Source of the DNA: Chthoniobacterales bacterium
GTDB lineage: Bacteria; Verrucomicrobiota; Verrucomicrobiia; Chthoniobacterales; UBA10450
DNA length: 64,000 bases
Reading direction: 5' to 3'
Assembly: GCA_050736975.1 (NCBI GenBank)
Contig: JBOHXL010000016.1
Location: 2,208-66,207 of the forward strand
This document shows positions 1-64,000 of the stretch, in pieces. Both the position numbers and the translations under genes were made by a program. Positions within the stretch are counted from its first letter, which is position 1, and each line of letters begins with the position of its first letter. A model generated the notes under the pieces. The model was given only the letters and a program-made list of their open reading frames with translations, was not told the DNA's origin and ran no database searches.

Positions 1-1
1 T

Positions 2-133
2 TTTACTGGTGGCGACAGCGACGGTTCTTACCCTTACAGCGGTTTGATCATCAACCAGCAGGGCGCCCTTTACGGCACGACTGGCTTCGGCGGCACTTTC
101 AACCAAGGTACCGTATTTGAGGTCAAGCCGTAG
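2..133 (+). CDS. 3' fragment of a secreted tandem-repeat protein (GloVer-type LYGTT...GTVF repeat); 5' end lies outside the window
   Basis: Frame is open from the window edge to TAG at 131-133. Translation ...SGLIINQQGALYGTTGFGGTFNQGTVFEVKP* shows the repeat signature. Confidence 0.5.
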   Translation, partial: FTGGDSDGSYPYSGLIINQQGALYGTTGFGGTFNQGTVFEVKP

Positions 134-361
134 CTGACCTCGCTCGTCACTTGCCAGTGGCCAAGCAAGGTTCAGGCAGCAAAGCGTCAATGCTGTTCGG
201 CGAGCTGGACGCCGCCTCTGCGCCATGGTGATCCCGAAGCTTGGTTGACGAATAGTTGGCAAATAGACTTCGCTTTGATGCCTTTGGTTGCGCATCGGTG
301 CGCAACCGCTCTAAATCGAGCAAACGTGCGATTCTCCATTTTAAAATCGCTTTGCAGAGGG

Positions 362-446
362 TGCCGATGGCGGGACTCGAACCCACACGGGCCGTTAAGC
401 CCAACGGATTTTAAGTCCGTTGCGTCTGCCATTTCGCCACATCGGC
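362..446 (-). tRNA. tRNA-Leu (anticodon UAA), class II with long variable arm; CCA not encoded
   Basis: Reverse complement reads GCCGATGTGGCGAAATGGCAGACGCAACGGACTTAAAATCCGTTGGGCTTAACGGCCCGTGTGGGTTCGAGTCCCGCCATCGGCA. It has a 7-bp acceptor stem, anticodon loop CTTAAAA and a GGTTCGAGTCC T-arm. Confidence 0.9.
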
Positions 447-768
447 GGCAGGGCGGAGTCTAACCAAAAAGCGTCCGCCCGCATTGGAATAATCGCGCCA
501 GTCTCTCCGGATCGGACTCCGCTTTTCGCCGTGTCTCGGGCCGGTTTTTCCGGTCTGTCATTGAAAGATGAACGTGGCGCCAGGTGAGATGGTTGCTCGA
601 CCTTGCCTTCAAGATCGGAGTTGCGATTCAAAAACGCCCGCGGGTCGATCCGGCGATCCCGCGAAGTTGAGGCAAAATTTGAGAACTCCGCGGCATGCCC
701 GATTTATGCTCGCGATCTGTTCCCCTTTCTTTTTCGGCGAAGCCGTGAGCATATTATTTTAGGCCGCC

Positions 769-1386
769 ATGACGACAGCGAACAAGATCACGCTCATCCG
801 CATCCTGATGATCCCGGCCTTTGTCCTGATGGCGATCTATTACGGTGAAAGCATCAAGCGGGGGGAGCCGCTCGAATGGCAGCGTTACACCGCGATTGTC
901 ATTTTTCTCGTCGCGGCTGCGAGCGACGGACTCGATGGCTACATTGCGCGCCATTATAACCAAAAAAGCGCGCTCGGCGTGATCCTCGACCCGATCGCCG
1001 ACAAGGGCCTTCTCCTGAGCGCCATCATTACCCTGAGCATCAGCAACTGGAGCGATGTCGATCCGCAGTCCGGACAATTCCCGACCTGGTTCCCGGTGCT
1101 CGTGATCAGCCGGGACGCCGTGATCCTGATCGGCAGCGCGGTGCTGCATCTCTTGAACGGCAAAGTGCGGGTGCGGCCGGCCTGGACCGGCAAGGTCGCG
1201 ACCTTTCTCCAGATGACGGCGATTGCCTGGGTCATGCTGCAGGTCAGGTGGATTCCGCTCTTCTACGTCGTCGCAGCGGCGGGCTTTTTTACACTGGTCT
1301 CCGGCATTATTTACGTGGCGGACGGCTTTCGTCAGCTCGGGGCGCACGGCCAATCCAGCGCCGAGGGGGAGCAGCCGGGTCGTTAG
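769..1386 (+). CDS. pgsA: CDP-alcohol phosphatidyltransferase (CDP-diacylglycerol--glycerol-3-phosphate 3-phosphatidyltransferase-like)
   Basis: 205-aa multi-TM ORF with the DGxxGxxAR...G...DPxADK motif (DGLDGYIARHYNQKSALGVILDPIADK). Confidence 0.85.
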   Translation: MTTANKITLIRILMIPAFVLMAIYYGESIKRGEPLEWQRYTAIVIFLVAAASDGLDGYIARHYNQKSALGVILDPIADKGLLLSAIITLSISNWSDVDPQSGQFPTWFPVLVISRDAVILIGSAVLHLLNGKVRVRPAWTGKVATFLQMTAIAWVMLQVRWIPLFYVVAAAGFFTLVSGIIYVADGFRQLGAHGQSSAEGEQPGR

Positions 1387-1389
1387 GCA

Positions 1390-2760
1390 ATGGAAAATCG
1401 AAGCAGCCGCCAGGTTGCAATTGTGGGGCGGCCGAACGTGGGCAAGTCCGCCATTTTCAATCGGCTCGTTGGGCGCAACATCGCCATCGTGCACGATCAA
1501 CCCGGCATCACGCGCGACCGCATCTCCGGCCTGAGCCGGCGCGGCACGGAGCCGTTCACGGTCTGGGATACCGGCGGAATCGGCGGGCACGGCGAAACAG
1601 AATTGCTTCAGGAAGTGCGAAGCGCCGCCGACGCGGCCATGCGCGAGGCGGAGGTCATTCTCTTCGTCGTCGATGCGCAACAGGGTCTTACCCCGATCGA
1701 CCAGGAACTGGCGCGCCTCCTTCGTCGCTCGGCGCGCCCCGTTATTCTGGTCGTCAACAAAATCGATCACCCGAAGCATGAAGATCTCGCGGCAGAATTT
1801 ACCCGGCTTGGTTTCCCCGATGCCGTCAGCATCAGCGCGGCGCATGGTCTTGGCATAGACTCGTTAGTCGGGACGATCGAACAGCGCTTCCCTAAGTTAG
1901 AAAAAAGCGATCAGAAATCAGAAGTCAGCAATCCCGCACTCTCCCTCGCGATTGTGGGCCGGCCTAACGTTGGTAAGTCGTCGCTGGTCAACGCCATCGT
2001 GAGCGATCAGCGTGCGATCGTGAGCAGCCTGCCCGGCACAACGCGCGACGCGGTTGATATCGCCTGGCGACGCGGGTCGGACGAATTCGTGCTGATCGAT
2101 ACGGCTGGCATTCGTCCGCGCGGTAAACATTCCAGCTCGGTTGAAGTCTTCAGCGTGATGCGCTCCGAGCGCACCATCCGGCGGGCCGATCTTTGTCTGC
2201 TCGTGGTGGACGCCACGAGCGGAGTGACGGCGCAGGATAAGAAGATTGCCGCACTCATGCAGAAAGCGCACAAACCGTCGCTCGTGGTGGTTAACAAATG
2301 GGACCTTGTGAAACCCGAACGCGGCGCGAAGGAGACACTGGCGCAGTTACTCGATGAAACGCGCGAACGGCTTTTCTTTCTGCCCCATGCGCCGATCCTC
2401 GTTGCCTCCGCGCTCTCGGGCGAGAACGTCGATCGCCTTTTCAGCCTCATTCGCAAGATTCGACGCGCCTCGGGTGAGCGCCTCGGCACCGGGGTGCTGA
2501 ACCGGCTTTTGCGCGAGGCCTTCGCCGCCAATCCGCCGCCCATGGTGGCTAATCAGCGCCTGAAATTATTCTACGCCACCCAGGCGCGCGGCGAGATGGA
2601 ACGGGCGCTCGCCACCCCGGAGTTCGTCCTTTTCGTCAACAATCCGCATTTGTTAGGCGAGACCTACGCGCGCTATCTCGAAGCGCAGATTCGAGAGGCG
2701 CAGCCCTTCCTCGGTTTGCCGCTGATGCTGAATTTTCGTCCACGGAGCGAAACGTCGTAG
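1390..2760 (+). CDS. der: ribosome biogenesis GTPase Der (EngA)
   Basis: 456 aa with two tandem GTPase domains, each carrying a GRPNVGKS P-loop, plus DTAG and NKxD motifs and a KH-like C-terminus. Confidence 0.95.
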   Translation: MENRSSRQVAIVGRPNVGKSAIFNRLVGRNIAIVHDQPGITRDRISGLSRRGTEPFTVWDTGGIGGHGETELLQEVRSAADAAMREAEVILFVVDAQQGLTPIDQELARLLRRSARPVILVVNKIDHPKHEDLAAEFTRLGFPDAVSISAAHGLGIDSLVGTIEQRFPKLEKSDQKSEVSNPALSLAIVGRPNVGKSSLVNAIVSDQRAIVSSLPGTTRDAVDIAWRRGSDEFVLIDTAGIRPRGKHSSSVEVFSVMRSERTIRRADLCLLVVDATSGVTAQDKKIAALMQKAHKPSLVVVNKWDLVKPERGAKETLAQLLDETRERLFFLPHAPILVASALSGENVDRLFSLIRKIRRASGERLGTGVLNRLLREAFAANPPPMVANQRLKLFYATQARGEMERALATPEFVLFVNNPHLLGETYARYLEAQIREAQPFLGLPLMLNFRPRSETS

Positions 2761-2825
2761 CCGGATGGCTGACCCCGATCCCCATAAAGCTTCGCGGCAG
2801 GAACGTGCAGTCTCATCTGCGGGCA

Positions 2826-2862
2826 GGGCAACTCTCGCGCTTCCCACAGGGAAGCGGCTATA
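2826..2862 (+). repeat. Partial (tail) copy of the same repeat family with a perfect hairpin CGCTTCCC-ACA-GGGAAGCG
   Basis: CTCTCGCGCTTCCCACAGGGAAGCGGCTATAA matches the tail CTCTCGCGTCGCCCACAGGGCGACGGCTAGAG of copy B, with compensated stem changes. It lies in a convergent gene gap and overlaps the stop codon of the 2858-3991 CDS. Confidence 0.6.
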
Positions 2863-3991
2863 ACGTCACCCAGGTGCGACGCCGCGCGCTTCGCTCAATC
2901 GCCTCGAGGACGCGCTGGTTGGCCAGGCCATCGGCGAAAGTTGGCGCCACGCTCTTGCGGGCGACGATTGCCCTAACGAAATCTGCAATTGTGTGCACGA
3001 AGCTGTGTTCGTAACCAATGAGATGGCCCGGCGGCCACCAGTGCTCGAGATAGGGATGCGTGCTTTCCGTGACGAGAATCTCGCGAAAGCCGCGTCGACC
3101 GGCGGTGTCCTCGGCGCGATAAAACTGGAGCCGGTTCATTTGTTCGAGATCGAAGACGAGCGAACCCCCGCTGCCGTTGATCTCGATCGTTAGGCCGTTC
3201 TTGCGCCCGGGCGCGAAGCGGGTCGCTTCCAAAGTGGCCAGCGCGCCAATGCGAAATCGGCCGAGCACGCAAACCGCGTCATCGACCGTCACCTTGCCGC
3301 GGCCGCTTCGCCTGCCCGCCCGGGGGCGCTGCTTCACGAACGTCTCGGTCATTGCACAAACCTCCCGGAATTCGCCCACCAGATAGCGGCCGAGATCGAC
3401 AATATGCGAGCCGAGATCGCCTAACGAACCGGAGCCGGCCGCGTCCGCGCGCAGACGCCAGACGAGTGGAAAGTGCGGGTCCGCGATCCAGTCCTGGGCG
3501 TAGCGCGCCCGATAGTGATAAAGCCGGTCGCCAAGTTCACCGCGTGCGATCATCTCCCGCGCCAGGGCGAGCGCTGGCACCCTGCGGTAATTGTGGCAAA
3601 CCATGTGCACGACCCGCGCCTTTCGCACCGCCCTGGTCATGCGTTCCGCTTCGCCCAGATCGCGCGCGAGCGGTTTCTCGCAAAGGATGGCCTTGCCGGC
3701 GGCGGCCGCGGCGATGGCGATCTCGGCGTGGGATTCGTTAGGGGTGCTGATGTCGACGACGTCGATCTGCGGGTCGTCCACCACCGCGCGCCAATTGGTC
3801 GCGCTCTTTTCCCAGCCGAGCGCGAGCGCGGCTTTACTTACGGCTCGCGGGTTGCGCCCGCAGAGCGTGCTCATTCGTATCTCGGCGGGAAGTTCAAAAA
3901 AGCGCGGCGCCTGCCGCCAGGCGTTGGAGTGGGCCCGGCCCATAAAGCCGTATCCGATTAATCCAACCCGGAGGGTGCGTCGCGATTTCAT
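2858..3991 (-). CDS. Gfo/Idh/MocA family NAD(P)-dependent oxidoreductase
   Basis: 377 aa with an N-terminal Rossmann motif (LRVGLIGYGFMGRAH) and the conserved EKP motif (AILCEKPLA). Confidence 0.85.
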   Translation of the reverse strand: MKSRRTLRVGLIGYGFMGRAHSNAWRQAPRFFELPAEIRMSTLCGRNPRAVSKAALALGWEKSATNWRAVVDDPQIDVVDISTPNESHAEIAIAAAAAGKAILCEKPLARDLGEAERMTRAVRKARVVHMVCHNYRRVPALALAREMIARGELGDRLYHYRARYAQDWIADPHFPLVWRLRADAAGSGSLGDLGSHIVDLGRYLVGEFREVCAMTETFVKQRPRAGRRSGRGKVTVDDAVCVLGRFRIGALATLEATRFAPGRKNGLTIEINGSGGSLVFDLEQMNRLQFYRAEDTAGRRGFREILVTESTHPYLEHWWPPGHLIGYEHSFVHTIADFVRAIVARKSVAPTFADGLANQRVLEAIERSARRRTWVTL

Positions 3992-4064
3992 TGCCAGAGG
4001 TTAGCGCGAGCTTCCGGCCTGCGCGATTCGTCAGGCAGGAAGCGGGCAGCTGGCCCGACCATCT

Positions 4065-5036
4065 TCAGAAGCGAAAAATATTCAGGAACGCGACTTCGAG
4101 CGCGAGCGCCTCCTGGATGTTGCGATCGAGATGCTGGCGCAGTTCTTCCAGCCGGCGAACGCGAGACAGAATCTCCAGAGTCGTCAGGCGCGCGGCCATC
4201 GCCTCCGTGCTGGTTCGCGCCTCCGGCAGCTCGCGAGTGGCGACGCCGCTGCTGGCCTTTAGGATATCGCCCCACCAGCGGAAGAGCGTTTCGATCAGCG
4301 TGGCCCGCTGATGCAGGTAAAGGCTTTCCGTCAGGGCCTTGTAATGGTCTTCCCGGGTTTCGAGCCACTCGCCGTCGGTCGTATTCTTGTAGCGGGTCTC
4401 TTCGCGTTTCAAGGCCGCGTCATTTTCCTCCTGGATCGCCAGCCGCATTTGCCCGAGCAGGTGCTGAAAGCCCTGCACCATCCGATAGGCGTCGTGCACG
4501 CCGGCGCCGGCGTCGGGGTTGAGACGGTTGAGCAACGCGACCAGCTCCCTTTGCTCGGCCGAGACTTTGGCGTCGTTAGGCGGGGCGAGCGGAATCTCAA
4601 TGCAGCGCGAGAGAATCGTTTCCGGCAACACTTCCGGAATCGAGCTGAGCAAAAGAAGAAGCGAATTGTTAGGCGGTTCCTCCATCGTTTTCAGAAAGGC
4701 GTTCGCGGCCGGCGGCCCCATCCGATCCGCGTCGGAGATGATCGCCACTTTGCGGCGGCCATCGCTCGCCTGCATCTGGAGCGCATGCTCAAGGTCGCGT
4801 AGTTGATCGATGCCGATGCGGCGAGATTTCGATTCCGGCGCCGCCAGGTAAACGTCCGGCGCCTTCCCAGAGAAAATTTCATCAGCCGGCGCGCCGTTCA
4901 CGAGCTGCGTCACGGCCGCCGCGAGGGCGCGCTTGCCGCTGCCATTTGCGCCCGTGATGAGATAGGCGTGAGCGAGACGGCGGCGTTGCTGCGCGTTGCG
5001 AAGATAATCAAACGCGACCTGCGGAGTGAAAGCCAC
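4065..5036 (-). CDS. holB: DNA polymerase III subunit delta'
   Basis: 323 aa with an AAA+ clamp-loader N-terminus (RLAHAYLITGANGSGKRALA), SRC motif (ILSRCIEI) and KTMEEPP. Confidence 0.8.
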   Translation of the reverse strand: MAFTPQVAFDYLRNAQQRRRLAHAYLITGANGSGKRALAAAVTQLVNGAPADEIFSGKAPDVYLAAPESKSRRIGIDQLRDLEHALQMQASDGRRKVAIISDADRMGPPAANAFLKTMEEPPNNSLLLLLSSIPEVLPETILSRCIEIPLAPPNDAKVSAEQRELVALLNRLNPDAGAGVHDAYRMVQGFQHLLGQMRLAIQEENDAALKREETRYKNTTDGEWLETREDHYKALTESLYLHQRATLIETLFRWWGDILKASSGVATRELPEARTSTEAMAARLTTLEILSRVRRLEELRQHLDRNIQEALALEVAFLNIFRF

Positions 5037-5039
5037 GGC

Positions 5040-5723
5040 TCAGGATTGCCGGCTGCGTTCTCGCGCCGGAATCATTTGCGCGAGCTGGCCGAAACGCATC
5101 GTCAGCACGTCCCAGATTTCCTGCTCGATCTCCTGGATCGACCTGCTCGCATCGATCACCCGGACGCGGTAAGGCTCGCGCGCCGCCAGTTCGCGATACG
5201 CTTCACAAACCGCCTGGTAGAAATCGAGCGGTTCCTGTTCCATGCGATCGATCCCGGCGGCCGGGCGCACCCGGCGCATCTGGCGGGCGCGGGCCGTTTC
5301 GGTATCGATGTCGAGAAGAAAGGTGAGATCCGGCCAGCAATTGCCCACCGCAAACATCGTGAGGTGGGCCACCATTTCCTGATCGAGGCGGCGCGCGACG
5401 CCCTGATAAACCGTCGTGGAATCAGCGAAGCGATCGGAGAGCACAACCGTGCCGCGATCGAGCGCGGGTTGAATCACTTCCCTAACGAGCTGGCTGCGGC
5501 TGGCTGCGAAGAGAAGCAGCTCCGTTTCCGGCGTCATCGACACGCTCTCGGGCGCGAATTGCAGGAGGTGCCGGATTTTTTCACCGATCGGCGTCCCGCC
5601 CGGTTCGCGTGTCACGAGCAAGGGCACGCCGGCTTTCGTCAGGCGCGCGGCCAGCAGACCGACCTGGGTCGATTTCCCGCAACCCTCCGAACCCTCAAAA
5701 GTGATGAACGGCAGGCGCGGCAT
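5040..5723 (-). CDS. tmk: dTMP (thymidylate) kinase
   Basis: P-loop FITFEGSEGCGKSTQ and DRF motif. Start is set at the internal ATG (MPRLPF...) because the longer ORF extension to 5816 runs into the intergenic repeat at 5773-5868. Confidence 0.9.
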   Translation of the reverse strand: MPRLPFITFEGSEGCGKSTQVGLLAARLTKAGVPLLVTREPGGTPIGEKIRHLLQFAPESVSMTPETELLLFAASRSQLVREVIQPALDRGTVVLSDRFADSTTVYQGVARRLDQEMVAHLTMFAVGNCWPDLTFLLDIDTETARARQMRRVRPAAGIDRMEQEPLDFYQAVCEAYRELAAREPYRVRVIDASRSIQEIEQEIWDVLTMRFGQLAQMIPARERSRQS

Positions 5724-5772
5724 GGGCGGATGTTGACGCAGGTCGCAGGGGTTGTCGAACATTACCGCGCGA

Positions 5773-5868
5773 CCTGTAACCGTGGCCCGGTGGGCGACGC
5801 GAGAGCGGCTGCCCAATTGTCAGTTGCCGTGCGCAGACCCACGCTTCGCACAGCGAAGCGGCTACAGC
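5773..5868 (-). repeat. MITE/REP-like intergenic repeat, copy A (inverted relative to copies B-D)
   Basis: Its reverse complement aligns along almost its full length with 11651-11744 (CTGTAGCCGCTTCGCTGTGCGAAGCGTGGGTCTGCGC...GCCGCTCTCGCGTCGCCCAC.GGGC.ACGG.TACAG). Confidence 0.8.
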
Positions 5869-5890
5869 CTCCGCCAGTACGCGACACGCT

Positions 5891-6967
5891 CTAGTGTTTC
5901 GATCGTTCGAGCAACTTGACCAGCTGATCCTTCCACAACGCCGCCATGGTATGGCTGCCGTGGCCGCGTGTCTTGTCGCTGAAGGGGATGAGGAAGGCTC
6001 GCCCGTTCGGCACGCGCTTGATCTCGCGCTCGAGAATGCCGAGCTCCGGCGGATTGATCAGGTCGTCGACGGAATTGATCGCGAGGAGCGGCGCCCGGAT
6101 CTTTTCCAGGTTCGGTCCGGGATCGTAATCGCGCGAGGACGCGACCGCGTAGAGGACATCATTGGCGTCCGCGGTCTTGACGTAGTGGTTAACGAACGTG
6201 TCCAGCACTTGGTCGGTTTTCGCCAGGGTGGGCGCTTCCTTCTGACGGAGCACGGGATTGCTACTCATGAACCAGAGCATCTCGGCGGCGGTGCGCAGGC
6301 TGGGGGGTTGTGCTTTGTAGTCGCCGCTCTCCCAGGCTGGGTCGGCGCGGATCGCGTCGATGATAATGCGACGCCAGACGCGGTTGCGGCCGGAGATTTG
6401 CGTCGGTAAACACGCCAGCGGCATCAGTGCATCCATGAAATCAGGATGAATTTCGCCCCAAAGCCAGGTGTGCATGCCGCCCATCGAGGTACCCATGACC
6501 AGACGCGCGTGGTTTATGGCCAGGCCCTCGGTCAGCAGGCGATACTCCGCTTCGACCATGTCGCGATAACCGTAGTTTGGGAATCTCGCATGCATTCCGT
6601 CGCTCGGTTTGCTCGATTTGCCGTGACCGATGTCGTCCGGCAGAACAATGAAAAACTTCGCCGCATCGAGCGGCTGGCCCGGCCCGAAGAGTTCGCCGGC
6701 AAACTCCGGCCGGATAAACTGTGCGCCGCTTCCGGTCGTCCCGTGCATGATGAGGACGGCGTTTTGCGCGACACCTTTCGCGTCCTTCACCGGCTTGCCG
6801 AGGGTGCGGTAATGCAGTCGCAACTCCGGCATCGTTTCCCCGGAAGTAAACTTGAAGTCGTGCGCGATAAAATCGCCTTCGTTAGGCGCGGGATAATCGG
6901 CGGCGCGCGCCAGCGCACTCAGGCCAATGGAAAGGAACAGAACCGCGGTGCGGGAAAAAGTGTTCAT
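5891..6967 (-). CDS. secreted alpha/beta-fold hydrolase
   Basis: Signal peptide MNTFSRTAVLFLSIGLSALARA and nucleophile elbow GTSMGG. The length and pattern fit an alpha/beta hydrolase (MetX-like fold). An upstream ATG at 7012 is also possible. Confidence 0.75.
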   Translation of the reverse strand: MNTFSRTAVLFLSIGLSALARAADYPAPNEGDFIAHDFKFTSGETMPELRLHYRTLGKPVKDAKGVAQNAVLIMHGTTGSGAQFIRPEFAGELFGPGQPLDAAKFFIVLPDDIGHGKSSKPSDGMHARFPNYGYRDMVEAEYRLLTEGLAINHARLVMGTSMGGMHTWLWGEIHPDFMDALMPLACLPTQISGRNRVWRRIIIDAIRADPAWESGDYKAQPPSLRTAAEMLWFMSSNPVLRQKEAPTLAKTDQVLDTFVNHYVKTADANDVLYAVASSRDYDPGPNLEKIRAPLLAINSVDDLINPPELGILEREIKRVPNGRAFLIPFSDKTRGHGSHTMAALWKDQLVKLLERSKH

Positions 6968-7166
6968 CGACGGAAGAATACGCGGTTGCGAGCCAGGATA
7001 AAGGCGCGCCATAGCCTAACGATTCGGTGTTTCCCGGGTTAAGGCGGCGTGGTCACGACCCCAGCCGAACGAAGCGCTCGCTAGGCTCTGCGACCGCGCC
7101 TGTTGCCACGTCGCCCGGATGGGGAGTTGTTCTTAGCCCTGCCGCGATGTTAATGATTGTCCCGGG

Positions 7167-7568
7167 ATGAAAAACTACTGGCTCGTGAAACAGGAACCGG
7201 AAGCTTATTCATGGGACGATTTTGCGCGCGACGGCGGGACGAAGTGGACCGGAGTGCGGAATTTTCAGGCCCGCAATAATCTTCGCGCGATGCGCAAAGG
7301 CGACGCCGTTTTGTTTTATCACAGTGTGAGCGACAAGGCCGTCATCGGCGTCGCCCAGGTGACACGCGAGGCGTTTCCCGACCCGACGGCGAAGGAAGGC
7401 GACTGGAGCGCGGTTGAGTTAACGCCGGTCAAGGCGTTGAAAAAACCGGTCACGCTCGAGCAAATCAAAGCGGAGCCGAAATTACGCGAGATTGCCCTGC
7501 TCCGGAATTCGCGCCTCTCCGTCCAGCCGTTAGGCAAAGCCGAGTTCGAGTTGATCTGCCGCCTCTAG
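7167..7568 (+). CDS. EVE (PUA-like) domain protein
   Basis: 133 aa with MKNYWLVKQEPEAYSWDDF...GVRNFQARNNLRAMRKGDAVLFYHS, typical of the EVE/thymocyte nuclear protein 1-like family. Confidence 0.8.
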   Translation: MKNYWLVKQEPEAYSWDDFARDGGTKWTGVRNFQARNNLRAMRKGDAVLFYHSVSDKAVIGVAQVTREAFPDPTAKEGDWSAVELTPVKALKKPVTLEQIKAEPKLREIALLRNSRLSVQPLGKAEFELICRL

Positions 7569-7630
7569 GTGATGGCCGCGAGCGGATAGTTTCGGCTTGT
7601 CCACCCTTCCGTTCCGGCGACGCTAACGAC

Positions 7631-8401
7631 GTGCAGCGCGCGCTGGTAGTTTCGATTCACGATGTCGCTCCCTCGACCCGGGGAAACGTCGATAAAATTC
7701 TCGCGCAGCTAAGGCAACATCAGGTTGGCGCCTGCTCGCTTCTCGTCATTCCGGATTATCACCGGCAAGGACGATCGATGGCCGATCCCGATTTTTGTTC
7801 CTGGCTGCACGAGATGGAAGCGGGTGGACACGAGATCGTCATTCACGGATTTTTCCATGAGCGCGCCCGGCGCAGGCATGAAGTTGTGCGCGCGAAAATT
7901 CTGACCCGTTTTCACACCGCAGATGAGGGTGAATTTTTTGATCTCAGCTATCTCGACGCGCTTCAACGGATCCGTCAGGCCCGGCATGACTTTGAAGCGC
8001 ACGGTTTCCACCCTCACGGATTTATCGCGCCGGCCTGGCTGCTGGGCGCGGAGGCCGAGCGAGCCGCGATCGATGCCTGCATGGATTACACCACCACCAT
8101 TCGGACGATTCGCGACTTTGCCGAGGGCCGAATCTTTACCTCCCAATCGCTCGTCTACAGCGTGCGGAGCGCTTGGCGGCGGGTCATGAGCCTGGCGTGG
8201 AATCGATTGCTTTTCCGCCATCAAGCAAAGAATCCGTTGCTCCGCCTCGGCATCCACCCGCCGGATATCGGCTACCGCGCGATCTGGAACCAAATCACCA
8301 GGCTGATCGACGAAGCACTGCGCGATCGCCGCCCCATGACCTATGAAAGCTGGCTGGGCGAGAAATCGGCCGCCGGTCACGAGCCATCCGCCATCCAGTG
8401 A
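7631..8401 (+). CDS. DUF2334 / polysaccharide-deacetylase-like protein
   Basis: 256 aa with GTG start. The N-terminus ALVVSIHDVAP...LLVIPDYH and the HGFFH motif resemble the DUF2334 family. Its stop overlaps the start of the next gene. Confidence 0.65.
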   Translation: MQRALVVSIHDVAPSTRGNVDKILAQLRQHQVGACSLLVIPDYHRQGRSMADPDFCSWLHEMEAGGHEIVIHGFFHERARRRHEVVRAKILTRFHTADEGEFFDLSYLDALQRIRQARHDFEAHGFHPHGFIAPAWLLGAEAERAAIDACMDYTTTIRTIRDFAEGRIFTSQSLVYSVRSAWRRVMSLAWNRLLFRHQAKNPLLRLGIHPPDIGYRAIWNQITRLIDEALRDRRPMTYESWLGEKSAAGHEPSAIQ

Positions 8402-10809
8402 GTCGCTGCGATCTTCACCTTCATTCCAGGTTTAGCGATCGATCCGAAGATTGGATCTTTCGGCGGTTCGATTTTCCCGACAGCTACTCCGATCCGGAGG
8501 AGTTGTACGCGCGGGCGAAGGCCGCCGGGATGAACTTCGTCACCATCACCGATCACGACACGATCAAGGGTTGCCGCGCCATTTTGTATTTGCCAGATAC
8601 TTTCGTCAGCGAGCAGGTTACAACGTATTTTCCGCAGGACCCATGCAAAATTAACCTGCTCGTCTGGGGGATTTCCGAGGTCCAACACGACGAGATCGTC
8701 CGGCTGCGCGACAACATTTTCGACCTTCAAACCTTCCTGCAAAACGAGTCGATCGCCCACGCCGTCGCGCACCCGCTCTACAGCATCAACGGCAAGCTCA
8801 CCACGTCGCACCTCGAGCGGCTTATCCTGCTCTTCCAGCATTTCGAGGGCGTCAACGGCTTGCGCGACGGGCTCCTCAGCGACCTCACCCGCCACATTCT
8901 CGCGCAGCTCACGCCAGAGAAGGTCGAGGCCTTCGTGGAACGCCATCAGATTGCGCCCACTCATCCCGAGCCGTGGAAGAAAATTCTCGTCGGCGGCTCA
9001 GACGATCACGGAGGCATCTTCGTAGGTTCTGCCTTTACCGAAACGCCGCCGGCCCGCTCGCCTAACGAGTTCCTGGAACATATCCGCGCTGGAGACTGCA
9101 CCGCGCAAGGGGAAGGGGGGACGCCGCTTGCTCTTTCGCACGGTTTCTACAACACCTTCTCGCGTTTTATCCAGGATCGCTTCACCGCGAAGCTCGGGCC
9201 GAGCGCCGGCCTGGTGGAAAAAATGTTCTCGCGTTTCATGGAAGGGCTCGACCCGACCGAGTTCACCCTCAAGGAAAAGGCGGGCTTTGTCGCGCAGGGT
9301 GTTCTCTCGGGTAAAATCTTTGAGTTCGCGAAGCCGGGCAATATCTCTCTTTGGCGCGAGCTTTCCGGCTACTTTGCGCAACCGGAAGTGAAAGCCCGCC
9401 TGGCTCGCGAAGTCGCCGATGTCGCCGAGCCGGAGCGCCGCACCTTCATCATGGCCAACGCCGCCTGCGAACAGCTCGCCTTTCGCTTCTTTGAAAAATT
9501 TGTGCAGCAGCTCAACGCTGGCAACATCATCGAAAGCATCCAGGCCCTGGCCAGCATCGCCCCTATTCTGGTCGTGCTCGCGCCCTATATCTATGCCTTT
9601 CACAGTCAGGCGCCGTCGCGCCGCTGGCTACGCGAAGTCTGCCGCGATTTTACGGGGGCGATCCCGAGCGCGCTGCAAAACGAAAAGCGCGCCTGGTTTA
9701 CCGACACCCTCGAGGACGTCAACGGCGTCTCTACCACCATCCGCAAAATGGCCGCCGAAGCGCGCGATGCCGGTGAAGAGTTGGTCGTCGTTACTTCGCG
9801 CAGCGAACTCACTCTCGACGGCCTGCCGATCAAGAACTTCAAACCGATCGGCGAATTTGAGCTGCCCGAGTACGAGCTGCAAAAACTGAGCTTCCCACCC
9901 ATCCTCCAGATGCTCGATTACATTCAGCGCGAAAACTTTTCCGAAATCATCATCAGCACGCCCGGACCGATCGGCCTGACCGCTCTCCTGGCCGGCAAGA
10001 TGCTCAACCTCGAGACGAGCGGCATCTATCACACCGATTTTCCGCAATACATCCGCATCCTGACGGAGGACAGTTTCCTCGAGAGCCTGGCCTGGAAATA
10101 CATGCATTGGTTTTACGGCCAGCTCGACACCATCTTCGTTAACTCCGAACAATACCGCCAAAGCTGGATCGATCGCGGGATCGAAGCCGCGAAACTCAAG
10201 ATCCTTCCTCGCGGACTCGACACGCGCCTCTTTACTCCCGGGCGGAGCGAACCCGGTTTCTGGAGGCAATTTGGCAGCGATGGAACCGGCGTGCGTCTTT
10301 TGTTCGTTGGGCGCGTGTCCAAAGAGAAGGATCTCGACATCCTGGTCCAGGCCTTTCGCAACCTTCGCCGGGAGAATGTCCCGGTGCAGTTATCGATCGT
10401 GGGTCACGGGCCCTACTCCGCCGCGCTGGCCGAAATGATGCCTCAGGCCTGCTATACCGGTTACCTTAACGGCACCGAGCTGGCCACGGCTTACGCCTCT
10501 TCCGATATCTTCGTTTTCCCGAGTACGACCGACACCTTCGGTAACGTGATTATCGAAGCCCAGGCCGCAGGTCTGCCCGTGATTGTCTCCGACGCCGGCG
10601 GGCCAAAGGAGTTGGTCAACGATGGAGTGAGCGGCATCATTACCAAGGCCCGCGATGTCGCCGGCTTCACCGCCGCGATCCGTCGGTTGGTCGAGAACGA
10701 AGAGCTACGCAGAGAGATGAGCGCAGCCGCCCGCCGCAGCGTCGCAGACCGGAGCTGGCCCAGCGCCTTCCGGAAATTCTGGGCCGCGACGGAAATCAGT
10801 GGAACTTGA
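8398..10809 (+). CDS. fusion protein: N-terminal PHP (polymerase/histidinol phosphatase) domain, central region, C-terminal GT4-type glycosyltransferase
   Basis: 803 aa. The N-terminus (CDLHLHSRFSDRS...VTITDHDT) shows PHP metal-binding motifs. The C-terminus (FVGRVSKEKDLDIL...FVFPSTTDTFGNVIIEAQAAGLPVIVSDAGGPKE) is a classic GT1/GT4 EX7E region. Confidence 0.8.
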   Translation: MSRCDLHLHSRFSDRSEDWIFRRFDFPDSYSDPEELYARAKAAGMNFVTITDHDTIKGCRAILYLPDTFVSEQVTTYFPQDPCKINLLVWGISEVQHDEIVRLRDNIFDLQTFLQNESIAHAVAHPLYSINGKLTTSHLERLILLFQHFEGVNGLRDGLLSDLTRHILAQLTPEKVEAFVERHQIAPTHPEPWKKILVGGSDDHGGIFVGSAFTETPPARSPNEFLEHIRAGDCTAQGEGGTPLALSHGFYNTFSRFIQDRFTAKLGPSAGLVEKMFSRFMEGLDPTEFTLKEKAGFVAQGVLSGKIFEFAKPGNISLWRELSGYFAQPEVKARLAREVADVAEPERRTFIMANAACEQLAFRFFEKFVQQLNAGNIIESIQALASIAPILVVLAPYIYAFHSQAPSRRWLREVCRDFTGAIPSALQNEKRAWFTDTLEDVNGVSTTIRKMAAEARDAGEELVVVTSRSELTLDGLPIKNFKPIGEFELPEYELQKLSFPPILQMLDYIQRENFSEIIISTPGPIGLTALLAGKMLNLETSGIYHTDFPQYIRILTEDSFLESLAWKYMHWFYGQLDTIFVNSEQYRQSWIDRGIEAAKLKILPRGLDTRLFTPGRSEPGFWRQFGSDGTGVRLLFVGRVSKEKDLDILVQAFRNLRRENVPVQLSIVGHGPYSAALAEMMPQACYTGYLNGTELATAYASSDIFVFPSTTDTFGNVIIEAQAAGLPVIVSDAGGPKELVNDGVSGIITKARDVAGFTAAIRRLVENEELRREMSAAARRSVADRSWPSAFRKFWAATEISGT

Positions 10810-10838
10810 GGAGGGTGGCTGGCTTCGGTCGCAGGAGG

Positions 10839-10858
10839 CAGTGATCATTTGATCACTG
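10839..10858. terminator. perfect palindromic hairpin CAGTGATCA-TT-TGATCACTG, 30 nt downstream of the GT4 fusion gene
   Basis: Seen directly in the sequence. It sits in a convergent intergenic gap and is followed by T-containing CTTACTTCTCTC. No clean U-tract is present. Confidence 0.4.
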
Positions 10859-10922
10859 GCTTACTTCTCTCATACCGCAGTTTTGGAGTGACTTTCGAAG
10901 TACCGGCATTGTGGACTTTCTA

Positions 10923-10941
10923 GAACCCATCAGATGGGTTC
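10923..10941. terminator. perfect hairpin GAACCCAT-CAG-ATGGGTTC in the same convergent gap
   Basis: 8-bp stem and 3-nt loop seen directly. It could terminate either convergent gene or belong to a small RNA. Confidence 0.3.
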
Positions 10942-11093
10942 CAAGACCTCAGAAGAGATTCCGAAGGACGTCTTAAATGGCCTTTCTCCCTCGGTCCACC
11001 GCCACGCTCGGGACTAAAGCAGCCGCGCTATCTCTAAGGGTCTAACGTTCGACCTGAGGGCACGCCCGCTCGTCGGGAGGTTAAATGCCACTT

Positions 11094-11651
11094 TCACCGC
11101 AGCGCGATGCGGTAACGGATTGCCGGGGTCCTGCCGTATTGCGCAGGCCGAATGAATCGCTCGACCAGCACGCCACCATTGGCCTCGACGACGCGGCGCG
11201 AAGCAACATTGTCTGGATCGGTGGTGATCTCAACATAATCGAGGCCTTCGGCCCGGGCCTCCGGCAGGAGCTGACGCAGCGCTTCGGTTGCATAGCCGCG
11301 ACGCTGCTTCCACGGGACCACGGCACATCCGATGTGACCCAGAATATACGGCGGCAGCGCACTCGTGCCGATCTGCCAGCGAAAGCCAATGGACCCGCAA
11401 AACTCGCCGTCCCAGAGCCAGCGCCGATAGCCGGGTAGACGAGGGGCTTTCGATCCATCCGGCAGTGTAATGACCTCGCCAGTCGGTCTTCGAAGCACAA
11501 GCCCCGAAAGGAAGCCTTCGGGATTGGCGGCAATGGCATCGAGCTGCTCGCGCACAACCTCCGCGCCCCGACTGTTATCCGGCGACCAACCTCTTTCCAG
11601 CGCCGCGACGTAGCCGGGCAGATATTGCAACGAGGGCCAGACAAGCCTCAC
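11094..11651 (-). CDS. GNAT family N-acetyltransferase
   Basis: 185 aa. The acetyl-CoA binding segment VVPWKQRRGYATEALRQLL matches the Q/RxxGxG/A-like motif. Confidence 0.75.
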   Translation of the reverse strand: MRLVWPSLQYLPGYVAALERGWSPDNSRGAEVVREQLDAIAANPEGFLSGLVLRRPTGEVITLPDGSKAPRLPGYRRWLWDGEFCGSIGFRWQIGTSALPPYILGHIGCAVVPWKQRRGYATEALRQLLPEARAEGLDYVEITTDPDNVASRRVVEANGGVLVERFIRPAQYGRTPAIRYRIALR

Positions 11652-11795
11652 TGTAGCCGCTTCGCTGTGCGAAGCGTGGGTCTGCGCGCGGCAACCGGCA
11701 ACTGGGCAGCCGCTCTCGCGTCGCCCACAGGGCGACGGCTAGAGCACGCTGGAGTTTGCCGGACCAACGCAGTTCTCCGAGGATTCATAGCACAT
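11651..11795 (+). repeat. MITE/REP-like repeat copy B (core 11651-11744 plus shared tail)
   Basis: Starts CTGTAGCCGC, the core ends CGGCTAGAG, and it contains hairpins CGCTTCG-CTGTG-CGAAGCG and CGTCGCCC-ACA-GGGCGACG (11719-11737). The tail TTTGCCGG.CCAACGCAGTTCTCCGA..ATTCATA.CAC is shared with copy C. Confidence 0.85.
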
Positions 11796-11822
11796 CAAGT
11801 TCGTGTCATGCACTTGCGGTGG

Positions 11823-12009
11823 CTGTAACCGCTTCGGAGTGCGAAGCGTAAGTCTGCTGTAGCCGCTTCGCTGCGCGAAGCGTGGGTCCGCGCGCCGCAA
11901 CTGGCAATTGGGCGGCCGCTCTCGCGTCCGCCCACAGGGCGACGGCTACAGGACGCTATAAAAGACGGATTTTGCCGGGCCAACGCAGTTCTCCGAAAGT
12001 TCATAACAC
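11823..12009 (+). repeat. partial head (11823-11856) followed by full repeat copy C (core 11857-11951 plus tail)
   Basis: Direct tandem arrangement with copy B. Copy C runs CTGTAGCCGCTTCGCTGCGCGAAGCGTGGGTCCGCGC...CCCACAGGGCGACGGCTACAG. Confidence 0.85.
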
Positions 12010-12014
12010 GCCCC

Positions 12015-13106
12015 TTAGGGTTGCGGCTGTTGCTGGGTGACGCAGTGGATGCCGCCACCACCTTGGTCAAGGCTGGGGATGGGGATTTGTACGATCGTGC
12101 GGCCCGGAAAGGCGCCTGCGGCCACCGCTTTGGCGGCAGCGTCGGTGGCGGAGTTGCCGGTCTGGATCATCATGACCGCGCCGTTGACTGGATACATGTT
12201 GGCATAGCCGGCGTACTCGACATTCCTGGGGAGTTTGTTGTAGTCAGGGTCACCGATCCTGGTAACAGTAATAGCCTGACCTTCGGCATCGGTCGAAGCG
12301 GCCAGCACCGAGGCCTGATTGTTTTGGTCGTTAGCCCAGATGGAGGTGTCTCCCGGGAAAGGCGCTTCGACCAATGCATTGCCTGGACTATAGAAGAGGG
12401 ACGTCCCATCCACGTGGTCGTCGGTAATGTCATGACCTTTGATGCCCGTGAACCAGATATACTTGCTGGCTCCCATGGCGGCGAGAATATCAGTCTGGAG
12501 CTGGGTCTGTGTCAGGTGCGGATTGCGGTTGGGATTAACGATGTTGCTGGCAGTGGACATGAGGGTTCCGGCGCCATCGGTCGCGATCGCGCCCCCTTCC
12601 GAGACAAAGGACGCAGCGGTGAAGTCAAGGCCGAGATACGCTGCCACGTTCGCGGCGACCAGCGCGTCTTTGGCGTGGGTTTGCTTGTTACCCCAACCAT
12701 TGAAATTCATGCCGAGACAATTGATTCTGCCCGATCCGTTGATGCGGAAAATCGGTCCGGTATCCCGCATCCAACAGTCGTCGAGTGGCATGGCGATGAC
12801 AGTCACGCCCGCTCCAACCATGCTCTTAGCCTTGGAAGCGCTGGCGGGGTTGGCGATCATAAAAACCGGCTCGTAGTTCGCAATGTTATTCGCGATGTTG
12901 GCGATGTCTTTTTGCACGCCGGCCAGCAGTTTGCTTCCCCAGATGGCGGTGCTGTCGGGGAATGCCATCCAGGTGCGCGTATGCGGGCGGGTCTCGCCCG
13001 GGAAGAAGTAGCTGCCACTTTGCGAGAATGCCATTCTCGGACTTACCAAGGCCGCGGCAGAGAGCGCGATGGAGGACTTAATAAAGTGACGACGACTTGT
13101 TTTCAT
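12015..13106 (-). CDS. agmatine deiminase / peptidyl-arginine deiminase (Porphyromonas-type) family protein with Tat signal
   Basis: 363 aa with twin-arginine leader MKTSRRHFIKSSIALSAAALV and a C-terminal catalytic-Cys motif GGGGIHCVTQQQP typical of the family. Confidence 0.85.
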   Translation of the reverse strand: MKTSRRHFIKSSIALSAAALVSPRMAFSQSGSYFFPGETRPHTRTWMAFPDSTAIWGSKLLAGVQKDIANIANNIANYEPVFMIANPASASKAKSMVGAGVTVIAMPLDDCWMRDTGPIFRINGSGRINCLGMNFNGWGNKQTHAKDALVAANVAAYLGLDFTAASFVSEGGAIATDGAGTLMSTASNIVNPNRNPHLTQTQLQTDILAAMGASKYIWFTGIKGHDITDDHVDGTSLFYSPGNALVEAPFPGDTSIWANDQNNQASVLAASTDAEGQAITVTRIGDPDYNKLPRNVEYAGYANMYPVNGAVMMIQTGNSATDAAAKAVAAGAFPGRTIVQIPIPSLDQGGGGIHCVTQQQPQP

Positions 13107-13237
13107 CGTGGTAAAGAGATCGCATGGAGGCGCTCGAATTCAAACGCCTTGTTGGGAGGCGAGGATCGCCCGGGCCAGCCAGGCGATCGCCTTCGCTGAC
13201 GCTGTCGAAGCTAAACTAAGCCCGGAACAAAGGGCGC

Positions 13238-13741
13238 TTACCCTTTATCGTAGACGCCGACGCTGGTGAACTTCTTGCCATTAACATCCTTGCCATGCAC
13301 CGTAATGGTGCGGCTCTTGCCATCAGCGGAGACGACAACTCTGGCTGTGGTCGTGACTTTGCCGCCTTTCTTATTCGTCAGGTCCAGGGTATGGTCATCA
13401 ACCACCCGGTAGGAGCGACTATCTGTGGCCGGGTCGCCAATCACAGGATAGTCTTTTCCGTTGAACTTGCCCGTCCACTCGTTATGAGTCGGTTTACCGG
13501 CTGGATCGGCGCCATCGACCGTGACCATGATCTTGTTACCCAGGGTTGTGTAGATGACGGTCTGGTTCTTCGTCATGCCGGAGACAAGTTTCGACTTGGC
13601 CTCGTTCAGCTTCCACGTGCCCATTTGTTTGGAGGCGTTGTTCCGGGCGTGCGCGAGATTTGCGACCGCGAAGATAAGTAGAAACAGACCGACGGTTTTG
13701 CTGATGTTGTTGCGTGTTTGCTTTCGGATTGCTTGGTTCAT
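13238..13741 (-). CDS. small secreted beta-rich protein of unknown function
   Basis: Internal ATG gives MNQAIRKQTRNNISKTVGLFLLIFAVANLAHA (signal peptide), followed by a Lys/Thr/Gly-rich beta-strand pattern. The longer ORF extension to 14098 looks non-coding. Confidence 0.55.
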   Translation of the reverse strand: MNQAIRKQTRNNISKTVGLFLLIFAVANLAHARNNASKQMGTWKLNEAKSKLVSGMTKNQTVIYTTLGNKIMVTVDGADPAGKPTHNEWTGKFNGKDYPVIGDPATDSRSYRVVDDHTLDLTNKKGGKVTTTARVVVSADGKSRTITVHGKDVNGKKFTSVGVYDKG

Positions 13742-14291
13742 ATGAACTCTGTCTTCACCCAGTGGTTGATCGACACGTGCAGACCTGAAAGAGGAGCGGG
13801 AGCCACCGGGATAAGCTTTCCACGCCAGGTTCAGATCTCTTACCGGTGAGAGCATCCGCAAGCTAACGGGCAGAACCCGGCGGCCGACGGTCCGCACTCC
13901 ACGGTGCGGGGAGAATAATATCCGGGCATGGCTTGACCAGCAAAATCGCGACTTCTTTTGATTCGGTCGCGATCTGGGCGGGTTGGCGGGCGTCGTCCAC
14001 GGCCCAACAGGCCACTCATTTGTCGCGAACCGCTGGTGATTTTTGCCTCGGTGGCGCAGAACCACCCGCCTGGCGCTTGTGCGCCAAAATGAATTCACAA
14101 GATTGCTACGCGATAGCCATCACAATGTCACGCAGGCCACTCAGGCTGGGTGGATGGATATTGAAACCACGCGAACGGCAGTTAATTCACAGAGCAGTTT
14201 AGCATTGCGTCCGTCACTCGACTCTAGCCATCTGTCCGCGGCCAACTGGCGTCCCGGTCGAGGTGGGCGCCGGCCGGGAAGCGGAAAGGGG

Positions 14292-14753
14292 ATGAACGCC
14301 TTTTTGCGCGGGCAAGAGGAGAAACTGCTCGAGCTGCGAGCTGCAATCATGAGTGCAATGAGCGGCCGGGCGCGGGTGACGCGACTCGAGAAAATCGAGA
14401 GTTCGGTCTTTGCCACACATGACGGTGACGCGGCAAGCGATGCCTGCGACCGCGATTTTGTTTTGTCGCTCCTATCGCAGGACAGCAATGCGCTCCTCGA
14501 AATCGACGCGGCTTTGCAACGGATTGAGGCGGGAAGTTACGGCATCTGCGAAAAGTCGGGAGAGCCGATCCCGGTGGCGCGCCTCAAGGCCATTCCGTTT
14601 GCCCGTTTCACCGTGGAATGGCAGGCAAGAATCGAGGGGCGGAGGAAGCTTCTGCGCCATCCCCGGCTGTTCGCCTCACCCTTCGCGGTCGCGGACGAAG
14701 AAGAAGAAGATGATCCCGAGGGGAAGCTGGAATCAGTGACGGCCGCAGACTAA
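14292..14753 (+). CDS. DksA/TraR family regulator-like protein
   Basis: Coiled-coil N-terminus plus ALLEIDAALQRIEAGSYGICEKSGEPIPVARLKAIPFARFTVEWQ, typical of the DksA C-terminal region, and an acidic tail. Start chosen at ATG 14292. Confidence 0.7.
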   Translation: MNAFLRGQEEKLLELRAAIMSAMSGRARVTRLEKIESSVFATHDGDAASDACDRDFVLSLLSQDSNALLEIDAALQRIEAGSYGICEKSGEPIPVARLKAIPFARFTVEWQARIEGRRKLLRHPRLFASPFAVADEEEEDDPEGKLESVTAAD

Positions 14754-15236
14754 CGAATAAAGGGGGCCGTTCGGATTGAGCAACTCAGTCTTGTGCTGAG
14801 AGACGGCCAGATAGACCTGAAGACCCCAGAGCAGGACGACGCCGGCGGCGAAAACAATTCCACGAGCCCGGGTGAGGCGCGGGCGCGGCAGATGGGTGAG
14901 GAAGTTGCGGCCGAAAAGAAGCTCGAGGGCGTTGCAGAAGAGGAGGGCGAGCGCTCCGGCGAGGAACGGGTAGGAGAGCCAGTTGAAATAAAGGGCGCGT
15001 CCAAATTCACCGCGCAGGAGATGATGCAAGGCGCGAGTGGTGCCGCAGAAGATGCAGGGCAGGCCGGTGATTGCGCCGCAGGAAGTGGCGAAGGGAAACC
15101 ATTTCGGCGGCGCACCTGGCTCGACCCAGGCGAGCGCGATGAGCGCGGCCGGCAGCAAGGCAATGTTAAGAACGCGCCAGTGTTTTTCGAACGCAGCCAG
15201 GGGCGGTCCAAATCTCTCGGAAAGCAAACCCTTCAT
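14733..15236 (-). CDS. DUF2752 family membrane protein
   Basis: 167 aa with the CGAITGLPCIFCGTTRAL motif and multiple TM helices. Confidence 0.7.
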   Translation of the reverse strand: MKGLLSERFGPPLAAFEKHWRVLNIALLPAALIALAWVEPGAPPKWFPFATSCGAITGLPCIFCGTTRALHHLLRGEFGRALYFNWLSYPFLAGALALLFCNALELLFGRNFLTHLPRPRLTRARGIVFAAGVVLLWGLQVYLAVSQHKTELLNPNGPLYSLVCGRH

Positions 15237-16189
15237 ACGGGTGGTGGAGTTTCCTGGACCGGTGGGATAGGCGGAGCCGTTGGGGGCGGCAGTGATTCGG
15301 CTGGCCTAACGACCGCCCAGACATCGTAGGGATCGCCAAACTGTCGCAAAAAACAGAGCGGGAAAGCGTAGAGCACCATCACCACCGGCAGGAGAATGAC
15401 GGTGCCGATATAGGGCAGAACCGCGATGCAACAGGTGACGCAGGCGGCGAGGCAGCCGATCATCGCGGCCGCGACAAGAATCACAAGGTAGAAAAGACCG
15501 AAAAGAATGAAGACGCCCGGACTGGCCAAAATCAACTGCCAGATGGCAAGGAACGCGTCCACTGCGGTGCAGCGTTGACGATACATGACCGGCACCGCCA
15601 ATTTCATGATGAGCGCGACGAGCAACGCCACGAGAGCGAAGCCAACGCCAAAAAGAATGATGAGAGCCAACGGCACGATCGTGTGCCCGAGATAGGAACC
15701 GAGGAAGTAGATCACGACCAGGCCGCCGAAAATCAGCATGCTGCAAAGCGAGATCACGATCTGGAAAATGAAGTAACGATTTCCTTCGACCCGATATTCC
15801 CGCCACGGTTCGGCGATCGCGCCGCGATTGCGCACGATGCAATCGGTAAACATGAAACGGCCGCGCGAGTTTAACCAGAGGAGAAGCGCGAGAAAGGCGA
15901 GGAAAAACAGCGCCCCGGCGACGATTACTGGCACGACCCACGGCGCCGCGTGCTGCAGGTTGAAGCGCGGGCCAACGTAATCCGATTTCCAATGCCAGTT
16001 CCAATCGTGGTTGCCCCAGCCGCGATTGTAGTTGAAGCCGCCGCCACTGAAGAAGGTGGCGAGCCAGGCGGCGAACCCGATTACAAACCACTTCGCGAGA
16101 TCGAAGGGTTGGAAGAGAATTTTCTTCGTCAGTTCAAACGCTTCGCCAAAAGGGGCAAAGATTTCGATGCGCAGTTGGCTTGGGTCCAT
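15233..16189 (-). CDS. polytopic membrane protein with proline-rich C-terminal tail, unknown function
   Basis: 318 aa with at least 5 hydrophobic helices and a 4-nt start/stop overlap with the downstream DUF2752 gene. Tail reads PAESLPPPTAPPIPPVQETPPPV. Confidence 0.65.
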   Translation of the reverse strand: MDPSQLRIEIFAPFGEAFELTKKILFQPFDLAKWFVIGFAAWLATFFSGGGFNYNRGWGNHDWNWHWKSDYVGPRFNLQHAAPWVVPVIVAGALFFLAFLALLLWLNSRGRFMFTDCIVRNRGAIAEPWREYRVEGNRYFIFQIVISLCSMLIFGGLVVIYFLGSYLGHTIVPLALIILFGVGFALVALLVALIMKLAVPVMYRQRCTAVDAFLAIWQLILASPGVFILFGLFYLVILVAAAMIGCLAACVTCCIAVLPYIGTVILLPVVMVLYAFPLCFLRQFGDPYDVWAVVRPAESLPPPTAPPIPPVQETPPPV

Positions 16190-16325
16190 GCGGAAATTTC
16201 AAGCAGTTTTTCGAAATCGAAGCAAGTCCCGAAGAGCGCGCCGGGTCCAAAAAGTGTAAAGACGCGCGTGTCACCCGTGGCTCCGCCTGCTTGACGGAGG
16301 TGAGCGCGCATTGGAGCATCTCGCG

Positions 16326-17528
16326 ATGGCAACCGTAGCGAGGACTTCACCGGCTTTCGCCTTTCGCAAGACGACGGAAACTTTCATCGCCGGCGCGAAG
16401 ACTTTAGCGCAACGCTACTTTATCTCAGCCGAGGTTTTTGCCGAGGAAAAGAGGAAGATCTTCGCGCGGACATGGATCTGTGTTGGACACCAGAGCCAGA
16501 ACGCCGATGGTGGTGATTACTTTGTGCAGGAGGTGGCGGGCGAGAGCCTTATCATCCTGCGCGACAAGAGCGGTGAGACGCGCGCCTTCTACAATGTCTG
16601 CCGCCATCGCGGGACGCGTTTGTGCGAAGAATCAAGTGGACATGGCGCGGCGATCCAATGTCCTTATCACGCCTGGACCTATGGGCTCGATGGGCGCCTG
16701 ATCGGCGCGCCGCACATGGACGACGTGCCTGGCTTTGAGAAGAGCGATTATCCCTTGCATCCTGTGAAGGTGGCGCAATGGGAGGGTTTTATTTTCGTTA
16801 GTCTGGCGGATGAGCCGGCGCCGCTGGAAGAGGTCTTCTCGCCTCTGACCGGGAAATTCACGCACTGGAATCTGCCACGGTTACGCGCCGTGCGACGAAT
16901 TGAATACGATGTGCACGCTAACTGGAAGCTCATCTTCCAGAATTACTCGGAGTGTTATCACTGTCCCGGGGTGCATCCGGCCTTATCCAAGGTGTCACCG
17001 TACGATTCGGCGGAGAACGATCTTTCTGAAGGACCTTTTCTCGGGGGGTTCATGACTATTGCCAAGGGTAAGAGCCTGACGATGAGCGGAGAGGCCTGCG
17101 CGCGGCCGGTCGGCGAGGTAAAAGGCGAAGGTGACGCCCGCGTTTTTTATTACTCAATTTTTCCGAACATGCTGCTGAGTCTCCATCCGGATTATGTCAT
17201 GGTTCATTTGATCTGGCCGATGTCGCCGGATCGGACACGCATTGTTTGTCATTGGTACTTTCATCCGCACGCGCCCGGAGTAGGCGCCCCTTGCTACAAC
17301 CCGGATGACGCGGTTGCGTTTTGGGATATGACGAACAAGCAGGATTGGCATGTCTGTGAGTTAAGCCAGCAGGGAATTGCTTCGCGCGCTTATCAACCGG
17401 GGCCCTACTCGCCGCGCGAGAGTATTCCCGCAGCCTGGGATCGGGAATACCTTCGCTTCATGGGAATCGAAGGTCGTGATTCGTCAATCGTTGAATCGGA
17501 GGATTCGACCTCGTCGCATGCCGGTTAG
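16326..17528 (+). CDS. Rieske [2Fe-2S] aromatic ring-hydroxylating oxygenase, alpha subunit-like
   Basis: Rieske motif CRHRGTRLC...CPYHAWTY and mononuclear iron region ([13 protein letters not shown]). A TTG at 16311 is an alternative start. Confidence 0.85.
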
Positions 17529-17821
17529 CCGCCGGCCATCGCCCCGACAATGAAGAAAGGTTCGGCGCCCGTCGCAACCAGGTCGGGAAGGGGAGTGTCG
17601 GGTGACTCGTGGGAGAGATCCTCGGAGCAGGCAAAGAACCTGACGAGCGCACGGCGCTTCTGTGTTGCCTGATCACGGACAGTCCCGCGCAAGGTTGGGT
17701 AGAGCGCCTCAAGAGCGTCGAGGATGGCGCGCTGCGTAACCGCCCCGTGAACCTCCAACTGCACTTCATCGTTGACCCCAGCCAGAGTGCGAAGATGGGC
17801 CGGCAGCACCACGCGGATCAT
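17525..17821 (-). CDS. MoaD/ThiS-family ubiquitin-like beta-grasp protein ending in Gly-Gly
   Basis: 98 aa: [15 protein letters not shown]...[10 protein letters not shown]. The start overlaps the stop of the upstream gene by 4 nt. Confidence 0.75.
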
Positions 17822-18933
17822 GGCAGGGTCTGCGCCTCAACGGAAAGAACCGCCGGCAGGTCGCGCGCGACCGCCTTCCAGTTATCGCCAGCGTCGGCCG
17901 AGGCATAGACCTGGCCGCCGGTCGTGCCGAAGTAAACGCCGCATTGGTCGAGAGAATCGACCGCCATCGCGTCGCGCAGGACATTGACATAGCAATCGCT
18001 TTGCGGAAGTCCTTTTGTCAGCGCTTCCCATTGGTTGCCGCCCGTCCGGCTGCGATAGACGCGCAACTTCCCATCCGGCGGGAAATGTTCCGAGTCGCTT
18101 TTGATCGGGACGACATAGATGGTCTCCGGCTCATGTGCATGAACGTCAATCGGGAATCCGAAGTCCGATGGCAGGTTATCACTCACTTCGTTCCATAGGT
18201 CACCAGCATTGTCGCTCCGCATCACGTCCCAATGTTTTTGCATGAAAAGAACGCCTGGCTGTGAGGGGTGCATCGCAATCCGATGCACGCAGTGGCCAAC
18301 TTCGGCGGTCGAATCGGGTAACTCGAACTGTGACTTGAGACCTTTGTTAATGGGAGTCCAACTCTTACCGCCGTCGTCGGTCCGAAAGGCGCCCGCGGCG
18401 GAGATGGCGACAAAGATGCGATCGGGGTTGCTCGGGTCGAGCAGAATGGTGTGCAGACACATCCCGCCCGCACCCGGCTGCCAAAGATTTCCTTTCGCGC
18501 TCCGCAGCCCGGGCAATTCCTGCCAGGTGGCGGCGCCGTCGCTGGTGCGGAAAAGCGCGGCGTCCTCCACGCCTGCATAAACCGTATCGGGGTCAGTCAG
18601 CGACGGTTCGAGATGCCAGACCCGTTTGAACTCCCAGGGATGCTGGGTGCCGTCATACCATTGGTGGGTGCCGGGCTGGCCATCGTAGGTAAATTCTTTC
18701 CCGACTGCCTCCCAGTTTTCGCCGCCGTCGTTCGAGCGCTGGATCAGTTGGCCAAACCAGCCCGAGGTTTGCGAGGCGTAGATCCGATTCGGATCCACCG
18801 GCGAACCTTTGAGATGATAAATTTCCCAGCCGGCAAAATGCGGTCCGCTGATTTTCCAATCTTCGCGCTTGCCGTCGGAGGTGAGGACAAAGGCGCCTTT
18901 GCGTGTGCCAACGAGTAGTCGAATTGCGCTCAT
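17818..18933 (-). CDS. BNR/Asp-box (sialidase-like or Ycf48-like) beta-propeller protein
   Basis: 371 aa with repeated SxDxGxTW-type boxes ([32 protein letters not shown]). Confidence 0.7.
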
Positions 18934-19126
18934 GCCCTAGTCCTATAAGTGAGGGGCGGGCATCGTCAACCGGCCAGAATTGCCAGCGGTGGCGCGAGGC
19001 GGAATATAACCGGGAAAGGGGTTCTTTTTCGCGGCCAGGTCGGGCGCGGGCTGCAGCTTGACCATCTTGTGGTCGAATGAGCGCGCGGATCATGCGCCCG
19101 TGCAGTCACGCGTCTTCCATCGGATT

Positions 19127-19810
19127 TTATTGAGGGGCGGAAGGCTGGTGCCGGATGTCCTCCGCCGCGGCCGCATAAACGGCGTCCTCCCCGATGTTGG
19201 TGGCATGGTCGCCAACGCGCTCGAGGTGTTTGGCGACGAACATCAAATTGAGGTAACCGCGCAGTTGCTCGGGATCCTGCGGCACGCGAGCAATCAATTG
19301 CCGCTCCGCGTCGGAGTTCATTGCGTTGAGCGATTTGTCGCGCTCCTTCAGGGCGCGGCCCTGCTCCGCATCTTCGCGGGCATAAGCGTCGACCGCGTCC
19401 TTAAACATTTGCATGGCGTAAGCACCCATCGGGGCGATGAGCTCGACTTCCGCCAGTTCGCGATGCTGATTTAGCTTGCGCGCCTTGCGCGCGATGCTGA
19501 CCGATTCGTCTGCGATCCGCTCGAGATTGGGTGAAAGCCTCATCGCCGCGACGACCCGCCGCAGATCCGAGGCGACGGGCTGGAACCGCAGCAATAATTC
19601 GATTCCATCCTTGTCGATCTGCATCTCCATTTGATCGATCTCTTCGTCATCCGCGATCGCTCGCCGGCAAAGGTCGTCGTTTCGTTGCCGCAGACCGTTG
19701 AGCGCATTCTCAAGGCTGCGCGCAGTTAAATTCGACATGGTTAGGACGCTGTTGCGGAGGGCGGCGAGCGCTTCGTCAAACGTCGTCAGGATGTGTTTCG
19801 GCGGAGTCAT
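19127..19810 (-). CDS. phoU: phosphate signalling complex protein PhoU
   Basis: 227 aa with two PhoU repeats carrying E(R)xGDxxxNI motifs (LERIADESVSIA, LERVGDHATNIGE). Confidence 0.85.
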   Translation of the reverse strand: MTPPKHILTTFDEALAALRNSVLTMSNLTARSLENALNGLRQRNDDLCRRAIADDEEIDQMEMQIDKDGIELLLRFQPVASDLRRVVAAMRLSPNLERIADESVSIARKARKLNQHRELAEVELIAPMGAYAMQMFKDAVDAYAREDAEQGRALKERDKSLNAMNSDAERQLIARVPQDPEQLRGYLNLMFVAKHLERVGDHATNIGEDAVYAAAAEDIRHQPSAPQ

Positions 19811-19822
19811 GAAGATCGTGTT

Positions 19823-20863
19823 TCAGTCCAGACCCAGAAAATTCCGTGCCGTCCCGGACAAGAGCTGGAGTTTATCTTCGGCAGAGAGATCGGCCATCGA
19901 TTCGATGAGTTCGCCGGGATGTGCTTCGCCTAACGGGAAGGGATAATCGGACCCGAGCGCGACGCGTGGCGCGCCAAAGAGCTTGAGGAGCAGGCGGAGC
20001 GCATCCGGATCGTGGACGAGAGAATCGACATAAAAGCGAGCCGGCCGTTTCTCTTGGGCGAGGTAATGGCGCGGGTTGATGTTGGTCTCGGTGGCGCAGA
20101 GATCGGGCCGGACGAGAAAGCCGTGCGCAACGCGACCGATGGTGAAAGGAAACGCGCCTCCCCCGTGCGCGAAACCAACCCGCAGTTTCGGGAAACGCTC
20201 GAAGACACCGCCGAAGATCATCGAGCAAATGGCAAGCGACGATTCCGTCGGCATGCCGACGAGCCATGGCAGCCAGTAGTTCGGCATGCGCTCTTTCCCC
20301 ACCATGTCCCAGGGATGCACGAAGATCGCGGCGCCCAGTTGTTCCGCCGCGCTCCAAACCGGCTGGAGCGAGGCATTGTCGAGGTTCAACGGATCGAGCC
20401 GTCCGAAATGTTCGTTCGCGTCCACATGCGTGCCGATCTGTACCCCGCGCAAACCGAGTTCACTCACGCAGCGTTCCAATTCCTGCGCGGCGAGGTCGGC
20501 ATCCTGCAACGGAATCGTCCCCAGACCCGCGAAACGCGTCGGATGCGCACGCGCCACCTCGGCGATGTGATCATTCAACCGGCGGGAAAGATCCAACGCA
20601 TCGGCCGGTTTTGCCCAATAGCTGAACATGACCGGCACAGTCGAAAGCACCTGCATGGAGATGCCCATCCGATCGCAGTCTTCGATCCGCCGCTCCGGAT
20701 CCCAGACGTTGTCGGTGATTTCGCGAAAGACGCGGTCGCCGATCATCATGCGCGCGCAACACGGCTGGTAATGATCCAGCCTAACGAATCCGCGATAGCC
20801 GTATTTCGCATCCAGATCGGGCCACTCGCGGGGAAGGATGTGGGTATGCAGGTCGATTTTCAT
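19823..20863 (-). CDS. amidohydrolase-2 family decarboxylase (2-amino-3-carboxymuconate-6-semialdehyde decarboxylase-like)
   Basis: Start MKIDLHTHILPREWPDL, a HxH metal motif, FAHGGGAFPF and LGSDYPFPLGE, as in the ACMSD family. Adjacent to 3-hydroxyanthranilate dioxygenase. Confidence 0.8.
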   Translation of the reverse strand: MKIDLHTHILPREWPDLDAKYGYRGFVRLDHYQPCCARMMIGDRVFREITDNVWDPERRIEDCDRMGISMQVLSTVPVMFSYWAKPADALDLSRRLNDHIAEVARAHPTRFAGLGTIPLQDADLAAQELERCVSELGLRGVQIGTHVDANEHFGRLDPLNLDNASLQPVWSAAEQLGAAIFVHPWDMVGKERMPNYWLPWLVGMPTESSLAICSMIFGGVFERFPKLRVGFAHGGGAFPFTIGRVAHGFLVRPDLCATETNINPRHYLAQEKRPARFYVDSLVHDPDALRLLLKLFGAPRVALGSDYPFPLGEAHPGELIESMADLSAEDKLQLLSGTARNFLGLD

Positions 20864-20945
20864 CGATCGGGTGGCGGGTGCGTCGCATGCCGCCAAAGGA
20901 ATGCGGCTGAGATCGCCGCCTCCACACCGGATGGCCGATTATCCA

Positions 20946-21482
20946 TCAAAACGGTTTTGTCGGCCCCGGTTGTTCGACCTTCGTGCCGCACTTTTTGCAG
21001 GTGCGCCGCGCATCGTCGTTCCAGAAATCGAGCATCGCCTGGCTGAAATGCTGCACGATGTCGCCGCAATCGAAATCGATATCCTCGACCAGCGCCCCGC
21101 AATTCGCGCAGTAGAAGATGACGTGCTCATGCTCGCCCGCTGGACGGCGTCGCTCGACCACTACGCCCAGCGTGTCGGGCGGGCGGACCGGAGCGTGCGG
21201 CACGTTCGGCGGGATGAAGAACGTCTCTCCTTCGCGCACCGGGTAATCGACAATCTTGTCGCCTTCCCGGATCCGCACTTTGATGTCGCCCTTGAGCTGA
21301 TAAAAATATTCTTCCGAATCGACCTGGTGAAAATCGTTCCGCGCGTTTGGGCCCTTGATCACCATCACGAAAAAATCTCGCCCATCGTAAAGGTATTGGT
21401 TGCTCACGGGCGGCTTAAACTTGTCGCGATGCGCTTCGATCCACTGATTCAGGTCGGTTGCCGGCTGCACTTTCGTTTCCAT
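20946..21482 (-). CDS. nbaC: 3-hydroxyanthranilate 3,4-dioxygenase
   Basis: 178-aa cupin (NDFHQVDSEEYFYQLKGDI...ETFFIPPNVPHAPVRP) with a C-terminal rubredoxin-like CxxC...CxxC site (YCANCG...CKKCG). Confidence 0.85.
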   Translation of the reverse strand: METKVQPATDLNQWIEAHRDKFKPPVSNQYLYDGRDFFVMVIKGPNARNDFHQVDSEEYFYQLKGDIKVRIREGDKIVDYPVREGETFFIPPNVPHAPVRPPDTLGVVVERRRPAGEHEHVIFYCANCGALVEDIDFDCGDIVQHFSQAMLDFWNDDARRTCKKCGTKVEQPGPTKPF

Positions 21483-21538
21483 AGGATTGGATATCTGCTT
21501 TCCTCTAATCCGCTACCCGGGCGCGCTCAACCTTTTCA

Positions 21539-22732
21539 TCAAATGGCGCGCCGCTCGCGTTTGCCGTCGTACCAAAGCGCGAGTCGTTTCCGATTTCGTA
21601 ATGAGCGTTTTCCGCCCAAAACGATGAAGAAGCTCTTGGTGAGAACGGAACACGCTGAGTGCATCCGTAGTTTGCGCGCGGAAGTCACGATCGGTTCGCG
21701 CAGGATTTTGAACGGCCCAAGCTTTTTGAGCGCGAGGGTGAGATAGACTTCTTCGCCGGCAAAGTATTGCTCATCGAACCCGCCGGCCGCTTCGAACGAA
21801 CTGCGTCGCGTAAAAATAAACGCGCCGGCCCCGAGGCCGACGAGCCCAAAGTAGACAATGCAGAAGCCACGAAAAAAAGTGCGGGCCCAGAATGGCAGGT
21901 GGCCGTCCATCGTCAGACGGGCGCTTCCTCCGGAATAACCTTCGGCGAGCGCCTCCAGCGCCCCGGTCACATGGCCCGGCCTGATGTGGGTATCGGCATC
22001 GACAAAAAAGAGGACATCGCCCCGCGCCACCCGCGCTCCGGCGTTTCGCACCGCCGCGATCTGCCGGCGATTTACTGGCACGACCCGGGCGCCGAGCTGT
22101 CGCGCGATGTCGGCGGTAGCATCGGTCGAGGCATCGTCCACCACGATGATTTCGTAGGTCTCCTTCGAGGCCTCGGCCGCCGCGCCGGCCGCGCGCAGGG
22201 TTTCCCGGAGTTCGTGCTCTTCGTTATGGGCTGGAACAATAAACGACAGCTTCGGCGGTGGCCTGGGGTTCGCGCCGGGACGGAGAAATTTCGTCAGCGC
22301 TTCGGCGGCGAAATCATAGCCTTGCGGCCATTCGCTGGCCCGTGGGCCGGCGACGTTTAACCGTTCGATCTGATTTGCCCTAACGAACTCGGCGGTCTGC
22401 CCGGCTCCTTCGGCGCTCGAGCTATGACTGGCGTTGACCAGCAAAAGCGGCCGCTTCATCTCGGCGCAACCATCAGCCGTGGCTTTTGTCCCGCCTTGCA
22501 ACGGAACGCCGGGATGCATCACGACGGTGCCGTCAGCCTCGCGCACATTGCGCCTCGTTCGTTCGAGGGAATCGCCCCCCGGCAATTCCGTCACCGGATA
22601 TCGAGCCGGAATGATTCCCTCTTCGTCTCGCCGATCGGCCGGGCACCAGCCGCCGCAGATCACGCCTAACGAGAGCGCAACGTCGAGCGCGGCGCGATCC
22701 ACCCCGGTTTGGCCGCCGCAAATGATTTTCAT
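21539..22732 (-). CDS. fusion of an N-terminal circularly permuted YpsA / 'putative molybdenum carrier' SLOG domain with a C-terminal family-2 glycosyltransferase
   Basis: N-terminus MKIICGGQTGVDRAALDVALSLGVICGGWCPADRRDEEGIIPARYP..ERTRRNVREADGTVVM. C-terminus LSFIVPAHNEE...IIVVDDASTDAT...FFVDADT (GT2 DxD region), plus hydrophobic segments. Confidence 0.75.
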   Translation of the reverse strand: MKIICGGQTGVDRAALDVALSLGVICGGWCPADRRDEEGIIPARYPVTELPGGDSLERTRRNVREADGTVVMHPGVPLQGGTKATADGCAEMKRPLLLVNASHSSSAEGAGQTAEFVRANQIERLNVAGPRASEWPQGYDFAAEALTKFLRPGANPRPPPKLSFIVPAHNEEHELRETLRAAGAAAEASKETYEIIVVDDASTDATADIARQLGARVVPVNRRQIAAVRNAGARVARGDVLFFVDADTHIRPGHVTGALEALAEGYSGGSARLTMDGHLPFWARTFFRGFCIVYFGLVGLGAGAFIFTRRSSFEAAGGFDEQYFAGEEVYLTLALKKLGPFKILREPIVTSARKLRMHSACSVLTKSFFIVLGGKRSLRNRKRLALWYDGKRERRAI

Positions 22733-23113
22733 TCAACCAGCGCGCCGCGCTTTTTCATCGAGCGCGAGATAATCGTCCCGCGGCGGGCTAAAAGTATCGA
22801 TGACAACGGTGTCTTCGATCGTCTCGCCGCGATGCGGGACGTTGCTCGCGATGTAAAGGGCGTCGCCGGCCGTCAGCTCATGAGGGACGCCGGCGAGGAT
22901 AAGCTTCAGCCGGCCCTTGATGACATGCGCGATTTGTTCCTGCGGATGGGCGTGCTCCGGCAGGCGGCTGCCGGCCTCCAACTCCGCCCGCATCTGATAC
23001 ATCGACGCGCCGGCCGTGATGGTGCGCCGCCTGATGCCCGGCGCAATCTCGACCCAGGGATTCTCTTGTTCGCTCACGGAAAACACGATGGCGCAGAATT
23101 TCCCGGTTTCCAC
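22733..23113 (-). CDS. cupin domain protein
   Basis: 126 aa with cupin metal motifs (LPEHAHPQEQIAHVIKG...ALYIASNVPH). Confidence 0.75.
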   Translation of the reverse strand: METGKFCAIVFSVSEQENPWVEIAPGIRRRTITAGASMYQMRAELEAGSRLPEHAHPQEQIAHVIKGRLKLILAGVPHELTAGDALYIASNVPHRGETIEDTVVIDTFSPPRDDYLALDEKARRAG

Positions 23114-23155
23114 TGCGATAGCGCTGATGACACCGGTCTGTCGCTTGCGGTCGTA

Positions 23156-23256
23156 CTGTAGCCGCTGCGCTGTGCGAAGCGTGAGCGAGAGAGAGGCCGG
23201 AACGATAGCTTGCCATCACGCCCATACCCGCGCCGCCCACAGGGCGGCGGCTACAA
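23156..23256 (+). repeat. repeat family copy D (variant interior)
   Basis: Head CTGTAGCCGCTGCGCTGTGCGAAGCG, tail CGCCGCCC-ACA-GGGCGGCG (23231-23249) followed by GCTACAA. Intergenic. Confidence 0.75.
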
Positions 23257-23517
23257 TACGTCTCAAGCGCGGCGGGCTTAAATCTGCTCGGAATGAACAA
23301 GTCCGCCGAAGAATCTCGCGAGACCGAAGAATTTCGGTGACCAGGAGATTCAAACTCCACGACAAAAATATTAGAAAAACAAGATTGACTGCTGCCCGTC
23401 GCTTCTGTTCTCCTCGGGTTCGTCACCCGACAGAGCCCATGAAAAAGCACTGCTCTCCGCCCAGGCGCCGAGCGCGCAGTTCCCTGTGGCCCCGTCGCCA
23501 CCTGAAGGGAAAATCGT

Positions 23518-25176
23518 ATGAGACCCGGCCGCAGCCCTAACGACTCCCAGCCTCCAACCTCCCGACCTGCCGACCTAATCACTAAGAAACTTCGAATTAC
23601 GACCGGCTTTTACCGGCGCCTTGGCCTCGCTTTTATCACGATTCTCCTTTTTTCCGCGTACCCCGCGTGGGCGAACGAGACTTGGAATGCGGCTCCGGTG
23701 AATGGCGATTGGGACACCGCTGCGAACTGGACGCCAGCGGTCGTGCCGGGCGAGACGGATGATGTGACCTTTAACGCCTCGAGCATCACCGCGATCACGT
23801 TTTCAGCCGACTCCGGGGTAAGGGATGCTATCTTCAACCCCGGCGCCAGCGCCTACACCTATACAGCGAGCCACCTAAGTAACATGACGTTCGCGGTGGT
23901 AGGAATTACAAATAACTCTGGCTCAACTCAGCAATTTGTGAGTCAACCAGACGAAGAGGGCAATTCTGGAGCGTTCATTTTTACAAACTCCGCTGCCGCA
24001 GGGAGGCAGACCGCCTTCTTTTCAAAAGCTCCGACGGCGCTTTCTGGCAGCGGCGGAGTGGTGGAGTTTCTTGATACTGCGGCAGCTGGCTACGGTACCT
24101 ATACAAATGAAGGGAGCGCACTAAGCGGAGCGATCCCCGGCGCAACCGTGTTTTTCTTCAACCCTACGGCAGACCACGGGGCATTTCTTAACCTTGCGGC
24201 GACAGCAGGCGGCGCAAGCGGCGGGATGACGATTTTTTACAGCAGCTCGAAAGGTGCGAATGCGACGGTCACCAACCAAGGGGCGACCGTCAGCGGCGCG
24301 GCGGGTGGAATGACGCTTTTTACGGACAGCTCCTCGGCTGGTGCAGCCACCTTGATCGCGAACGGCGGGTCCAACGGAGGTGGCGGTGGCCTGATTGAGT
24401 TTCTTGTCCACTCCACAGGAGATACGTCTCGGGTAGAGGTCTTCGGCAATGGCACTCTTGATGTCAGCGCGCACAAGTCGATGGGCGTTGGCTCGATCGA
24501 GGGGGATGGTTTGGTTCTTCTTGGCACCAACACACTGACTACCGGGAGTAACGGATTGAGTACAATTTTTTCCGGGGTGATCGAACAACAAAACGGAACG
24601 ACGGGCTCGTTAGCTAAGACAGGCGTCGGGACGCTCACGCTCGGCACCCCGAGTACTTATACGGGCGGTACGACCGTTAGCGCGGGCACGTTGGTCGTGA
24701 GCAACAAGAGCGGCTCGGCAACGGGAACCGGTGCGGTAAATGTCAGCGGGGGAACCCTGGGCGGCAAAGGTATCATCTCCGGTGCGGTGACCGTAAACAG
24801 CGGAGCTTTCCTCGCCCCGGCCCACGGAACGAAACAGCAATCCACTCTCACGGTCCAAAGCGCGTTCACCTTCAATGCCGGCTCGACCTATACCTATAGT
24901 TTCAAGGCCAAGGGGAAACAGGCAAAGACCGACAAGGTGATCGCCAACGGAGTCACGGTCAACAGCGGAGCGAGCTTCAACCTGAGCGGGACGACCAAGG
25001 GAACGTTGACGAGCGGCCTGGTCCTGACCGTGATCAGCAACACGAGCGCGACACCGATCAGCGGCACCTTCAGCAACCTGGCCGACGGTGCGATCGTGAC
25101 TGTGAACGGGAACAATCTGCAAGCCAGCTACGAAGGCGGCGATGGGAACGATCTTACGCTCACGGTCGTGCCTTAA
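23518..25176 (+). CDS. secreted autotransporter-associated beta-strand repeat (PATR) protein without a barrel domain
   Basis: Signal-like LGLAFITILLFSAYPAWA, repeated G(T/S)L.L...NTYTGGTTVSAGTLVV-type units, and a C-terminus ...GNNLQASYEGGDGNDLTLTVVP. Confidence 0.75.
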   Translation: MRPGRSPNDSQPPTSRPADLITKKLRITTGFYRRLGLAFITILLFSAYPAWANETWNAAPVNGDWDTAANWTPAVVPGETDDVTFNASSITAITFSADSGVRDAIFNPGASAYTYTASHLSNMTFAVVGITNNSGSTQQFVSQPDEEGNSGAFIFTNSAAAGRQTAFFSKAPTALSGSGGVVEFLDTAAAGYGTYTNEGSALSGAIPGATVFFFNPTADHGAFLNLAATAGGASGGMTIFYSSSKGANATVTNQGATVSGAAGGMTLFTDSSSAGAATLIANGGSNGGGGGLIEFLVHSTGDTSRVEVFGNGTLDVSAHKSMGVGSIEGDGLVLLGTNTLTTGSNGLSTIFSGVIEQQNGTTGSLAKTGVGTLTLGTPSTYTGGTTVSAGTLVVSNKSGSATGTGAVNVSGGTLGGKGIISGAVTVNSGAFLAPAHGTKQQSTLTVQSAFTFNAGSTYTYSFKAKGKQAKTDKVIANGVTVNSGASFNLSGTTKGTLTSGLVLTVISNTSATPISGTFSNLADGAIVTVNGNNLQASYEGGDGNDLTLTVVP

Positions 25177-25200
25177 CCACCACGAAGGACGCGAAGAGCA

Positions 25201-25277
25201 CGAAGCGAGGGAGAGAGGCTGGCCGCTAGCTTGTCGCAGCGCACATGCCCGCGCCGCCCACAGGGCGGCGGCTACAA
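25201..25277 (+). repeat. repeat family copy E (partial, D-type interior and tail)
   Basis: GAGAGAGGCTGGCCGCTAGCTTGTCGCAGCGCACATGCCCGCGCCGCCCACAGGGCGGCGGCTACAA aligns with the interior and tail of copy D. It lies in a convergent gap. Confidence 0.7.
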
Positions 25278-25293
25278 GGGCGGCGACAACGCC

Positions 25294-25626
25294 TTACTCG
25301 TGGCGCTGTTTCTCGACGAGTGTCTTGAGCTGACGTTCCATCGTTTTGAAAGCGTCGTTGATGACCTTGCTCAACGGCTCGTGCATTTCGTGCACAGCTT
25401 GTTTCTCATCCGCGACCAGCTCGTGGCCGGGCGGGACGGTGACATCGATCCGCACCCGGAACGGATTGCCGGAATGCTGGGCGTGGTTGGGCTGCTCGAC
25501 GACGACGTCGCAACGGCTGATGTGATCGCAGAAGCGATCGAGTCGGACAGCTTTGTCGCGGATGAGTTCGTCGAGCTGGTCCGATTTCTCGACCCCACGA
25601 TACGAGATTCCTACGGGTAATTTCAT
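25294..25626 (-). CDS. HPF/RaiA-family ribosome-associated (hibernation) protein
   Basis: 110 aa. MKLPVGISYRGVEKSDQLDELIRDKAVRLDRF....VRIDVTVPPGHELVA fits the short-HPF beta-alpha-beta pattern. Confidence 0.7.
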   Translation of the reverse strand: MKLPVGISYRGVEKSDQLDELIRDKAVRLDRFCDHISRCDVVVEQPNHAQHSGNPFRVRIDVTVPPGHELVADEKQAVHEMHEPLSKVINDAFKTMERQLKTLVEKQRHE

Positions 25627-25647
25627 GCCGGATTATACTTCAAAAAA

Positions 25648-26109
25648 TCAGAGCGGGTGAAGCGACCGAAAATGGGTCGGCAACTTCGACGGCTCGGTTT
25701 TTACGAGATCGGACTTCACGTGCTCGACGACGCGGTTGCGAATCGAACTGGGTAGCAGCTCGGTAATGCTGGCGTGGATTGAGGCCGGCGCGGCGAAGGA
25801 CCAACCCTCGGCGGATTCGCGTTTCACGATGTCGGCAATGTGTTCGGCGAGCTGCCTGCAGATGCGACGCTCGTTTTCGGTTTCAAGCGCGGTGCGCTCG
25901 GCGATGGCGTTGGCGTGGCGACCGTTGCCGTCGCTGACCGGAAAGCGACCTGCCTGGTCCGTCAGCTTGTCGTCGTAACGCCCATGGGCGTCGGTGATGT
26001 CGAAGGCCTGCACCAGTTGCAAACTGGCGCCGCGGTTCGGCGTGTCATTGACCCGGTATGCTTTTACCCCGCCGCGATCGGCGACAATGATGAGTGAGGT
26101 CGGTGTCAT
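25648..26109 (-). CDS. host-attachment-protein family (Pfam Host_attach-like) protein
   Basis: 153 aa. The N-terminus SLIIVADRGGVKAYRV and overall size and pattern resemble that family. The assignment is from memory of the family and is not searched. Confidence 0.55.
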   Translation of the reverse strand: MTPTSLIIVADRGGVKAYRVNDTPNRGASLQLVQAFDITDAHGRYDDKLTDQAGRFPVSDGNGRHANAIAERTALETENERRICRQLAEHIADIVKRESAEGWSFAAPASIHASITELLPSSIRNRVVEHVKSDLVKTEPSKLPTHFRSLHPL

Positions 26110-26151
26110 GAATTCAACATAACAGGACTTTGCATCCGGCGCACTCCGCGT

Positions 26152-28443
26152 TCACTTTTTCGACGGCTTCTCTTCAGGTGCTGGCGGGGCCGCTTCACTG
26201 CTTTCGGTCTGCGGCGATTCTTCGGCGCCTTCCTTCAGTGCATGTCCGTTGTGCGGGGGCTCGAACTGCCGTTTCTTCCATGATTCGTGGCGCGCCTGCG
26301 CGGTCGATCCCGTGGTGAGTTTGAGCAACAGCGTGGCGCGATTCTTGATCTCCAGTTCGTCGCCAGAGACATGGTTGGTTGGGTTGCTCAGGAAGCCGTC
26401 CGGCGAAGCGGTGTCGAGCAAGAGCTGCCACTCGACATTTTCCTCGCCGGGCAGGACGAACTGCAGCGGCTCGTGGTGCGCGTTGAGCAGGAGAAGGAAG
26501 GTATCATCGCGGACTGGTTCACCTTCAAAGGTCTGCACGTCGATCGTATCGCCGCTCAGAAGCATGCCGAGGCAGCGGACGAACGGTGAATTCCATTCCT
26601 CGTCCGTCATCTCGTTGCCGCCCGGGTTGAACCACATGACGTCGCGAATTTCCGAGCCGCGAATCCGGCGGCCCTGGAAGAATTTCGGACGCCGAAAGAC
26701 GGGATGTTCGCGCCGGAGCTGGATCAGACGTCGGGTGAATTCAAGGAGCGCTTTCTGTTCGTCATCGTGCTGCCAGTTGAGCCAGCTGATTTCGTTATCC
26801 TGGCAATAAGCGTTGTTGTTGCCCTGTTGGGTGCGGGCCCATTCGTCGCCGGCAGTGATCATTGGCACGCCTTGGGAAAGAAGAAGAGTTGTGAGGAAGT
26901 TGCGGCGTTGCTGGCGGCGCAGTTGCAGAATCTCTGGGTCATCGGTCGGCCCTTCGACACCGTGATTCCAGGAGTGATTGTTGTTGTCGCCATCGCGGTT
27001 CTCTTCGCCGTTCGCCTCGTTATGCTTTTCGTTGTAGCTGACGAGGTCGTTGAGCGTAAAGCCGTCGTGCGCCGTGATGAAGTTGATGCTCGCGTAAGGA
27101 CGGCGGCCGCTGTGCTGATAAAGGTCGGGGCTTCCCGTCAGGCGATAAGCCAGCTCGGCGATCCTGCCCTCGTCGCCTTTCCAGAAGCTACGCACGGTGT
27201 CGCGGTACTTTCCGTTCCATTCGGCCCAAAGGACCGGGAAGTTGCCGACCTGGTAGCCGCCTTCGCCCACGTCCCATGGCTCGGCGATCAGTTTTACCTG
27301 CGAGATGACGGGGTCCTGGTGAATGATTTCGAAGAAAGCATGCAGCTTGTTTACGCCGTGCGCATCGCGCGCCAGGGTCGAGGCAAGATCGAAACGGAAC
27401 CCATCGACATGCATGTCAAGGATCCAATAGCGCAGGCTGTCCATCACGAGCTGAAGGGTGCGCGGATGAAGCAGATTGAAAGTGTTGCCCGTGCCGGTGA
27501 AATCCAGGTAGAAGCGCGGATCTTCCGGCGTCAGCCGGTAGTAAGCCTGGTTATCGATTCCGCGGAAGCTGAGGGTCGGGCCGAGGTGATTGCCTTCCCC
27601 GGTATGATTGTAAACCACATCGAGGATGACCTCGAGGCCGGCGGCGTGGAGATTGCGCACCATGGTTTTGAATTCCGTTACCTGCCCGGCGGTAACACCG
27701 CTCGAGGAATACTTCGGATCGGGCGCAAAGAAGCCAACGGTGTTGTAACCCCAATAGTTGGTCAGACCGCGATCGACCAGGGCCTTGTCGTTAACGTGAT
27801 GATGCACCGGGAGCAGCTCGACCGCGCTCACGCCGAGCTCCTTCAGATATTCGATCGACGGCGTGCTCCCGACCCCGGCGTAAGTTCCGCGGATTTCCTC
27901 CGGTAAGTTCTCGTTCAGTTTGGTAAATCCCTTGACGTGCAACTCGTAGATGACCGAGCTGTGCAGCGGTGTGCGGGGCGGCCGGTCGTCGCCCCAATCA
28001 AAACTGTTGTCGATCACCGTCGCCTTCGGCAATCCCCAGGCGTCATCGCGAAAGTCGGGGACCATGTCCTCCGCCGGGTCGCCCACGACATAGCCAAACA
28101 TTTCATCCGCCCAGTTGATTCGTCCCGAGATCGCCTTGGCATAGGGATCGATCAAGAGTTTCGAACCATTGAAGCGCTGCCCGCGCTCCGGATCGTAGGG
28201 ACCGAAAACGCGGAAGCCGTAAAGCTGTCCGGGCCGGACGTCAGGCAAATAAATGTGCCAGACCTGGTCGGTGTGTTCCGTCATCGGGATGCGGATGTTT
28301 TCCTGAGGCGCGTCGAGAGAATCGAAGAGGCAGAGATCAACTGAAGCCGCCGTTTCGGAAAAAAGGGCGAAGTTTACGCCGTTGCCGAGCCAGGTTGCGC
28401 CGAGAGGATAGGGATAGCCGAGCCAAACCTTAACGGGAGTCAT
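26152..28443 (-). CDS. glgX: glycogen debranching enzyme GlgX with a ~60-aa charged C-terminal extension
   Basis: 763 aa with YPLGATW, GH13 catalytic regions ([26 protein letters not shown]) and a Lys/Glu/Pro-rich tail. Confidence 0.9.
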
Positions 28444-28656
28444 GGATTGCGGACGTGTTTATCCCATCGGGATGGAGGCGGCAAGAGATCAGGGAGGGAA
28501 TAGCGATTGACGAAACTGGAAACGGCTGTCCTCTCGTCATTGGTTCATTGTTTCGATATTCAGCGTTCAGGTTTCGTCATTCCAACCTCGGAACCGCTCA
28601 ACACTTGGGGGGATCAGGGAGAAGGCGAAGAGAAAGAAGCCAGCGAGGTCGGCCGG

Positions 28657-30027
28657 CTACTTCTTTCCCTTGATCTCGAGTTTGCGGTAGAGCGTCGCCA
28701 TGCTGATGCCGAGCACGCTGGCCGCCTTTTCGCGCGCGCCTTTAAATTTCGCGAGCGTCGCTTCAATGTATTCCCGCTCCTGCTCCTGGATAAACTCGTC
28801 GAGCGACTTGCCGACGGGCATGGCCGAGCGCCCCTTCTTGGCCGCATTTTCACTGGCGTGCTCGATGATCTGCGGCGGCAGATCGTCAGGCATGATCAGG
28901 TCGTCTTCGCACAGGGCGCAGGCGCGCTCGATCGCGTTTTCCAGCTCGCGTACGTTGCCCGGGTAATCATATCGGCAAAGGAGATCAACCGCTTTCGGAT
29001 CGATTTTCTTTGGGCCGCCGCCGCCCTGCCCGGCCTGCTTTTGCAGAAAATGGTTCACGAGCAGGGGAACGTCTTCGAGCCGGTCACGCAGCGGAGGAAT
29101 TTCCACCGGAATCACCGCCAGCCGGTAATAAAGATCTTCACGGAAGGAACCGTCGCGAATCTTCGGCTGGAGCGGTTCATTCGTCGCTCCGACCACCCGC
29201 ACGTTGACCGGGACGCTCCTGTTATCGCCCACCCGGCGTACTTCGCGTTCCTGCAAGACGCGAAGCAGTTTCGTCTGGAGTGAGGTCGCCATCGAATTAA
29301 TTTCGTCGAGAAAAATGGTGCCGAGGTTCGCCTCTTCGAAAAGGCCGCGCTTGTCCGAGACCGCGCCGGTAAAGGCGCCCTTCTTGTGCCCGAATAATTC
29401 CGACTCGAGCAAGTTCTCGGGGAGCGCGCTGCAATTGATCGCGACGAACGGGTGATGCTGCCGGTTGCTGTTGAAGTGCAGCCCGCGCGCGACCAATTCT
29501 TTGCCGGTGCCGCTTTCTCCGTGGATCAAAACTGTGCTGTCGGTGTCGGCGACCTTGTTAATCAGGTTGTAGACGAGTTGCATCTTGCGGCTCGAGCCGA
29601 TGATGTTCTCAAACTTGTATTTGTTTTTGAGTTCCTTGCGTAGGTAGGTGTTTTCCTGCCGCGCGGACTGGAACTCGAGTGCGCGCTGCACCGTCATTTG
29701 CAGTTCGTCGATCTTGAACGGCTTCGGCACGTAGCCGTGCGCGCCCATCTTCATTGCCTCGATCGCGGTGTCGACCGAGGCATAAGCCGTGATCAAGATC
29801 ACGAGCGTCTGCCTATGATGCTCCTTCACGTGGCGCAGGACGTCGAACCCGCTCATCGTCTCCATCTTCACGTCCGTGATGACGATCTGAGGATCGATCG
29901 ATTCCATCTGCTCGACGGCTTTGGCGGCGGAACTGAATGGGAAAACCTGGTGCCCTTTTTCGCGGCAGAGAGTCACGATGACCTCCACCATTGCCGGTTC
30001 ATCGTCTATGATAATGATTTTGGCCAT
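28657..30027 (-). CDS. sigma-54-dependent two-component response regulator (NtrC/AtoC family)
   Basis: Receiver domain (IIIIDDE...DVKM), AAA+ domain with GESGTGKE and the GAFTGA loop, and a C-terminal Fis-type HTH. Confidence 0.9.
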   Translation of the reverse strand: MAKIIIIDDEPAMVEVIVTLCREKGHQVFPFSSAAKAVEQMESIDPQIVITDVKMETMSGFDVLRHVKEHHRQTLVILITAYASVDTAIEAMKMGAHGYVPKPFKIDELQMTVQRALEFQSARQENTYLRKELKNKYKFENIIGSSRKMQLVYNLINKVADTDSTVLIHGESGTGKELVARGLHFNSNRQHHPFVAINCSALPENLLESELFGHKKGAFTGAVSDKRGLFEEANLGTIFLDEINSMATSLQTKLLRVLQEREVRRVGDNRSVPVNVRVVGATNEPLQPKIRDGSFREDLYYRLAVIPVEIPPLRDRLEDVPLLVNHFLQKQAGQGGGGPKKIDPKAVDLLCRYDYPGNVRELENAIERACALCEDDLIMPDDLPPQIIEHASENAAKKGRSAMPVGKSLDEFIQEQEREYIEATLAKFKGAREKAASVLGISMATLYRKLEIKGKK

Positions 30028-30088
30028 ATTCTCAGGGCGGAGAGTATTTCAGAATTGAGAAAAGAAAAGGCAAATATGAGAATCGCCC

Positions 30089-31315
30089 TCAGGAGTCGCC
30101 TGCCAGTGTTACCCCAGCCAGCATCATCCACGGCACCTCTTTTTCCCACGCGATCACCTTTTCGAAAACGTCCGCGGAATCATTCTCAACTGGCAACGCG
30201 ATCAGGTCGGCTTGGAATCCGGCGCGGATTTTGGCCAGCACTCCCTCTTGCGCCAGAGCCCGTGCGCCGTTCACTGTCGCCATCTCCAGGATTCGTTTCG
30301 GGGCAAGCCATGGGCGCGCGTCGCGCAGGTTTTGCATTTCTGCGAAAAGGCTGAGCGAAAAATTGCTCGCGAGACTGTCTGTCCCGAGACAGACGTTAAA
30401 GCCGAGGCCAAGCAGGCGTCGCAGGGCAAAAGGCCGATGCCTGAAGTAGCGACTGCTGCGCGGGCAATGCGCAATGTGGAAACGCGGTCCGCGCTCGAGG
30501 CGGGCGAAGTCGTCTCCCGCCAGTTCGTTCAGGTGCACGATGATCCAGCGTTCATCGAGCGGCTCGCGATCGAGCACCACGGCCAGGGGCGTTTTGCCAT
30601 TCCCGCAATCGTCCATCGGGCGGCCGAGGCTGCGCAGCAGCTCGAACAAACGGCCGCGGCCATCGCGAAACATCTCCATCTCTCCGCCCGACTCCGCCAG
30701 GTGCATGGTGAGTGGCATCTTGTTTTGCCGCGCGATTCTTGCGCTGCGCTGCAACAATTCCACCGAAACGGTATAGGGCGCGTGCGGACTCAGCCCGAAG
30801 CCGCCACGCCAGCTCTCCTTGCCCTGAAAAGCGGCGAGCGCGCCCTCGATCATTTCCCCGGCGGACGTTCGGGGCTGCACGTCGATCAGCTCCGCAAACC
30901 ACCAGGTCCGCAAGGGCGGCGGCGCCATCCGTGGCAGCAACTGCGGCACTGACTCAACGTTCGCGATCGTGGTCGTCCCCCAGCGTTTCGCCTCCTCGAA
31001 CCCGCGCGCAATCGATGCGAGATAATCCTCATCGGAAAATTCACGACGCAGCCCGTTGATCTGGCGAATCCAGTCGGCAAACGATGGCTGTGGCGCAATC
31101 GCCCCGCGCAGCGAGGTAAAATCCAGGTGACAGTGCGCATTGATCAGCCCAGGGAGCAGCGCCACTTCGCCGAGATCCGTTACTGCCGCACGGTTGACGC
31201 GCATTTCATCGAAGCGACCGACTGCTTCGATCTGCTCGCCCTCGATCACGACCGCGCCGTCGTCAATTGGCGGGCCATCCATCGTGATGACACTTTTCGC
31301 GCGGTAGATTTTCAT
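30089..31315 (-). CDS. amidohydrolase-family deaminase/chlorohydrolase (aminofutalosine/guanine deaminase-like)
   Basis: 408 aa with LPGLINAHCHLDF metal motif, HLAES and VCLGTDS motifs. Confidence 0.8.
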   Translation of the reverse strand: MKIYRAKSVITMDGPPIDDGAVVIEGEQIEAVGRFDEMRVNRAAVTDLGEVALLPGLINAHCHLDFTSLRGAIAPQPSFADWIRQINGLRREFSDEDYLASIARGFEEAKRWGTTTIANVESVPQLLPRMAPPPLRTWWFAELIDVQPRTSAGEMIEGALAAFQGKESWRGGFGLSPHAPYTVSVELLQRSARIARQNKMPLTMHLAESGGEMEMFRDGRGRLFELLRSLGRPMDDCGNGKTPLAVVLDREPLDERWIIVHLNELAGDDFARLERGPRFHIAHCPRSSRYFRHRPFALRRLLGLGFNVCLGTDSLASNFSLSLFAEMQNLRDARPWLAPKRILEMATVNGARALAQEGVLAKIRAGFQADLIALPVENDSADVFEKVIAWEKEVPWMMLAGVTLAGDS

Positions 31316-31401
31316 GCCAGGCGAGGCATGCTGCGTGTAAGCGATGAAGAGTTAAAGCGTTGAATCGTGGAGAACCTTCGGCTGTTGCATCGCTTCAACC
31401 T

Positions 31402-32064
31402 TCAACTCTTCAACCCACAACCCTTCACCGCCCGGCGCGCTTCGGCCACGAGCAGGTTGCAGGCTTCCTGGCAGAGGAGCGGCATCACTTTTTCGCCACG
31501 GCCCGTCTGGTCGAGCGGCGCGATGCATTTGTCGAGCGGCAGACGCAACGAAGGCCGCGCTCCGGTCGCGTCGCGCGGCCAGAGAATCGTCCGCAGACAT
31601 CCAGGCTCGCCGCCTTGAGAACGGCAGAAGCGACCGACCAGCGCGTCGATCTGTTCATCGGAAATTTTCCCCGCGGCGCGATACATGCCGGTCTGGCGAT
31701 CGAGCGTCTCCCGCAGCGGCGTGGTCGTAAGTCGATTTGCTTCCCAGGCCGCCAGCGCTGCGAGCCGGCCGGGGTAAAAAAGATCGAGCGCTTCTTGCAG
31801 GGCCGCGAGGTCCGGCACCTCCAGGCGCCAGCCGTGCCGGAGATTGGGCGCGGTTTTGAGCGGGCGATAATCTCCCGCGTCGTCGAATTTCGCCAGCTCC
31901 ATGGCGTCGTTGGGCGAATGATGGATTTCCAGATCCTCATGCTCTGCGTCGTCGCGATGCGAGAGAGTGAAGCCGGTGCCGCTTTGCCTGATCTCAATCT
32001 GCCCAATGCCGCAGGCTCCCGAGGCCAGCCAATCTGCCAATACCCCCCTAACGCGCGGGAGCAT
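31402..32064 (-). CDS. DR2241-like protein (CbiX-associated, Cys-rich C-terminus)
   Basis: The ORF is open to 32232, but a start at ATG 32064 (MLPRVRG...) avoids a long overlap with the GAF gene. The Cys-containing C-terminus and the neighbouring CbiX suggest the DR2241 family. The call is tentative. Confidence 0.5.
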   Translation of the reverse strand: MLPRVRGVLADWLASGACGIGQIEIRQSGTGFTLSHRDDAEHEDLEIHHSPNDAMELAKFDDAGDYRPLKTAPNLRHGWRLEVPDLAALQEALDLFYPGRLAALAAWEANRLTTTPLRETLDRQTGMYRAAGKISDEQIDALVGRFCRSQGGEPGCLRTILWPRDATGARPSLRLPLDKCIAPLDQTGRGEKVMPLLCQEACNLLVAEARRAVKGCGLKS

Positions 32065-32590
32065 GCTTCTTGGCCGCTCCGTCCTTTTTCGCGCCTTTCT
32101 TTCTGGCCGTGCAAAGCCGGCGCGCCAGAACAACCGCGACATGCTCGAGAAAATCGCGATCATCTTCCGTGAAGGCGTCACGCTTTTCGCTCTCCACGTC
32201 GATGACTCCGATGACGTGGCCGGTTGTTTCACTCACAATTGGAACGACGATCTCGGAGCGTGTTGTCCAAAACGCTGGCAGCCAGCGCGGGTCCTTCGCC
32301 ACGTCGCCCACAATCAAGGTTTCGCCGCTTTCCACCACCGCGCCGCAGAGGCCCTGGCTGACCGGGAAGCGCGGGTAGGCCGGGGGCTCGTGGCCGGTCC
32401 TGGCCGCGATCACAAAATCACCGCGCTCAATTTTATAAATCCCAATCCAGCGATAATTCCGTTCCGTCCGCACCATCTCCGCTGCCTTTTTCAGCGACCC
32501 TGGGTCTTTGGGAGCGGCCAGAACGAAAGCCGCCAGATCCTGCAAGAGCTTGGTTGAGTTGTTTTTCACAGGCGCTGTTTCGGGAGACAA
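32048..32590 (-). CDS. GAF domain protein (free methionine-R-sulfoxide reductase-like)
   Basis: 180 aa. RWIGIYKIERGDFVIAARTG...VSQGLCGAVVESGETLIVGDV..DPRW....SEIVVPI is a typical single-GAF pattern. Confidence 0.75.
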   Translation of the reverse strand: MSPETAPVKNNSTKLLQDLAAFVLAAPKDPGSLKKAAEMVRTERNYRWIGIYKIERGDFVIAARTGHEPPAYPRFPVSQGLCGAVVESGETLIVGDVAKDPRWLPAFWTTRSEIVVPIVSETTGHVIGVIDVESEKRDAFTEDDRDFLEHVAVVLARRLCTARKKGAKKDGAAKKHAPAR

Positions 32591-32593
32591 CCT

Positions 32594-33430
32594 TTATGAA
32601 ATTGAGCTGAGATCAAGGGCTGCGCCATCGAAAGCTGCTGCTTGCTCGATGATGATCTCGGCAAACCGCGGCTCGGTCCCGATGGCGCTCGCGTAATAAA
32701 GATCCCGATTGTGGAGCCGATGCGGGTTCCGGCGAAAGATGGCACGCTGGCTCGCCGCCGCGGTCGGCGCCGGCTCGATTCCGAGCAGCACCGGGATGTC
32801 CTGGTAGCTATGCAAACCGTCAGAGATGAAAAACGGCACCACCACCACGCTCGGCGTAGTCGTTAGGCGCGCCCAATCGGCAATCAGCGGCGCCTCCTCC
32901 ATGTAAGCGTTTTGGACCGAGGCGTAACGGCCGAGCGCGGCGATTTTTTCCACCTCGCGCTTGGCCGCAATCGCACTGTTGTCGTTCAAGGCCGTCCCGT
33001 GGCCGACGATGAGCAAACTCGTTTCTGTTTCCCGCACGTCCGGCGCGACTTCCCGCGCGCGTTGCAAGAGCAGCTCGGTCACGGCCGGATGATTCCCGAC
33101 CGGTGCGCAATATTTCCAGACCTGGCCGCCGGCCCGGGTCGTCAGGCGGCCGTCCAGCTGCAGCTCGCGCGGGATCACCGTCTGGGTGAAATATCCTTCG
33201 CTGATAAAATTCGGCACTACATAGACGTCGTGGATCTCGGGAGCGTCGAAGAAAAGGAGCGCGTCACGAAAGCTCGCCTCTTCCTTCCAGAAGCAACAGG
33301 CAACCTCGCGAAAGAGGCCGCGCTTCCTGATCGCCGCCGCCTGCGCCAGGCTCGGCGCGCTGGAGTCGGGATTCACGGTCGAGCCATGCCCAACGATGAG
33401 GAGTGACGAGTTTGTATGCGTCGTTCCCAT
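32594..33430 (-). CDS. sirohydrochlorin chelatase, double CbiX-type
   Basis: Two repeats of LLIVGHG(S/T) with an FISxG(Y/L) motif (VVPNFISEGYF, VVPFFISDGLH). Start set at the internal ATG (MGTTHTNSSLLIVGHGS). Confidence 0.75.
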   Translation of the reverse strand: MGTTHTNSSLLIVGHGSTVNPDSSAPSLAQAAAIRKRGLFREVACCFWKEEASFRDALLFFDAPEIHDVYVVPNFISEGYFTQTVIPRELQLDGRLTTRAGGQVWKYCAPVGNHPAVTELLLQRAREVAPDVRETETSLLIVGHGTALNDNSAIAAKREVEKIAALGRYASVQNAYMEEAPLIADWARLTTTPSVVVVPFFISDGLHSYQDIPVLLGIEPAPTAAASQRAIFRRNPHRLHNRDLYYASAIGTEPRFAEIIIEQAAAFDGAALDLSSIS

Positions 33431-33566
33431 TCCCGGAAGCTTAAGCCACTTGGACCTGGATAAAAGGCGGCCGAATTTTTCATTTGCCGATCGAGGACTT
33501 TTCCCATCTTGAGGGTGCACGCTTTGCCCGCTCGGGATGACATGGGACAGGGGGCGCCTCCGTCGT

Positions 33567-35423
33567 TTAGTCCGAACTGTCTTCTTCCGGCTCTGCCTTC
33601 TCCTCCTCACCCTTTTCGCCGTAAATCTGGCGCAAGATTTTCCCGATCATCGGCGCCGCGGCCGAGCCGCCGTGCACCGTGCTCCCGACATCGCCCTCGT
33701 AAAGCGCGGCAAAGGCGTATTGCGGATGGTCGGCCGGCACGAACCCCGCAAACCAAGCCGCGGTTCGCTCCTTCTCCTTCGGGCCCCATTGCGCCGTGCC
33801 TGTCTTCCCCGCGACCGAAATCTTATCGAGGCTCGCCTGGTGCGCGGTGCCGGCGGGCGCGTTGACCGCATCCACCATCGCCGTGTAAATCTGCTCCATC
33901 ACCTTGGGCGAAGCGTCGATTGTCCTTTTCGCCCGCACCGAATAGGCCGCGACGATTTCGTTCCCGACCGTCTGCACCTGCTCGACGAGCCGGGTCTGAT
34001 AAAACGTTCCGCCATTCGCGACGATCGCCATCGCCTGTGCCATTTGGATGGGCGTGACGAGCAGGTCGCCCTGGCCGATCGACATGTTGGCGATGTCGCC
34101 ACCGAGGATTTTGCGGCCGTGGGTTGCCTTCATGTATTGATCGCTCGGCAAACGTCCTTCCGCTTCACCTTTCAGCGGGATTGCGGTTTTCGCGCCGAAG
34201 CCGAGCTTCGCCGCCCATTCGAGAATCGGCCCGGCGCCAGTCGCGATGCCGACCTGGTAAAACCAAGTGTCGCACGATTCGGTCAGCGCCTGGACAAAAT
34301 TGAGGGAGCCGCGGTCGCTGTGTTTCCAATTATGAAAGGTGGTGTTACCGATATCCATCGACGGGACGCACTCGTACTGGTCGTGCGGCGTGATGGTGTT
34401 GCTCTCGAATGCGGCCAGACCCACCGCCACCTTGAAGGTCGACCCGGGCGGGTAGGCGGAACGATAGGCCCGCGGCAACAGGGGAATGTCAGGGTCGTCT
34501 TGCAACTCCTTGAATTTCGCGGTCGAGATGAAGGGAACGAATTCGTTAGGGTCAAAAGTCGGCCAGGAGGCGAGGGCGAGAAGGTCGCCAGTGTTGGGGT
34601 CGATGATAACAATCGCCCCGCGTTTTGCCTTGGCGGCGAGCGCCTTTTCCGCCAGTTCCTGAAGTCGAAGATCGAGCGTGGTGACGATGTTGTAGCCGGG
34701 CACCGGCGGCTCCACGACCCGCTCGGAAGTTTTCCGGCCGTCGCGATCGAAGGTGACTTTGTACTTGCCGTGCCGGCCGGTCAGCATGCTGTTGAAGGTC
34801 TGTTCCAATCCCTCGCGGCCCTCCGTTTCTGGCCAAAGCACCTGACCATTCTCAATGATGCCGTCGGCGTTGCGACTCGTCCGTCCGGTGTAGCCGATGA
34901 CCTGTCCCGCCAGACTCTTGTTCGGATAGATTCGCAGGTAAATCGGTTTGAGGGAAAGCCCGGCTGGAAGGTTATTTTTCAGTTCCCCCAGCTCCGACTC
35001 GCTCAAATCTTGCGCGATCTCGAAGGGCAGGAAGCCGCGGTTGTGATAATGCCGCAGGACGGCGTTGCCGGAAACATCGAGCGAACGACCGAGGATCTTC
35101 TCCGCGGCGCGAATCCGCTGCCTCGCGTAGGCCAGCACCTGAGTGTCGGGAAAATCGAGCGGGGTCGGAAAATCGATCGTTAGGCTATAACTCAATCGAT
35201 TTTGCGCGAGTGGGGCGCCGTTGCGGTCGGTGATCTGGCCGCGCGGGGCAGGAATGTCGAGCAGGTAGGTGCGCGCCTGCTTCTGCGTCTCCCAGGTCGG
35301 CTTGATCGTTTCTTCAAACGGCGTCGAGGTCGCTTCCGGCTCCTGCGCCGCAACCGCCAGAGGAAACAAAAGAAAGAGCAGAATGAACCGCGGATGAAGC
35401 GGCCAGGCGCGGATCTTGGACAA
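33567..35423 (-). CDS. mrdA: penicillin-binding protein 2 (elongasome transpeptidase)
   Basis: PBP dimerisation domain plus transpeptidase motifs STFK (PPGSTFKV), SxD (ALTESCD) and KTGT (AGKTGTAQ). The ORF is open to 35657 but would then overlap uvrC by 157 nt. TTG at 35423, just before the TM helix, is proposed. Start is uncertain. Confidence 0.8.
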   Translation of the reverse strand: MSKIRAWPLHPRFILLFLLFPLAVAAQEPEATSTPFEETIKPTWETQKQARTYLLDIPAPRGQITDRNGAPLAQNRLSYSLTIDFPTPLDFPDTQVLAYARQRIRAAEKILGRSLDVSGNAVLRHYHNRGFLPFEIAQDLSESELGELKNNLPAGLSLKPIYLRIYPNKSLAGQVIGYTGRTSRNADGIIENGQVLWPETEGREGLEQTFNSMLTGRHGKYKVTFDRDGRKTSERVVEPPVPGYNIVTTLDLRLQELAEKALAAKAKRGAIVIIDPNTGDLLALASWPTFDPNEFVPFISTAKFKELQDDPDIPLLPRAYRSAYPPGSTFKVAVGLAAFESNTITPHDQYECVPSMDIGNTTFHNWKHSDRGSLNFVQALTESCDTWFYQVGIATGAGPILEWAAKLGFGAKTAIPLKGEAEGRLPSDQYMKATHGRKILGGDIANMSIGQGDLLVTPIQMAQAMAIVANGGTFYQTRLVEQVQTVGNEIVAAYSVRAKRTIDASPKVMEQIYTAMVDAVNAPAGTAHQASLDKISVAGKTGTAQWGPKEKERTAAWFAGFVPADHPQYAFAALYEGDVGSTVHGGSAAAPMIGKILRQIYGEKGEEEKAEPEEDSSD

Positions 35424-35500
35424 GAAAGTGGAGCTCAAACTATTTCCGATCCTTGTTTTCCGCCTGATTCGTGGTTCAAACTCTTCTGCTTCCAGAGCGC

Positions 35501-37141
35501 TCAATGCTGCTGCAAAAAGCGATGCAATTCTTCCGCCAACTTTTGGCCTATCCCTTCGGTCGATGCAATTTCTTCCACGCTCGCTTTGCGCAGCCGTTGC
35601 ACGGAACCGAACTTTCGCAGGAGAAGACTCTTGCGGTTTTGGCTCACCCCGGGACAATCGTCGAGGATGCTTTCACCGATCCGTTTCTTCATCAGGAGCT
35701 GGTGATAGGTATTGGCGAAACGATGCGCCTCATCGCGGATGCGCTGGAGCAAACGGAGCGCGCCAGAGTCCTCCGGCAGTTGCAGCGGCAGCGCCCGGCC
35801 GGGTCGATAGATTTCCTCGAATTCCTTGGCCAACCCAATGATGGGTAGCTCATGCAATCCAAGCCGCTGCAACTCGTGGCAGGCGGAGGAAAGCTGGCCC
35901 TTGCCACCGTCAACGATGATTAGATCCGGAAGCCTAACGAGCGGCGGGGCGGTGCTCGAGCCGCTCTCGCGCTTGTCATTGCGAGCCGTAGCCGCGCGAC
36001 GAAGGACCTCGCGAGTGTCGTGCGACGTTGTCGGCGGTTCGGGAGGGCAACTCAGGCGAGCGAGCGCTTCCACCGGGTTCTCCTGCGAAAAATCCGCCGC
36101 CTCCGGATTTGTCTCCCGCGCCTGCAACAAGACCCGGGCATAACGGCGCCTGACGACCTCCGCCATGCTGGCAAAGTCATCCTGGCCTTCTACCGTCCGT
36201 ATGCGGTAGCGCCGGTAATTGTTCTTGTCCGGGATGCCGTCGCGAAAGGCCACCATCGATGCGACCACGTGCGTCGTGGAAATATTTGAGATGTCGAAGC
36301 ATTCCATCACTTTCGGCGGATGGGGCAGTTGGAGCGCGTCAGCCAGCGCCTGGACATCGGCCTGCGGGTCGATCGCGCTCGGCAGGCTGTGGCGCGTAAA
36401 ACGCCGCATCGGCTTTGTCGTGCGCCGCAAATCTTCCAGCATGTTGCGCAACTCGGCTGCTTTTTCGAACTCCAGTTTTTCTGCCGCCTTCCGCATCTCG
36501 TCCTCGAGCGCATGGATCATTTCGCGCGACTGCCCCTCGAGAAAATCGGCCGCCTGCGCGACCCGTTGGCGATAGGTGGCGGCGTCGATTTCGCTCAATC
36601 GCATCGGCACCTGATAAGTGGATGACTTTAACTCACGCTCGGTCGGCGCCCCGCGCCCGAAGGTGAGGACGCCAAATTTCTTGCGCATGAAATTCAGCGT
36701 CTGGCGAAGCGCGCCGGCGTGCGCATAGGGCCCGAAGTAGCGCGCGCCGTCATCTTTCTTGAAACGCGCCAGGCGAAAGCGCGGCCACTCCTCGGTCGGA
36801 TCGACCTTGACGACGAGGAAGCGTTTGTCGTCGCGAAACGAAATGTTGTAACGCGGCCGATATTCCTTGATCAGCTTGCCCTCAAGGAGGAGCGACTCGG
36901 CCTCGCTCGCTACCGTGTGCGTTTCAAAATCCCAGACCGCCTCGAGCATGGCGCGCGTCTTCAGGTCGGCCACTGCCATTTTCGACGGCATGAAATACGA
37001 GCCGACACGTTTGCGCAGGTCGCGCGCTTTGCCGACGTAGATGACGCGACCGAACCGGTCGCGCATCAGGTAGACGCCGGGCTTGTGCGGCACCTCGTGC
37101 ACTTTCTTGTTCAGGTCTGGCTTTTCCTTCGACAGCGGCAC
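35501..37141 (-). CDS. uvrC: excinuclease ABC subunit C
   Basis: GIY-YIG N-terminus (GVYLMRDRFGRVIYVGKARDLRKRV), UVR domain, RNase H-like endonuclease domain and a C-terminal (HhH)2. Confidence 0.9.
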   Translation of the reverse strand: MPLSKEKPDLNKKVHEVPHKPGVYLMRDRFGRVIYVGKARDLRKRVGSYFMPSKMAVADLKTRAMLEAVWDFETHTVASEAESLLLEGKLIKEYRPRYNISFRDDKRFLVVKVDPTEEWPRFRLARFKKDDGARYFGPYAHAGALRQTLNFMRKKFGVLTFGRGAPTERELKSSTYQVPMRLSEIDAATYRQRVAQAADFLEGQSREMIHALEDEMRKAAEKLEFEKAAELRNMLEDLRRTTKPMRRFTRHSLPSAIDPQADVQALADALQLPHPPKVMECFDISNISTTHVVASMVAFRDGIPDKNNYRRYRIRTVEGQDDFASMAEVVRRRYARVLLQARETNPEAADFSQENPVEALARLSCPPEPPTTSHDTREVLRRAATARNDKRESGSSTAPPLVRLPDLIIVDGGKGQLSSACHELQRLGLHELPIIGLAKEFEEIYRPGRALPLQLPEDSGALRLLQRIRDEAHRFANTYHQLLMKKRIGESILDDCPGVSQNRKSLLLRKFGSVQRLRKASVEEIASTEGIGQKLAEELHRFLQQH

Positions 37142-37226
37142 GTGGCTAGGAGAGTACTGGTGTAGCGGCGGCCGCCTGCCCGCGAACCATTTCGGAGTGT
37201 CGGCCGCATCGAGAGACTAATCGAAA

Positions 37227-38270
37227 ATGTGGGATGTCGCCATCGTGGGGAGCGGTCCGGCGGGCGCGAGCTGTGCGGCGTTTTGCGCCCGAGCGGGCCT
37301 GCGCACCCTTGCCCTCGAGCGCGCGACTTTCCCGCGGGAGAAGGTTTGCGGCGATTGTTTGAACCCGACTTGCTGGCCGGTGTTGGAGCGCCTCGGGGTG
37401 GCTGCGGAGGTGCGCGCGGCGCCGCACGGAAAGCTCTCTGTGGTTGAATTCATCGACCTCAAGGGACGATCGACGAGAGTGCCGCTCCCCAACGGCGAGA
37501 ACTCAGAGATCGCGATCAAACGCAGTCTTCTCGATCAGATTCTCTTGCGTCGCGCACGTTCGTCAGGCGCGGAAGTGCGTGAAGGAGAAACGCTGGTTTC
37601 CGTCAGAAAGCGCGAGCACTGGAAAATCCGCACCGATCATTCCGAAGAGAACGCGCAACTCTTGATCGCGGCGGACGGACGCAATTCGAGCGTTGCGCGG
37701 CTCTGCAGTCTGATGCCGCGCAAGGGACGCGACCGGGTTGCCCTGCAAACGCACATCCCGCTGCCGCGGGGTTTCGGCGACCGGATTGTCCTGCAGCTCT
37801 TGCGGGAAGGATATTCCGGTCAGGCACCGGTAAGCGATGATTTGCTCAACCTTTGCCTGGTCAGCCGCCCTAACGAAATGCCTTCAATCAAGCGCTGGGC
37901 GGAGAAGGAGTTCGCGATTTCGAGCGACCACGCCTGGCGGACGATTGCGCCGCTGGCGCGCCCGGCCTTGCCCGCAAGCCAGCCCGATTTGTTTCTGGTT
38001 GGCGACGCGGCGCGGGTGGTCGAGCCGTTCACAGGCGAGGGAATTTACTACGCGCTTCGTTCCGGTGAATTGGCCGCAGAGGCGATCATGGCCGGAAACC
38101 ACCGGCAGTACTCCGCTGCGCATCGAAAGCTTTACGCCGGCCGGCTTTGGATCAACGCCCTCGCGCGGCATGCGGTGGAGCATCCATGCCTGACGACCAC
38201 GCTGCTGCGCTTCGCGCCTAACGAAAAGCGCGCTCTTGGTTTCTTGACGGCGAAAGTCGTGCGGCCCTGA
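37227..38270 (+). CDS. FAD-dependent oxidoreductase, geranylgeranyl reductase family
   Basis: MWDVAIVGSGPAGASCA dinucleotide motif, ADG.NS and GDAA motifs. Confidence 0.8.
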   Translation: MWDVAIVGSGPAGASCAAFCARAGLRTLALERATFPREKVCGDCLNPTCWPVLERLGVAAEVRAAPHGKLSVVEFIDLKGRSTRVPLPNGENSEIAIKRSLLDQILLRRARSSGAEVREGETLVSVRKREHWKIRTDHSEENAQLLIAADGRNSSVARLCSLMPRKGRDRVALQTHIPLPRGFGDRIVLQLLREGYSGQAPVSDDLLNLCLVSRPNEMPSIKRWAEKEFAISSDHAWRTIAPLARPALPASQPDLFLVGDAARVVEPFTGEGIYYALRSGELAAEAIMAGNHRQYSAAHRKLYAGRLWINALARHAVEHPCLTTTLLRFAPNEKRALGFLTAKVVRP

Positions 38271-38363
38271 AGAAACTCGACGCACGGACGCAACGAAGGC
38301 GAAGCAACGGCCGGGCTTTCTCGCGCACGCCTTCCGGGGGACATGCTTCCGCATCTCCAAAAT

Positions 38364-39245
38364 CTAGCGCGGCAATCTTGCCGCCTTGATCGTGTTCGAC
38401 ATCAACATCGCGATCGTCATCGGCCCGACGCCGCCCGGCACCGGCGTGATGGCAAAGGTTTTCGGTGCGACTTCTTCGAAAGCCACATCGCCGACCAGTC
38501 GATAACCCCGCGGTGACGAAGCGTCCTCGACGCGATTGATCCCAACATCTATCACGACCGCGCCTTCGCGGACGTGCTCAGACCTGACGAATCCGGCCTT
38601 GCCGATGGCTGCCACCACGATGTCCGCGGAACGGGTAATTTCAGGAAGTTTCCGGGTGCGCGAATGCACGACGGTAACCGTCGCATCGAGGCCCTTCTGC
38701 ATGAGAAGGAGGGCAAGCGGTTTGCCGACGATCATGCTCCGACCCAGAACGACAACGTGCGCGCCGCTAATCTCAACGCCGGTTTCTCTGAGCAGGCGCA
38801 AACAGCCTAACGGCGTGCAGGGCACGAAGCCGGTCGCGTCCCCGAGCGCGAGTTTGGCGATGTTCATTGGGTGAAAGCCATCGACATCTTTCGCCGGATC
38901 AAGCGCGCGGATGATGGCCGCCTCGTCGATTTGTTTGGGCGGTGGCGACTGAACAAGGATAGCGTGGATGGCCGGATCGCGATTCAACTCTCCGACCCGC
39001 GCAAGCAGTTCAGCCTGGGTCGTGTCCGCCGGCAATTCGAGCTTCACCGAATGCAGCCCCAATTCCCGGCACATCTTGTCCTTGGACCGGACATAAGCGC
39101 GCGAGGCCGGATCATCGCCGACCAGAACGACCGCGAGCCCCGGCGTGGTGCCCTCCGCTTTGAGCAATTCGATTTCGCCGCGCAGTTCGGCGTAGACTTT
39201 TTCCGCGACCGCGCGGCCGTCGATCATTTTTGTTTGGTTCGCCAA
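38364..39245 (-). CDS. folD: bifunctional methylenetetrahydrofolate dehydrogenase/methenyl-THF cyclohydrolase
   Basis: 293 aa with IDGRAVA...[19 protein letters not shown]...VDGFHP.N...PCTP.G...GRS.IVG.P and PGGVGPMT. Confidence 0.95.
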
Positions 39246-39340
39246 GGCAAGCGTTTTGTAATGGCGCTTCGCCCGGCTCGCAAATTTTCGCAGCAGGTTC
39301 TGGATCGGGCTTTTTTGGATTCGTTAGGCTGAATGGCGCT

Positions 39341-39991
39341 TCAGCGCATCTCGACCAGCTCCATCATTGCGTCCTGCAATCGCCGACGTTCGCGTTCGAA
39401 GTCTTCTTCGCCCATGGTGGGCGCGACACGATGCGGCGGGCCGAAGATCACACGGATGGTCGAGAACGGTTTGGGCAAAATGAAGCGGTCCCAGCTCTTA
39501 ACCCGCCAGCAGCTGGAGTAATCCATGTTCATCGGCACCACCTCGGCGCCTGATTGCTGGGCGAGAAAGATAATGCCCTGTCCGAGTTCGTAGGCTGGGC
39601 CGCGCGGGCCGTCGGGGGTGATCACCACGTCCCGGCCGCGCGCAATAACTTCGGCCAGTTGTCGAATGGCGCTGGCACCCTTGCGCGAGCTTGAGCTTGA
39701 GCCCCGGACCACTTCGAAACCGAAACGCTCCACCAGATCGGCGAGAATGGCGCCGTCGCGGCTCGCGCTGATAAGGGCGGCGCCCTGTCGTTGCGGCAGA
39801 TAACGCTGGAGGACGAACGGCAAGAGGAGCAGCCGATTATGCCAGAGCGCGCCGATGTAACGTTCGTTAGGCGGAGTGCCGATGACCCCGGCATGATCTT
39901 CGATTTCGAAGCGCAGCGTGCGCGCCCAAACCTGCAGCAGGCGATAGCCGAAAGCGACCAACCACCGCGCGCGCCAGTCTTCGATTTTCAA
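39341..39991 (-). CDS. DUF374-type lysophospholipid acyltransferase family protein
   Basis: 216 aa with ALWHNRLL, ISASRDG and TPDGPRGP motifs typical of DUF374. 4-nt overlap with ubiX. Confidence 0.75.
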   Translation of the reverse strand: MKIEDWRARWLVAFGYRLLQVWARTLRFEIEDHAGVIGTPPNERYIGALWHNRLLLLPFVLQRYLPQRQGAALISASRDGAILADLVERFGFEVVRGSSSSSRKGASAIRQLAEVIARGRDVVITPDGPRGPAYELGQGIIFLAQQSGAEVVPMNMDYSSCWRVKSWDRFILPKPFSTIRVIFGPPHRVAPTMGEEDFERERRRLQDAMMELVEMR

Positions 39992-40557
39992 GACGCGGAA
40001 GGTCGCGCGCCCTCGTCCTTCCAGCGATAGGCGCGCGGGTTGGGGAGATCAAGTTGATCAAGGACGCGCCAGACGACGGTGTCGGCCACCTCGCTGACCG
40101 ATTGCGGCCGGCTGTAGAAGGATGGGATGGCGGGGAGCACGATGGCGCCGGCTTCGAGCAGGGTGACGACGTTGCGCGCATGGATGAGACTCCAGGGCGT
40201 TTCGCGCGGGATGAGGATCAATTTGCGGCGCTCCTTCAAAAAAACATCAGCTGCGCGAAGCAGAGCGCTGTCGCTCGAGCCGGAGGCGATCCGGCCCAGA
40301 GTAGCCATCGAGCAAGGGATGATGACCATGGCCTCGAAGCGCGCGGAGCCGCTGACGAAGGGAACGTTCAAGTCATTCTCAGCATGTTCGGCCACACCCT
40401 GTGGCACAACGAGTTGCTCGACCTCCTGCACCGCGACTTGCCTGGCGTGCGCGCTCATGACGAGGTGCACTTCGTTGGCCTCGGTGTCGATTTGATCGAG
40501 CAAACGCTGGAGATAAATCGTGCCGCTCGCGCCGGTGGCGCCGATGACGAGTTTCAT
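39988..40557 (-). CDS. ubiX: UbiX-family flavin prenyltransferase
   Basis: 189 aa with MKLVIGATGASGTIY...VIIPCSMATLGRIASG...RETPW. Confidence 0.9.
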   Translation of the reverse strand: MKLVIGATGASGTIYLQRLLDQIDTEANEVHLVMSAHARQVAVQEVEQLVVPQGVAEHAENDLNVPFVSGSARFEAMVIIPCSMATLGRIASGSSDSALLRAADVFLKERRKLILIPRETPWSLIHARNVVTLLEAGAIVLPAIPSFYSRPQSVSEVADTVVWRVLDQLDLPNPRAYRWKDEGARPSAS

Positions 40558-40742
40558 GTCGCGCTATAGAACCACAGATCGGGCGAACGCTCTAGGTCGA
40601 TCGAATGCCCCGGGAATTTGGCAGCCAGTCAGCCAGGCAGCGCAGGCATGTCGCATTCGCGAATTTTGGAGGGTCGTCCCGGCGAGAGACCGCGACCAGC
40701 ACGCAAGACGCGTGTTCGCTATCCGATGTCTGTCGGCCCGTC

Positions 40743-42242
40743 CTAGAGATACCCGCTGTTTTTCAGCTTTTTCGTCAGATCGATCTGGCGGAGAAGGAGT
40801 TCGCGGTAGAGCCCACGCGATTGCTTCGACGGCTCGGCGCGCGTTTTTGTCTCCGCGACCACGAGATTTTCGACAAGCTTACCCAGATCGACCGGTTTGC
40901 CCTTCACCTTGTGATAGGTCCACGCCGCCTGGATCGCGGCGCCCAGCGCCGCGCTCTCGTTCACACGCATGGCCACGGTCGGGAAATCAAGAACATCGGC
41001 CGCGAGCTGGCGCCAGATGGCGCTCTTGCTCCCGCCACCCGTGAGACGGATTTCCTCCGGCACGATCCCGAGGTCCTTAAGACGGCGCAGCCCGTAGGCC
41101 AGTCCGAGCGTCGCGCCTTCCACGACCGCGCGGGCCATAAAATCGGGCTTCATGTTTTCAGTCGTTAGGCCGTGGAAAACACCCGAGCCCTTCGGCAGGT
41201 TTGGTGTCCGTTCGCCCCGCAAATAGGGAAGGAAAAGAATTCCGCCCGCACCCGCCGGCGCCGCTGCCATGCGTTCCTCCATGGTGGCGAGGTCCCAGCC
41301 AAACAACTCGCGCACCTGGCCGGTGGCGGCGGCGACGTTCATCGTGGAGGTGAGCGGGAGCCAGTGATCGGTGGCGTCGCAGAAGGCGGCGACTTCGCCC
41401 TTCGGATCGATCAAGGGTTCCTCGGAAAACGCGCAGATCGTTCCCGATGTGCCAAGGCTCACGGTCACGACGCCGGAATGAATGTTGCCGGTGCCGATCG
41501 CCCTCATCATGTTGTCGCCGCTCCCGGCGCTGACCAGCGCGTCATCCGCCAGTCCCCATTTCTCGCGCAGGAGGCTGCGCAACAAACCTGCCGGACGTTT
41601 CGAAGAACGGAGCGGCGGCAGCATCGATTCCAATTTTGGATCGATGAATTTCAAAATCGGCTTGCTCCATTTTCGAGTGCGCACATCCATCAGGCCAGTG
41701 CCAGAAGCGTCGCCGTACTCCATTTGGCGTTCGCCCGTCAGCCAGAGATTCAGGTAGTCATGCGGCAACAGGACACTCGTCAGGCGACGAAAGTTCGTTG
41801 GTTCATTTTCTTTCAACCAGAGCAGCTTCGGGGCGGTGTAGCCCGGCAACATCGGGTTGCCGATGCGCTCGATCAGACCTTCGGGGCCGCCGAATGCCTT
41901 GTTGAATTCCTCGCACTGCGCCTCAGTCGAGACATCGCACCAGAGCTTGGCCGGGCGCAACGGCTCGTTCGCCTCGTCGAGCGCGACCAAACCATGTTGC
42001 TGTCCACTCACTCCGATGGCATTGATTTCTTTGCGACGGTTGCCAACGATTTCGAGGCATTCCGCAACCGTTGCTTCCGCGGCGTCAATCCAGCCTGACG
42101 GATCCTGCTCCACGTGACCCGGCGGCAGACCTTCGATCGTGCCGTAGGCGCGCTGCGCGCGCGCGATCACTTCGCCCGATTCGAGATCGAGGACGAGGGC
42201 TTTCGTGCTTTTCGTGCCGCTATCAATTCCCAGAGAAAGCAT
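40743..42242 (-). CDS. xylB: xylulokinase (FGGY carbohydrate kinase family)
   Basis: MLSLGIDSGTKSTKALVLD, GVSGQQHG and the FGGY C-terminal motif (GGGSKSAIWRQLAADV). Start set at the internal ATG. Confidence 0.85.
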   Translation of the reverse strand: MLSLGIDSGTKSTKALVLDLESGEVIARAQRAYGTIEGLPPGHVEQDPSGWIDAAEATVAECLEIVGNRRKEINAIGVSGQQHGLVALDEANEPLRPAKLWCDVSTEAQCEEFNKAFGGPEGLIERIGNPMLPGYTAPKLLWLKENEPTNFRRLTSVLLPHDYLNLWLTGERQMEYGDASGTGLMDVRTRKWSKPILKFIDPKLESMLPPLRSSKRPAGLLRSLLREKWGLADDALVSAGSGDNMMRAIGTGNIHSGVVTVSLGTSGTICAFSEEPLIDPKGEVAAFCDATDHWLPLTSTMNVAAATGQVRELFGWDLATMEERMAAAPAGAGGILFLPYLRGERTPNLPKGSGVFHGLTTENMKPDFMARAVVEGATLGLAYGLRRLKDLGIVPEEIRLTGGGSKSAIWRQLAADVLDFPTVAMRVNESAALGAAIQAAWTYHKVKGKPVDLGKLVENLVVAETKTRAEPSKQSRGLYRELLLRQIDLTKKLKNSGYL

Positions 42243-42307
42243 GACGTGTCGTCCTTGCCGGCCGGCCGAATTTGAAATCAAGCGTGGTTGGGCGCAATAA
42301 GATAGCG

Positions 42308-42694
42308 ATGATCAAAAAGCTTTTGCATACGCGCTACCGGGTCCGCGACCTGGAAAAGACAGTTTCATTTTATCGCGATGTCCTCGGCCTGGAGGAAGTG
42401 CGCCGCCATACTTCCGGCCGAGGTTCGCAGCTTGTCTTTTTCAAAGCGCCCGGGAGTGAGGAGGAAATTGAGCTCTGCAAATTTGACGAGAGCGGCCCGG
42501 TCGTGGTCGGCCCGGATCTGACCCATCTCGCTTTCGAGGTCGATAACATCGAGGAATTCGCGCAGCAGACCGCGGCCAAAGGCTACCCGCTTTCCGATGG
42601 GCCGCATCCCAACGGCCGCGGCGGCGCAATCGCGTTCATCGACGCGCCGGAGGGTTACGAAATCGAGCTGATCCAGCGCGGCCAGGATCGTTAG
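42308..42694 (+). CDS. VOC family protein / lactoylglutathione lyase-like
   Basis: MIKKLLHTRYRVRDLEKTVSFYRDVLGL...HLAFEVDNI...FIDAPEGYEIELIQ. Start at ATG 42308. Confidence 0.8.
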   Translation: MIKKLLHTRYRVRDLEKTVSFYRDVLGLEEVRRHTSGRGSQLVFFKAPGSEEEIELCKFDESGPVVVGPDLTHLAFEVDNIEEFAQQTAAKGYPLSDGPHPNGRGGAIAFIDAPEGYEIELIQRGQDR

Positions 42695-42733
42695 GCTTGC
42701 ACCGGTGCGCGTTTTGCTTTTAATATTGCACCG

Positions 42734-43633
42734 ATGATCCGCCGAACCGCCGCGCAAATTAGTTACTCCTTGACGATCGTCCTGGCCCTGCTCTGCGTCG
42801 CGGCCTCCGATCCCAAAGCCCCTCAGATCCGCCGTGCCACCGCGGTCACGGACGATGAGATGGCCATTGCCTATCAGACTCGCGAATTTGACTCCGATGT
42901 CATCCCGAGGACGCGAGCCGCTTCCGTCATCGTGGAGGACGCGCGATCGGGCGAAGTGCTTTATGAAAAAAACGCTGATGCGGCGCGCGCCGCGGCCAGC
43001 ACGCAGAAGCTCCTGACGGCCTTGATCGTGGCAGAGGAAGGTTTTCTGGATCAGCGGGTGACGGTGGAACCGGCCGACACCGATGCCGAGCCGGTGCGAT
43101 TGAACATCAAGCCGGGCGAAACCTATCAGCGGATCGATCTTCTTCGTGCCCTGCTGGTGAAAAGCCCTAACGACGTCGCGCGCTGTCTGGCGCGGGATAA
43201 TGCGGGAAGCATCGAGTTGTTCGCAGAAAAAATGAACGCGAAGGCGCGCGCTCTGGGCGCAACTCATTCCAACTTCGTCAATCCAAACGGCCTGCCGATT
43301 CCCGGTCAGCACTCGACCGCCCGTGACCTGGCGGTCATCGCCCGCGCCGCCTACGCCAACTCGACCATTCGTTCGATCGTTTGTCTGCCGCAGCTCGTCT
43401 TTCGTTATGCCAACGGGCGCACCCGTCAGCTCGAGAACACGAACAAGGTTCTCAAGCGCCTTCCGTATTGCAACGGAATGAAAACCGGTTACACCGAAGC
43501 GGCCGGACATTGCCTGATCGCGAGCGGCACCATCCCGGGGCGCGACGTGATTGTCGTCGTGCTGGGCGACAGCAAGTCGGGCATCTGGCAGGACGCTTCC
43601 GCCTTGCTTTCCTGGGGCCTGAGGAAGATGTAG
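42734..43633 (+). CDS. D-alanyl-D-alanine carboxypeptidase (S11 serine peptidase, low-MW PBP)
   Basis: SxxK (ASTQK), SxN (SPND) and KTG (MKTGYT) motifs, with an N-terminal hydrophobic leader. Confidence 0.8.
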   Translation: MIRRTAAQISYSLTIVLALLCVAASDPKAPQIRRATAVTDDEMAIAYQTREFDSDVIPRTRAASVIVEDARSGEVLYEKNADAARAAASTQKLLTALIVAEEGFLDQRVTVEPADTDAEPVRLNIKPGETYQRIDLLRALLVKSPNDVARCLARDNAGSIELFAEKMNAKARALGATHSNFVNPNGLPIPGQHSTARDLAVIARAAYANSTIRSIVCLPQLVFRYANGRTRQLENTNKVLKRLPYCNGMKTGYTEAAGHCLIASGTIPGRDVIVVVLGDSKSGIWQDASALLSWGLRKM

Positions 43634-43656
43634 TCCACGCGTCTTGGGCGCGTGAA

Positions 43657-44832
43657 ATGAGCGACCAGTTTCAAGAGCAACTCGCGGCGCTGCGCGCCCG
43701 CTCTCTCCATCGCAAACTGCGCGAGATCGGGACGGCGCAGGGCCCCGAGGTGGAGATTGTCGGAAGGCATTTGCTCAATTTCTCCTCGAACGATTATCTC
43801 GGATTGGCGGCTGATCCGATTCTGCGCCAGGCGGCGATCGCCGCGATTGAGGAGTTCGGCGTCGGCGCGGGCGCGTCCCGCTTGATCAGCGGGACGCAAT
43901 CGCCCCATGTCGTTCTTGAGTCGGCCCTGGCGCGCTGGAAGGGTACTCCGGCCGCGATCTGTTTCAGCAGCGGATACGCCGCCGCCGTCGGTACGCTGCC
44001 GGCGCTCGCTTCGAAGCAGGACGTTGTCATTCTCGACAAACTTTGCCACGCCTCGCTCATCGATGGCGCGCGCCTCAGCGGCGCGATTCTGCGCGTTTTT
44101 CCGCACAATCATCTCGGCAAACTCGAGAGCCATCTGGAATGGGCCCGCCGCGAATATCCGGAGGCGCGCATCGTCGTCGTCACCGAATCGGTCTTCAGCA
44201 TGGATGGGGACCGCGCGCCGCTGCGCGAACTGGTCGAACTGAAGAAACGCTTCCAGGCGTTTTTGTTGCTCGATGAAGCGCATGCCATCGGCGTCCTCGG
44301 GCCGCATGGCCGCGGGCTGGCGGCTGAGCTCGGGTTGGAATCCGAGATCGATGCGCAAATGGGCACGCTCAGCAAATCGTTAGGCGCAAGCGGCGGCTAC
44401 ATTTGCGGCTCGCGCGGTTTGATCGATTGGCTGATCAATCGCGCGCGCTCGTTTATTTTTTCGACCGCGCCGCCCCCGGCGCTGGCGGCGACGGCAACCG
44501 CCGCGGTGCGTTTTCTCGCTTCGGACGAGGGCGAGGCGCGCCGCAAGACGCTTTGGAGGAGGATTGTCCAGCTGCGGAAGTTGCTGCCCATGACCAAGAA
44601 CGAATTCGGCCAGCCGGCCGCGGCGATCATTCCCTGGATCGTTGGTGATGAAGAGCGGGCGCTCGATTTGGCGCGCGCTCTGCAACAGGAGGGATTTTTC
44701 GTGCCGGCGATTCGTTACCCGACGGTCGCAAAAGGCGCCGCGCGTTTGCGGATCACGGTCAGTGCCGTGCATTCCGCGCTGCAAATCGCGTCGTTAGGGG
44801 ACGCCATCCGACGTCTTGGCGGTCGAGGCTAA
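43657..44832 (+). CDS. bioF: 8-amino-7-oxononanoate synthase
   Basis: Class-II aminotransferase fold with NDYLGL, DEAH and PLP-Lys TLSKSLGASGG. Start at ATG 43657; the longer ORF overlaps the upstream gene. Confidence 0.85.
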   Translation: MSDQFQEQLAALRARSLHRKLREIGTAQGPEVEIVGRHLLNFSSNDYLGLAADPILRQAAIAAIEEFGVGAGASRLISGTQSPHVVLESALARWKGTPAAICFSSGYAAAVGTLPALASKQDVVILDKLCHASLIDGARLSGAILRVFPHNHLGKLESHLEWARREYPEARIVVVTESVFSMDGDRAPLRELVELKKRFQAFLLLDEAHAIGVLGPHGRGLAAELGLESEIDAQMGTLSKSLGASGGYICGSRGLIDWLINRARSFIFSTAPPPALAATATAAVRFLASDEGEARRKTLWRRIVQLRKLLPMTKNEFGQPAAAIIPWIVGDEERALDLARALQQEGFFVPAIRYPTVAKGAARLRITVSAVHSALQIASLGDAIRRLGGRG

Positions 44833-44841
44833 CGGCAGGAG

Positions 44842-45090
44842 CTAAGGGCTGCCGGCGGCGGAGGTGCGCAGCAGCGGGCTCGGGAAATAAGCCGGATTGC
44901 GATTCACATCCGCCGGACCTTGCGAGGGAATATCCGCTTGCGGTCCTTCTCCAGGTGCCGCCGCTTCACCGACCGCGTTATTTGCGTAGCGCGAGCTCTT
45001 GGCATCGGTTCCGTTTTGCGCGGTGTGGGTTGTCGTGCAAGCCGGCAACAACGCCGCGAAGAGCAAACTGAGGGTAAGTTTGGTTTTCAT
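44842..45090 (-). CDS. small lipoprotein, unknown function
   Basis: 82 aa with lipobox MKTKLTLSLLFAALLPAC. Confidence 0.5.
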   Translation of the reverse strand: MKTKLTLSLLFAALLPACTTTHTAQNGTDAKSSRYANNAVGEAAAPGEGPQADIPSQGPADVNRNPAYFPSPLLRTSAAGSP

Positions 45091-45235
45091 TTTTCGAACC
45101 TTTTTTGGGGCGAAAATTCATGCTCGCCCGTTCCTGCTATAATTACTATATTTCAAATCGCGGAGGCAAGTACTCTTTACGGGTCTGGCGCTCGGAGGCT
45201 TCGAGGAAAGACAGGCCACGGCAAGGCGTTAGCGG

Positions 45236-46105
45236 CTAGTCAAATCGCCCCAGAATCGCGAAGAGCTGTTCCCGGGTCGCCACCGGCCAGAGTGCCGGAT
45301 CGGTTACGAGCGCGGTATCGAGCGCGCGATGCTCGGGCCAGTTCGGTTCCGGGGGAAGGCACGGGATGACCGTGCCGAGAATTCGCTTGGCCGTTTCCGC
45401 GTTCGCCAGCAGATGCCCGATCACGGTCTGGGCCGAGACCGGTTCTTCCTCTACTTTCCAGCAATCGTAATCTGTGATCATGGCCAGGGTGGCGAGTGCG
45501 ATCTCGGCTTCGCGCGCCAGCTTGGCTTCTGGCAGGTTGGTCATGCCGATGACATCGAAACCCTGACGGCGATTGAACTCCGATTCGGCGCGGGTAGAAA
45601 AAGCCGGCCCATCCATGTTGACGTAGGTGCCGCCGTTATGCACCGTCACGCCTAACGACTGCGCCTTCTCCGCCAGGAGGTTGCGCAGCGGCGTGCAGAT
45701 CGGCTCGGCAAAGCTGATGTGGGCCGCGATCCCGTCGCCAAAAAAAGTGTGATCGGCCCGCTGGCTTGTCCGATCATAAAACTGCGAAGGCAGGAAGACG
45801 TCTCGCGGTGCGTATCTTTCCTGCAAACTCCCGACCGCCGTGACTGAGATGATCCAGCGCACGCCTAACGAACGCAAAGCGTAGACGTTGGCGCGATGAT
45901 TTAGCTCGTGCGGCAGGAGACGATGGCCGCGACCGTGCCGGGGCAAAAAGTAAACCGCGCGACCAGCCACTTCGCCGCCCACAATGAGATCCGAGGGCGG
46001 GCCAAAGGGTGTGCGGATATCGTGTTCCTGAGGATGGCTGAAGCCCTCAATCTGGTAAAGACCACTCCCGCCGATGATCCCGATCGCTGGTTCGTCTCTC
46101 GTCAT
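45236..46105 (-). CDS. mtnP: S-methyl-5'-thioadenosine phosphorylase
   Basis: 289 aa with IGIIGGSGLY, FLPRHGRGH, VGSL and IGMT motifs of the MTAP/PNP family. Confidence 0.9.
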   Translation of the reverse strand: MTRDEPAIGIIGGSGLYQIEGFSHPQEHDIRTPFGPPSDLIVGGEVAGRAVYFLPRHGRGHRLLPHELNHRANVYALRSLGVRWIISVTAVGSLQERYAPRDVFLPSQFYDRTSQRADHTFFGDGIAAHISFAEPICTPLRNLLAEKAQSLGVTVHNGGTYVNMDGPAFSTRAESEFNRRQGFDVIGMTNLPEAKLAREAEIALATLAMITDYDCWKVEEEPVSAQTVIGHLLANAETAKRILGTVIPCLPPEPNWPEHRALDTALVTDPALWPVATREQLFAILGRFD

Positions 46106-46239
46106 GCGCGCGGCGATTATTCAGAAGGAGAAAAGATTGAAAAGGGGATAATCCGGATGGCTGGGCCATGTTGGCGCCGGCTTCTTGACGGCGTGCAATG
46201 GCGAGGGTGATCCATTTGTGTATCGTTGGGCCCTCGTCG

Positions 46240-47658
46240 ATGCCGAAATTTTTCATCAAGACCTACGGCTGCCAGATGAACGAGCGCGACTCGGAGCAGG
46301 TCGCGCGCTCCCTGCTTGATCGCGGCTACGAAGTGGCGGCGAGCGAAACGGAGGCCGACATCGTGCTCTTTAATACTTGCAGCGTGCGCGATATGGCGGA
46401 GCAAAAAGCGCTGGGCAAGATGGGCATGCTTGGCCGGGTCGCAAAACAGCGACCGGAGGCGGTCTTTGGTCTCCTCGGCTGCATGGCCCAGGCGCGCGGC
46501 GATGAGTTGCTCAGGTTGGTCCCGCACCTCGATCTCGTGGTGGGGACGCAGAAGTTCCATCGCGTGGCGGATTACGTGGTGGAGCTGGTCGAGAGGAAAC
46601 GCGCCCGCCGGATGGATGATCCGCGTTTTTCGATCGTCGACACGGCAGAGGAAGAAAATTCTCAGGAAACCATCCGGGAACATGCGTTGCGACCGCGCCA
46701 GGCGACAGCCTTTGTCTCGATCATGCAGGGCTGCAACATGCATTGCACCTTTTGCATCGTGCCGCGGACGCGCGGCGCGGAACGCAGTCGCGCGATCGCG
46801 GAGATCGTCAGGGAAGTCGAAGAGCTGGTCGGGCGCGGAGTGAAGGAAGTCACACTTCTCGGCCAGATCGTCAATCTCTACGGCCGCCACGAGTTTCCAA
46901 AAGCCGGCGACAAGAGTGCTTTTGTCCAACTACTAGAGGCGGTGCATGAAGTCGACCAACTCAAGCGACTGCGCTTTACCTCGCCGCATCCGGTTGGATT
47001 TCGCGCAGACCTGATCGAGGCGTTTCGTGATCTGCCGAAACTTTGTCCGCACGTGCATTTGCCGTTGCAGTCCGGTTCCGACCGGATTCTCAAGGCAATG
47101 CATCGCACCTATACGGCGGAGAAATACCTTCGGCTGGTCGAGCGGCTGCGCGCCGTCCGCGAGGACATTGCCCTAACGACGGATGTAATCGTCGGATTTC
47201 CCGGCGAGACGGATGAAGATTACGAAATGACGCGCGGTCTGGTTCAGCAGATCCAGTTCGATAACGCCTTCGTCTTTCGCTATTCTGCGCGAAGCGAAAC
47301 GCCGGCCGCCGGAATGGCTGGGCAAATCGACGAGGGAGTGAAGGAAGCGCGCAATCACGATTTGCTCACGGTCGTAGATGCCGCTGCACGGCGCGCCGGC
47401 GAACGATGGGTCGGGAGGACGGTGCAGGTTCTTTGCGAGGGTCCAAGCAAGACAAACGCCGCGCGGCTCTCGGGTCGCACCCCGGGCAACAAAATCGTTG
47501 TTTTCGAGGGCGTTGAGAGCGACATCGGGGAACTCCTCGACCTCGAGATCATTCATTCGACCGGCTTCAGTTTGACCGGGACAAAACTGAAGGCGGAGGG
47601 CAGTTGTCATTTTCCGGCGATGGAAGAACTTCAGCCGCCCATCGCCGCGATTTCATGA
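46240..47658 (+). CDS. miaB: tRNA-2-methylthio-N6-dimethylallyladenosine synthase
   Basis: MPKFFIKTYGCQMNERDSE (UPF0004 domain), radical-SAM CNMHCTFC and a TRAM C-terminus. Confidence 0.9.
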   Translation: MPKFFIKTYGCQMNERDSEQVARSLLDRGYEVAASETEADIVLFNTCSVRDMAEQKALGKMGMLGRVAKQRPEAVFGLLGCMAQARGDELLRLVPHLDLVVGTQKFHRVADYVVELVERKRARRMDDPRFSIVDTAEEENSQETIREHALRPRQATAFVSIMQGCNMHCTFCIVPRTRGAERSRAIAEIVREVEELVGRGVKEVTLLGQIVNLYGRHEFPKAGDKSAFVQLLEAVHEVDQLKRLRFTSPHPVGFRADLIEAFRDLPKLCPHVHLPLQSGSDRILKAMHRTYTAEKYLRLVERLRAVREDIALTTDVIVGFPGETDEDYEMTRGLVQQIQFDNAFVFRYSARSETPAAGMAGQIDEGVKEARNHDLLTVVDAAARRAGERWVGRTVQVLCEGPSKTNAARLSGRTPGNKIVVFEGVESDIGELLDLEIIHSTGFSLTGTKLKAEGSCHFPAMEELQPPIAAIS

Positions 47659-48200
47659 TTTATCATCTTTCCCTGCACGCCGCCGGTTTGATCGCGGGCG
47701 CGGCTCTTGTCTTGTTGAGTCTGCTCGCGATTTTTTCGCCGGCGCAAAAATTCCTTCCGCAATTTCCTCGTTCCTGGCCGGCCGGCGTTGCGCTCCTCAC
47801 GGTTGATTTGATTTGGAGCTTCTGGCTCCTGGCGACGATGGAGATGGGAGAGTTCTCCAGTTTCCGGCGTCCGCTCCTGATCGTTCTCCCGGTCGGTTTT
47901 GTCCTTGTTCTAAAATTCGTTGATGAGTTTCTCGCCGTGCGGGCGCTCGGAATTCTTTGCCTGCTGGCCGCCGAGCCGCTTCTCGACGCGGCCTTCCTGC
48001 GGCCCGAAATGAGCCGACTGCTCGTGACGGTGCTCGCTTATCTGATGATCGTGCTAGGCTTGTTTTGGGTTACAATGCCCTACCTGCTGCGCGACCAGAT
48101 TGGTTGGAGAACGAAGCATTCGGGCCGCTGGCGCCTGCTTTCCGGACTTGGTTTTGCCTTCGGCGCGGCGATTCTGGTTTGCGCGTTCGTGGCCTATTGA
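47655..48200 (+). CDS. integral membrane protein, unknown function
   Basis: About 181 aa with 5-6 hydrophobic helices. ATGA overlap with the miaB stop, and its own stop overlaps the start of the next gene. Confidence 0.6.
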   Translation: MIYHLSLHAAGLIAGAALVLLSLLAIFSPAQKFLPQFPRSWPAGVALLTVDLIWSFWLLATMEMGEFSSFRRPLLIVLPVGFVLVLKFVDEFLAVRALGILCLLAAEPLLDAAFLRPEMSRLLVTVLAYLMIVLGLFWVTMPYLLRDQIGWRTKHSGRWRLLSGLGFAFGAAILVCAFVAY

Positions 48201-49096
48201 GGGGGATCCTCGTCATTCGCGGCGGCGCGATCGGCGATTTCATTCTCACTTTGCCCGCAATCAAGTTGCTGCGGGATGCCTTCCCGTCGGCCCATCTCGA
48301 GATTTTGGGTCACAAGCACATCATCGCGCTGGCGGAAATGAGCGGCTATGCCGATACCGTCCGCTCAATCGAATACGGGCCGCTCTCCAGTTTCTTTAGC
48401 CGCGACGGCGCGCTGGCGCCGGAATTGACCGAATATTTCCGCGGCTTTCAGCTGGTCGTCAGCTACCTGTTTGATCCGGATGAAATTTTTGCAAACAACC
48501 TGCGCCGCGCGGGAGTCCGAAATCTCATCACTGGTTCGCCCAAAATCACGGACCAGGAGCATGCCGCGCGGCAATTGGCGCGCCCGCTCGAGCGTCTTGC
48601 ACTTTTCCTCGACGATCCGGCCCCGCGGATCACGCCTAACGAGGCGAGAAACATCGATTCCGAATTGATCGCGATCCATCCAGGCAGCGGCAGCGAAAGG
48701 AAGAGCTGGCCGATCGCGCGCTTCGCGGCCCTGGCCGAAGCGCTCCTGCAAGAGAAGGAGAGCCGGGAGCTGCTTCTCGTCGAAGGTGAGGCGGATGCTG
48801 TGCGCGTGGCGCGACTGGAACGGGTTTTGCCCGAGAAAAGCACCCAGGTCGCGCGGAATCTCCCGCTCACCGAACTGGCGTGTCGCCTGCAGAACTGCGG
48901 AATGTTCATCGGCCACGACAGCGGCATCTCGCATCTGGCGGCCGCCGTCGGCACGTCGTCGCTCCTGCTTTTCGGCCCGACCGCTCCGGCAATCTGGGCG
49001 CCGCAAAATCCGCAGGTGCGGATCTTGCGTTCCCCCAGCCTAACGATGGGGGGGATTCAGCTTTCGGAGGTGATGGCGAGGTTGCGGGACCGGTGA
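48197..49096 (+). CDS. glycosyltransferase family 9 (heptosyltransferase-like)
   Basis: ILVIRGGAIGDFILTLPAIKLLR N-terminus and IGHDSGISHLAAAVG motif. TTG start at 48197 proposed; the long ORF from 47957 overlaps the membrane gene. Confidence 0.7.
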   Translation: MRGILVIRGGAIGDFILTLPAIKLLRDAFPSAHLEILGHKHIIALAEMSGYADTVRSIEYGPLSSFFSRDGALAPELTEYFRGFQLVVSYLFDPDEIFANNLRRAGVRNLITGSPKITDQEHAARQLARPLERLALFLDDPAPRITPNEARNIDSELIAIHPGSGSERKSWPIARFAALAEALLQEKESRELLLVEGEADAVRVARLERVLPEKSTQVARNLPLTELACRLQNCGMFIGHDSGISHLAAAVGTSSLLLFGPTAPAIWAPQNPQVRILRSPSLTMGGIQLSEVMARLRDR

Positions 49097-49156
49097 GGGT
49101 CGCACGAGCTTGCAGGCTGTGCCGTGGAATCCTGCAGGCTGGAAGCTTGCGCCACC

Positions 49157-50254
49157 CTAGGAGCTGATGCGCATCGGCATCAGGACGTAGAGGAATGGGC
49201 TTTGTATTTTGATTACGCCCGGGCTCATCTCATCGATCAGGTCGAGAAAGATCTCGTCCTCGGTCAGATTGCGGAGCGGCGCCATGAGGAACTCGGGATT
49301 GAAAGCGATGGAAAATTCGCGGCCCTTGTAAGCGACTGGCAACGACTCCTTGGCCTCACCGACTTCCGGAGTGTTGGCGGTAATGTCGATATTGTTCTTG
49401 GAAAAGTTCAGCTTGATCGAATTCGACTTGTCGCTCGCGAGGAGCGAGACACGGCGCAAGGAGTTGAGAAACGTTTCCCGCTCCAGTGTCACCCGTTCTT
49501 TCATCTCGCCCGGGATGACTTGCTTGTAGTTGGGATAATTTCCTTCGATCAATTTCGAGACGAGGAGCGTATTGTTGAGATCGAATGCGATCTGTCCGCT
49601 GCCGACACTGACGCGCACCTCGCCCTCATCGGTCAGGAGGCGCTGCAATTCCGTCACCGCCTTGGTAGGCACGATAATATCGGCTTCGTGGCTGCGCGGA
49701 AATTCGAGATCGATATCGAGCATCGCGAGCCGGCGTCCGTCGGTCGCGACCAGGGTCAGTTTGTTGTCCTTGAAGCTAAAGAGAACGCCGTTCAGGACGT
49801 AGCGCGTCTCGTCAGTCGAGATGGCATAGGAGGTCTTGCGCAGACCGTCGCGCAAATCCTTCTGCGGGATGGTCAGGACCTTGGAATCGTCGAATTTTGG
49901 CAGGGGCGGAAACTCTTCCTCGGGCAAACCGAGAATCTTGAAAAAGCTTTGGCCGCTTCGAATCGAGGCGGCGTTTTTGCCATCGATATCGAACTGAATT
50001 TCACTCGAAGGCAGCTCGCGAATGATGCTGAAGAGGCGGCGTGCAGGGAGAGTGGTGGCGCCTTCTTTTTCAACCTCCGCTTCGAAACTGCCACGCACTC
50101 CGACGTCGAGGTCAGTCGTTGTCAGGCGGACTTCCTTGCCATTGGTTTGCAGAAGGACGTTGGAAAGAATCGGGAGGGTGGTGCGGGTACTGACAACGTT
50201 CTGAACCTGTTGCAGACACTCGAGCAGCTTTTCTTTCGTAACGCTAAATTTCAT
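49157..50254 (-). CDS. dnaN: DNA polymerase III beta sliding clamp
   Basis: 365 aa. MKFSVTKEKLLECLQQVQNVVSTRTTLPILSNVLL..., three-domain clamp pattern, directly downstream of dnaA. Confidence 0.95.
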   Translation of the reverse strand: MKFSVTKEKLLECLQQVQNVVSTRTTLPILSNVLLQTNGKEVRLTTTDLDVGVRGSFEAEVEKEGATTLPARRLFSIIRELPSSEIQFDIDGKNAASIRSGQSFFKILGLPEEEFPPLPKFDDSKVLTIPQKDLRDGLRKTSYAISTDETRYVLNGVLFSFKDNKLTLVATDGRRLAMLDIDLEFPRSHEADIIVPTKAVTELQRLLTDEGEVRVSVGSGQIAFDLNNTLLVSKLIEGNYPNYKQVIPGEMKERVTLERETFLNSLRRVSLLASDKSNSIKLNFSKNNIDITANTPEVGEAKESLPVAYKGREFSIAFNPEFLMAPLRNLTEDEIFLDLIDEMSPGVIKIQSPFLYVLMPMRISS

Positions 50255-50326
50255 GAAGGCGGAAAGGAGTCGTTAAGTTGTAAGGCTTTCGATTTTATCC
50301 GGCAACCGCAATCTCTTCGGCGCGCC

Positions 50327-51679
50327 TCAGCGTTGCAGCGCGCTGTCGATGAATGAGATGGTCTGCCGGATCTTGTCCTGCTCTTTCATCCGCTTTTTCA
50401 CCTGCTTGCAGGCGTGCAGGACCGTGCCGTGGTCGCGTCCGCCGAAGGCTTCGCCGATTTCGTTCAGAGAAGCCTTCGTTAGTTCGCGCGCCAGATACAT
50501 CGCGATCTGGCGCGGGAATGCGATGTTGGCCGGGCGGCGTTTGCTTGTCATGTCGGCGAGCCGCACGTCGAAGTGCTCGGCGACGCGGCGCTGGATCTGA
50601 TCGATCGTGACGGCGCGGCGCGCTTCTTCCTGCAGGATGTCCTTGAGCAAATGCTCGACGACTTCGTGCGTCAGTTCCTTTCCGCTGAGGGAAGCAAACG
50701 ATGCCACGCGCATGAGCGCACCCTCCAGCCGGCGCACATTGGTCTTGATCCGCGTGGCGAGGAATTCGAAAATTTCGTCACGCAATTTAATGCGCAAAGT
50801 GTGCGCTTTTTTTCGCAGGATCGCGAGGCGCGTTTCGACGTCGGGCGGCTGTAACTCCGCCGTCAGCCCCCATTCGAAGCGCGAGACCAGGCGGTGCTCG
50901 AGGTTGGTGATCTCCGAGGCCGCGCGATCGCTCGAAAGAACGATTTGTTTATGGCCGTCGAAGAGGGTGTTGAAGGTATGGAAGAACTCTTCCTGGGAAC
51001 GCTCCTTGCCGCCCAGGAAATGAATGTCGTCGATCAGGAGCAGATCGGCCTGGCGGTAACGCTTGCGGAATTTGACCAGATTGTTGTGCTGGATCGCATC
51101 GATGAATTCGTTGATGAAGAGCTCGCTCGAGAGATACATCACACGGGTGTTCTTGCCCCGGGCCACGATGTATTGGCCGATCGCCTGCATGAGGTGCGTT
51201 TTGCCAAGGCCGACGCCGCCATAGATGAAAAGCGGGTTGTAGGTCTTGGCCGGCGATTGCGCGACAGCGAGGCTGGCGGCGTGCGCGATCTGATTGTTAG
51301 GCCCAACTACGAAGGATTCAAAGGTGTTGCGCGGATTCAGGCCCGAGGTGCTGCTGGCCCGCCCGGCCGCGGATTGGGTGGCGGCGATGTTTGGCTCCGG
51401 TGCAGCGGCATCGGAGCCGGCCGAGGTATCGATGGCACAGACGAATTTGACCGCGCGCGGACCATCCAGCACCGAGCTGATCGCGCTTTGCAAAGCAGGC
51501 ATGTGATTACTCTCGATCCAGAATTGATAGATGTTGTTCGGGACCAGAAGAGTGACTCCATCTGCGGTCACGCCAGTCAGTCTTACAGCAGAGAACCAGC
51601 GCTTGAAAGTGTCGGCGCTGACCTGCGGTTTTAAGGCGGCGGCCACCTTCGTCCAAAGTTGGGTACACTTCTCGTCCAT
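50327..51679 (-). CDS. dnaA: chromosomal replication initiator DnaA
   Basis: 450 aa with Walker A GGVGLGKTHL, Walker B LLLIDDIHF, and a domain IV HTH (FPRQIAMYLARELT...IGEAFGGRDHGTVLHA). Confidence 0.95.
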   Translation of the reverse strand: MDEKCTQLWTKVAAALKPQVSADTFKRWFSAVRLTGVTADGVTLLVPNNIYQFWIESNHMPALQSAISSVLDGPRAVKFVCAIDTSAGSDAAAPEPNIAATQSAAGRASSTSGLNPRNTFESFVVGPNNQIAHAASLAVAQSPAKTYNPLFIYGGVGLGKTHLMQAIGQYIVARGKNTRVMYLSSELFINEFIDAIQHNNLVKFRKRYRQADLLLIDDIHFLGGKERSQEEFFHTFNTLFDGHKQIVLSSDRAASEITNLEHRLVSRFEWGLTAELQPPDVETRLAILRKKAHTLRIKLRDEIFEFLATRIKTNVRRLEGALMRVASFASLSGKELTHEVVEHLLKDILQEEARRAVTIDQIQRRVAEHFDVRLADMTSKRRPANIAFPRQIAMYLARELTKASLNEIGEAFGGRDHGTVLHACKQVKKRMKEQDKIRQTISFIDSALQR

Positions 51680-51899
51680 GGCTACTTGTTAACAGCGTTA
51701 AAGAACGCCGGGAACGGTCGGCAGCGGAAGGAAATAACAAAAGAAATCGCGCCGCGCGCTGCAACGCGCTGGGGAGATCTCCGTTTTCGACCGAGAGCGG
51801 AGCCTGTGCGAAAATCCGTTACACGAGGGAAAAATCGCCCTTCCGGCGGCCGGAGAAACCGGCCGGGGCGAGCAAAAAGCCGCCGGAACGCTGGCTTGC

Positions 51900-52100
51900 A
51901 AATAATTCTGTTTTCTCTTCATACTCAGGACTCCGCTTTTAGGCCTTCATCTTATTCACATCTTGTTCACACCCGGTCTCTCTCGCTTCCGGCCTGCGGC
52001 TTGAGATTAGAAATCGGCTCGCGGCCACACAAGAAAAAATCGGAACTTTATTTTGTTTTTCCGCTCAAAAAATTCTTGACGAAAAAACGATTCGCGCAGG
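51900..52100. promoter_or_regulatory. candidate oriC segment: DnaA-box-like 9-mers plus an AT-rich unwinding region
   Basis: TTATTCACA (51952-51960) is one mismatch from TTATCCACA and TTGTTCACA (51963-51971) is two mismatches. An AT-rich tract CAAGAAAAAATCGGAACTTTATTTTGTTTTTCCGCTCAAAAAATTCTTGACGAAAAAAC lies at about 52029-52088, inside the 590-bp non-coding gap upstream of dnaA. Confidence 0.4.
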
Positions 52101-52269
52101 GTCGACCTTTTCGCAGGGAAAGGATCGCGCCGATCATGCAGCCTTCGTTAGGCAACCTTGCCCGCGGTCTTCCTGCGAGACGGTTCCGGCCAAAACTTTC
52201 CGATCCCGAAACGGCCCGAAAGTGTTCGCCAAGCCGAAGATTTGCCCGAAATTCGTGGACCGAAAAGGG

Positions 52270-52680
52270 ATGAGACCAAAAAAAAGAGAGGGCCGAAAGG
52301 CGCTCGGACCGATCGCACTGTTCCTGATCTGTCCCGCGATTTTCTTGGCCGCCTGCGCCACGACGCCGCCACCACCTGTGACGCATGTGGTCTTGATCTG
52401 GCTGAAGCATCCGCACCGCGTTGCCGATCGCACGCAGCTCGTGCGCATGGCGCATTCCCTGCGCATGATCCCTGGGGTGCTCCAAGTGGAGGCCGGGGGA
52501 TCGATTCCGCCGCTCGGTCCGTCCGTGCATCACGATTTTGATCTTGGCGTGGTGGTCACGTTTCGGGATCGCAGCGCGCTGCAACGTTACGAGAAGGATC
52601 CGCGTCATCTCGAAGCGATGAGCCATTATCTCCGGCCGCTGGTGCGGCATTACGAAGTTTATAACCTGGTTGCTCGTTAG
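52270..52680 (+). CDS. Dabb (stress-responsive A/B barrel) domain lipoprotein
   Basis: Lipobox LFLICPAIFLAAC followed by VTHVVLIWLK...FDLGVVVTFRDRSALQRYEKDPRH. Start at ATG 52270. Confidence 0.75.
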   Translation: MRPKKREGRKALGPIALFLICPAIFLAACATTPPPPVTHVVLIWLKHPHRVADRTQLVRMAHSLRMIPGVLQVEAGGSIPPLGPSVHHDFDLGVVVTFRDRSALQRYEKDPRHLEAMSHYLRPLVRHYEVYNLVAR

Positions 52681-52686
52681 GCGGCG

Positions 52687-53202
52687 ATGCGCATCCTGGC
52701 GGCGGCCGTGGCCGTCCTTTTCCTTTCGGCAGGTTTACTCGTGGCGGATGAAATTCCGCCCCCGTTCGGCTTTCGCTGGAACGATCCGGCGAGCCGGGTC
52801 GAAAAAGTCCTGAAAGGCGCGAAGGCGAAGATCGTCGACCGAAGCTCCGGTATTGGTCAGGAAGTCTGGACGGTCGAGGGCCTGATCCATCCGGGCTTGA
52901 AACGAACGCTTTTTACCTTCAAAAGTGGCCTACTCACCCAGGTCGAGCTCCAGTATGAGTATCCCGATTGGACGCTCGAACGTTACAACAGCCGGATGGG
53001 GGAGGTGCGTCGCTATTTTGATGCGAAGTACGGCACCGGTCGGCTGATTTCCCGCTCGCGCGATAACGACACCGAGGTCATCCAGACGCTCGTGGGTTAC
53101 CAATGGGTCGTGGGCAAATCCGCTCTCGAGCTTTTCTATTTCTCGGCGCAGAAGGAATCGAACGTTTATCGCAACATCACGGTGACCTACAAGGCGATCT
53201 GA
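52687..53202 (+). CDS. secreted hypothetical protein
   Basis: 171 aa with signal peptide MRILAAAVAVLFLSAGLLVA. No recognisable motif. Confidence 0.55.
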   Translation: MRILAAAVAVLFLSAGLLVADEIPPPFGFRWNDPASRVEKVLKGAKAKIVDRSSGIGQEVWTVEGLIHPGLKRTLFTFKSGLLTQVELQYEYPDWTLERYNSRMGEVRRYFDAKYGTGRLISRSRDNDTEVIQTLVGYQWVVGKSALELFYFSAQKESNVYRNITVTYKAI

Positions 53203-53253
53203 GTTCGTTTCAGTTGAAGCGGCGAACTGCCGGAGCGCCGGCGGCCTCTCGTT

Positions 53254-53835
53254 TTAACCCTTCAACGCCTCAACGCCAAGCCCCTGCGCCGTCTCCCTCT
53301 GCATCCGTTTCAACCGGCTCCGCAGCGCCACCTTGGTCGCCGCGCTCATCCGGTCGATGAAGAGAATGCCGTTGAGATGATCAACCTCATGTTGCAGGAC
53401 GCGGGCGAGCAAGCCGCTCGCCTCGATTTCCAGCGGCTCGCCTTCGGGCGTCTCGGCGCGCAGGACGACGGATATCGCCCGTCGGATATCGCCCGTGATT
53501 TCCGGGAAACTCAGGCAACCTTCCACCGCGATCCCAGTCTCCCGGCCCAGCGTTAGCTTTGGATTCAAGAGGACCAGCGGCATCGATCCCTTCGGCTCTA
53601 CCTCCGTCCCGTTGAGCGTCATTGTGCTCGCCTGATCTTCGGCGCCCGCGATATCGATCACGGTCAATTGTAGCGCCTCGCCGACCTGTTGCGCGGCGAG
53701 GCCGACGCCGTGCGCCTCCTGCATCGTCTCGAGCATGTTGGCGGCCAGCTCGCGAATCCAGTCATCAACCTTCGTGATTTGCTTCCCCTTCGCGCGCAGA
53801 ACCGGGTGACCGTAGCGAACGATCGGCAACTTCAT
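53254..53835 (-). CDS. def: peptide deformylase
   Basis: GVGLAAQQVG, EGCLSFP and HEVDHLNG motifs. Confidence 0.9.
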   Translation of the reverse strand: MKLPIVRYGHPVLRAKGKQITKVDDWIRELAANMLETMQEAHGVGLAAQQVGEALQLTVIDIAGAEDQASTMTLNGTEVEPKGSMPLVLLNPKLTLGRETGIAVEGCLSFPEITGDIRRAISVVLRAETPEGEPLEIEASGLLARVLQHEVDHLNGILFIDRMSAATKVALRSRLKRMQRETAQGLGVEALKG

Positions 53836-54242
53836 GGCGCGTGGGTCTGGGTGAAGGCGGGAAGATTCTTCACGCCCGCGAGCTTCAACGCATCCATCAC
53901 TTTCACGATGATCCCGAACGAAGCCTTCTCGTCTGCTTGCAGGACCAGCGTGCTTTTGCGCGCCGGTGGCAGATTCGTGATCGCTTCCTGCAAATCCTCC
54001 ACCGCGATCTCTTTCCCATCGAGCCTGAGCCCGTCTTTCGCATCCACACTCACGATCGCGTGCTCGAGCTCGGCCGGCTTGCTGACCGAGGTTTTTGATT
54101 CGGGCAGGTTGATGTTGACCTGCGGCTGGTCCTTTTTGAAGGTCGTCGAGACGACAAAGAAGATGAGCAGGATGATCAGGATATCGACCAGCGAGACGAT
54201 AATGATCGTTGGAGCGCGGCGTTTGCGGACGGCGAACTTCAT
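53832..54242 (-). CDS. exbD: ExbD/TolR biopolymer transport protein
   Basis: 136 aa with a single N-terminal TM (LVDILIILLIFFVV) and a periplasmic domain pattern. 4-nt overlap with def. Confidence 0.85.
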   Translation of the reverse strand: MKFAVRKRRAPTIIIVSLVDILIILLIFFVVSTTFKKDQPQVNINLPESKTSVSKPAELEHAIVSVDAKDGLRLDGKEIAVEDLQEAITNLPPARKSTLVLQADEKASFGIIVKVMDALKLAGVKNLPAFTQTHAP

Positions 54243-54263
54243 GGTCAGCAGCCGGCTACTTCG

Positions 54264-54992
54264 TCAGGTTAAAGGCGTCGGCGCATGCGCCATCGCTGGC
54301 GTCGGCACCGACGCGAACCGCGGCGACATCCCTTCCGGCACCCGCCCGTAGTAGCATTTGCTGATCAATTCCACGACCAGCGTTTCCATTTCCACCGACA
54401 TGACTTCGACCTTTTTTGAGAAATAGCTGAAGGCGATCAGGGTCGGGATGGCGATCGACAGACCAAAGACGGTGGCGTTGAGCGCTTCGGCAATACCGAG
54501 CGCGATTGCCTTGGTATCGGCCGTGCCGGTGCTTAACCCAAGGTGGGAAAAAACGTGCACCAGGCCCGAAACCGCGCCGATCAAGCCTAACAACGGCGCA
54601 ATGCCGGTGATGATTTCGAGCACGATGAGGCCGCGCTCGAGGATGACCATCTCGTGGCGGGCACGGGTTTCGACGGCTTCGATATTTTCCGAGCGCGGCG
54701 CGCGCAGGTGCTGTAAAGCGACCCGCGCAATGCGAGCGAGCGAAGAGTCATCCTCCTGCACGATACGCGCGAGGCGCTCTGGATTCCCGCCGGGCGAGAG
54801 GCGCTCGATCTCGCTTTCGATCACGAGCGGCAGAACATTCCTCCGGCGCAGCGCCACCGTCCGCAAAATGATGACCGTCAGGGCCACGATCGAACAGATG
54901 AGCAACGGCCACATGAAAAGGCCGCCGCGAATGAGAAAGTCTACCGCAGATTGCAAGGGATTGGCGGCTTCGGCGAGAAAGAGAGCGGTCAT
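54264..54992 (-). CDS. exbB: MotA/TolQ/ExbB proton-channel protein
   Basis: 242 aa with three TM helices and the conserved ITGIAPLLGLIGAVSG...ALNATVFGL region. Confidence 0.85.
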   Translation of the reverse strand: MTALFLAEAANPLQSAVDFLIRGGLFMWPLLICSIVALTVIILRTVALRRRNVLPLVIESEIERLSPGGNPERLARIVQEDDSSLARIARVALQHLRAPRSENIEAVETRARHEMVILERGLIVLEIITGIAPLLGLIGAVSGLVHVFSHLGLSTGTADTKAIALGIAEALNATVFGLSIAIPTLIAFSYFSKKVEVMSVEMETLVVELISKCYYGRVPEGMSPRFASVPTPAMAHAPTPLT

Positions 54993-56014
54993 TGGTTGGC
55001 GAAAATCGTGAAGGATTCTTCCATTGTAAAGTGACCATCGGGCAGCGTCGCGAGGAGATCATCGGGAATGGGCGGGAACTTAGTCTCCTGAATGGAACGC
55101 AGCGCGATGCTGGCCGAGGCCTCGTTGCCGGTGTTTTCGGTCATGCGCAGGTTCTGCACGCTTCCGTCGGCCAAAATTTCGAACGTGACCGAGGTGGTGC
55201 CGAGGCTGATCAGGTCGACCTTCGCCGCCGTGTAGTAGTACCAGCGTGAACCGATGGCGTCTTCGAGCAGCTTTTTGTAACGTCCCTGCGGTGTGCCGAC
55301 CGCATTCACCGCCGAGCGGCCACGGTTGCTGATCCCGCCGCGAATGATCGTTTTCTCCTGGAGATCGCGATAGCTCGAGGCCGGGCTCGGTGGTGTCTGG
55401 CTCGCTTCGGGGGTCGGCGTCGGCGTGGCGGTCGGGGTGGGAATCTGGGAGTTCTGCTCCGTTTCGGGCGGAGAAGGGATCGGCGTTGGTGTCTGGGTGA
55501 GCAAGGCAAGCTGGTTCGGTTCAGGTGTGGGCGCGGCCGGCGGGGCGGTCTCTTTGGGCATCGGTGTCGGCTGCTTTTCCGGCGGAGCCGTCGGCGAAGG
55601 CTTGGGCTGCGGCGTCGAACCAGCGCTGGCAAAGGAGTTCGGATGCTCCTCAAAGTTGGTGAAGGGTCGCTCTTTTCCGTCCTGCCCCGGCAGCTGATTG
55701 TCTTCCGTCGCCGCCTTCTCCGCGGCGGCAATCGAGTTCTCATTCGCCTCGAATGTTTTCTCTTTCGGCGCCTCGGCAGATTTGCGGTCCGCATCGGCTG
55801 TCGTCGTCAGTGCATGTTTCGGCACCAGCGGCGGCGGCGTTGGCTCGGGTGCTTGCATCAAAGTCAATTGCGGCGGGGGCTGTTCCTCCGGCAGAGCGAT
55901 GTCCGGCTGACGCCCGGCGAAGGCGGCCAGCGAAAGGCCGATCAGTAAATGAACCGCGATGGAGGCGAGCACAGCCCACCACACCAATCGTCGATCACGT
56001 TTTGGTTCCATCAT
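54989..56014 (-). CDS. TonB-like energy transducer with a long Pro/Thr-rich linker
   Basis: N-terminal TM (LVWWAVLASIAVHLLIGL), a roughly 170-aa P/T/E-rich spacer and a C-terminal globular domain. 4-nt overlap with exbB. Confidence 0.7.
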   Translation of the reverse strand: MMEPKRDRRLVWWAVLASIAVHLLIGLSLAAFAGRQPDIALPEEQPPPQLTLMQAPEPTPPPLVPKHALTTTADADRKSAEAPKEKTFEANENSIAAAEKAATEDNQLPGQDGKERPFTNFEEHPNSFASAGSTPQPKPSPTAPPEKQPTPMPKETAPPAAPTPEPNQLALLTQTPTPIPSPPETEQNSQIPTPTATPTPTPEASQTPPSPASSYRDLQEKTIIRGGISNRGRSAVNAVGTPQGRYKKLLEDAIGSRWYYYTAAKVDLISLGTTSVTFEILADGSVQNLRMTENTGNEASASIALRSIQETKFPPIPDDLLATLPDGHFTMEESFTIFANQ

Positions 56015-56099
56015 GGCGCTACCGTTGCAGGAAATTGTGTCGGCCTCTCACAGGCGCGGCTTTGGACGGCGGACGAGTTTCTTCAGGGGCGAAATTAAT

Positions 56100-56981
56100 T
56101 CACCTCTTGCGGGGTGACAACCGGCGCAGCGTCATCTTCCGGGCGTGGTGAAAAAGGTATTGCTGGGCGTAGCCGCCGTGTTCACCGAAATATTGTGCCG
56201 CGAAGGCGCGCAGTTGGCCGGCGGTCATCCTGCGTCGGCGCGGGAAATATCGCTCCCGCAGGACCCGCTCAATCCAGACGTCAATCGGGAAGGCCCGCAA
56301 CCGTTCGTAGGCGAAGAGCATGACGCAGTTCGCCACCTTGCGGCCGACGCCCGGCAAAGCGCAGAGCTGCGCCCGCAATTCGTCGTCGGATAGATCGGCA
56401 AGTCGATCGAGATTTACTTTCCCGCTGCAAATCAGCTGCGCGGTGGCAAGAAGGTTCTTTGCCCGGTAACCGAGGGCACAATCGCGCAGCTCCTTTTCAT
56501 TCAAGGCGGCAATCCGCGCCGGGGATGGATAAATATAAACCGTCCGCTCACCTAACGAACGCGGCTGGCCGAAGCGCTGGCGCAGGGTTTGCGAAATCTG
56601 CCGGATGTGGGCGACCCGCTTCACGGAGGAAGTGATAAAGGTGGCGAGACACTCCCAGCGTGGCTGGCGCATAATGCGGAGTCCGCGACAAAACTCCGCC
56701 GCGCTTTGCATCACCGGGTCGTTAGGCAAAGCTGCGCAAATTTCCCTCAGCGGGTGATCGAGCGAAAAATATCGCGCCACGGATCCTGGGAGGGTGTGCG
56801 ATCCACACACCGGCGAAGGCGACTCGCCCTCGCGAACGTGCAACACGCTCCCTCGCTCCTCCACGTAAATCGCCCGCTCCCCAATCGCTCCCACGAACCC
56901 CGCGCCTGACGATTCCCAATGAAACGTTTGTCCGGAGTCAAGCGTAAGGCCGAGGTCAAAATCGGGCGCCGGGATTTCCAT
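56100..56981 (-). CDS. 8-oxoguanine DNA glycosylase / HhH-GPD family N-glycosylase-lyase
   Basis: LDSGQTFHW (OGG N-domain) and HhH-GPD LCALPGVGRKVANCVMLF...FPIDVW. Start set at the internal ATG (MEIPAPDF). Confidence 0.8.
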   Translation of the reverse strand: MEIPAPDFDLGLTLDSGQTFHWESSGAGFVGAIGERAIYVEERGSVLHVREGESPSPVCGSHTLPGSVARYFSLDHPLREICAALPNDPVMQSAAEFCRGLRIMRQPRWECLATFITSSVKRVAHIRQISQTLRQRFGQPRSLGERTVYIYPSPARIAALNEKELRDCALGYRAKNLLATAQLICSGKVNLDRLADLSDDELRAQLCALPGVGRKVANCVMLFAYERLRAFPIDVWIERVLRERYFPRRRRMTAGQLRAFAAQYFGEHGGYAQQYLFHHARKMTLRRLSPRKR

Positions 56982-57033
56982 TACCTGCACAATAGCATTT
57001 GCGCGCCGCGCGAATTCTGGCAGCAAACAACCA

Positions 57034-58662
57034 GTGGACCTGCGCCTGTTGATCGACTCCGGAGTCCTGCTCCTCTACTTTTTCATCATCATCTTCATCG
57101 GCCTCTACATGGGCCGGAAGGAGGACAACCTCGAAGACTTTGCGCTGGGCGGCCGGCGCATTCCCTGGTGGGCTGTGCTCGCTTCCATCATCGCGGCCGA
57201 AACCAGCGCCGGCACCTTTTTTGGCACGCCGGGGGAAGGCTTCGCGCTCCGCAATTACACTTATCTCCAGCTCGCGCTCGGCACCATTCTCGCCCGTATC
57301 CTCGTCAGCTACATCTTCATCAAACCCTATTACGACTACAAGGTCTTCTCGATCTACGAGTACCTGACCGCGCGTTTCGGGACGCGGACGAAGAACGCCG
57401 CCTCCGCTGTTTTCATGATCACGCGTCTGCTGGCCTCGGGCGCTCGGCTCTACGTCGGCGCGATCGCGCTCGCGCTCGCCTACGAAATGATCAGCGGGGT
57501 GCGGCCGAGCCCGAGTCAAACGCTCCAGATTTACGTCTTTTCCACGATCGCGATCGTGATCCTGACCGCGATTTACACAACTTTAGGCGGGATCAAGGCC
57601 GTGATCTGGACCGACTTCATCCAGGCTTCGATCATGTTCGGCAGCGCCCTGGTCGCCGTGGGCTTGCTCTACTTTTCCATCCCCGGCGGGTGGCATGAAA
57701 TCGTCGCGCGCACCGGCGGATTTCATCTGCACGATTTTCTCACCACCGGGCTCGATCCGGCGAAACACGGCTGGCAAAAAATCGTTGGCATGTTCGGGAT
57801 CGAATACACGATTTTTGCCGGTCTCTTTGGCGCCACTTTCATCACCATGGGAACGCACGGCACCGACCAGGACATGGTGCAACGAATGCTGACCGCGCCC
57901 GACGTGCGGCGGAGCCGGCGCTCGCTCATTGTCTCCGGCCTGGCCGATATTCCAATCGCCTTCACCTTCCTCAGCATCGGCCTGCTCCTCTGGGTCTACT
58001 ACCAGGCGCACCCGGATCCGACCCTGCCGAAAACGCCTAACGAGACCTTTTGTCATTTCATTCTTTACCAGATGCCGGTCGGTCTCCGTGGCCTGCTCAT
58101 TGCCGGCATCTTTGCCACCACCATGGGCTCGCTCAGCACGGCCTTGAACGCGCTCGCGACCAGCTTTACCCGCGATTGGTATCAGCCCTATGTCAATCCC
58201 GGGGCGAGCGAGAAACAAAGTCTGCGCGCCGTGCGCTGGGCGACGGTCGGCTTCGCCATCCTCATGATCGTGGTCGCCTCCGCCACCTCCTATTGCGTGA
58301 TCGTCCTGCCTAACGTCCGCATCATCCCGATCGCGCTCGGTATCTTTGGTTATACCTATGGCTCGTTGCTGGGCATTTTCTTCTGCGGCATGCTGACGAA
58401 ACGCCGCGGAAGCGACCGGGCCAACCCGCTCGCCATGATCCTGGGTTTCCTCTTCGTCGCCCTGATCAGCAATCTGCCTAACGAGATTGCGCGTATCTTC
58501 GGGACGAAACTTTACGTCCCGCCAGCCTGGCTCCCGATCATGGAATTCCCCTGGTGGATCTGCTTTGGGACGATCGTCACTTTTCTGGTCGCGATCTTGT
58601 TTCGGACAAGCGAAGCGCAACTGGCCGGGAACCGCCGGGACGCCACCGCCTCGACGCGTTAG
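57034..58662 (+). CDS. sodium:solute symporter (SSS) family transporter
   Basis: 542 aa with GTG start, about 13 TM helices, and GGRRIPWWAVLASIIAAETSAGTFFGTPG typical of the SSF family. Confidence 0.85.
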   Translation: MDLRLLIDSGVLLLYFFIIIFIGLYMGRKEDNLEDFALGGRRIPWWAVLASIIAAETSAGTFFGTPGEGFALRNYTYLQLALGTILARILVSYIFIKPYYDYKVFSIYEYLTARFGTRTKNAASAVFMITRLLASGARLYVGAIALALAYEMISGVRPSPSQTLQIYVFSTIAIVILTAIYTTLGGIKAVIWTDFIQASIMFGSALVAVGLLYFSIPGGWHEIVARTGGFHLHDFLTTGLDPAKHGWQKIVGMFGIEYTIFAGLFGATFITMGTHGTDQDMVQRMLTAPDVRRSRRSLIVSGLADIPIAFTFLSIGLLLWVYYQAHPDPTLPKTPNETFCHFILYQMPVGLRGLLIAGIFATTMGSLSTALNALATSFTRDWYQPYVNPGASEKQSLRAVRWATVGFAILMIVVASATSYCVIVLPNVRIIPIALGIFGYTYGSLLGIFFCGMLTKRRGSDRANPLAMILGFLFVALISNLPNEIARIFGTKLYVPPAWLPIMEFPWWICFGTIVTFLVAILFRTSEAQLAGNRRDATASTR

Positions 58663-58982
58663 GGCTTGTCGATCTCCGGCGGCTTACGCCAGAAAAAGAG
58701 CAGGTATCCGGTCCCGATCCAGAGAATCCAATAAAGAAGGTTGAGCAGGATCGCGGAAGTCAACCCCAACTAGCTCTTGCGTACGCTGAGATAATGCTGC
58801 GTCGGCAATGATCGCGCCGCTTCCGGAATCGCCCGCAACGCGTCCAATGTTCCGACCCCGACGTTGGATTCCAGAAGCATCATCCCCAAGTAAGCCAGCA
58901 TCCCACAGGTATAGATCGTGAAGGCGAAAAGCTTCATCCGAAGCCCCGCCTGATGCAGGAAGTAATAAATCCCGACCACCAT
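58659..58982 (-). pseudogene. small membrane-protein reading frame interrupted by an in-frame TAG (58770-58772); possibly two short genes or a decayed gene
   Basis: The 70-aa ORF MVVGIYYFLHQ...SVRKS* continues in the same frame as LGLTSAILLNLLYWILWIGTGYLLFFWRKPPEIDKP*. A hydrophobic helix also runs upstream of the ATG, up to a TGA. Confidence 0.35.
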
Positions 58983-59261
58983 CGCGAAAGTGATGGCGAT
59001 GACCTGCGCAAAATCGCTGCTGATGTTTTGCCCGCAGGAGCGACCCAGTTCAGGAGATCGATCTCAGAGATGGCCAGCATTTTACCCGAGGTAAGCCGCG
59101 ACGATCCCGTTCGTCAACCAAAGCCGCCTCGGCGGGATCGAGCCTTTCACGGTTCTGCTAAACCCGACGGACGTCATGGCGGGTGCGATGAACCGACACT
59201 CGAGATCGTTTTTCTGCGCCATTTACACAACGGGATCATTATCGTTAGTGTCGCCAGCGCT

Positions 59262-60659
59262 ATGACCGCCGTTGCTGAACCCGAAGACGCCGCCCCGCTC
59301 GGCGAGGAAGATCACGTTCCCGATTTTCTCGGGCACCCGCGCGGGCTTTGGTATCTCGCCTTCACCGAGGCGTGGGAACGTTTCTCCTACTACGGCATGC
59401 AGGCGCTGCTTGTCCTTTACATGGTCAAGTATCTCCTTCTGCCGGGGCACATCGAGCACGTCATCGGCTTCGAAAGTTATCGCCGGGTTTACGGCGGTGT
59501 CAGCGGTCAGGCGCTCGCGTCTGCTATTTTCGGTACTTACTCCGCCTGCGTTTATCTCACGCCGATCTTCGGCGGTTTCCTGGCCGATCGTCTGCTCGGC
59601 CGGCGCCGGACGGTTCTGCTCGGTGCCCTCACCATGGCGGCCGGGCATTTCCTGATGGCCTTCGAGGGAGCGTTTCTTTTCGCGCTTCTTTGCCTCGTGC
59701 TCGGCTCCGGGATGTTCAAGGGCAATATCTCCAGCCAGGTCGGCTCACTTTATAAACCGGACGATCTGCGCCGGGCCGATGCCTTCCAGATCTTTTACCT
59801 CGGCATCAACGCCGGCGTCATCCTTTCGCCGCTCGTCGTCGGCACGCTCGGAGAACTTTGTGGCTGGCACTATGGCTTTGCCGCCGCCGGGGTCGGGATG
59901 CTTATCGCCATCGTCATCTATCTTTCCGGCCAGAAATACCTGCGCGCCGGTGAGATGGAAGCACGGGCCGTCGCCGCCGCGCCCCGGGTGAAGCTCACCG
60001 CGCGCGATTGGCGCGCCGTCATCGCGCTCATCCTGCTCATCCCGGTGCTCGCCGTCGCGTTCGTGCCTAACAATCAAATCTTCAACGCCTACCTCGTCTG
60101 GGGCGACCAACGGTTCGACCTCGTCTTTCTCGGCAGAAAACTTCCGACCACGTGGCTGATCACCTTCGACGCCATCGTCAGCGTGAGCTTCCTTGCTCTC
60201 GTCACGATTTTTTACCGCTGGTATGGGAAGCACTGGCGCGAGCCGGACGAAGTCACCAAGCTCGTCATCGGCTCCGCCTTCTCCATCGGCGGCATGCTCT
60301 GCCTTTTCATGGCTGCGGCGACCACGAGCGCGGGTCACAAGATCGGACTCTTCTGGCCGGTCTGCTTTCACATTGTTAACAGCATCGGCTTCGCCCACCT
60401 CCTGCCGATCAGCCTCGCGCTCTTCGCCAAGTACGCGCCGAAGGCGGTCAACGCCACCATCATCGGCCTCTACTTCCTCGCCTTCTTCTTTGCTAACAGC
60501 CTTGTCGGCTGGGTCGGCGGCTTCTACCAAACGATGCCGACCACCACCTTCTGGCTCATGCACGTCGGCTTCGCCGCAGGCTCAGGGCTGTGCTTCGTCA
60601 TCTTCAAGTTTTTCGTCGGACACCATCTCGAAGCCGAGCAGCAAGAAGTTGCAAACTGA
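59262..60659 (+). CDS. proton-dependent oligopeptide transporter (POT/PTR2, DtpT-like) of the MFS
   Basis: GHPRGLWYLAFTEAWERFSYYGMQALLVLYM and FGGFLADRLLGRR POT signatures. Start at ATG 59262. Confidence 0.85.
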   Translation: MTAVAEPEDAAPLGEEDHVPDFLGHPRGLWYLAFTEAWERFSYYGMQALLVLYMVKYLLLPGHIEHVIGFESYRRVYGGVSGQALASAIFGTYSACVYLTPIFGGFLADRLLGRRRTVLLGALTMAAGHFLMAFEGAFLFALLCLVLGSGMFKGNISSQVGSLYKPDDLRRADAFQIFYLGINAGVILSPLVVGTLGELCGWHYGFAAAGVGMLIAIVIYLSGQKYLRAGEMEARAVAAAPRVKLTARDWRAVIALILLIPVLAVAFVPNNQIFNAYLVWGDQRFDLVFLGRKLPTTWLITFDAIVSVSFLALVTIFYRWYGKHWREPDEVTKLVIGSAFSIGGMLCLFMAAATTSAGHKIGLFWPVCFHIVNSIGFAHLLPISLALFAKYAPKAVNATIIGLYFLAFFFANSLVGWVGGFYQTMPTTTFWLMHVGFAAGSGLCFVIFKFFVGHHLEAEQQEVAN

Positions 60660-60779
60660 ACAGCGAAGGAATTCCCGGCGAAAAATACAACTTTCGCATA
60701 CAGTCGGTTGAGACTTGAAATGTCGCTTAGGATTGAAATCGACTGAACCAGCCGGTTCTTTGCGTCACGAGACGAACAC

Positions 60780-61583
60780 ATGGCAAAAATAACATACAAG
60801 GTACCAGCGGACCTGAAGGAGAACGTGTCGGACGTGGAGGCTCTGGTAGAAGAATTCGTAACTACTTGTTCGCCGCTCGAAAAATCACGGCTGTTCGTTA
60901 TGGTAGATGCGCGAACTGGCGCTCAATATTGCGAATGTCATATCCGCGCGCGCAGACTCGTTGACCTAGCGACGATCGACGTGCCGCTCGATCCGGACGA
61001 GCAGCCCGAGTATCGAGCGAATCGTGAAATGGTCGAAGACGCAGTCGCTTTCCAGAAAATGAAAGATGACGCCAGAGAGCGAAGGACCTTCAGCAACCTA
61101 GTCGCGGAATTCACGACCAATTTCGACAGCGAGCATCCGTTGAAGATAATTGGCGGGCAGCACCGGTTCACAGCGATAGAAGAGGCTTTGGCTGAAGCGA
61201 TCGACGAATATCACGGGCTCAAGGTTTACTTCGGCTTGACCACGGACCAGCGCTTAGACGTTCAGCTCATTTCGAATACAAACATTGCCGCGTCCTCAGA
61301 TCTTTTCGATCGAATGCAGGAAACGCAGGCCGGTCCCGAACTTCGTGACTGGTGTCAGCAATGTGGATTTCTCGAGGAGAATCAGGACTTTGCTGACAAG
61401 CGGCGGCGCGGAAGTGCGATGACAGTTCGCGCGGCACGGACCTTCATCCTTAATTATTATCGAGGCGTGGCGGTAAAGTCGAATGATTTCGGGATTATCC
61501 CCTTTACACAGGTAAGACTTGCGCCACATTGCGGCGACAGGGCAGCGCGCTTTTGGGCGTTCTGGCGGCGCTTTGTCTTCTAG
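60780..61583 (+). CDS. ParB/Srx-superfamily-like protein with a GGQHR (DGQHR-like, DndB-type) motif; C-terminus possibly non-native
   Basis: 267 aa. HPLKIIGGQHRFTAIEEAL resembles the ParB N-terminal/DGQHR catalytic-arginine motif. The gene sits in AT-richer DNA. Its last ~25 codons run into GC-richer sequence and overlap the convergent gene by 4 nt. Confidence 0.5.
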   Translation: MAKITYKVPADLKENVSDVEALVEEFVTTCSPLEKSRLFVMVDARTGAQYCECHIRARRLVDLATIDVPLDPDEQPEYRANREMVEDAVAFQKMKDDARERRTFSNLVAEFTTNFDSEHPLKIIGGQHRFTAIEEALAEAIDEYHGLKVYFGLTTDQRLDVQLISNTNIAASSDLFDRMQETQAGPELRDWCQQCGFLEENQDFADKRRRGSAMTVRAARTFILNYYRGVAVKSNDFGIIPFTQVRLAPHCGDRAARFWAFWRRFVF

Positions 61584-62383
61584 GTTGCGGTGTTGTAGCC
61601 GCGTTGCGAGATCATGGTCGCGCTTCCGTCGGCGCGATGATATTCGGCGCAGAATCTTGTTTCCCTCTCACCGAAATCATCACGGTAAAACAGCAGACCA
61701 ACGATATAAATTCTTTGTTTGGACGGAAGAGGATGAGTTTCTTCGCTGTCGAATGGGATAGTTTGCCCCGCTTGAACAGTGAGTTCCTCAGTGACTGCAA
61801 TGCCTTCCGCTGGCGGCGATTCTGGCAAGGGATGTTCTGTTGGGAAATAGGTCATCTGTCTAGAATAGATAGTGCCAGGTATATGGCCGTTATTGGTTAC
61901 CTTGAAAAGGTAACGGAAGTGTCCGCTATCAAGTGGGACAAAAGTGAAGGAACTGATGTAAATTCTAGCTCTTTCCAAGACAAGCAAACTCTTCTCGGCT
62001 ATTTCGGCGCTCTTCAACGCAGCATCAGCCGACGTTCTCTCAGCGGACACTTGCTCCTTGATTGCGGTAAGTGTGCGATTAGCAATGATGATACCGAAAA
62101 TTCCCACGATCGCCAGAATCAAATTGGGTATGTTTTCTGGCGCGATGAGTTTATACCAAACGCACTTAGGTTTTTTGCCGGATGGGGCGGTCTTATTTTC
62201 GGTTGGTTGATCCTGAATCGAGCTGGCTACGAATGGCGAGACAGTCGCCCTTGTGGGATTATTGGCATTTGTTTTATCGTTTTGGGCGGAGCGCTCTTGT
62301 TCGCTCCGTTCCCCTGGTGTGGATGATGGAACCTGAGCGAGCGCTGAGCCGACAATGAAAATCAAGGTCAACAACCATTTCAT
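61580..62383 (-). CDS. membrane-anchored hypothetical protein (signal peptide, low-complexity linker, TM helix, coiled segment, beta-rich C-domain)
   Basis: MKWLLTLIFIVGSALAQV leader and TM NLILAIVGIFGIIIA. Preferred over the overlapping +strand ORF 61529-62326, whose Cys/Trp/Arg-rich translation looks like an antisense shadow. Confidence 0.5.
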   Translation of the reverse strand: MKWLLTLIFIVGSALAQVPSSTPGERSEQERSAQNDKTNANNPTRATVSPFVASSIQDQPTENKTAPSGKKPKCVWYKLIAPENIPNLILAIVGIFGIIIANRTLTAIKEQVSAERTSADAALKSAEIAEKSLLVLERARIYISSFTFVPLDSGHFRYLFKVTNNGHIPGTIYSRQMTYFPTEHPLPESPPAEGIAVTEELTVQAGQTIPFDSEETHPLPSKQRIYIVGLLFYRDDFGERETRFCAEYHRADGSATMISQRGYNTAT

Positions 62384-62446
62384 CGCTGCACAGAATGCCG
62401 AAACGGATTGTATTGACCAGCAAAAAACCGCAGGTAATGCTGCGAA

Positions 62447-63160
62447 ATGCTCAAAAACAAGTTCCTCGCGATTGTGCTCACGATTGGGAGTTTTCTGGCG
62501 TGGATTATTACCATGCTGGCCTTCTTCGGCATCGATGCGAAGTCAATAAAAGATCAAATGACATCTCACTACATTTTCTTGGTGTCTGCCGTTACTTTCT
62601 TCTGCATGTTCGTATGGGGTATATCACTTGTTCGGAAAAGCTTGCGCTTCACGCCACAGAATGCCGAGCGGAAAATACGCGGATGGCTCGACAATTTTGG
62701 TTACAGTCATCGCTTGTCTCCTTGGGAACCTTGGTATTTTGGACTTGAGGTCACGCTTAATCGCGGACCATTACTGTTTATTGCCCGCCCGAGAGCGCGA
62801 GCCGATCAATTACTATTCTTAGGCAAAATTACTGCTATTGCTCCTCAACAACGTGCGGCATTTACTGCATTATCCGAGTTGGAAAAAGAGAAGTTTTATA
62901 GCCAGGTAAGACTAGAAACTGCACGTGCTAAGATTATCTTTAATAGCGATCCCTTACTTGATCAAGTAAGCATCGAGAAATGGGTTCCAATTACTCCTAA
63001 ATTTACGGCATCAGCTCTGATAGAGGCCGTGAACGAAGTCTATTTTTCGGCAAATATCATTTGGTCTACTATCACCCTTCGCCTTGGCCTGCCACCGCTG
63101 CCTATGCTGCCTTCGTCAGCTCCTGATACGGGAGTTTCGCCGCCTTCACAAGTTTCGTGA
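62447..63160 (+). CDS. 2-TM membrane protein with a cytoplasmic YbjN/T3SS-chaperone-like-looking domain; 3' end overlaps the IS1595 transposase gene
   Basis: Two N-terminal helices (FLAIVLTIGSFLAWIITMLAFF, IFLVSAVTFFCMFVWGISLV) followed by RGWLDNFGY...FGLEV...LLFIARP...LLFLGKI.... The last ~20 codons (Pro-rich) are antisense to the transposase C-terminus. Confidence 0.45.
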   Translation: MLKNKFLAIVLTIGSFLAWIITMLAFFGIDAKSIKDQMTSHYIFLVSAVTFFCMFVWGISLVRKSLRFTPQNAERKIRGWLDNFGYSHRLSPWEPWYFGLEVTLNRGPLLFIARPRARADQLLFLGKITAIAPQQRAAFTALSELEKEKFYSQVRLETARAKIIFNSDPLLDQVSIEKWVPITPKFTASALIEAVNEVYFSANIIWSTITLRLGLPPLPMLPSSAPDTGVSPPSQVS

Positions 63161-64000
63161 GCGTATCCCGAAAGATGTATTCGTTTTTCCGATTGTTAAA
63201 ACGGTGTTCAAGTTCGTCCAGATAGGCGTCCAGATGCTTGATGCTCACACGATGATAGGAACCGATGATGGAGCGTTTCAAGAGGCTCCAGACGCTCTCG
63301 ATGCCGTTAGTGTGAACGTCACCCACAACCCATTCGTCGATGGAGTGATTAACAGTCTCGTGCCGCGTGTCAGCGTCAGCAATGCCGAGGTAAGCGGGAA
63401 GCTGGTCGGTGTAGATCGCTTCCGTGTCCGGCGCGGTGTTGTCGTGAATGAACTTGTGCAAGGTGGCTTTGTCCGCGTGAGTGATAACTTGCAACCGAAT
63501 CTTGCCCGCGCGTTGCACGGCCCCGATGGCAATGGCTTTGTTCCCCTTGTAGCCGTGCCCGAATCCGCGAGTCTTGCCGCCAACATAGGTTTCGTCTACC
63601 TCCACCACCCCGCGCAGAAGCTCAGCGTTGATCTCGCGCATGGCGGCTCGGATACGATGACAAAGATACCACGCCGTCTCGTAAGAAATATCCAGCGTCC
63701 GCTTGATCTGAAGCGCGCTCATTCCCTTCTTGGATTCGGTCATGAAGTAGATCGCCAAAAACCATTTCGACAGGGGAAGGTGGGTATCATGAAAGATCGT
63801 CCCGCTCGTAACCGAAAACTGGTAGCGGCAAGCGTTACAATCGTATTGGTCGCGTTCAATCACCTGCGAGACGCTTTTAGACTGGCAGCGCGGGCAGGCG
63901 ACGCCATCTGGCCAACGAAGGCTCACAAGACGCTCCCGGCATTTGTCATCGCTCCCAAACTCTGCGATAAGTTTTGGAAGGTTCATTTCAGCTTTGAAGG
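63060..64000 (-). mobile_element. IS1595-family insertion sequence; ends not resolved and the right end is probably beyond the window
   Basis: Only 14 nt follow the transposase start before the window ends, and the terminal inverted repeats could not be identified. The left boundary is estimated from the composition change near 63.06-63.10 kb. Confidence 0.6.
63102..63986 (-). CDS. IS1595-family transposase
   Basis: 294 aa. N-terminal zinc ribbon (RWPDGVACPRCQS...YDCNACRYQFSVTSGTIFH..KLPL.KWF.AIY) and a DDE domain (VEVDETYVGG...YTDQLPAY...HETVNH) are characteristic of IS1595/ISXO2-like transposases. Confidence 0.9.
   Translation of the reverse strand: MNLPKLIAEFGSDDKCRERLVSLRWPDGVACPRCQSKSVSQVIERDQYDCNACRYQFSVTSGTIFHDTHLPLSKWFLAIYFMTESKKGMSALQIKRTLDISYETAWYLCHRIRAAMREINAELLRGVVEVDETYVGGKTRGFGHGYKGNKAIAIGAVQRAGKIRLQVITHADKATLHKFIHDNTAPDTEAIYTDQLPAYLGIADADTRHETVNHSIDEWVVGDVHTNGIESVWSLLKRSIIGSYHRVSIKHLDAYLDELEHRFNNRKNEYIFRDTLTKLVKAAKLPYQELTKAA

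Follow-up and report, generated by a model that had tools for sequence, protein, structure and literature searches.

A hyperabundant, lineage-specific genomic word in the core chromosomal DNA of soil Chthoniobacterales, possibly a tag for the uptake of self DNA

The window, meaning the whole 64-kb stretch that we analysed, comes from the chromosomal core (der, holB, tmk, PBP2, dnaN, dnaA) of a Chthoniobacterales bacterium. It contains 39 exact copies of CCTAACGA, read as TCGTTAGG on the opposite strand, with 22 on the plus and 17 on the minus strand. The 36 sites listed by the first-pass annotation are all real, except that the one placed at 56718 starts at 56719 (-), and three copies had been missed (2972(+), 3187(-) and 3420(+)). 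Its six sites carrying only the 7-mer core also stand, and a seventh lies at 1963. The 5' flanking base is G at 28 copies, C at 10 (those starting at 2972, 3735, 5481, 22379, 23536, 34543, 37869, 43166, 44791 and 47172) and A at a single one (56551); the full word is S-CCTAACGA, with GCCTAACGA as its 9-mer form, and all nine positions are constrained. Among the 39 copies we found no flank conservation outside the 9-mer. Conservation confined to 9 bp rules out a repeat element, and the copies do not belong to one dispersed repeat or gene family.

On heuristic gene calls, 13 copies are read as P-N-[DE], seven as x-L-T-x, seven as S-L-G and five as x-V-R; three straddle a TAG stop and four lie outside called CDS. 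P-N-E is encoded, in the sense orientation, at 3735..3742 (-) in a GFO/IDH/MocA oxidoreductase gene (2858-3991(-)), 6879..6886 (-) in an alpha/beta hydrolase gene (5891-7012(-)), 9061..9068 (+) in a GT4 glycosyltransferase gene (8398-10809(+)), 34543..34550 (-) in a PBP2-type transpeptidase gene (33567-35657(-)), 37869..37876 (+) and 38217..38224 (+) in a FAD-binding oxidoreductase gene (37227-38270(+)), 39864..39871 (-) in a DUF374 gene (39341-39991(-)), 48635..48642 (+) in a GT9 heptosyltransferase gene (47957-49096(+)), and 58036..58043 (+) and 58477..58484 (+), the latter being the last copy in the window, in a sodium:solute symporter gene (57034-58662(+)). P-N-D is likewise encoded in sense at 4573..4580 (-) in holB (DNA pol III delta', 4065-5036(-)), 23536..23543 (+) in a PATR-repeat ORF (23518-25176(+)) and 56719..56726 (-) in an OGG-type DNA glycosylase gene (56100-57026(-)).

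The x-L-T-x frame is used in sense at 3187..3194 (-) in the GFO/IDH/MocA gene (G-L-T-I, with the rare CTA codon), 32860..32867 (-) in a CbiX gene (32594-33610(-); R-L-T-T), 35177..35184 (-) in the transpeptidase gene (S-L-T-I), 41162..41169 (-) in a FGGY carbohydrate kinase gene (40743-42281(-); G-L-T-T), 47172..47179 (+) in a radical-SAM (MiaB-like) gene (46198-47658(+); A-L-T-T) and 49039..49046 (+) in the heptosyltransferase gene (S-L-T-M), and also at 35933..35940 (+) in a short ORF whose call is uncertain (35826-36143(+); S-L-T-S). Antisense copies give S-L-G at 3420..3427 (+) in the GFO/IDH/MocA gene (with the rare TTA codon), 22665..22672 (+) in a cpYpsA-GT2 gene (21539-22732(-)), 44377..44384 (-) and 44791..44798 (-) in an aminotransferase gene (43381-44832(+)), 45651..45658 (+) and 45864..45871 (+) in a PNP/UDP phosphorylase gene (45236-46105(-)) and 56551..56558 (+) in the glycosylase gene. 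Antisense copies also give F-V-R at 2972..2979 (+) in the GFO/IDH/MocA gene, 20780..20787 (+) in an amidohydrolase gene (19823-20896(-)) and 22379..22386 (+) in the cpYpsA-GT2 gene, L-V-R with AGG at 5481..5488 (+) in the thymidylate kinase gene (5040-5816(-)), and V-V-R at 15305..15312 (+) in a DUF7544 gene (15233-16189(-)).

The word supplies the TAG stop of a CDP-alcohol phosphatidyltransferase ORF (769-1386(+)) at 1380..1387 (-), there as GCCTAACGA, of ORF 52222-52680(+) at 52674..52681 (-), and of ORF 42272-42694(+) at 42688..42695 (-), the last an uncertain call overlapped by an alternative ORF, 42365-43510(-), without a Pfam match. Outside called CDS, 7015..7022 (+) lies 3 bp upstream of the hydrolase gene's start, 39321..39328 (-) between folD (38364-39245(-)) and the DUF374 gene, 43166..43173 (+) within the same alternative ORF, and 52145..52152 (-) in the ~540-bp intergenic region upstream of dnaA, presumed to be the oriC/dnaA promoter region.

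The more than 20-fold enrichment claimed at first pass survives Markov, dinucleotide-shuffle and codon-aware nulls in the window. An order-3 Markov model predicts 1.45 copies of the 8-mer CCTAACGA (27x) and 0.50 of the 9-mer GCCTAACGA, against 28 observed (56x), and under this model the word is the highest-scoring of the window by a wide margin. The 8-mer reached a mean of 0.80 and a maximum of 3 copies in 100 dinucleotide-preserving shuffles. A codon-shuffled null, which keeps proteins and codon usage and whose count includes the non-CDS copies, held fixed, gave a mean of 5.9 and a maximum of 11 over 500 shuffles. Allowing up to one mismatch, GCCTAACGA has 73 matches in the window versus 11.8 expected (maximum 21); one-step transition variants are also enriched (GCCTGACGA, 11 versus 1.3 expected), as expected at mutation-drive balance.

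Copies occur at 0.6 per kb (~1 per 1.6 kb), and their spacing in the window is close to Poisson, or slightly clustered (CV 1.2), and not regular. No replichore skew was seen in the window: the dnaA-linked origin has 19+/14- on its left side and 3+/3- on its right; the 22/17 split across the entire window applies if the origin lies elsewhere. Both density and orientation independence bear out the likeness to DUS, USS and HIP1 drawn in the first-pass annotation. The word is also sparser in compositionally atypical DNA of the window, dropping from 1.0 per kb to 0-0.25 in bins of low GC, with zero copies in the low-GC, IS1595-bearing tail (58.5-64 kb). Base composition would lead one to expect the reverse. 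Intergenic DNA shows no excess, ~8-10% of the window copies lying outside called CDS and 21% of the pooled copies in the 20% of sequence left uncalled, and the word forms almost no inverted pairs or terminator hairpins (3/520 neighbouring pairs within 60 bp).

The word is common to the whole clade. In almost every one of ~45 related MAG loci, drawn from genomes with a Der protein of 77% identity or more, it ranks first among the 8-mers (pooled, 525 copies versus 23.3 expected), and its density varies 4-fold among these close relatives. In the sister clade its occurrence is patchy, and the outgroups, among them Chthoniobacter sp. and GC-matched unrelated genomes, have next to none. It turns up in MAG and metagenome records of numerous independent projects and series of samples (palsa, SMAG, MFD, JGI Ga-contig). 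Among random metagenome contigs picked by one motif pair, 56 'dense' contigs held 0.71 further copies per kb, a figure inflated by selection since they were classed as dense for having extra copies. The pooled loci show a mild strand imbalance (39:61), which is pseudo-replicated and probably reflects local gene orientation.

At orthologous sites the word is conserved in 45.8% of cases, control 8-mers in 15.7%; with an identical peptide the figures are 71.8% and 26.6%. It occupies the column of 3420..3427 in 20/20 orthologs and that of 3735..3742 in 16/20. Orthologs lacking it are typically one synonymous base off, for example with CCTGACGA or TCGTCAGG (at 5481..5488, TCGTCAGG or TCGTCCGG), and the commonest alternative, as well as the commonest one-off variant, differs from it by one transition, at position 5 (G/A, or C/T as read on the opposite strand). 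We saw no lineage 'dialects'. Within the window, all four stop-free reading frames are used, in both orientations, and the word takes up rare codons (7/35 CTA, 7/55 TTA, 13/97 CCT and 5/81 AGG). As proposed at first pass, the word is kept at the DNA level and not for the proteins it overlaps.

Considering all the above results, we conclude that a soil clade of Chthoniobacterales (Verrucomicrobiota) has a hyperabundant genomic word specific to its lineage, one for which we came across no earlier description. Synonymous and conservative substitutions write the word into the core chromosomal DNA, and it is held there by a force on the double-stranded DNA sequence, not by protein, RNA or a mobile repeat.

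With regard to its role, we tentatively favour, with somewhat less than even confidence, a DUS/USS-type tag for the recognition of self DNA, acting in DNA uptake and recombination. The Neisseriaceae DUS is AT-GCCGTCTGAA and its dialects, and the Pasteurellaceae USS is AAGTGCGGT or ACAAGCGGT. Like them, the word is short and non-palindromic, of the 9-12 bp class and at ~1 copy per 1-2 kb; it occurs in both orientations without replichore skew, tolerates several reading frames, is found throughout a family-level clade and not beyond it, has enriched one-off variants and is scarcer in atypical or mobile DNA. The clade also has type IV pilus retraction ATPases, PilT/PilU-family type IVa pilus ATPases scoring above the curated cut-off in three word-bearing relatives. 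A search for ComEC, DprA, ComEA and PilQ through ~1.1 Mb of clade DNA, most of it redundant, found none of them. Unlike DUS and USS, the word is of unrelated sequence, belongs to Verrucomicrobiota and not Proteobacteria, and lacks an intergenic excess and detected dialects. These last two absences, the four proteins not found in the DNA searched, the near absence of inverted pairs or terminator hairpins and the mild strand imbalance of the pooled loci speak against an uptake tag, and strong positional site conservation is equally a reported signature of HIP1 (PMC5861425).

A HIP1-like element, selected for a chromosome-level role in nucleoid/domain organisation or in methylation marking by a conserved orphan methyltransferase and not as an uptake receptor site, is the main alternative, though an unlikely one. 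HIP1, GCGATCGC, is one of the highly iterated palindromes of cyanobacteria. Like HIP1, the word is tens-fold hyperabundant, phylum- or clade-wide, mostly inside genes, lost or thinned in some lineages, and conserved at its sites between genomes, within and between ORFs, beyond protein constraint; explanations by peptide, RNA or expression are lacking. Its 22-56x enrichment falls inside the 15-300x reported for HIP1, an element that does not serve uptake specificity as such (PMC5861425). Copies are proportional to coding and non-coding DNA without terminator association, and this spread, the enrichment, the site conservation and the lack of a peptide or RNA explanation all match HIP1 better than DUS/USS. 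On the other hand, the word is non-palindromic, its host is a heterotrophic soil verrucomicrobium and its spacing in the window lacks regularity; the described HIPs are all palindromes tied to palindromic methyltransferase sites (PMC4390886), whereas no methyltransferase was seen in the window. Methylation marking might itself improve recombination or transfer of self DNA.

We consider it improbable that the word is itself without function, a by-product of sequence-specific biased repair, gene conversion or mutation. An example would be a Vsr-like very-short-patch system turning near-cognate CCTGACGA into CCTAACGA. The prevalence of the position-5 transition would fit, as would a direction against codon preference, which such a bias would permit. 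However, known VSP-type biases have <2-fold effects on 4-5-mers, versus 25-50-fold on a 9-mer here, and the constraint on all nine positions goes beyond one hotspot. The 4-fold density differences among close relatives, and the lower density in atypical DNA of the same genome, also argue against it, since a uniform bias would eventually erase such a drop.

A Chi-like recombination hotspot (RecBCD/AddAB) or a KOPS/AIMS-like polar architecture sequence (FtsK) seems very doubtful to us. The word resembles these octamers in scale, over-representation and concentration in the core genome. Chi and KOPS, however, are strongly co-oriented with replication, whereas the word is nearly balanced about the origin region and only 39:61 in the pooled loci; moreover, it is not G-rich, and its density and enrichment are far above typical 8-mer Chi values, the latter roughly 5-10 times. 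An artefact or trivial cause (a dispersed repeat or MITE, a recurrent peptide, codon usage, or sequencing/polishing error at a methylated site) accounts for one conserved sister-clade site, GGCCTAACGACC, due to the vWA-domain peptide RPNDRIG, but as a general explanation it is effectively refuted, and extremely improbable, given the unconserved flanks, the four frames on both strands, the codon-shuffled counts far below that observed and the many independent records.

Returning to the self-DNA tag, a DNA-binding component at the surface or in the periplasm, part of a type-IV-pilus/competence apparatus, would bind or import word-bearing fragments by preference, and conspecific DNA would be taken up and recombined more frequently. 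Recently acquired DNA would be without the word. Word-bearing alleles would be over-transmitted, through molecular drive and selection against loss, and this over-transmission may have left the word ~25-50-fold enriched, in either orientation, across the core genome of these bacteria.

An exact search of the window returned 39 copies of the octamer CCTAACGA/TCGTTAGG, 22 on the plus and 17 on the minus strand, which corresponds to a density of 0.61 per kb, or about one copy per 1.6 kb. All 36 sites listed in the first-pass annotation are real, one of them starting at 56719 instead of 56718, but three copies had been missed (2972 and 3420 on the plus strand, 3187 on the minus strand). Under an order-3 Markov model, we would expect 1.45 octamers in the window (a 27-fold enrichment) and 0.50 copies of the nonamer GCCTAACGA, which is present 28 times (56-fold), and by this measure the two are the most exceptional k-mers of the window by a wide margin. 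Dinucleotide-preserving shuffles of the window gave on average 0.80 octamers and never more than 3. When synonymous codons were instead permuted inside each called gene, with proteins and codon usage kept, 500 trials yielded a mean of 5.9 octamers and a maximum of 11, most of these counts being non-CDS copies that were held fixed. The enrichment first proposed is thus borne out by higher-order as well as codon-aware nulls.

The base 5' of the octamer is G in 28, C in 10 and A in one of the 39 aligned copies, and we found no conservation beyond the nine positions in the copies of the window, which identifies the non-palindromic GCCTAACGA as a word and not as a repeat element. A dispersed repeat is ruled out by the unconserved flanks, and a REP- or MITE-type repeat was rejected since there is no information content outside the nine positions and about 80-90% of the copies lie within CDS. 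Allowing up to one mismatch, we counted 73 nonamer matches in the window against 11.8 expected. One-off variants, mostly transitions, are enriched as well (GCCTGACGA, 11 versus 1.3; GCCCAACGA, 5 versus 0.9; GCCTAACAA, 5 versus 0.3), a pattern expected from mutational decay balanced by a restoring force.

With genes called heuristically in the window, the octamer is read as P-N-[DE] 13 times, as x-L-T-x and S-L-G 7 times each and as x-V-R 5 times, and these four frames are exactly those free of the TAA and TAG internal to the word. Three copies provide the TAG stop codon of an ORF through the reverse complement (..CGT TAG G, at 1380, 42688 and 52674), as does a 7-mer core at 58657, and four copies lie outside called CDS. 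Relative to transcription, 20 copies run with and 15 against. The word also takes up rare codons of the window (7 of the 35 CTA, 7 of the 55 TTA, 13 of the 97 CCT and 5 of the 81 AGG codons), GC3 being about 0.73. The use of four frames, both strands and rare codons, together with the excess over the codon-shuffled null, rules out a peptide explanation and supports the earlier view that the constraint acts on the DNA. A test for the motif at the ends of long ORFs was left unused, since the shadow ORFs of GC-rich DNA confound it. In the pooled relatives, 12% of the copies lie across the boundary of a called gene.

Codon alignments of nine syntenic genes across relatives revealed the motif at the same column in 20 of 20, 22 of 32, 20 of 33 and 16 of 20 genomes, the other sites being lineage-specific gains. 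Genomes that do not carry the word at a shared column are usually one synonymous base away from it, as in CCTGACGA, CCTCACGA and TCGTCAGG. Over all ordered genome pairs, the orthologous position carried an identical octamer in 45.8% of comparisons for the motif versus 15.7% for control octamers, and in 71.8% versus 26.6% where the encoded peptide was identical; the window-referenced test gave 0.52 versus 0.17 (P = 1e-4). The word has been written into these genes through synonymous or conservative substitutions that run counter to codon preference, and it is kept at orthologous sites.

A search with Der against species-representative genomes retrieved about 65 Verrucomicrobiota MAGs, at up to 89% identity, labelled Chthoniobacterales, Spartobacteria or Verrucomicrobiae and coming chiefly from soil and peat. 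In nearly every locus from genomes that share 77% or more Der identity with the window, the top-scoring octamer is the word itself, at 4-17 copies per 10 kb. Pooling the relatives (766 kb), we counted 525 octamers versus 23.3 expected, and the 30 most enriched octamers are all overlaps or one-off variants of the word, so that there is only one such word. On a neighbour-joining tree of Der, genomes rich in the motif group into a single crown clade with 3-17 copies per 10 kb each, next to a patchy sister clade with 0-7.5; copies are all but absent from deeper Verrucomicrobiota, among them a Chthoniobacter sp. MAG, and from unrelated genomes of matched GC. The expected enrichment in related genomes is therefore confirmed, with outgroups near zero. 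JGI/ENA metagenome contigs, scanned for two copies 30-60 bp apart, show that the word extends past the Der neighbourhood: at least 56 of the 120 matches listed are motif-dense, at a GC of about 0.56-0.60, and carry 0.71 further copies per kb, a value inflated by the fact that extra copies defined a dense contig. Among viral contigs, a comparison of low power, the 21 matches to motif pairs were without exception tandem repeats or pairs arising by chance, and no contig was dense in the motif.

We did not detect any lineage dialect. An apparent CTAACGAG extension in the sister clade is weak, and the recurrent GGCCTAACGACC site, positionally conserved in seven loci around der of the sister clade and one outgroup locus (L035, L037 at 14407, L038, L039, L041, L043, L045 and L074), is due to conservation of the vWA-domain peptide RPNDRIG rather than to DNA-level drive. 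Other repeated words were encountered as well. A second enriched word of the window, CGGCTACA/CCCACAGGG, was set aside as part of an intergenic hairpin repeat of about 30 nt (consensus approximately CGCGYYKCC-CACAGG-GMRRCGGCTACA) with a GC-rich stem, a CACAGG loop and a GCTACA tail, present in eight copies, some as facing pairs (2846, 5850, 11727, 11934, 23239 and 25260 on the plus strand, 11668 and 23173 on the minus strand); this repeat, a separate element unrelated to GCCTAACGA, looks REP- or terminator-like. A second hyperabundant word in the outgroup loci L057-L060 proved to be a different, lineage-specific repeat system made up of ATGACAR heptamers repeated in tandem within inverted intergenic arrays (inverted pairs of ATGACAA/ATGACAG arrays at 1986-2795 and 4889-5068 of L057, and at 3774-3878, 7175-7292 and 10113-10183 of L058), and these Verrucomicrobiota MAGs, with a Der 56% identical, do not carry GCCTAACGA. 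Finally, locus L073 (21.5 kb, GC 0.70), from a MAG labelled Rickettsiales, contains about 30 copies of GACTGCGAC over 21 kb versus about one expected, possibly a further case of a hyperabundant word or of a repeat.

The window consists of ordinary chromosomal core genes according to Pfam scans, which identified der/engA, holB, tmk, a PBP2-type transpeptidase, folD, a MiaB-like radical-SAM enzyme, def, an OGG glycosylase and glycosyltransferases, in addition to dnaN (49157-50254) and dnaA (50327-51679), both on the minus strand; the sole Rfam/tRNA match is a tRNA-Leu. Upstream of dnaA lies an AT-richer intergenic region of 540 bp with the DnaA-box-like nonamers TTATTCACA and TTGTTCACA at 51952-51973, which probably serves as oriC or as the dnaA promoter, the origin being positioned by gene context; GC skew within the window lacks, at this region, the minimum that would be expected of an origin, and gives it no independent confirmation. 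The same scans found no methyltransferase in the window. The der-holB-tmk neighbourhood, which is conserved, also contains an EVE-domain gene (7167-7568); in other systems, domains of this type read modified bases, and a link of this gene to the motif is unsupported. The segment 10800-14100 is motif-free and atypical in codon-position GC, with GC2 exceeding GC1 and several hairpin repeats in the ORFs at 11081-12070, and includes an agmatine/peptidyl-arginine deiminase gene (12015-13106). Its genes have no match among the related loci, which reach only about 10 kb past der (approximately window position 12.7 kb), and the downstream genes at 14733-16189 are found in five related loci; the segment may be an insertion.

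About the dnaA-linked origin, placed by gene context only, the copies are split 19 plus to 14 minus on the left (58:42) and 3 to 3 on the right (50:50), in agreement with the orientation independence noted in the first-pass annotation. Were the origin situated elsewhere, the ratio would be 22 to 17 for the window as a whole. The pooled related loci gave 39:61 relative to der, a ratio drawn from non-independent sites in a neighbourhood of mostly minus-strand genes. Co-orientation with replication exceeds 70-75% for Chi and 80% for KOPS. A polar motif of this kind, which differs from our word in its strong co-orientation, was rejected on the 58:42 and 50:50 splits and the pooled figure of 61%. 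Spacing in the window is approximately Poisson to slightly clustered (CV 1.2), and regular spacing was discarded on this value and on a largest gap of 9.3 kb (P = 0.085). Intergenic copies are proportional to non-coding DNA, with no intergenic excess, and opposite-orientation neighbours no more than 60 bp apart account for only 3 of 520 adjacent pairs; with close inverted pairs virtually absent, terminator hairpins were dismissed. With local GC taken against the genome mean, the density rises from 0-0.25 per kb in low-GC to 0.9-1.0 in high-GC bins of 2 kb (Spearman rho 0.36), opposing the weak compositional expectation for a word of five GC and four AT positions, and the 5.5-kb tail that bears an IS1595-family transposase (63102-63986, minus strand) has no copies at all. 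This tail (58500-64000, GC 0.52-0.57) probably represents mobile DNA or a recent acquisition.

Taken together, a word that is clade-specific, double-strand, orientation-free, synonymously installed, retained between orthologs and thinner in atypical DNA excludes a peptide motif, an RNA signal, a mobile repeat, side effects of codon usage and a single-platform sequencing artefact, and argues against a polar motif of the Chi or KOPS type. Two established types of hyperabundant word agree with these observations, namely the DNA uptake sequences of Neisseriaceae (DUS) and Pasteurellaceae (USS), jointly DUES, and the cyanobacterial palindrome HIP1. We lean, short of even confidence, towards a tag of the DUS/USS kind, by which self DNA would be recognised for uptake and recombination, on the basis of the non-palindromic word, its DUS/USS-typical density and the PilT/PilU-family ATPases of motif-bearing relatives. 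DUS and USS are short non-palindromic words that occur about once per kb, numbering from hundreds to thousands in a genome. The present word resembles them in lying far above composition (27-56-fold here), in occurring in both orientations and without replication-strand polarity, and in being common to a family-level clade with outgroups near zero.

Within a few kb of der, PilT/PilU-family type IVa pilus ATPases are encoded in the loci L009 (12174-14906), L002 (18642-21421) and L023 (7670-8974) of these relatives, in two adjacent copies each in the first two, and match TIGR01420 at 355-426 bits against a curated cut-off of 319 (NCBIfam). Apart from these, the search for pilus and competence genes in about 1.1 Mb of clade DNA, most of it redundant, yielded one prepilin-type protein (L053, 8073-8579), a weak match to "Verru_Chthon cassette protein D"; ComEC, DprA, ComEA, PilQ, PilB, PilC and ComF (all except ComEA searched with E. 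coli queries) were not found in this DNA. The failure to find ComEC, DprA, ComEA and PilQ in this 1.1-Mb sample counts against an uptake tag, as do the lack of dialects and of any intergenic or terminator association. About half of DUES sit in terminators (bioRxiv 10.1101/2025.10.24.684340), whereas the word described here shows neither enrichment in gene gaps nor inverted-pair terminator stems.

The main rival, to which we give a clearly smaller chance, is a HIP1-like role in methylation-linked marking or nucleoid organisation. The published signature of HIP1, an enrichment of 15-300-fold, site conservation and no gene-level function (PMC5861425), is matched by our data equally well apart from palindromy: the enrichment of 22-56-fold falls inside this range, and sites are kept between genomes beyond coding constraint. 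HIP1 is, however, a palindromic octamer embedding methyltransferase sites, unlike GCCTAACGA. A purely neutral origin by biased repair seems improbable, since constraint on nine positions and an enrichment of 25-50-fold are hard to square with it.

Full-text literature searches found no prior description of the word, or of any uptake- or HIP-type word in Verrucomicrobia; matches to the raw word were primer-type noise, none of them jointly with Verrucomicrobia, Chthoniobacter or Spartobacteria, and for Udaeobacter or Chthoniobacterales we found neither competence nor uptake sequences reported. DUES are still recorded only for Neisseriaceae and Pasteurellaceae in recent surveys. To our knowledge, hyperabundant words are understood mechanistically in two proteobacterial families only (DUS and USS), and not yet for the cyanobacterial HIP1. 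An independent non-palindromic word in a third phylum would offer a comparative system for the evolution of such words, in which uptake bias, selection, methylation and nucleoid structure can be compared as causes. The host lineage is abundant, uncultured and very widespread in soil, with many MAGs and long-read assemblies, and GCCTAACGA offers an inexpensive marker of the lineage, both when its genomes are binned and when foreign DNA within them is to be flagged. Returning to the uptake tag, a bolder and somewhat more doubtful form of it would make GCCTAACGA the first uptake or self-recognition sequence outside Proteobacteria, with soil Chthoniobacterales undergoing sequence-biased natural transformation by way of a type-IV-pilus receptor that has no relation to ComP, and with a core-genome drive across dozens of species-level genomes. 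Adding GCCTAACGA to constructs may be suggested for the transformation of cultivated relatives, and the word predicts that this lineage would exchange DNA preferentially with its own kind.
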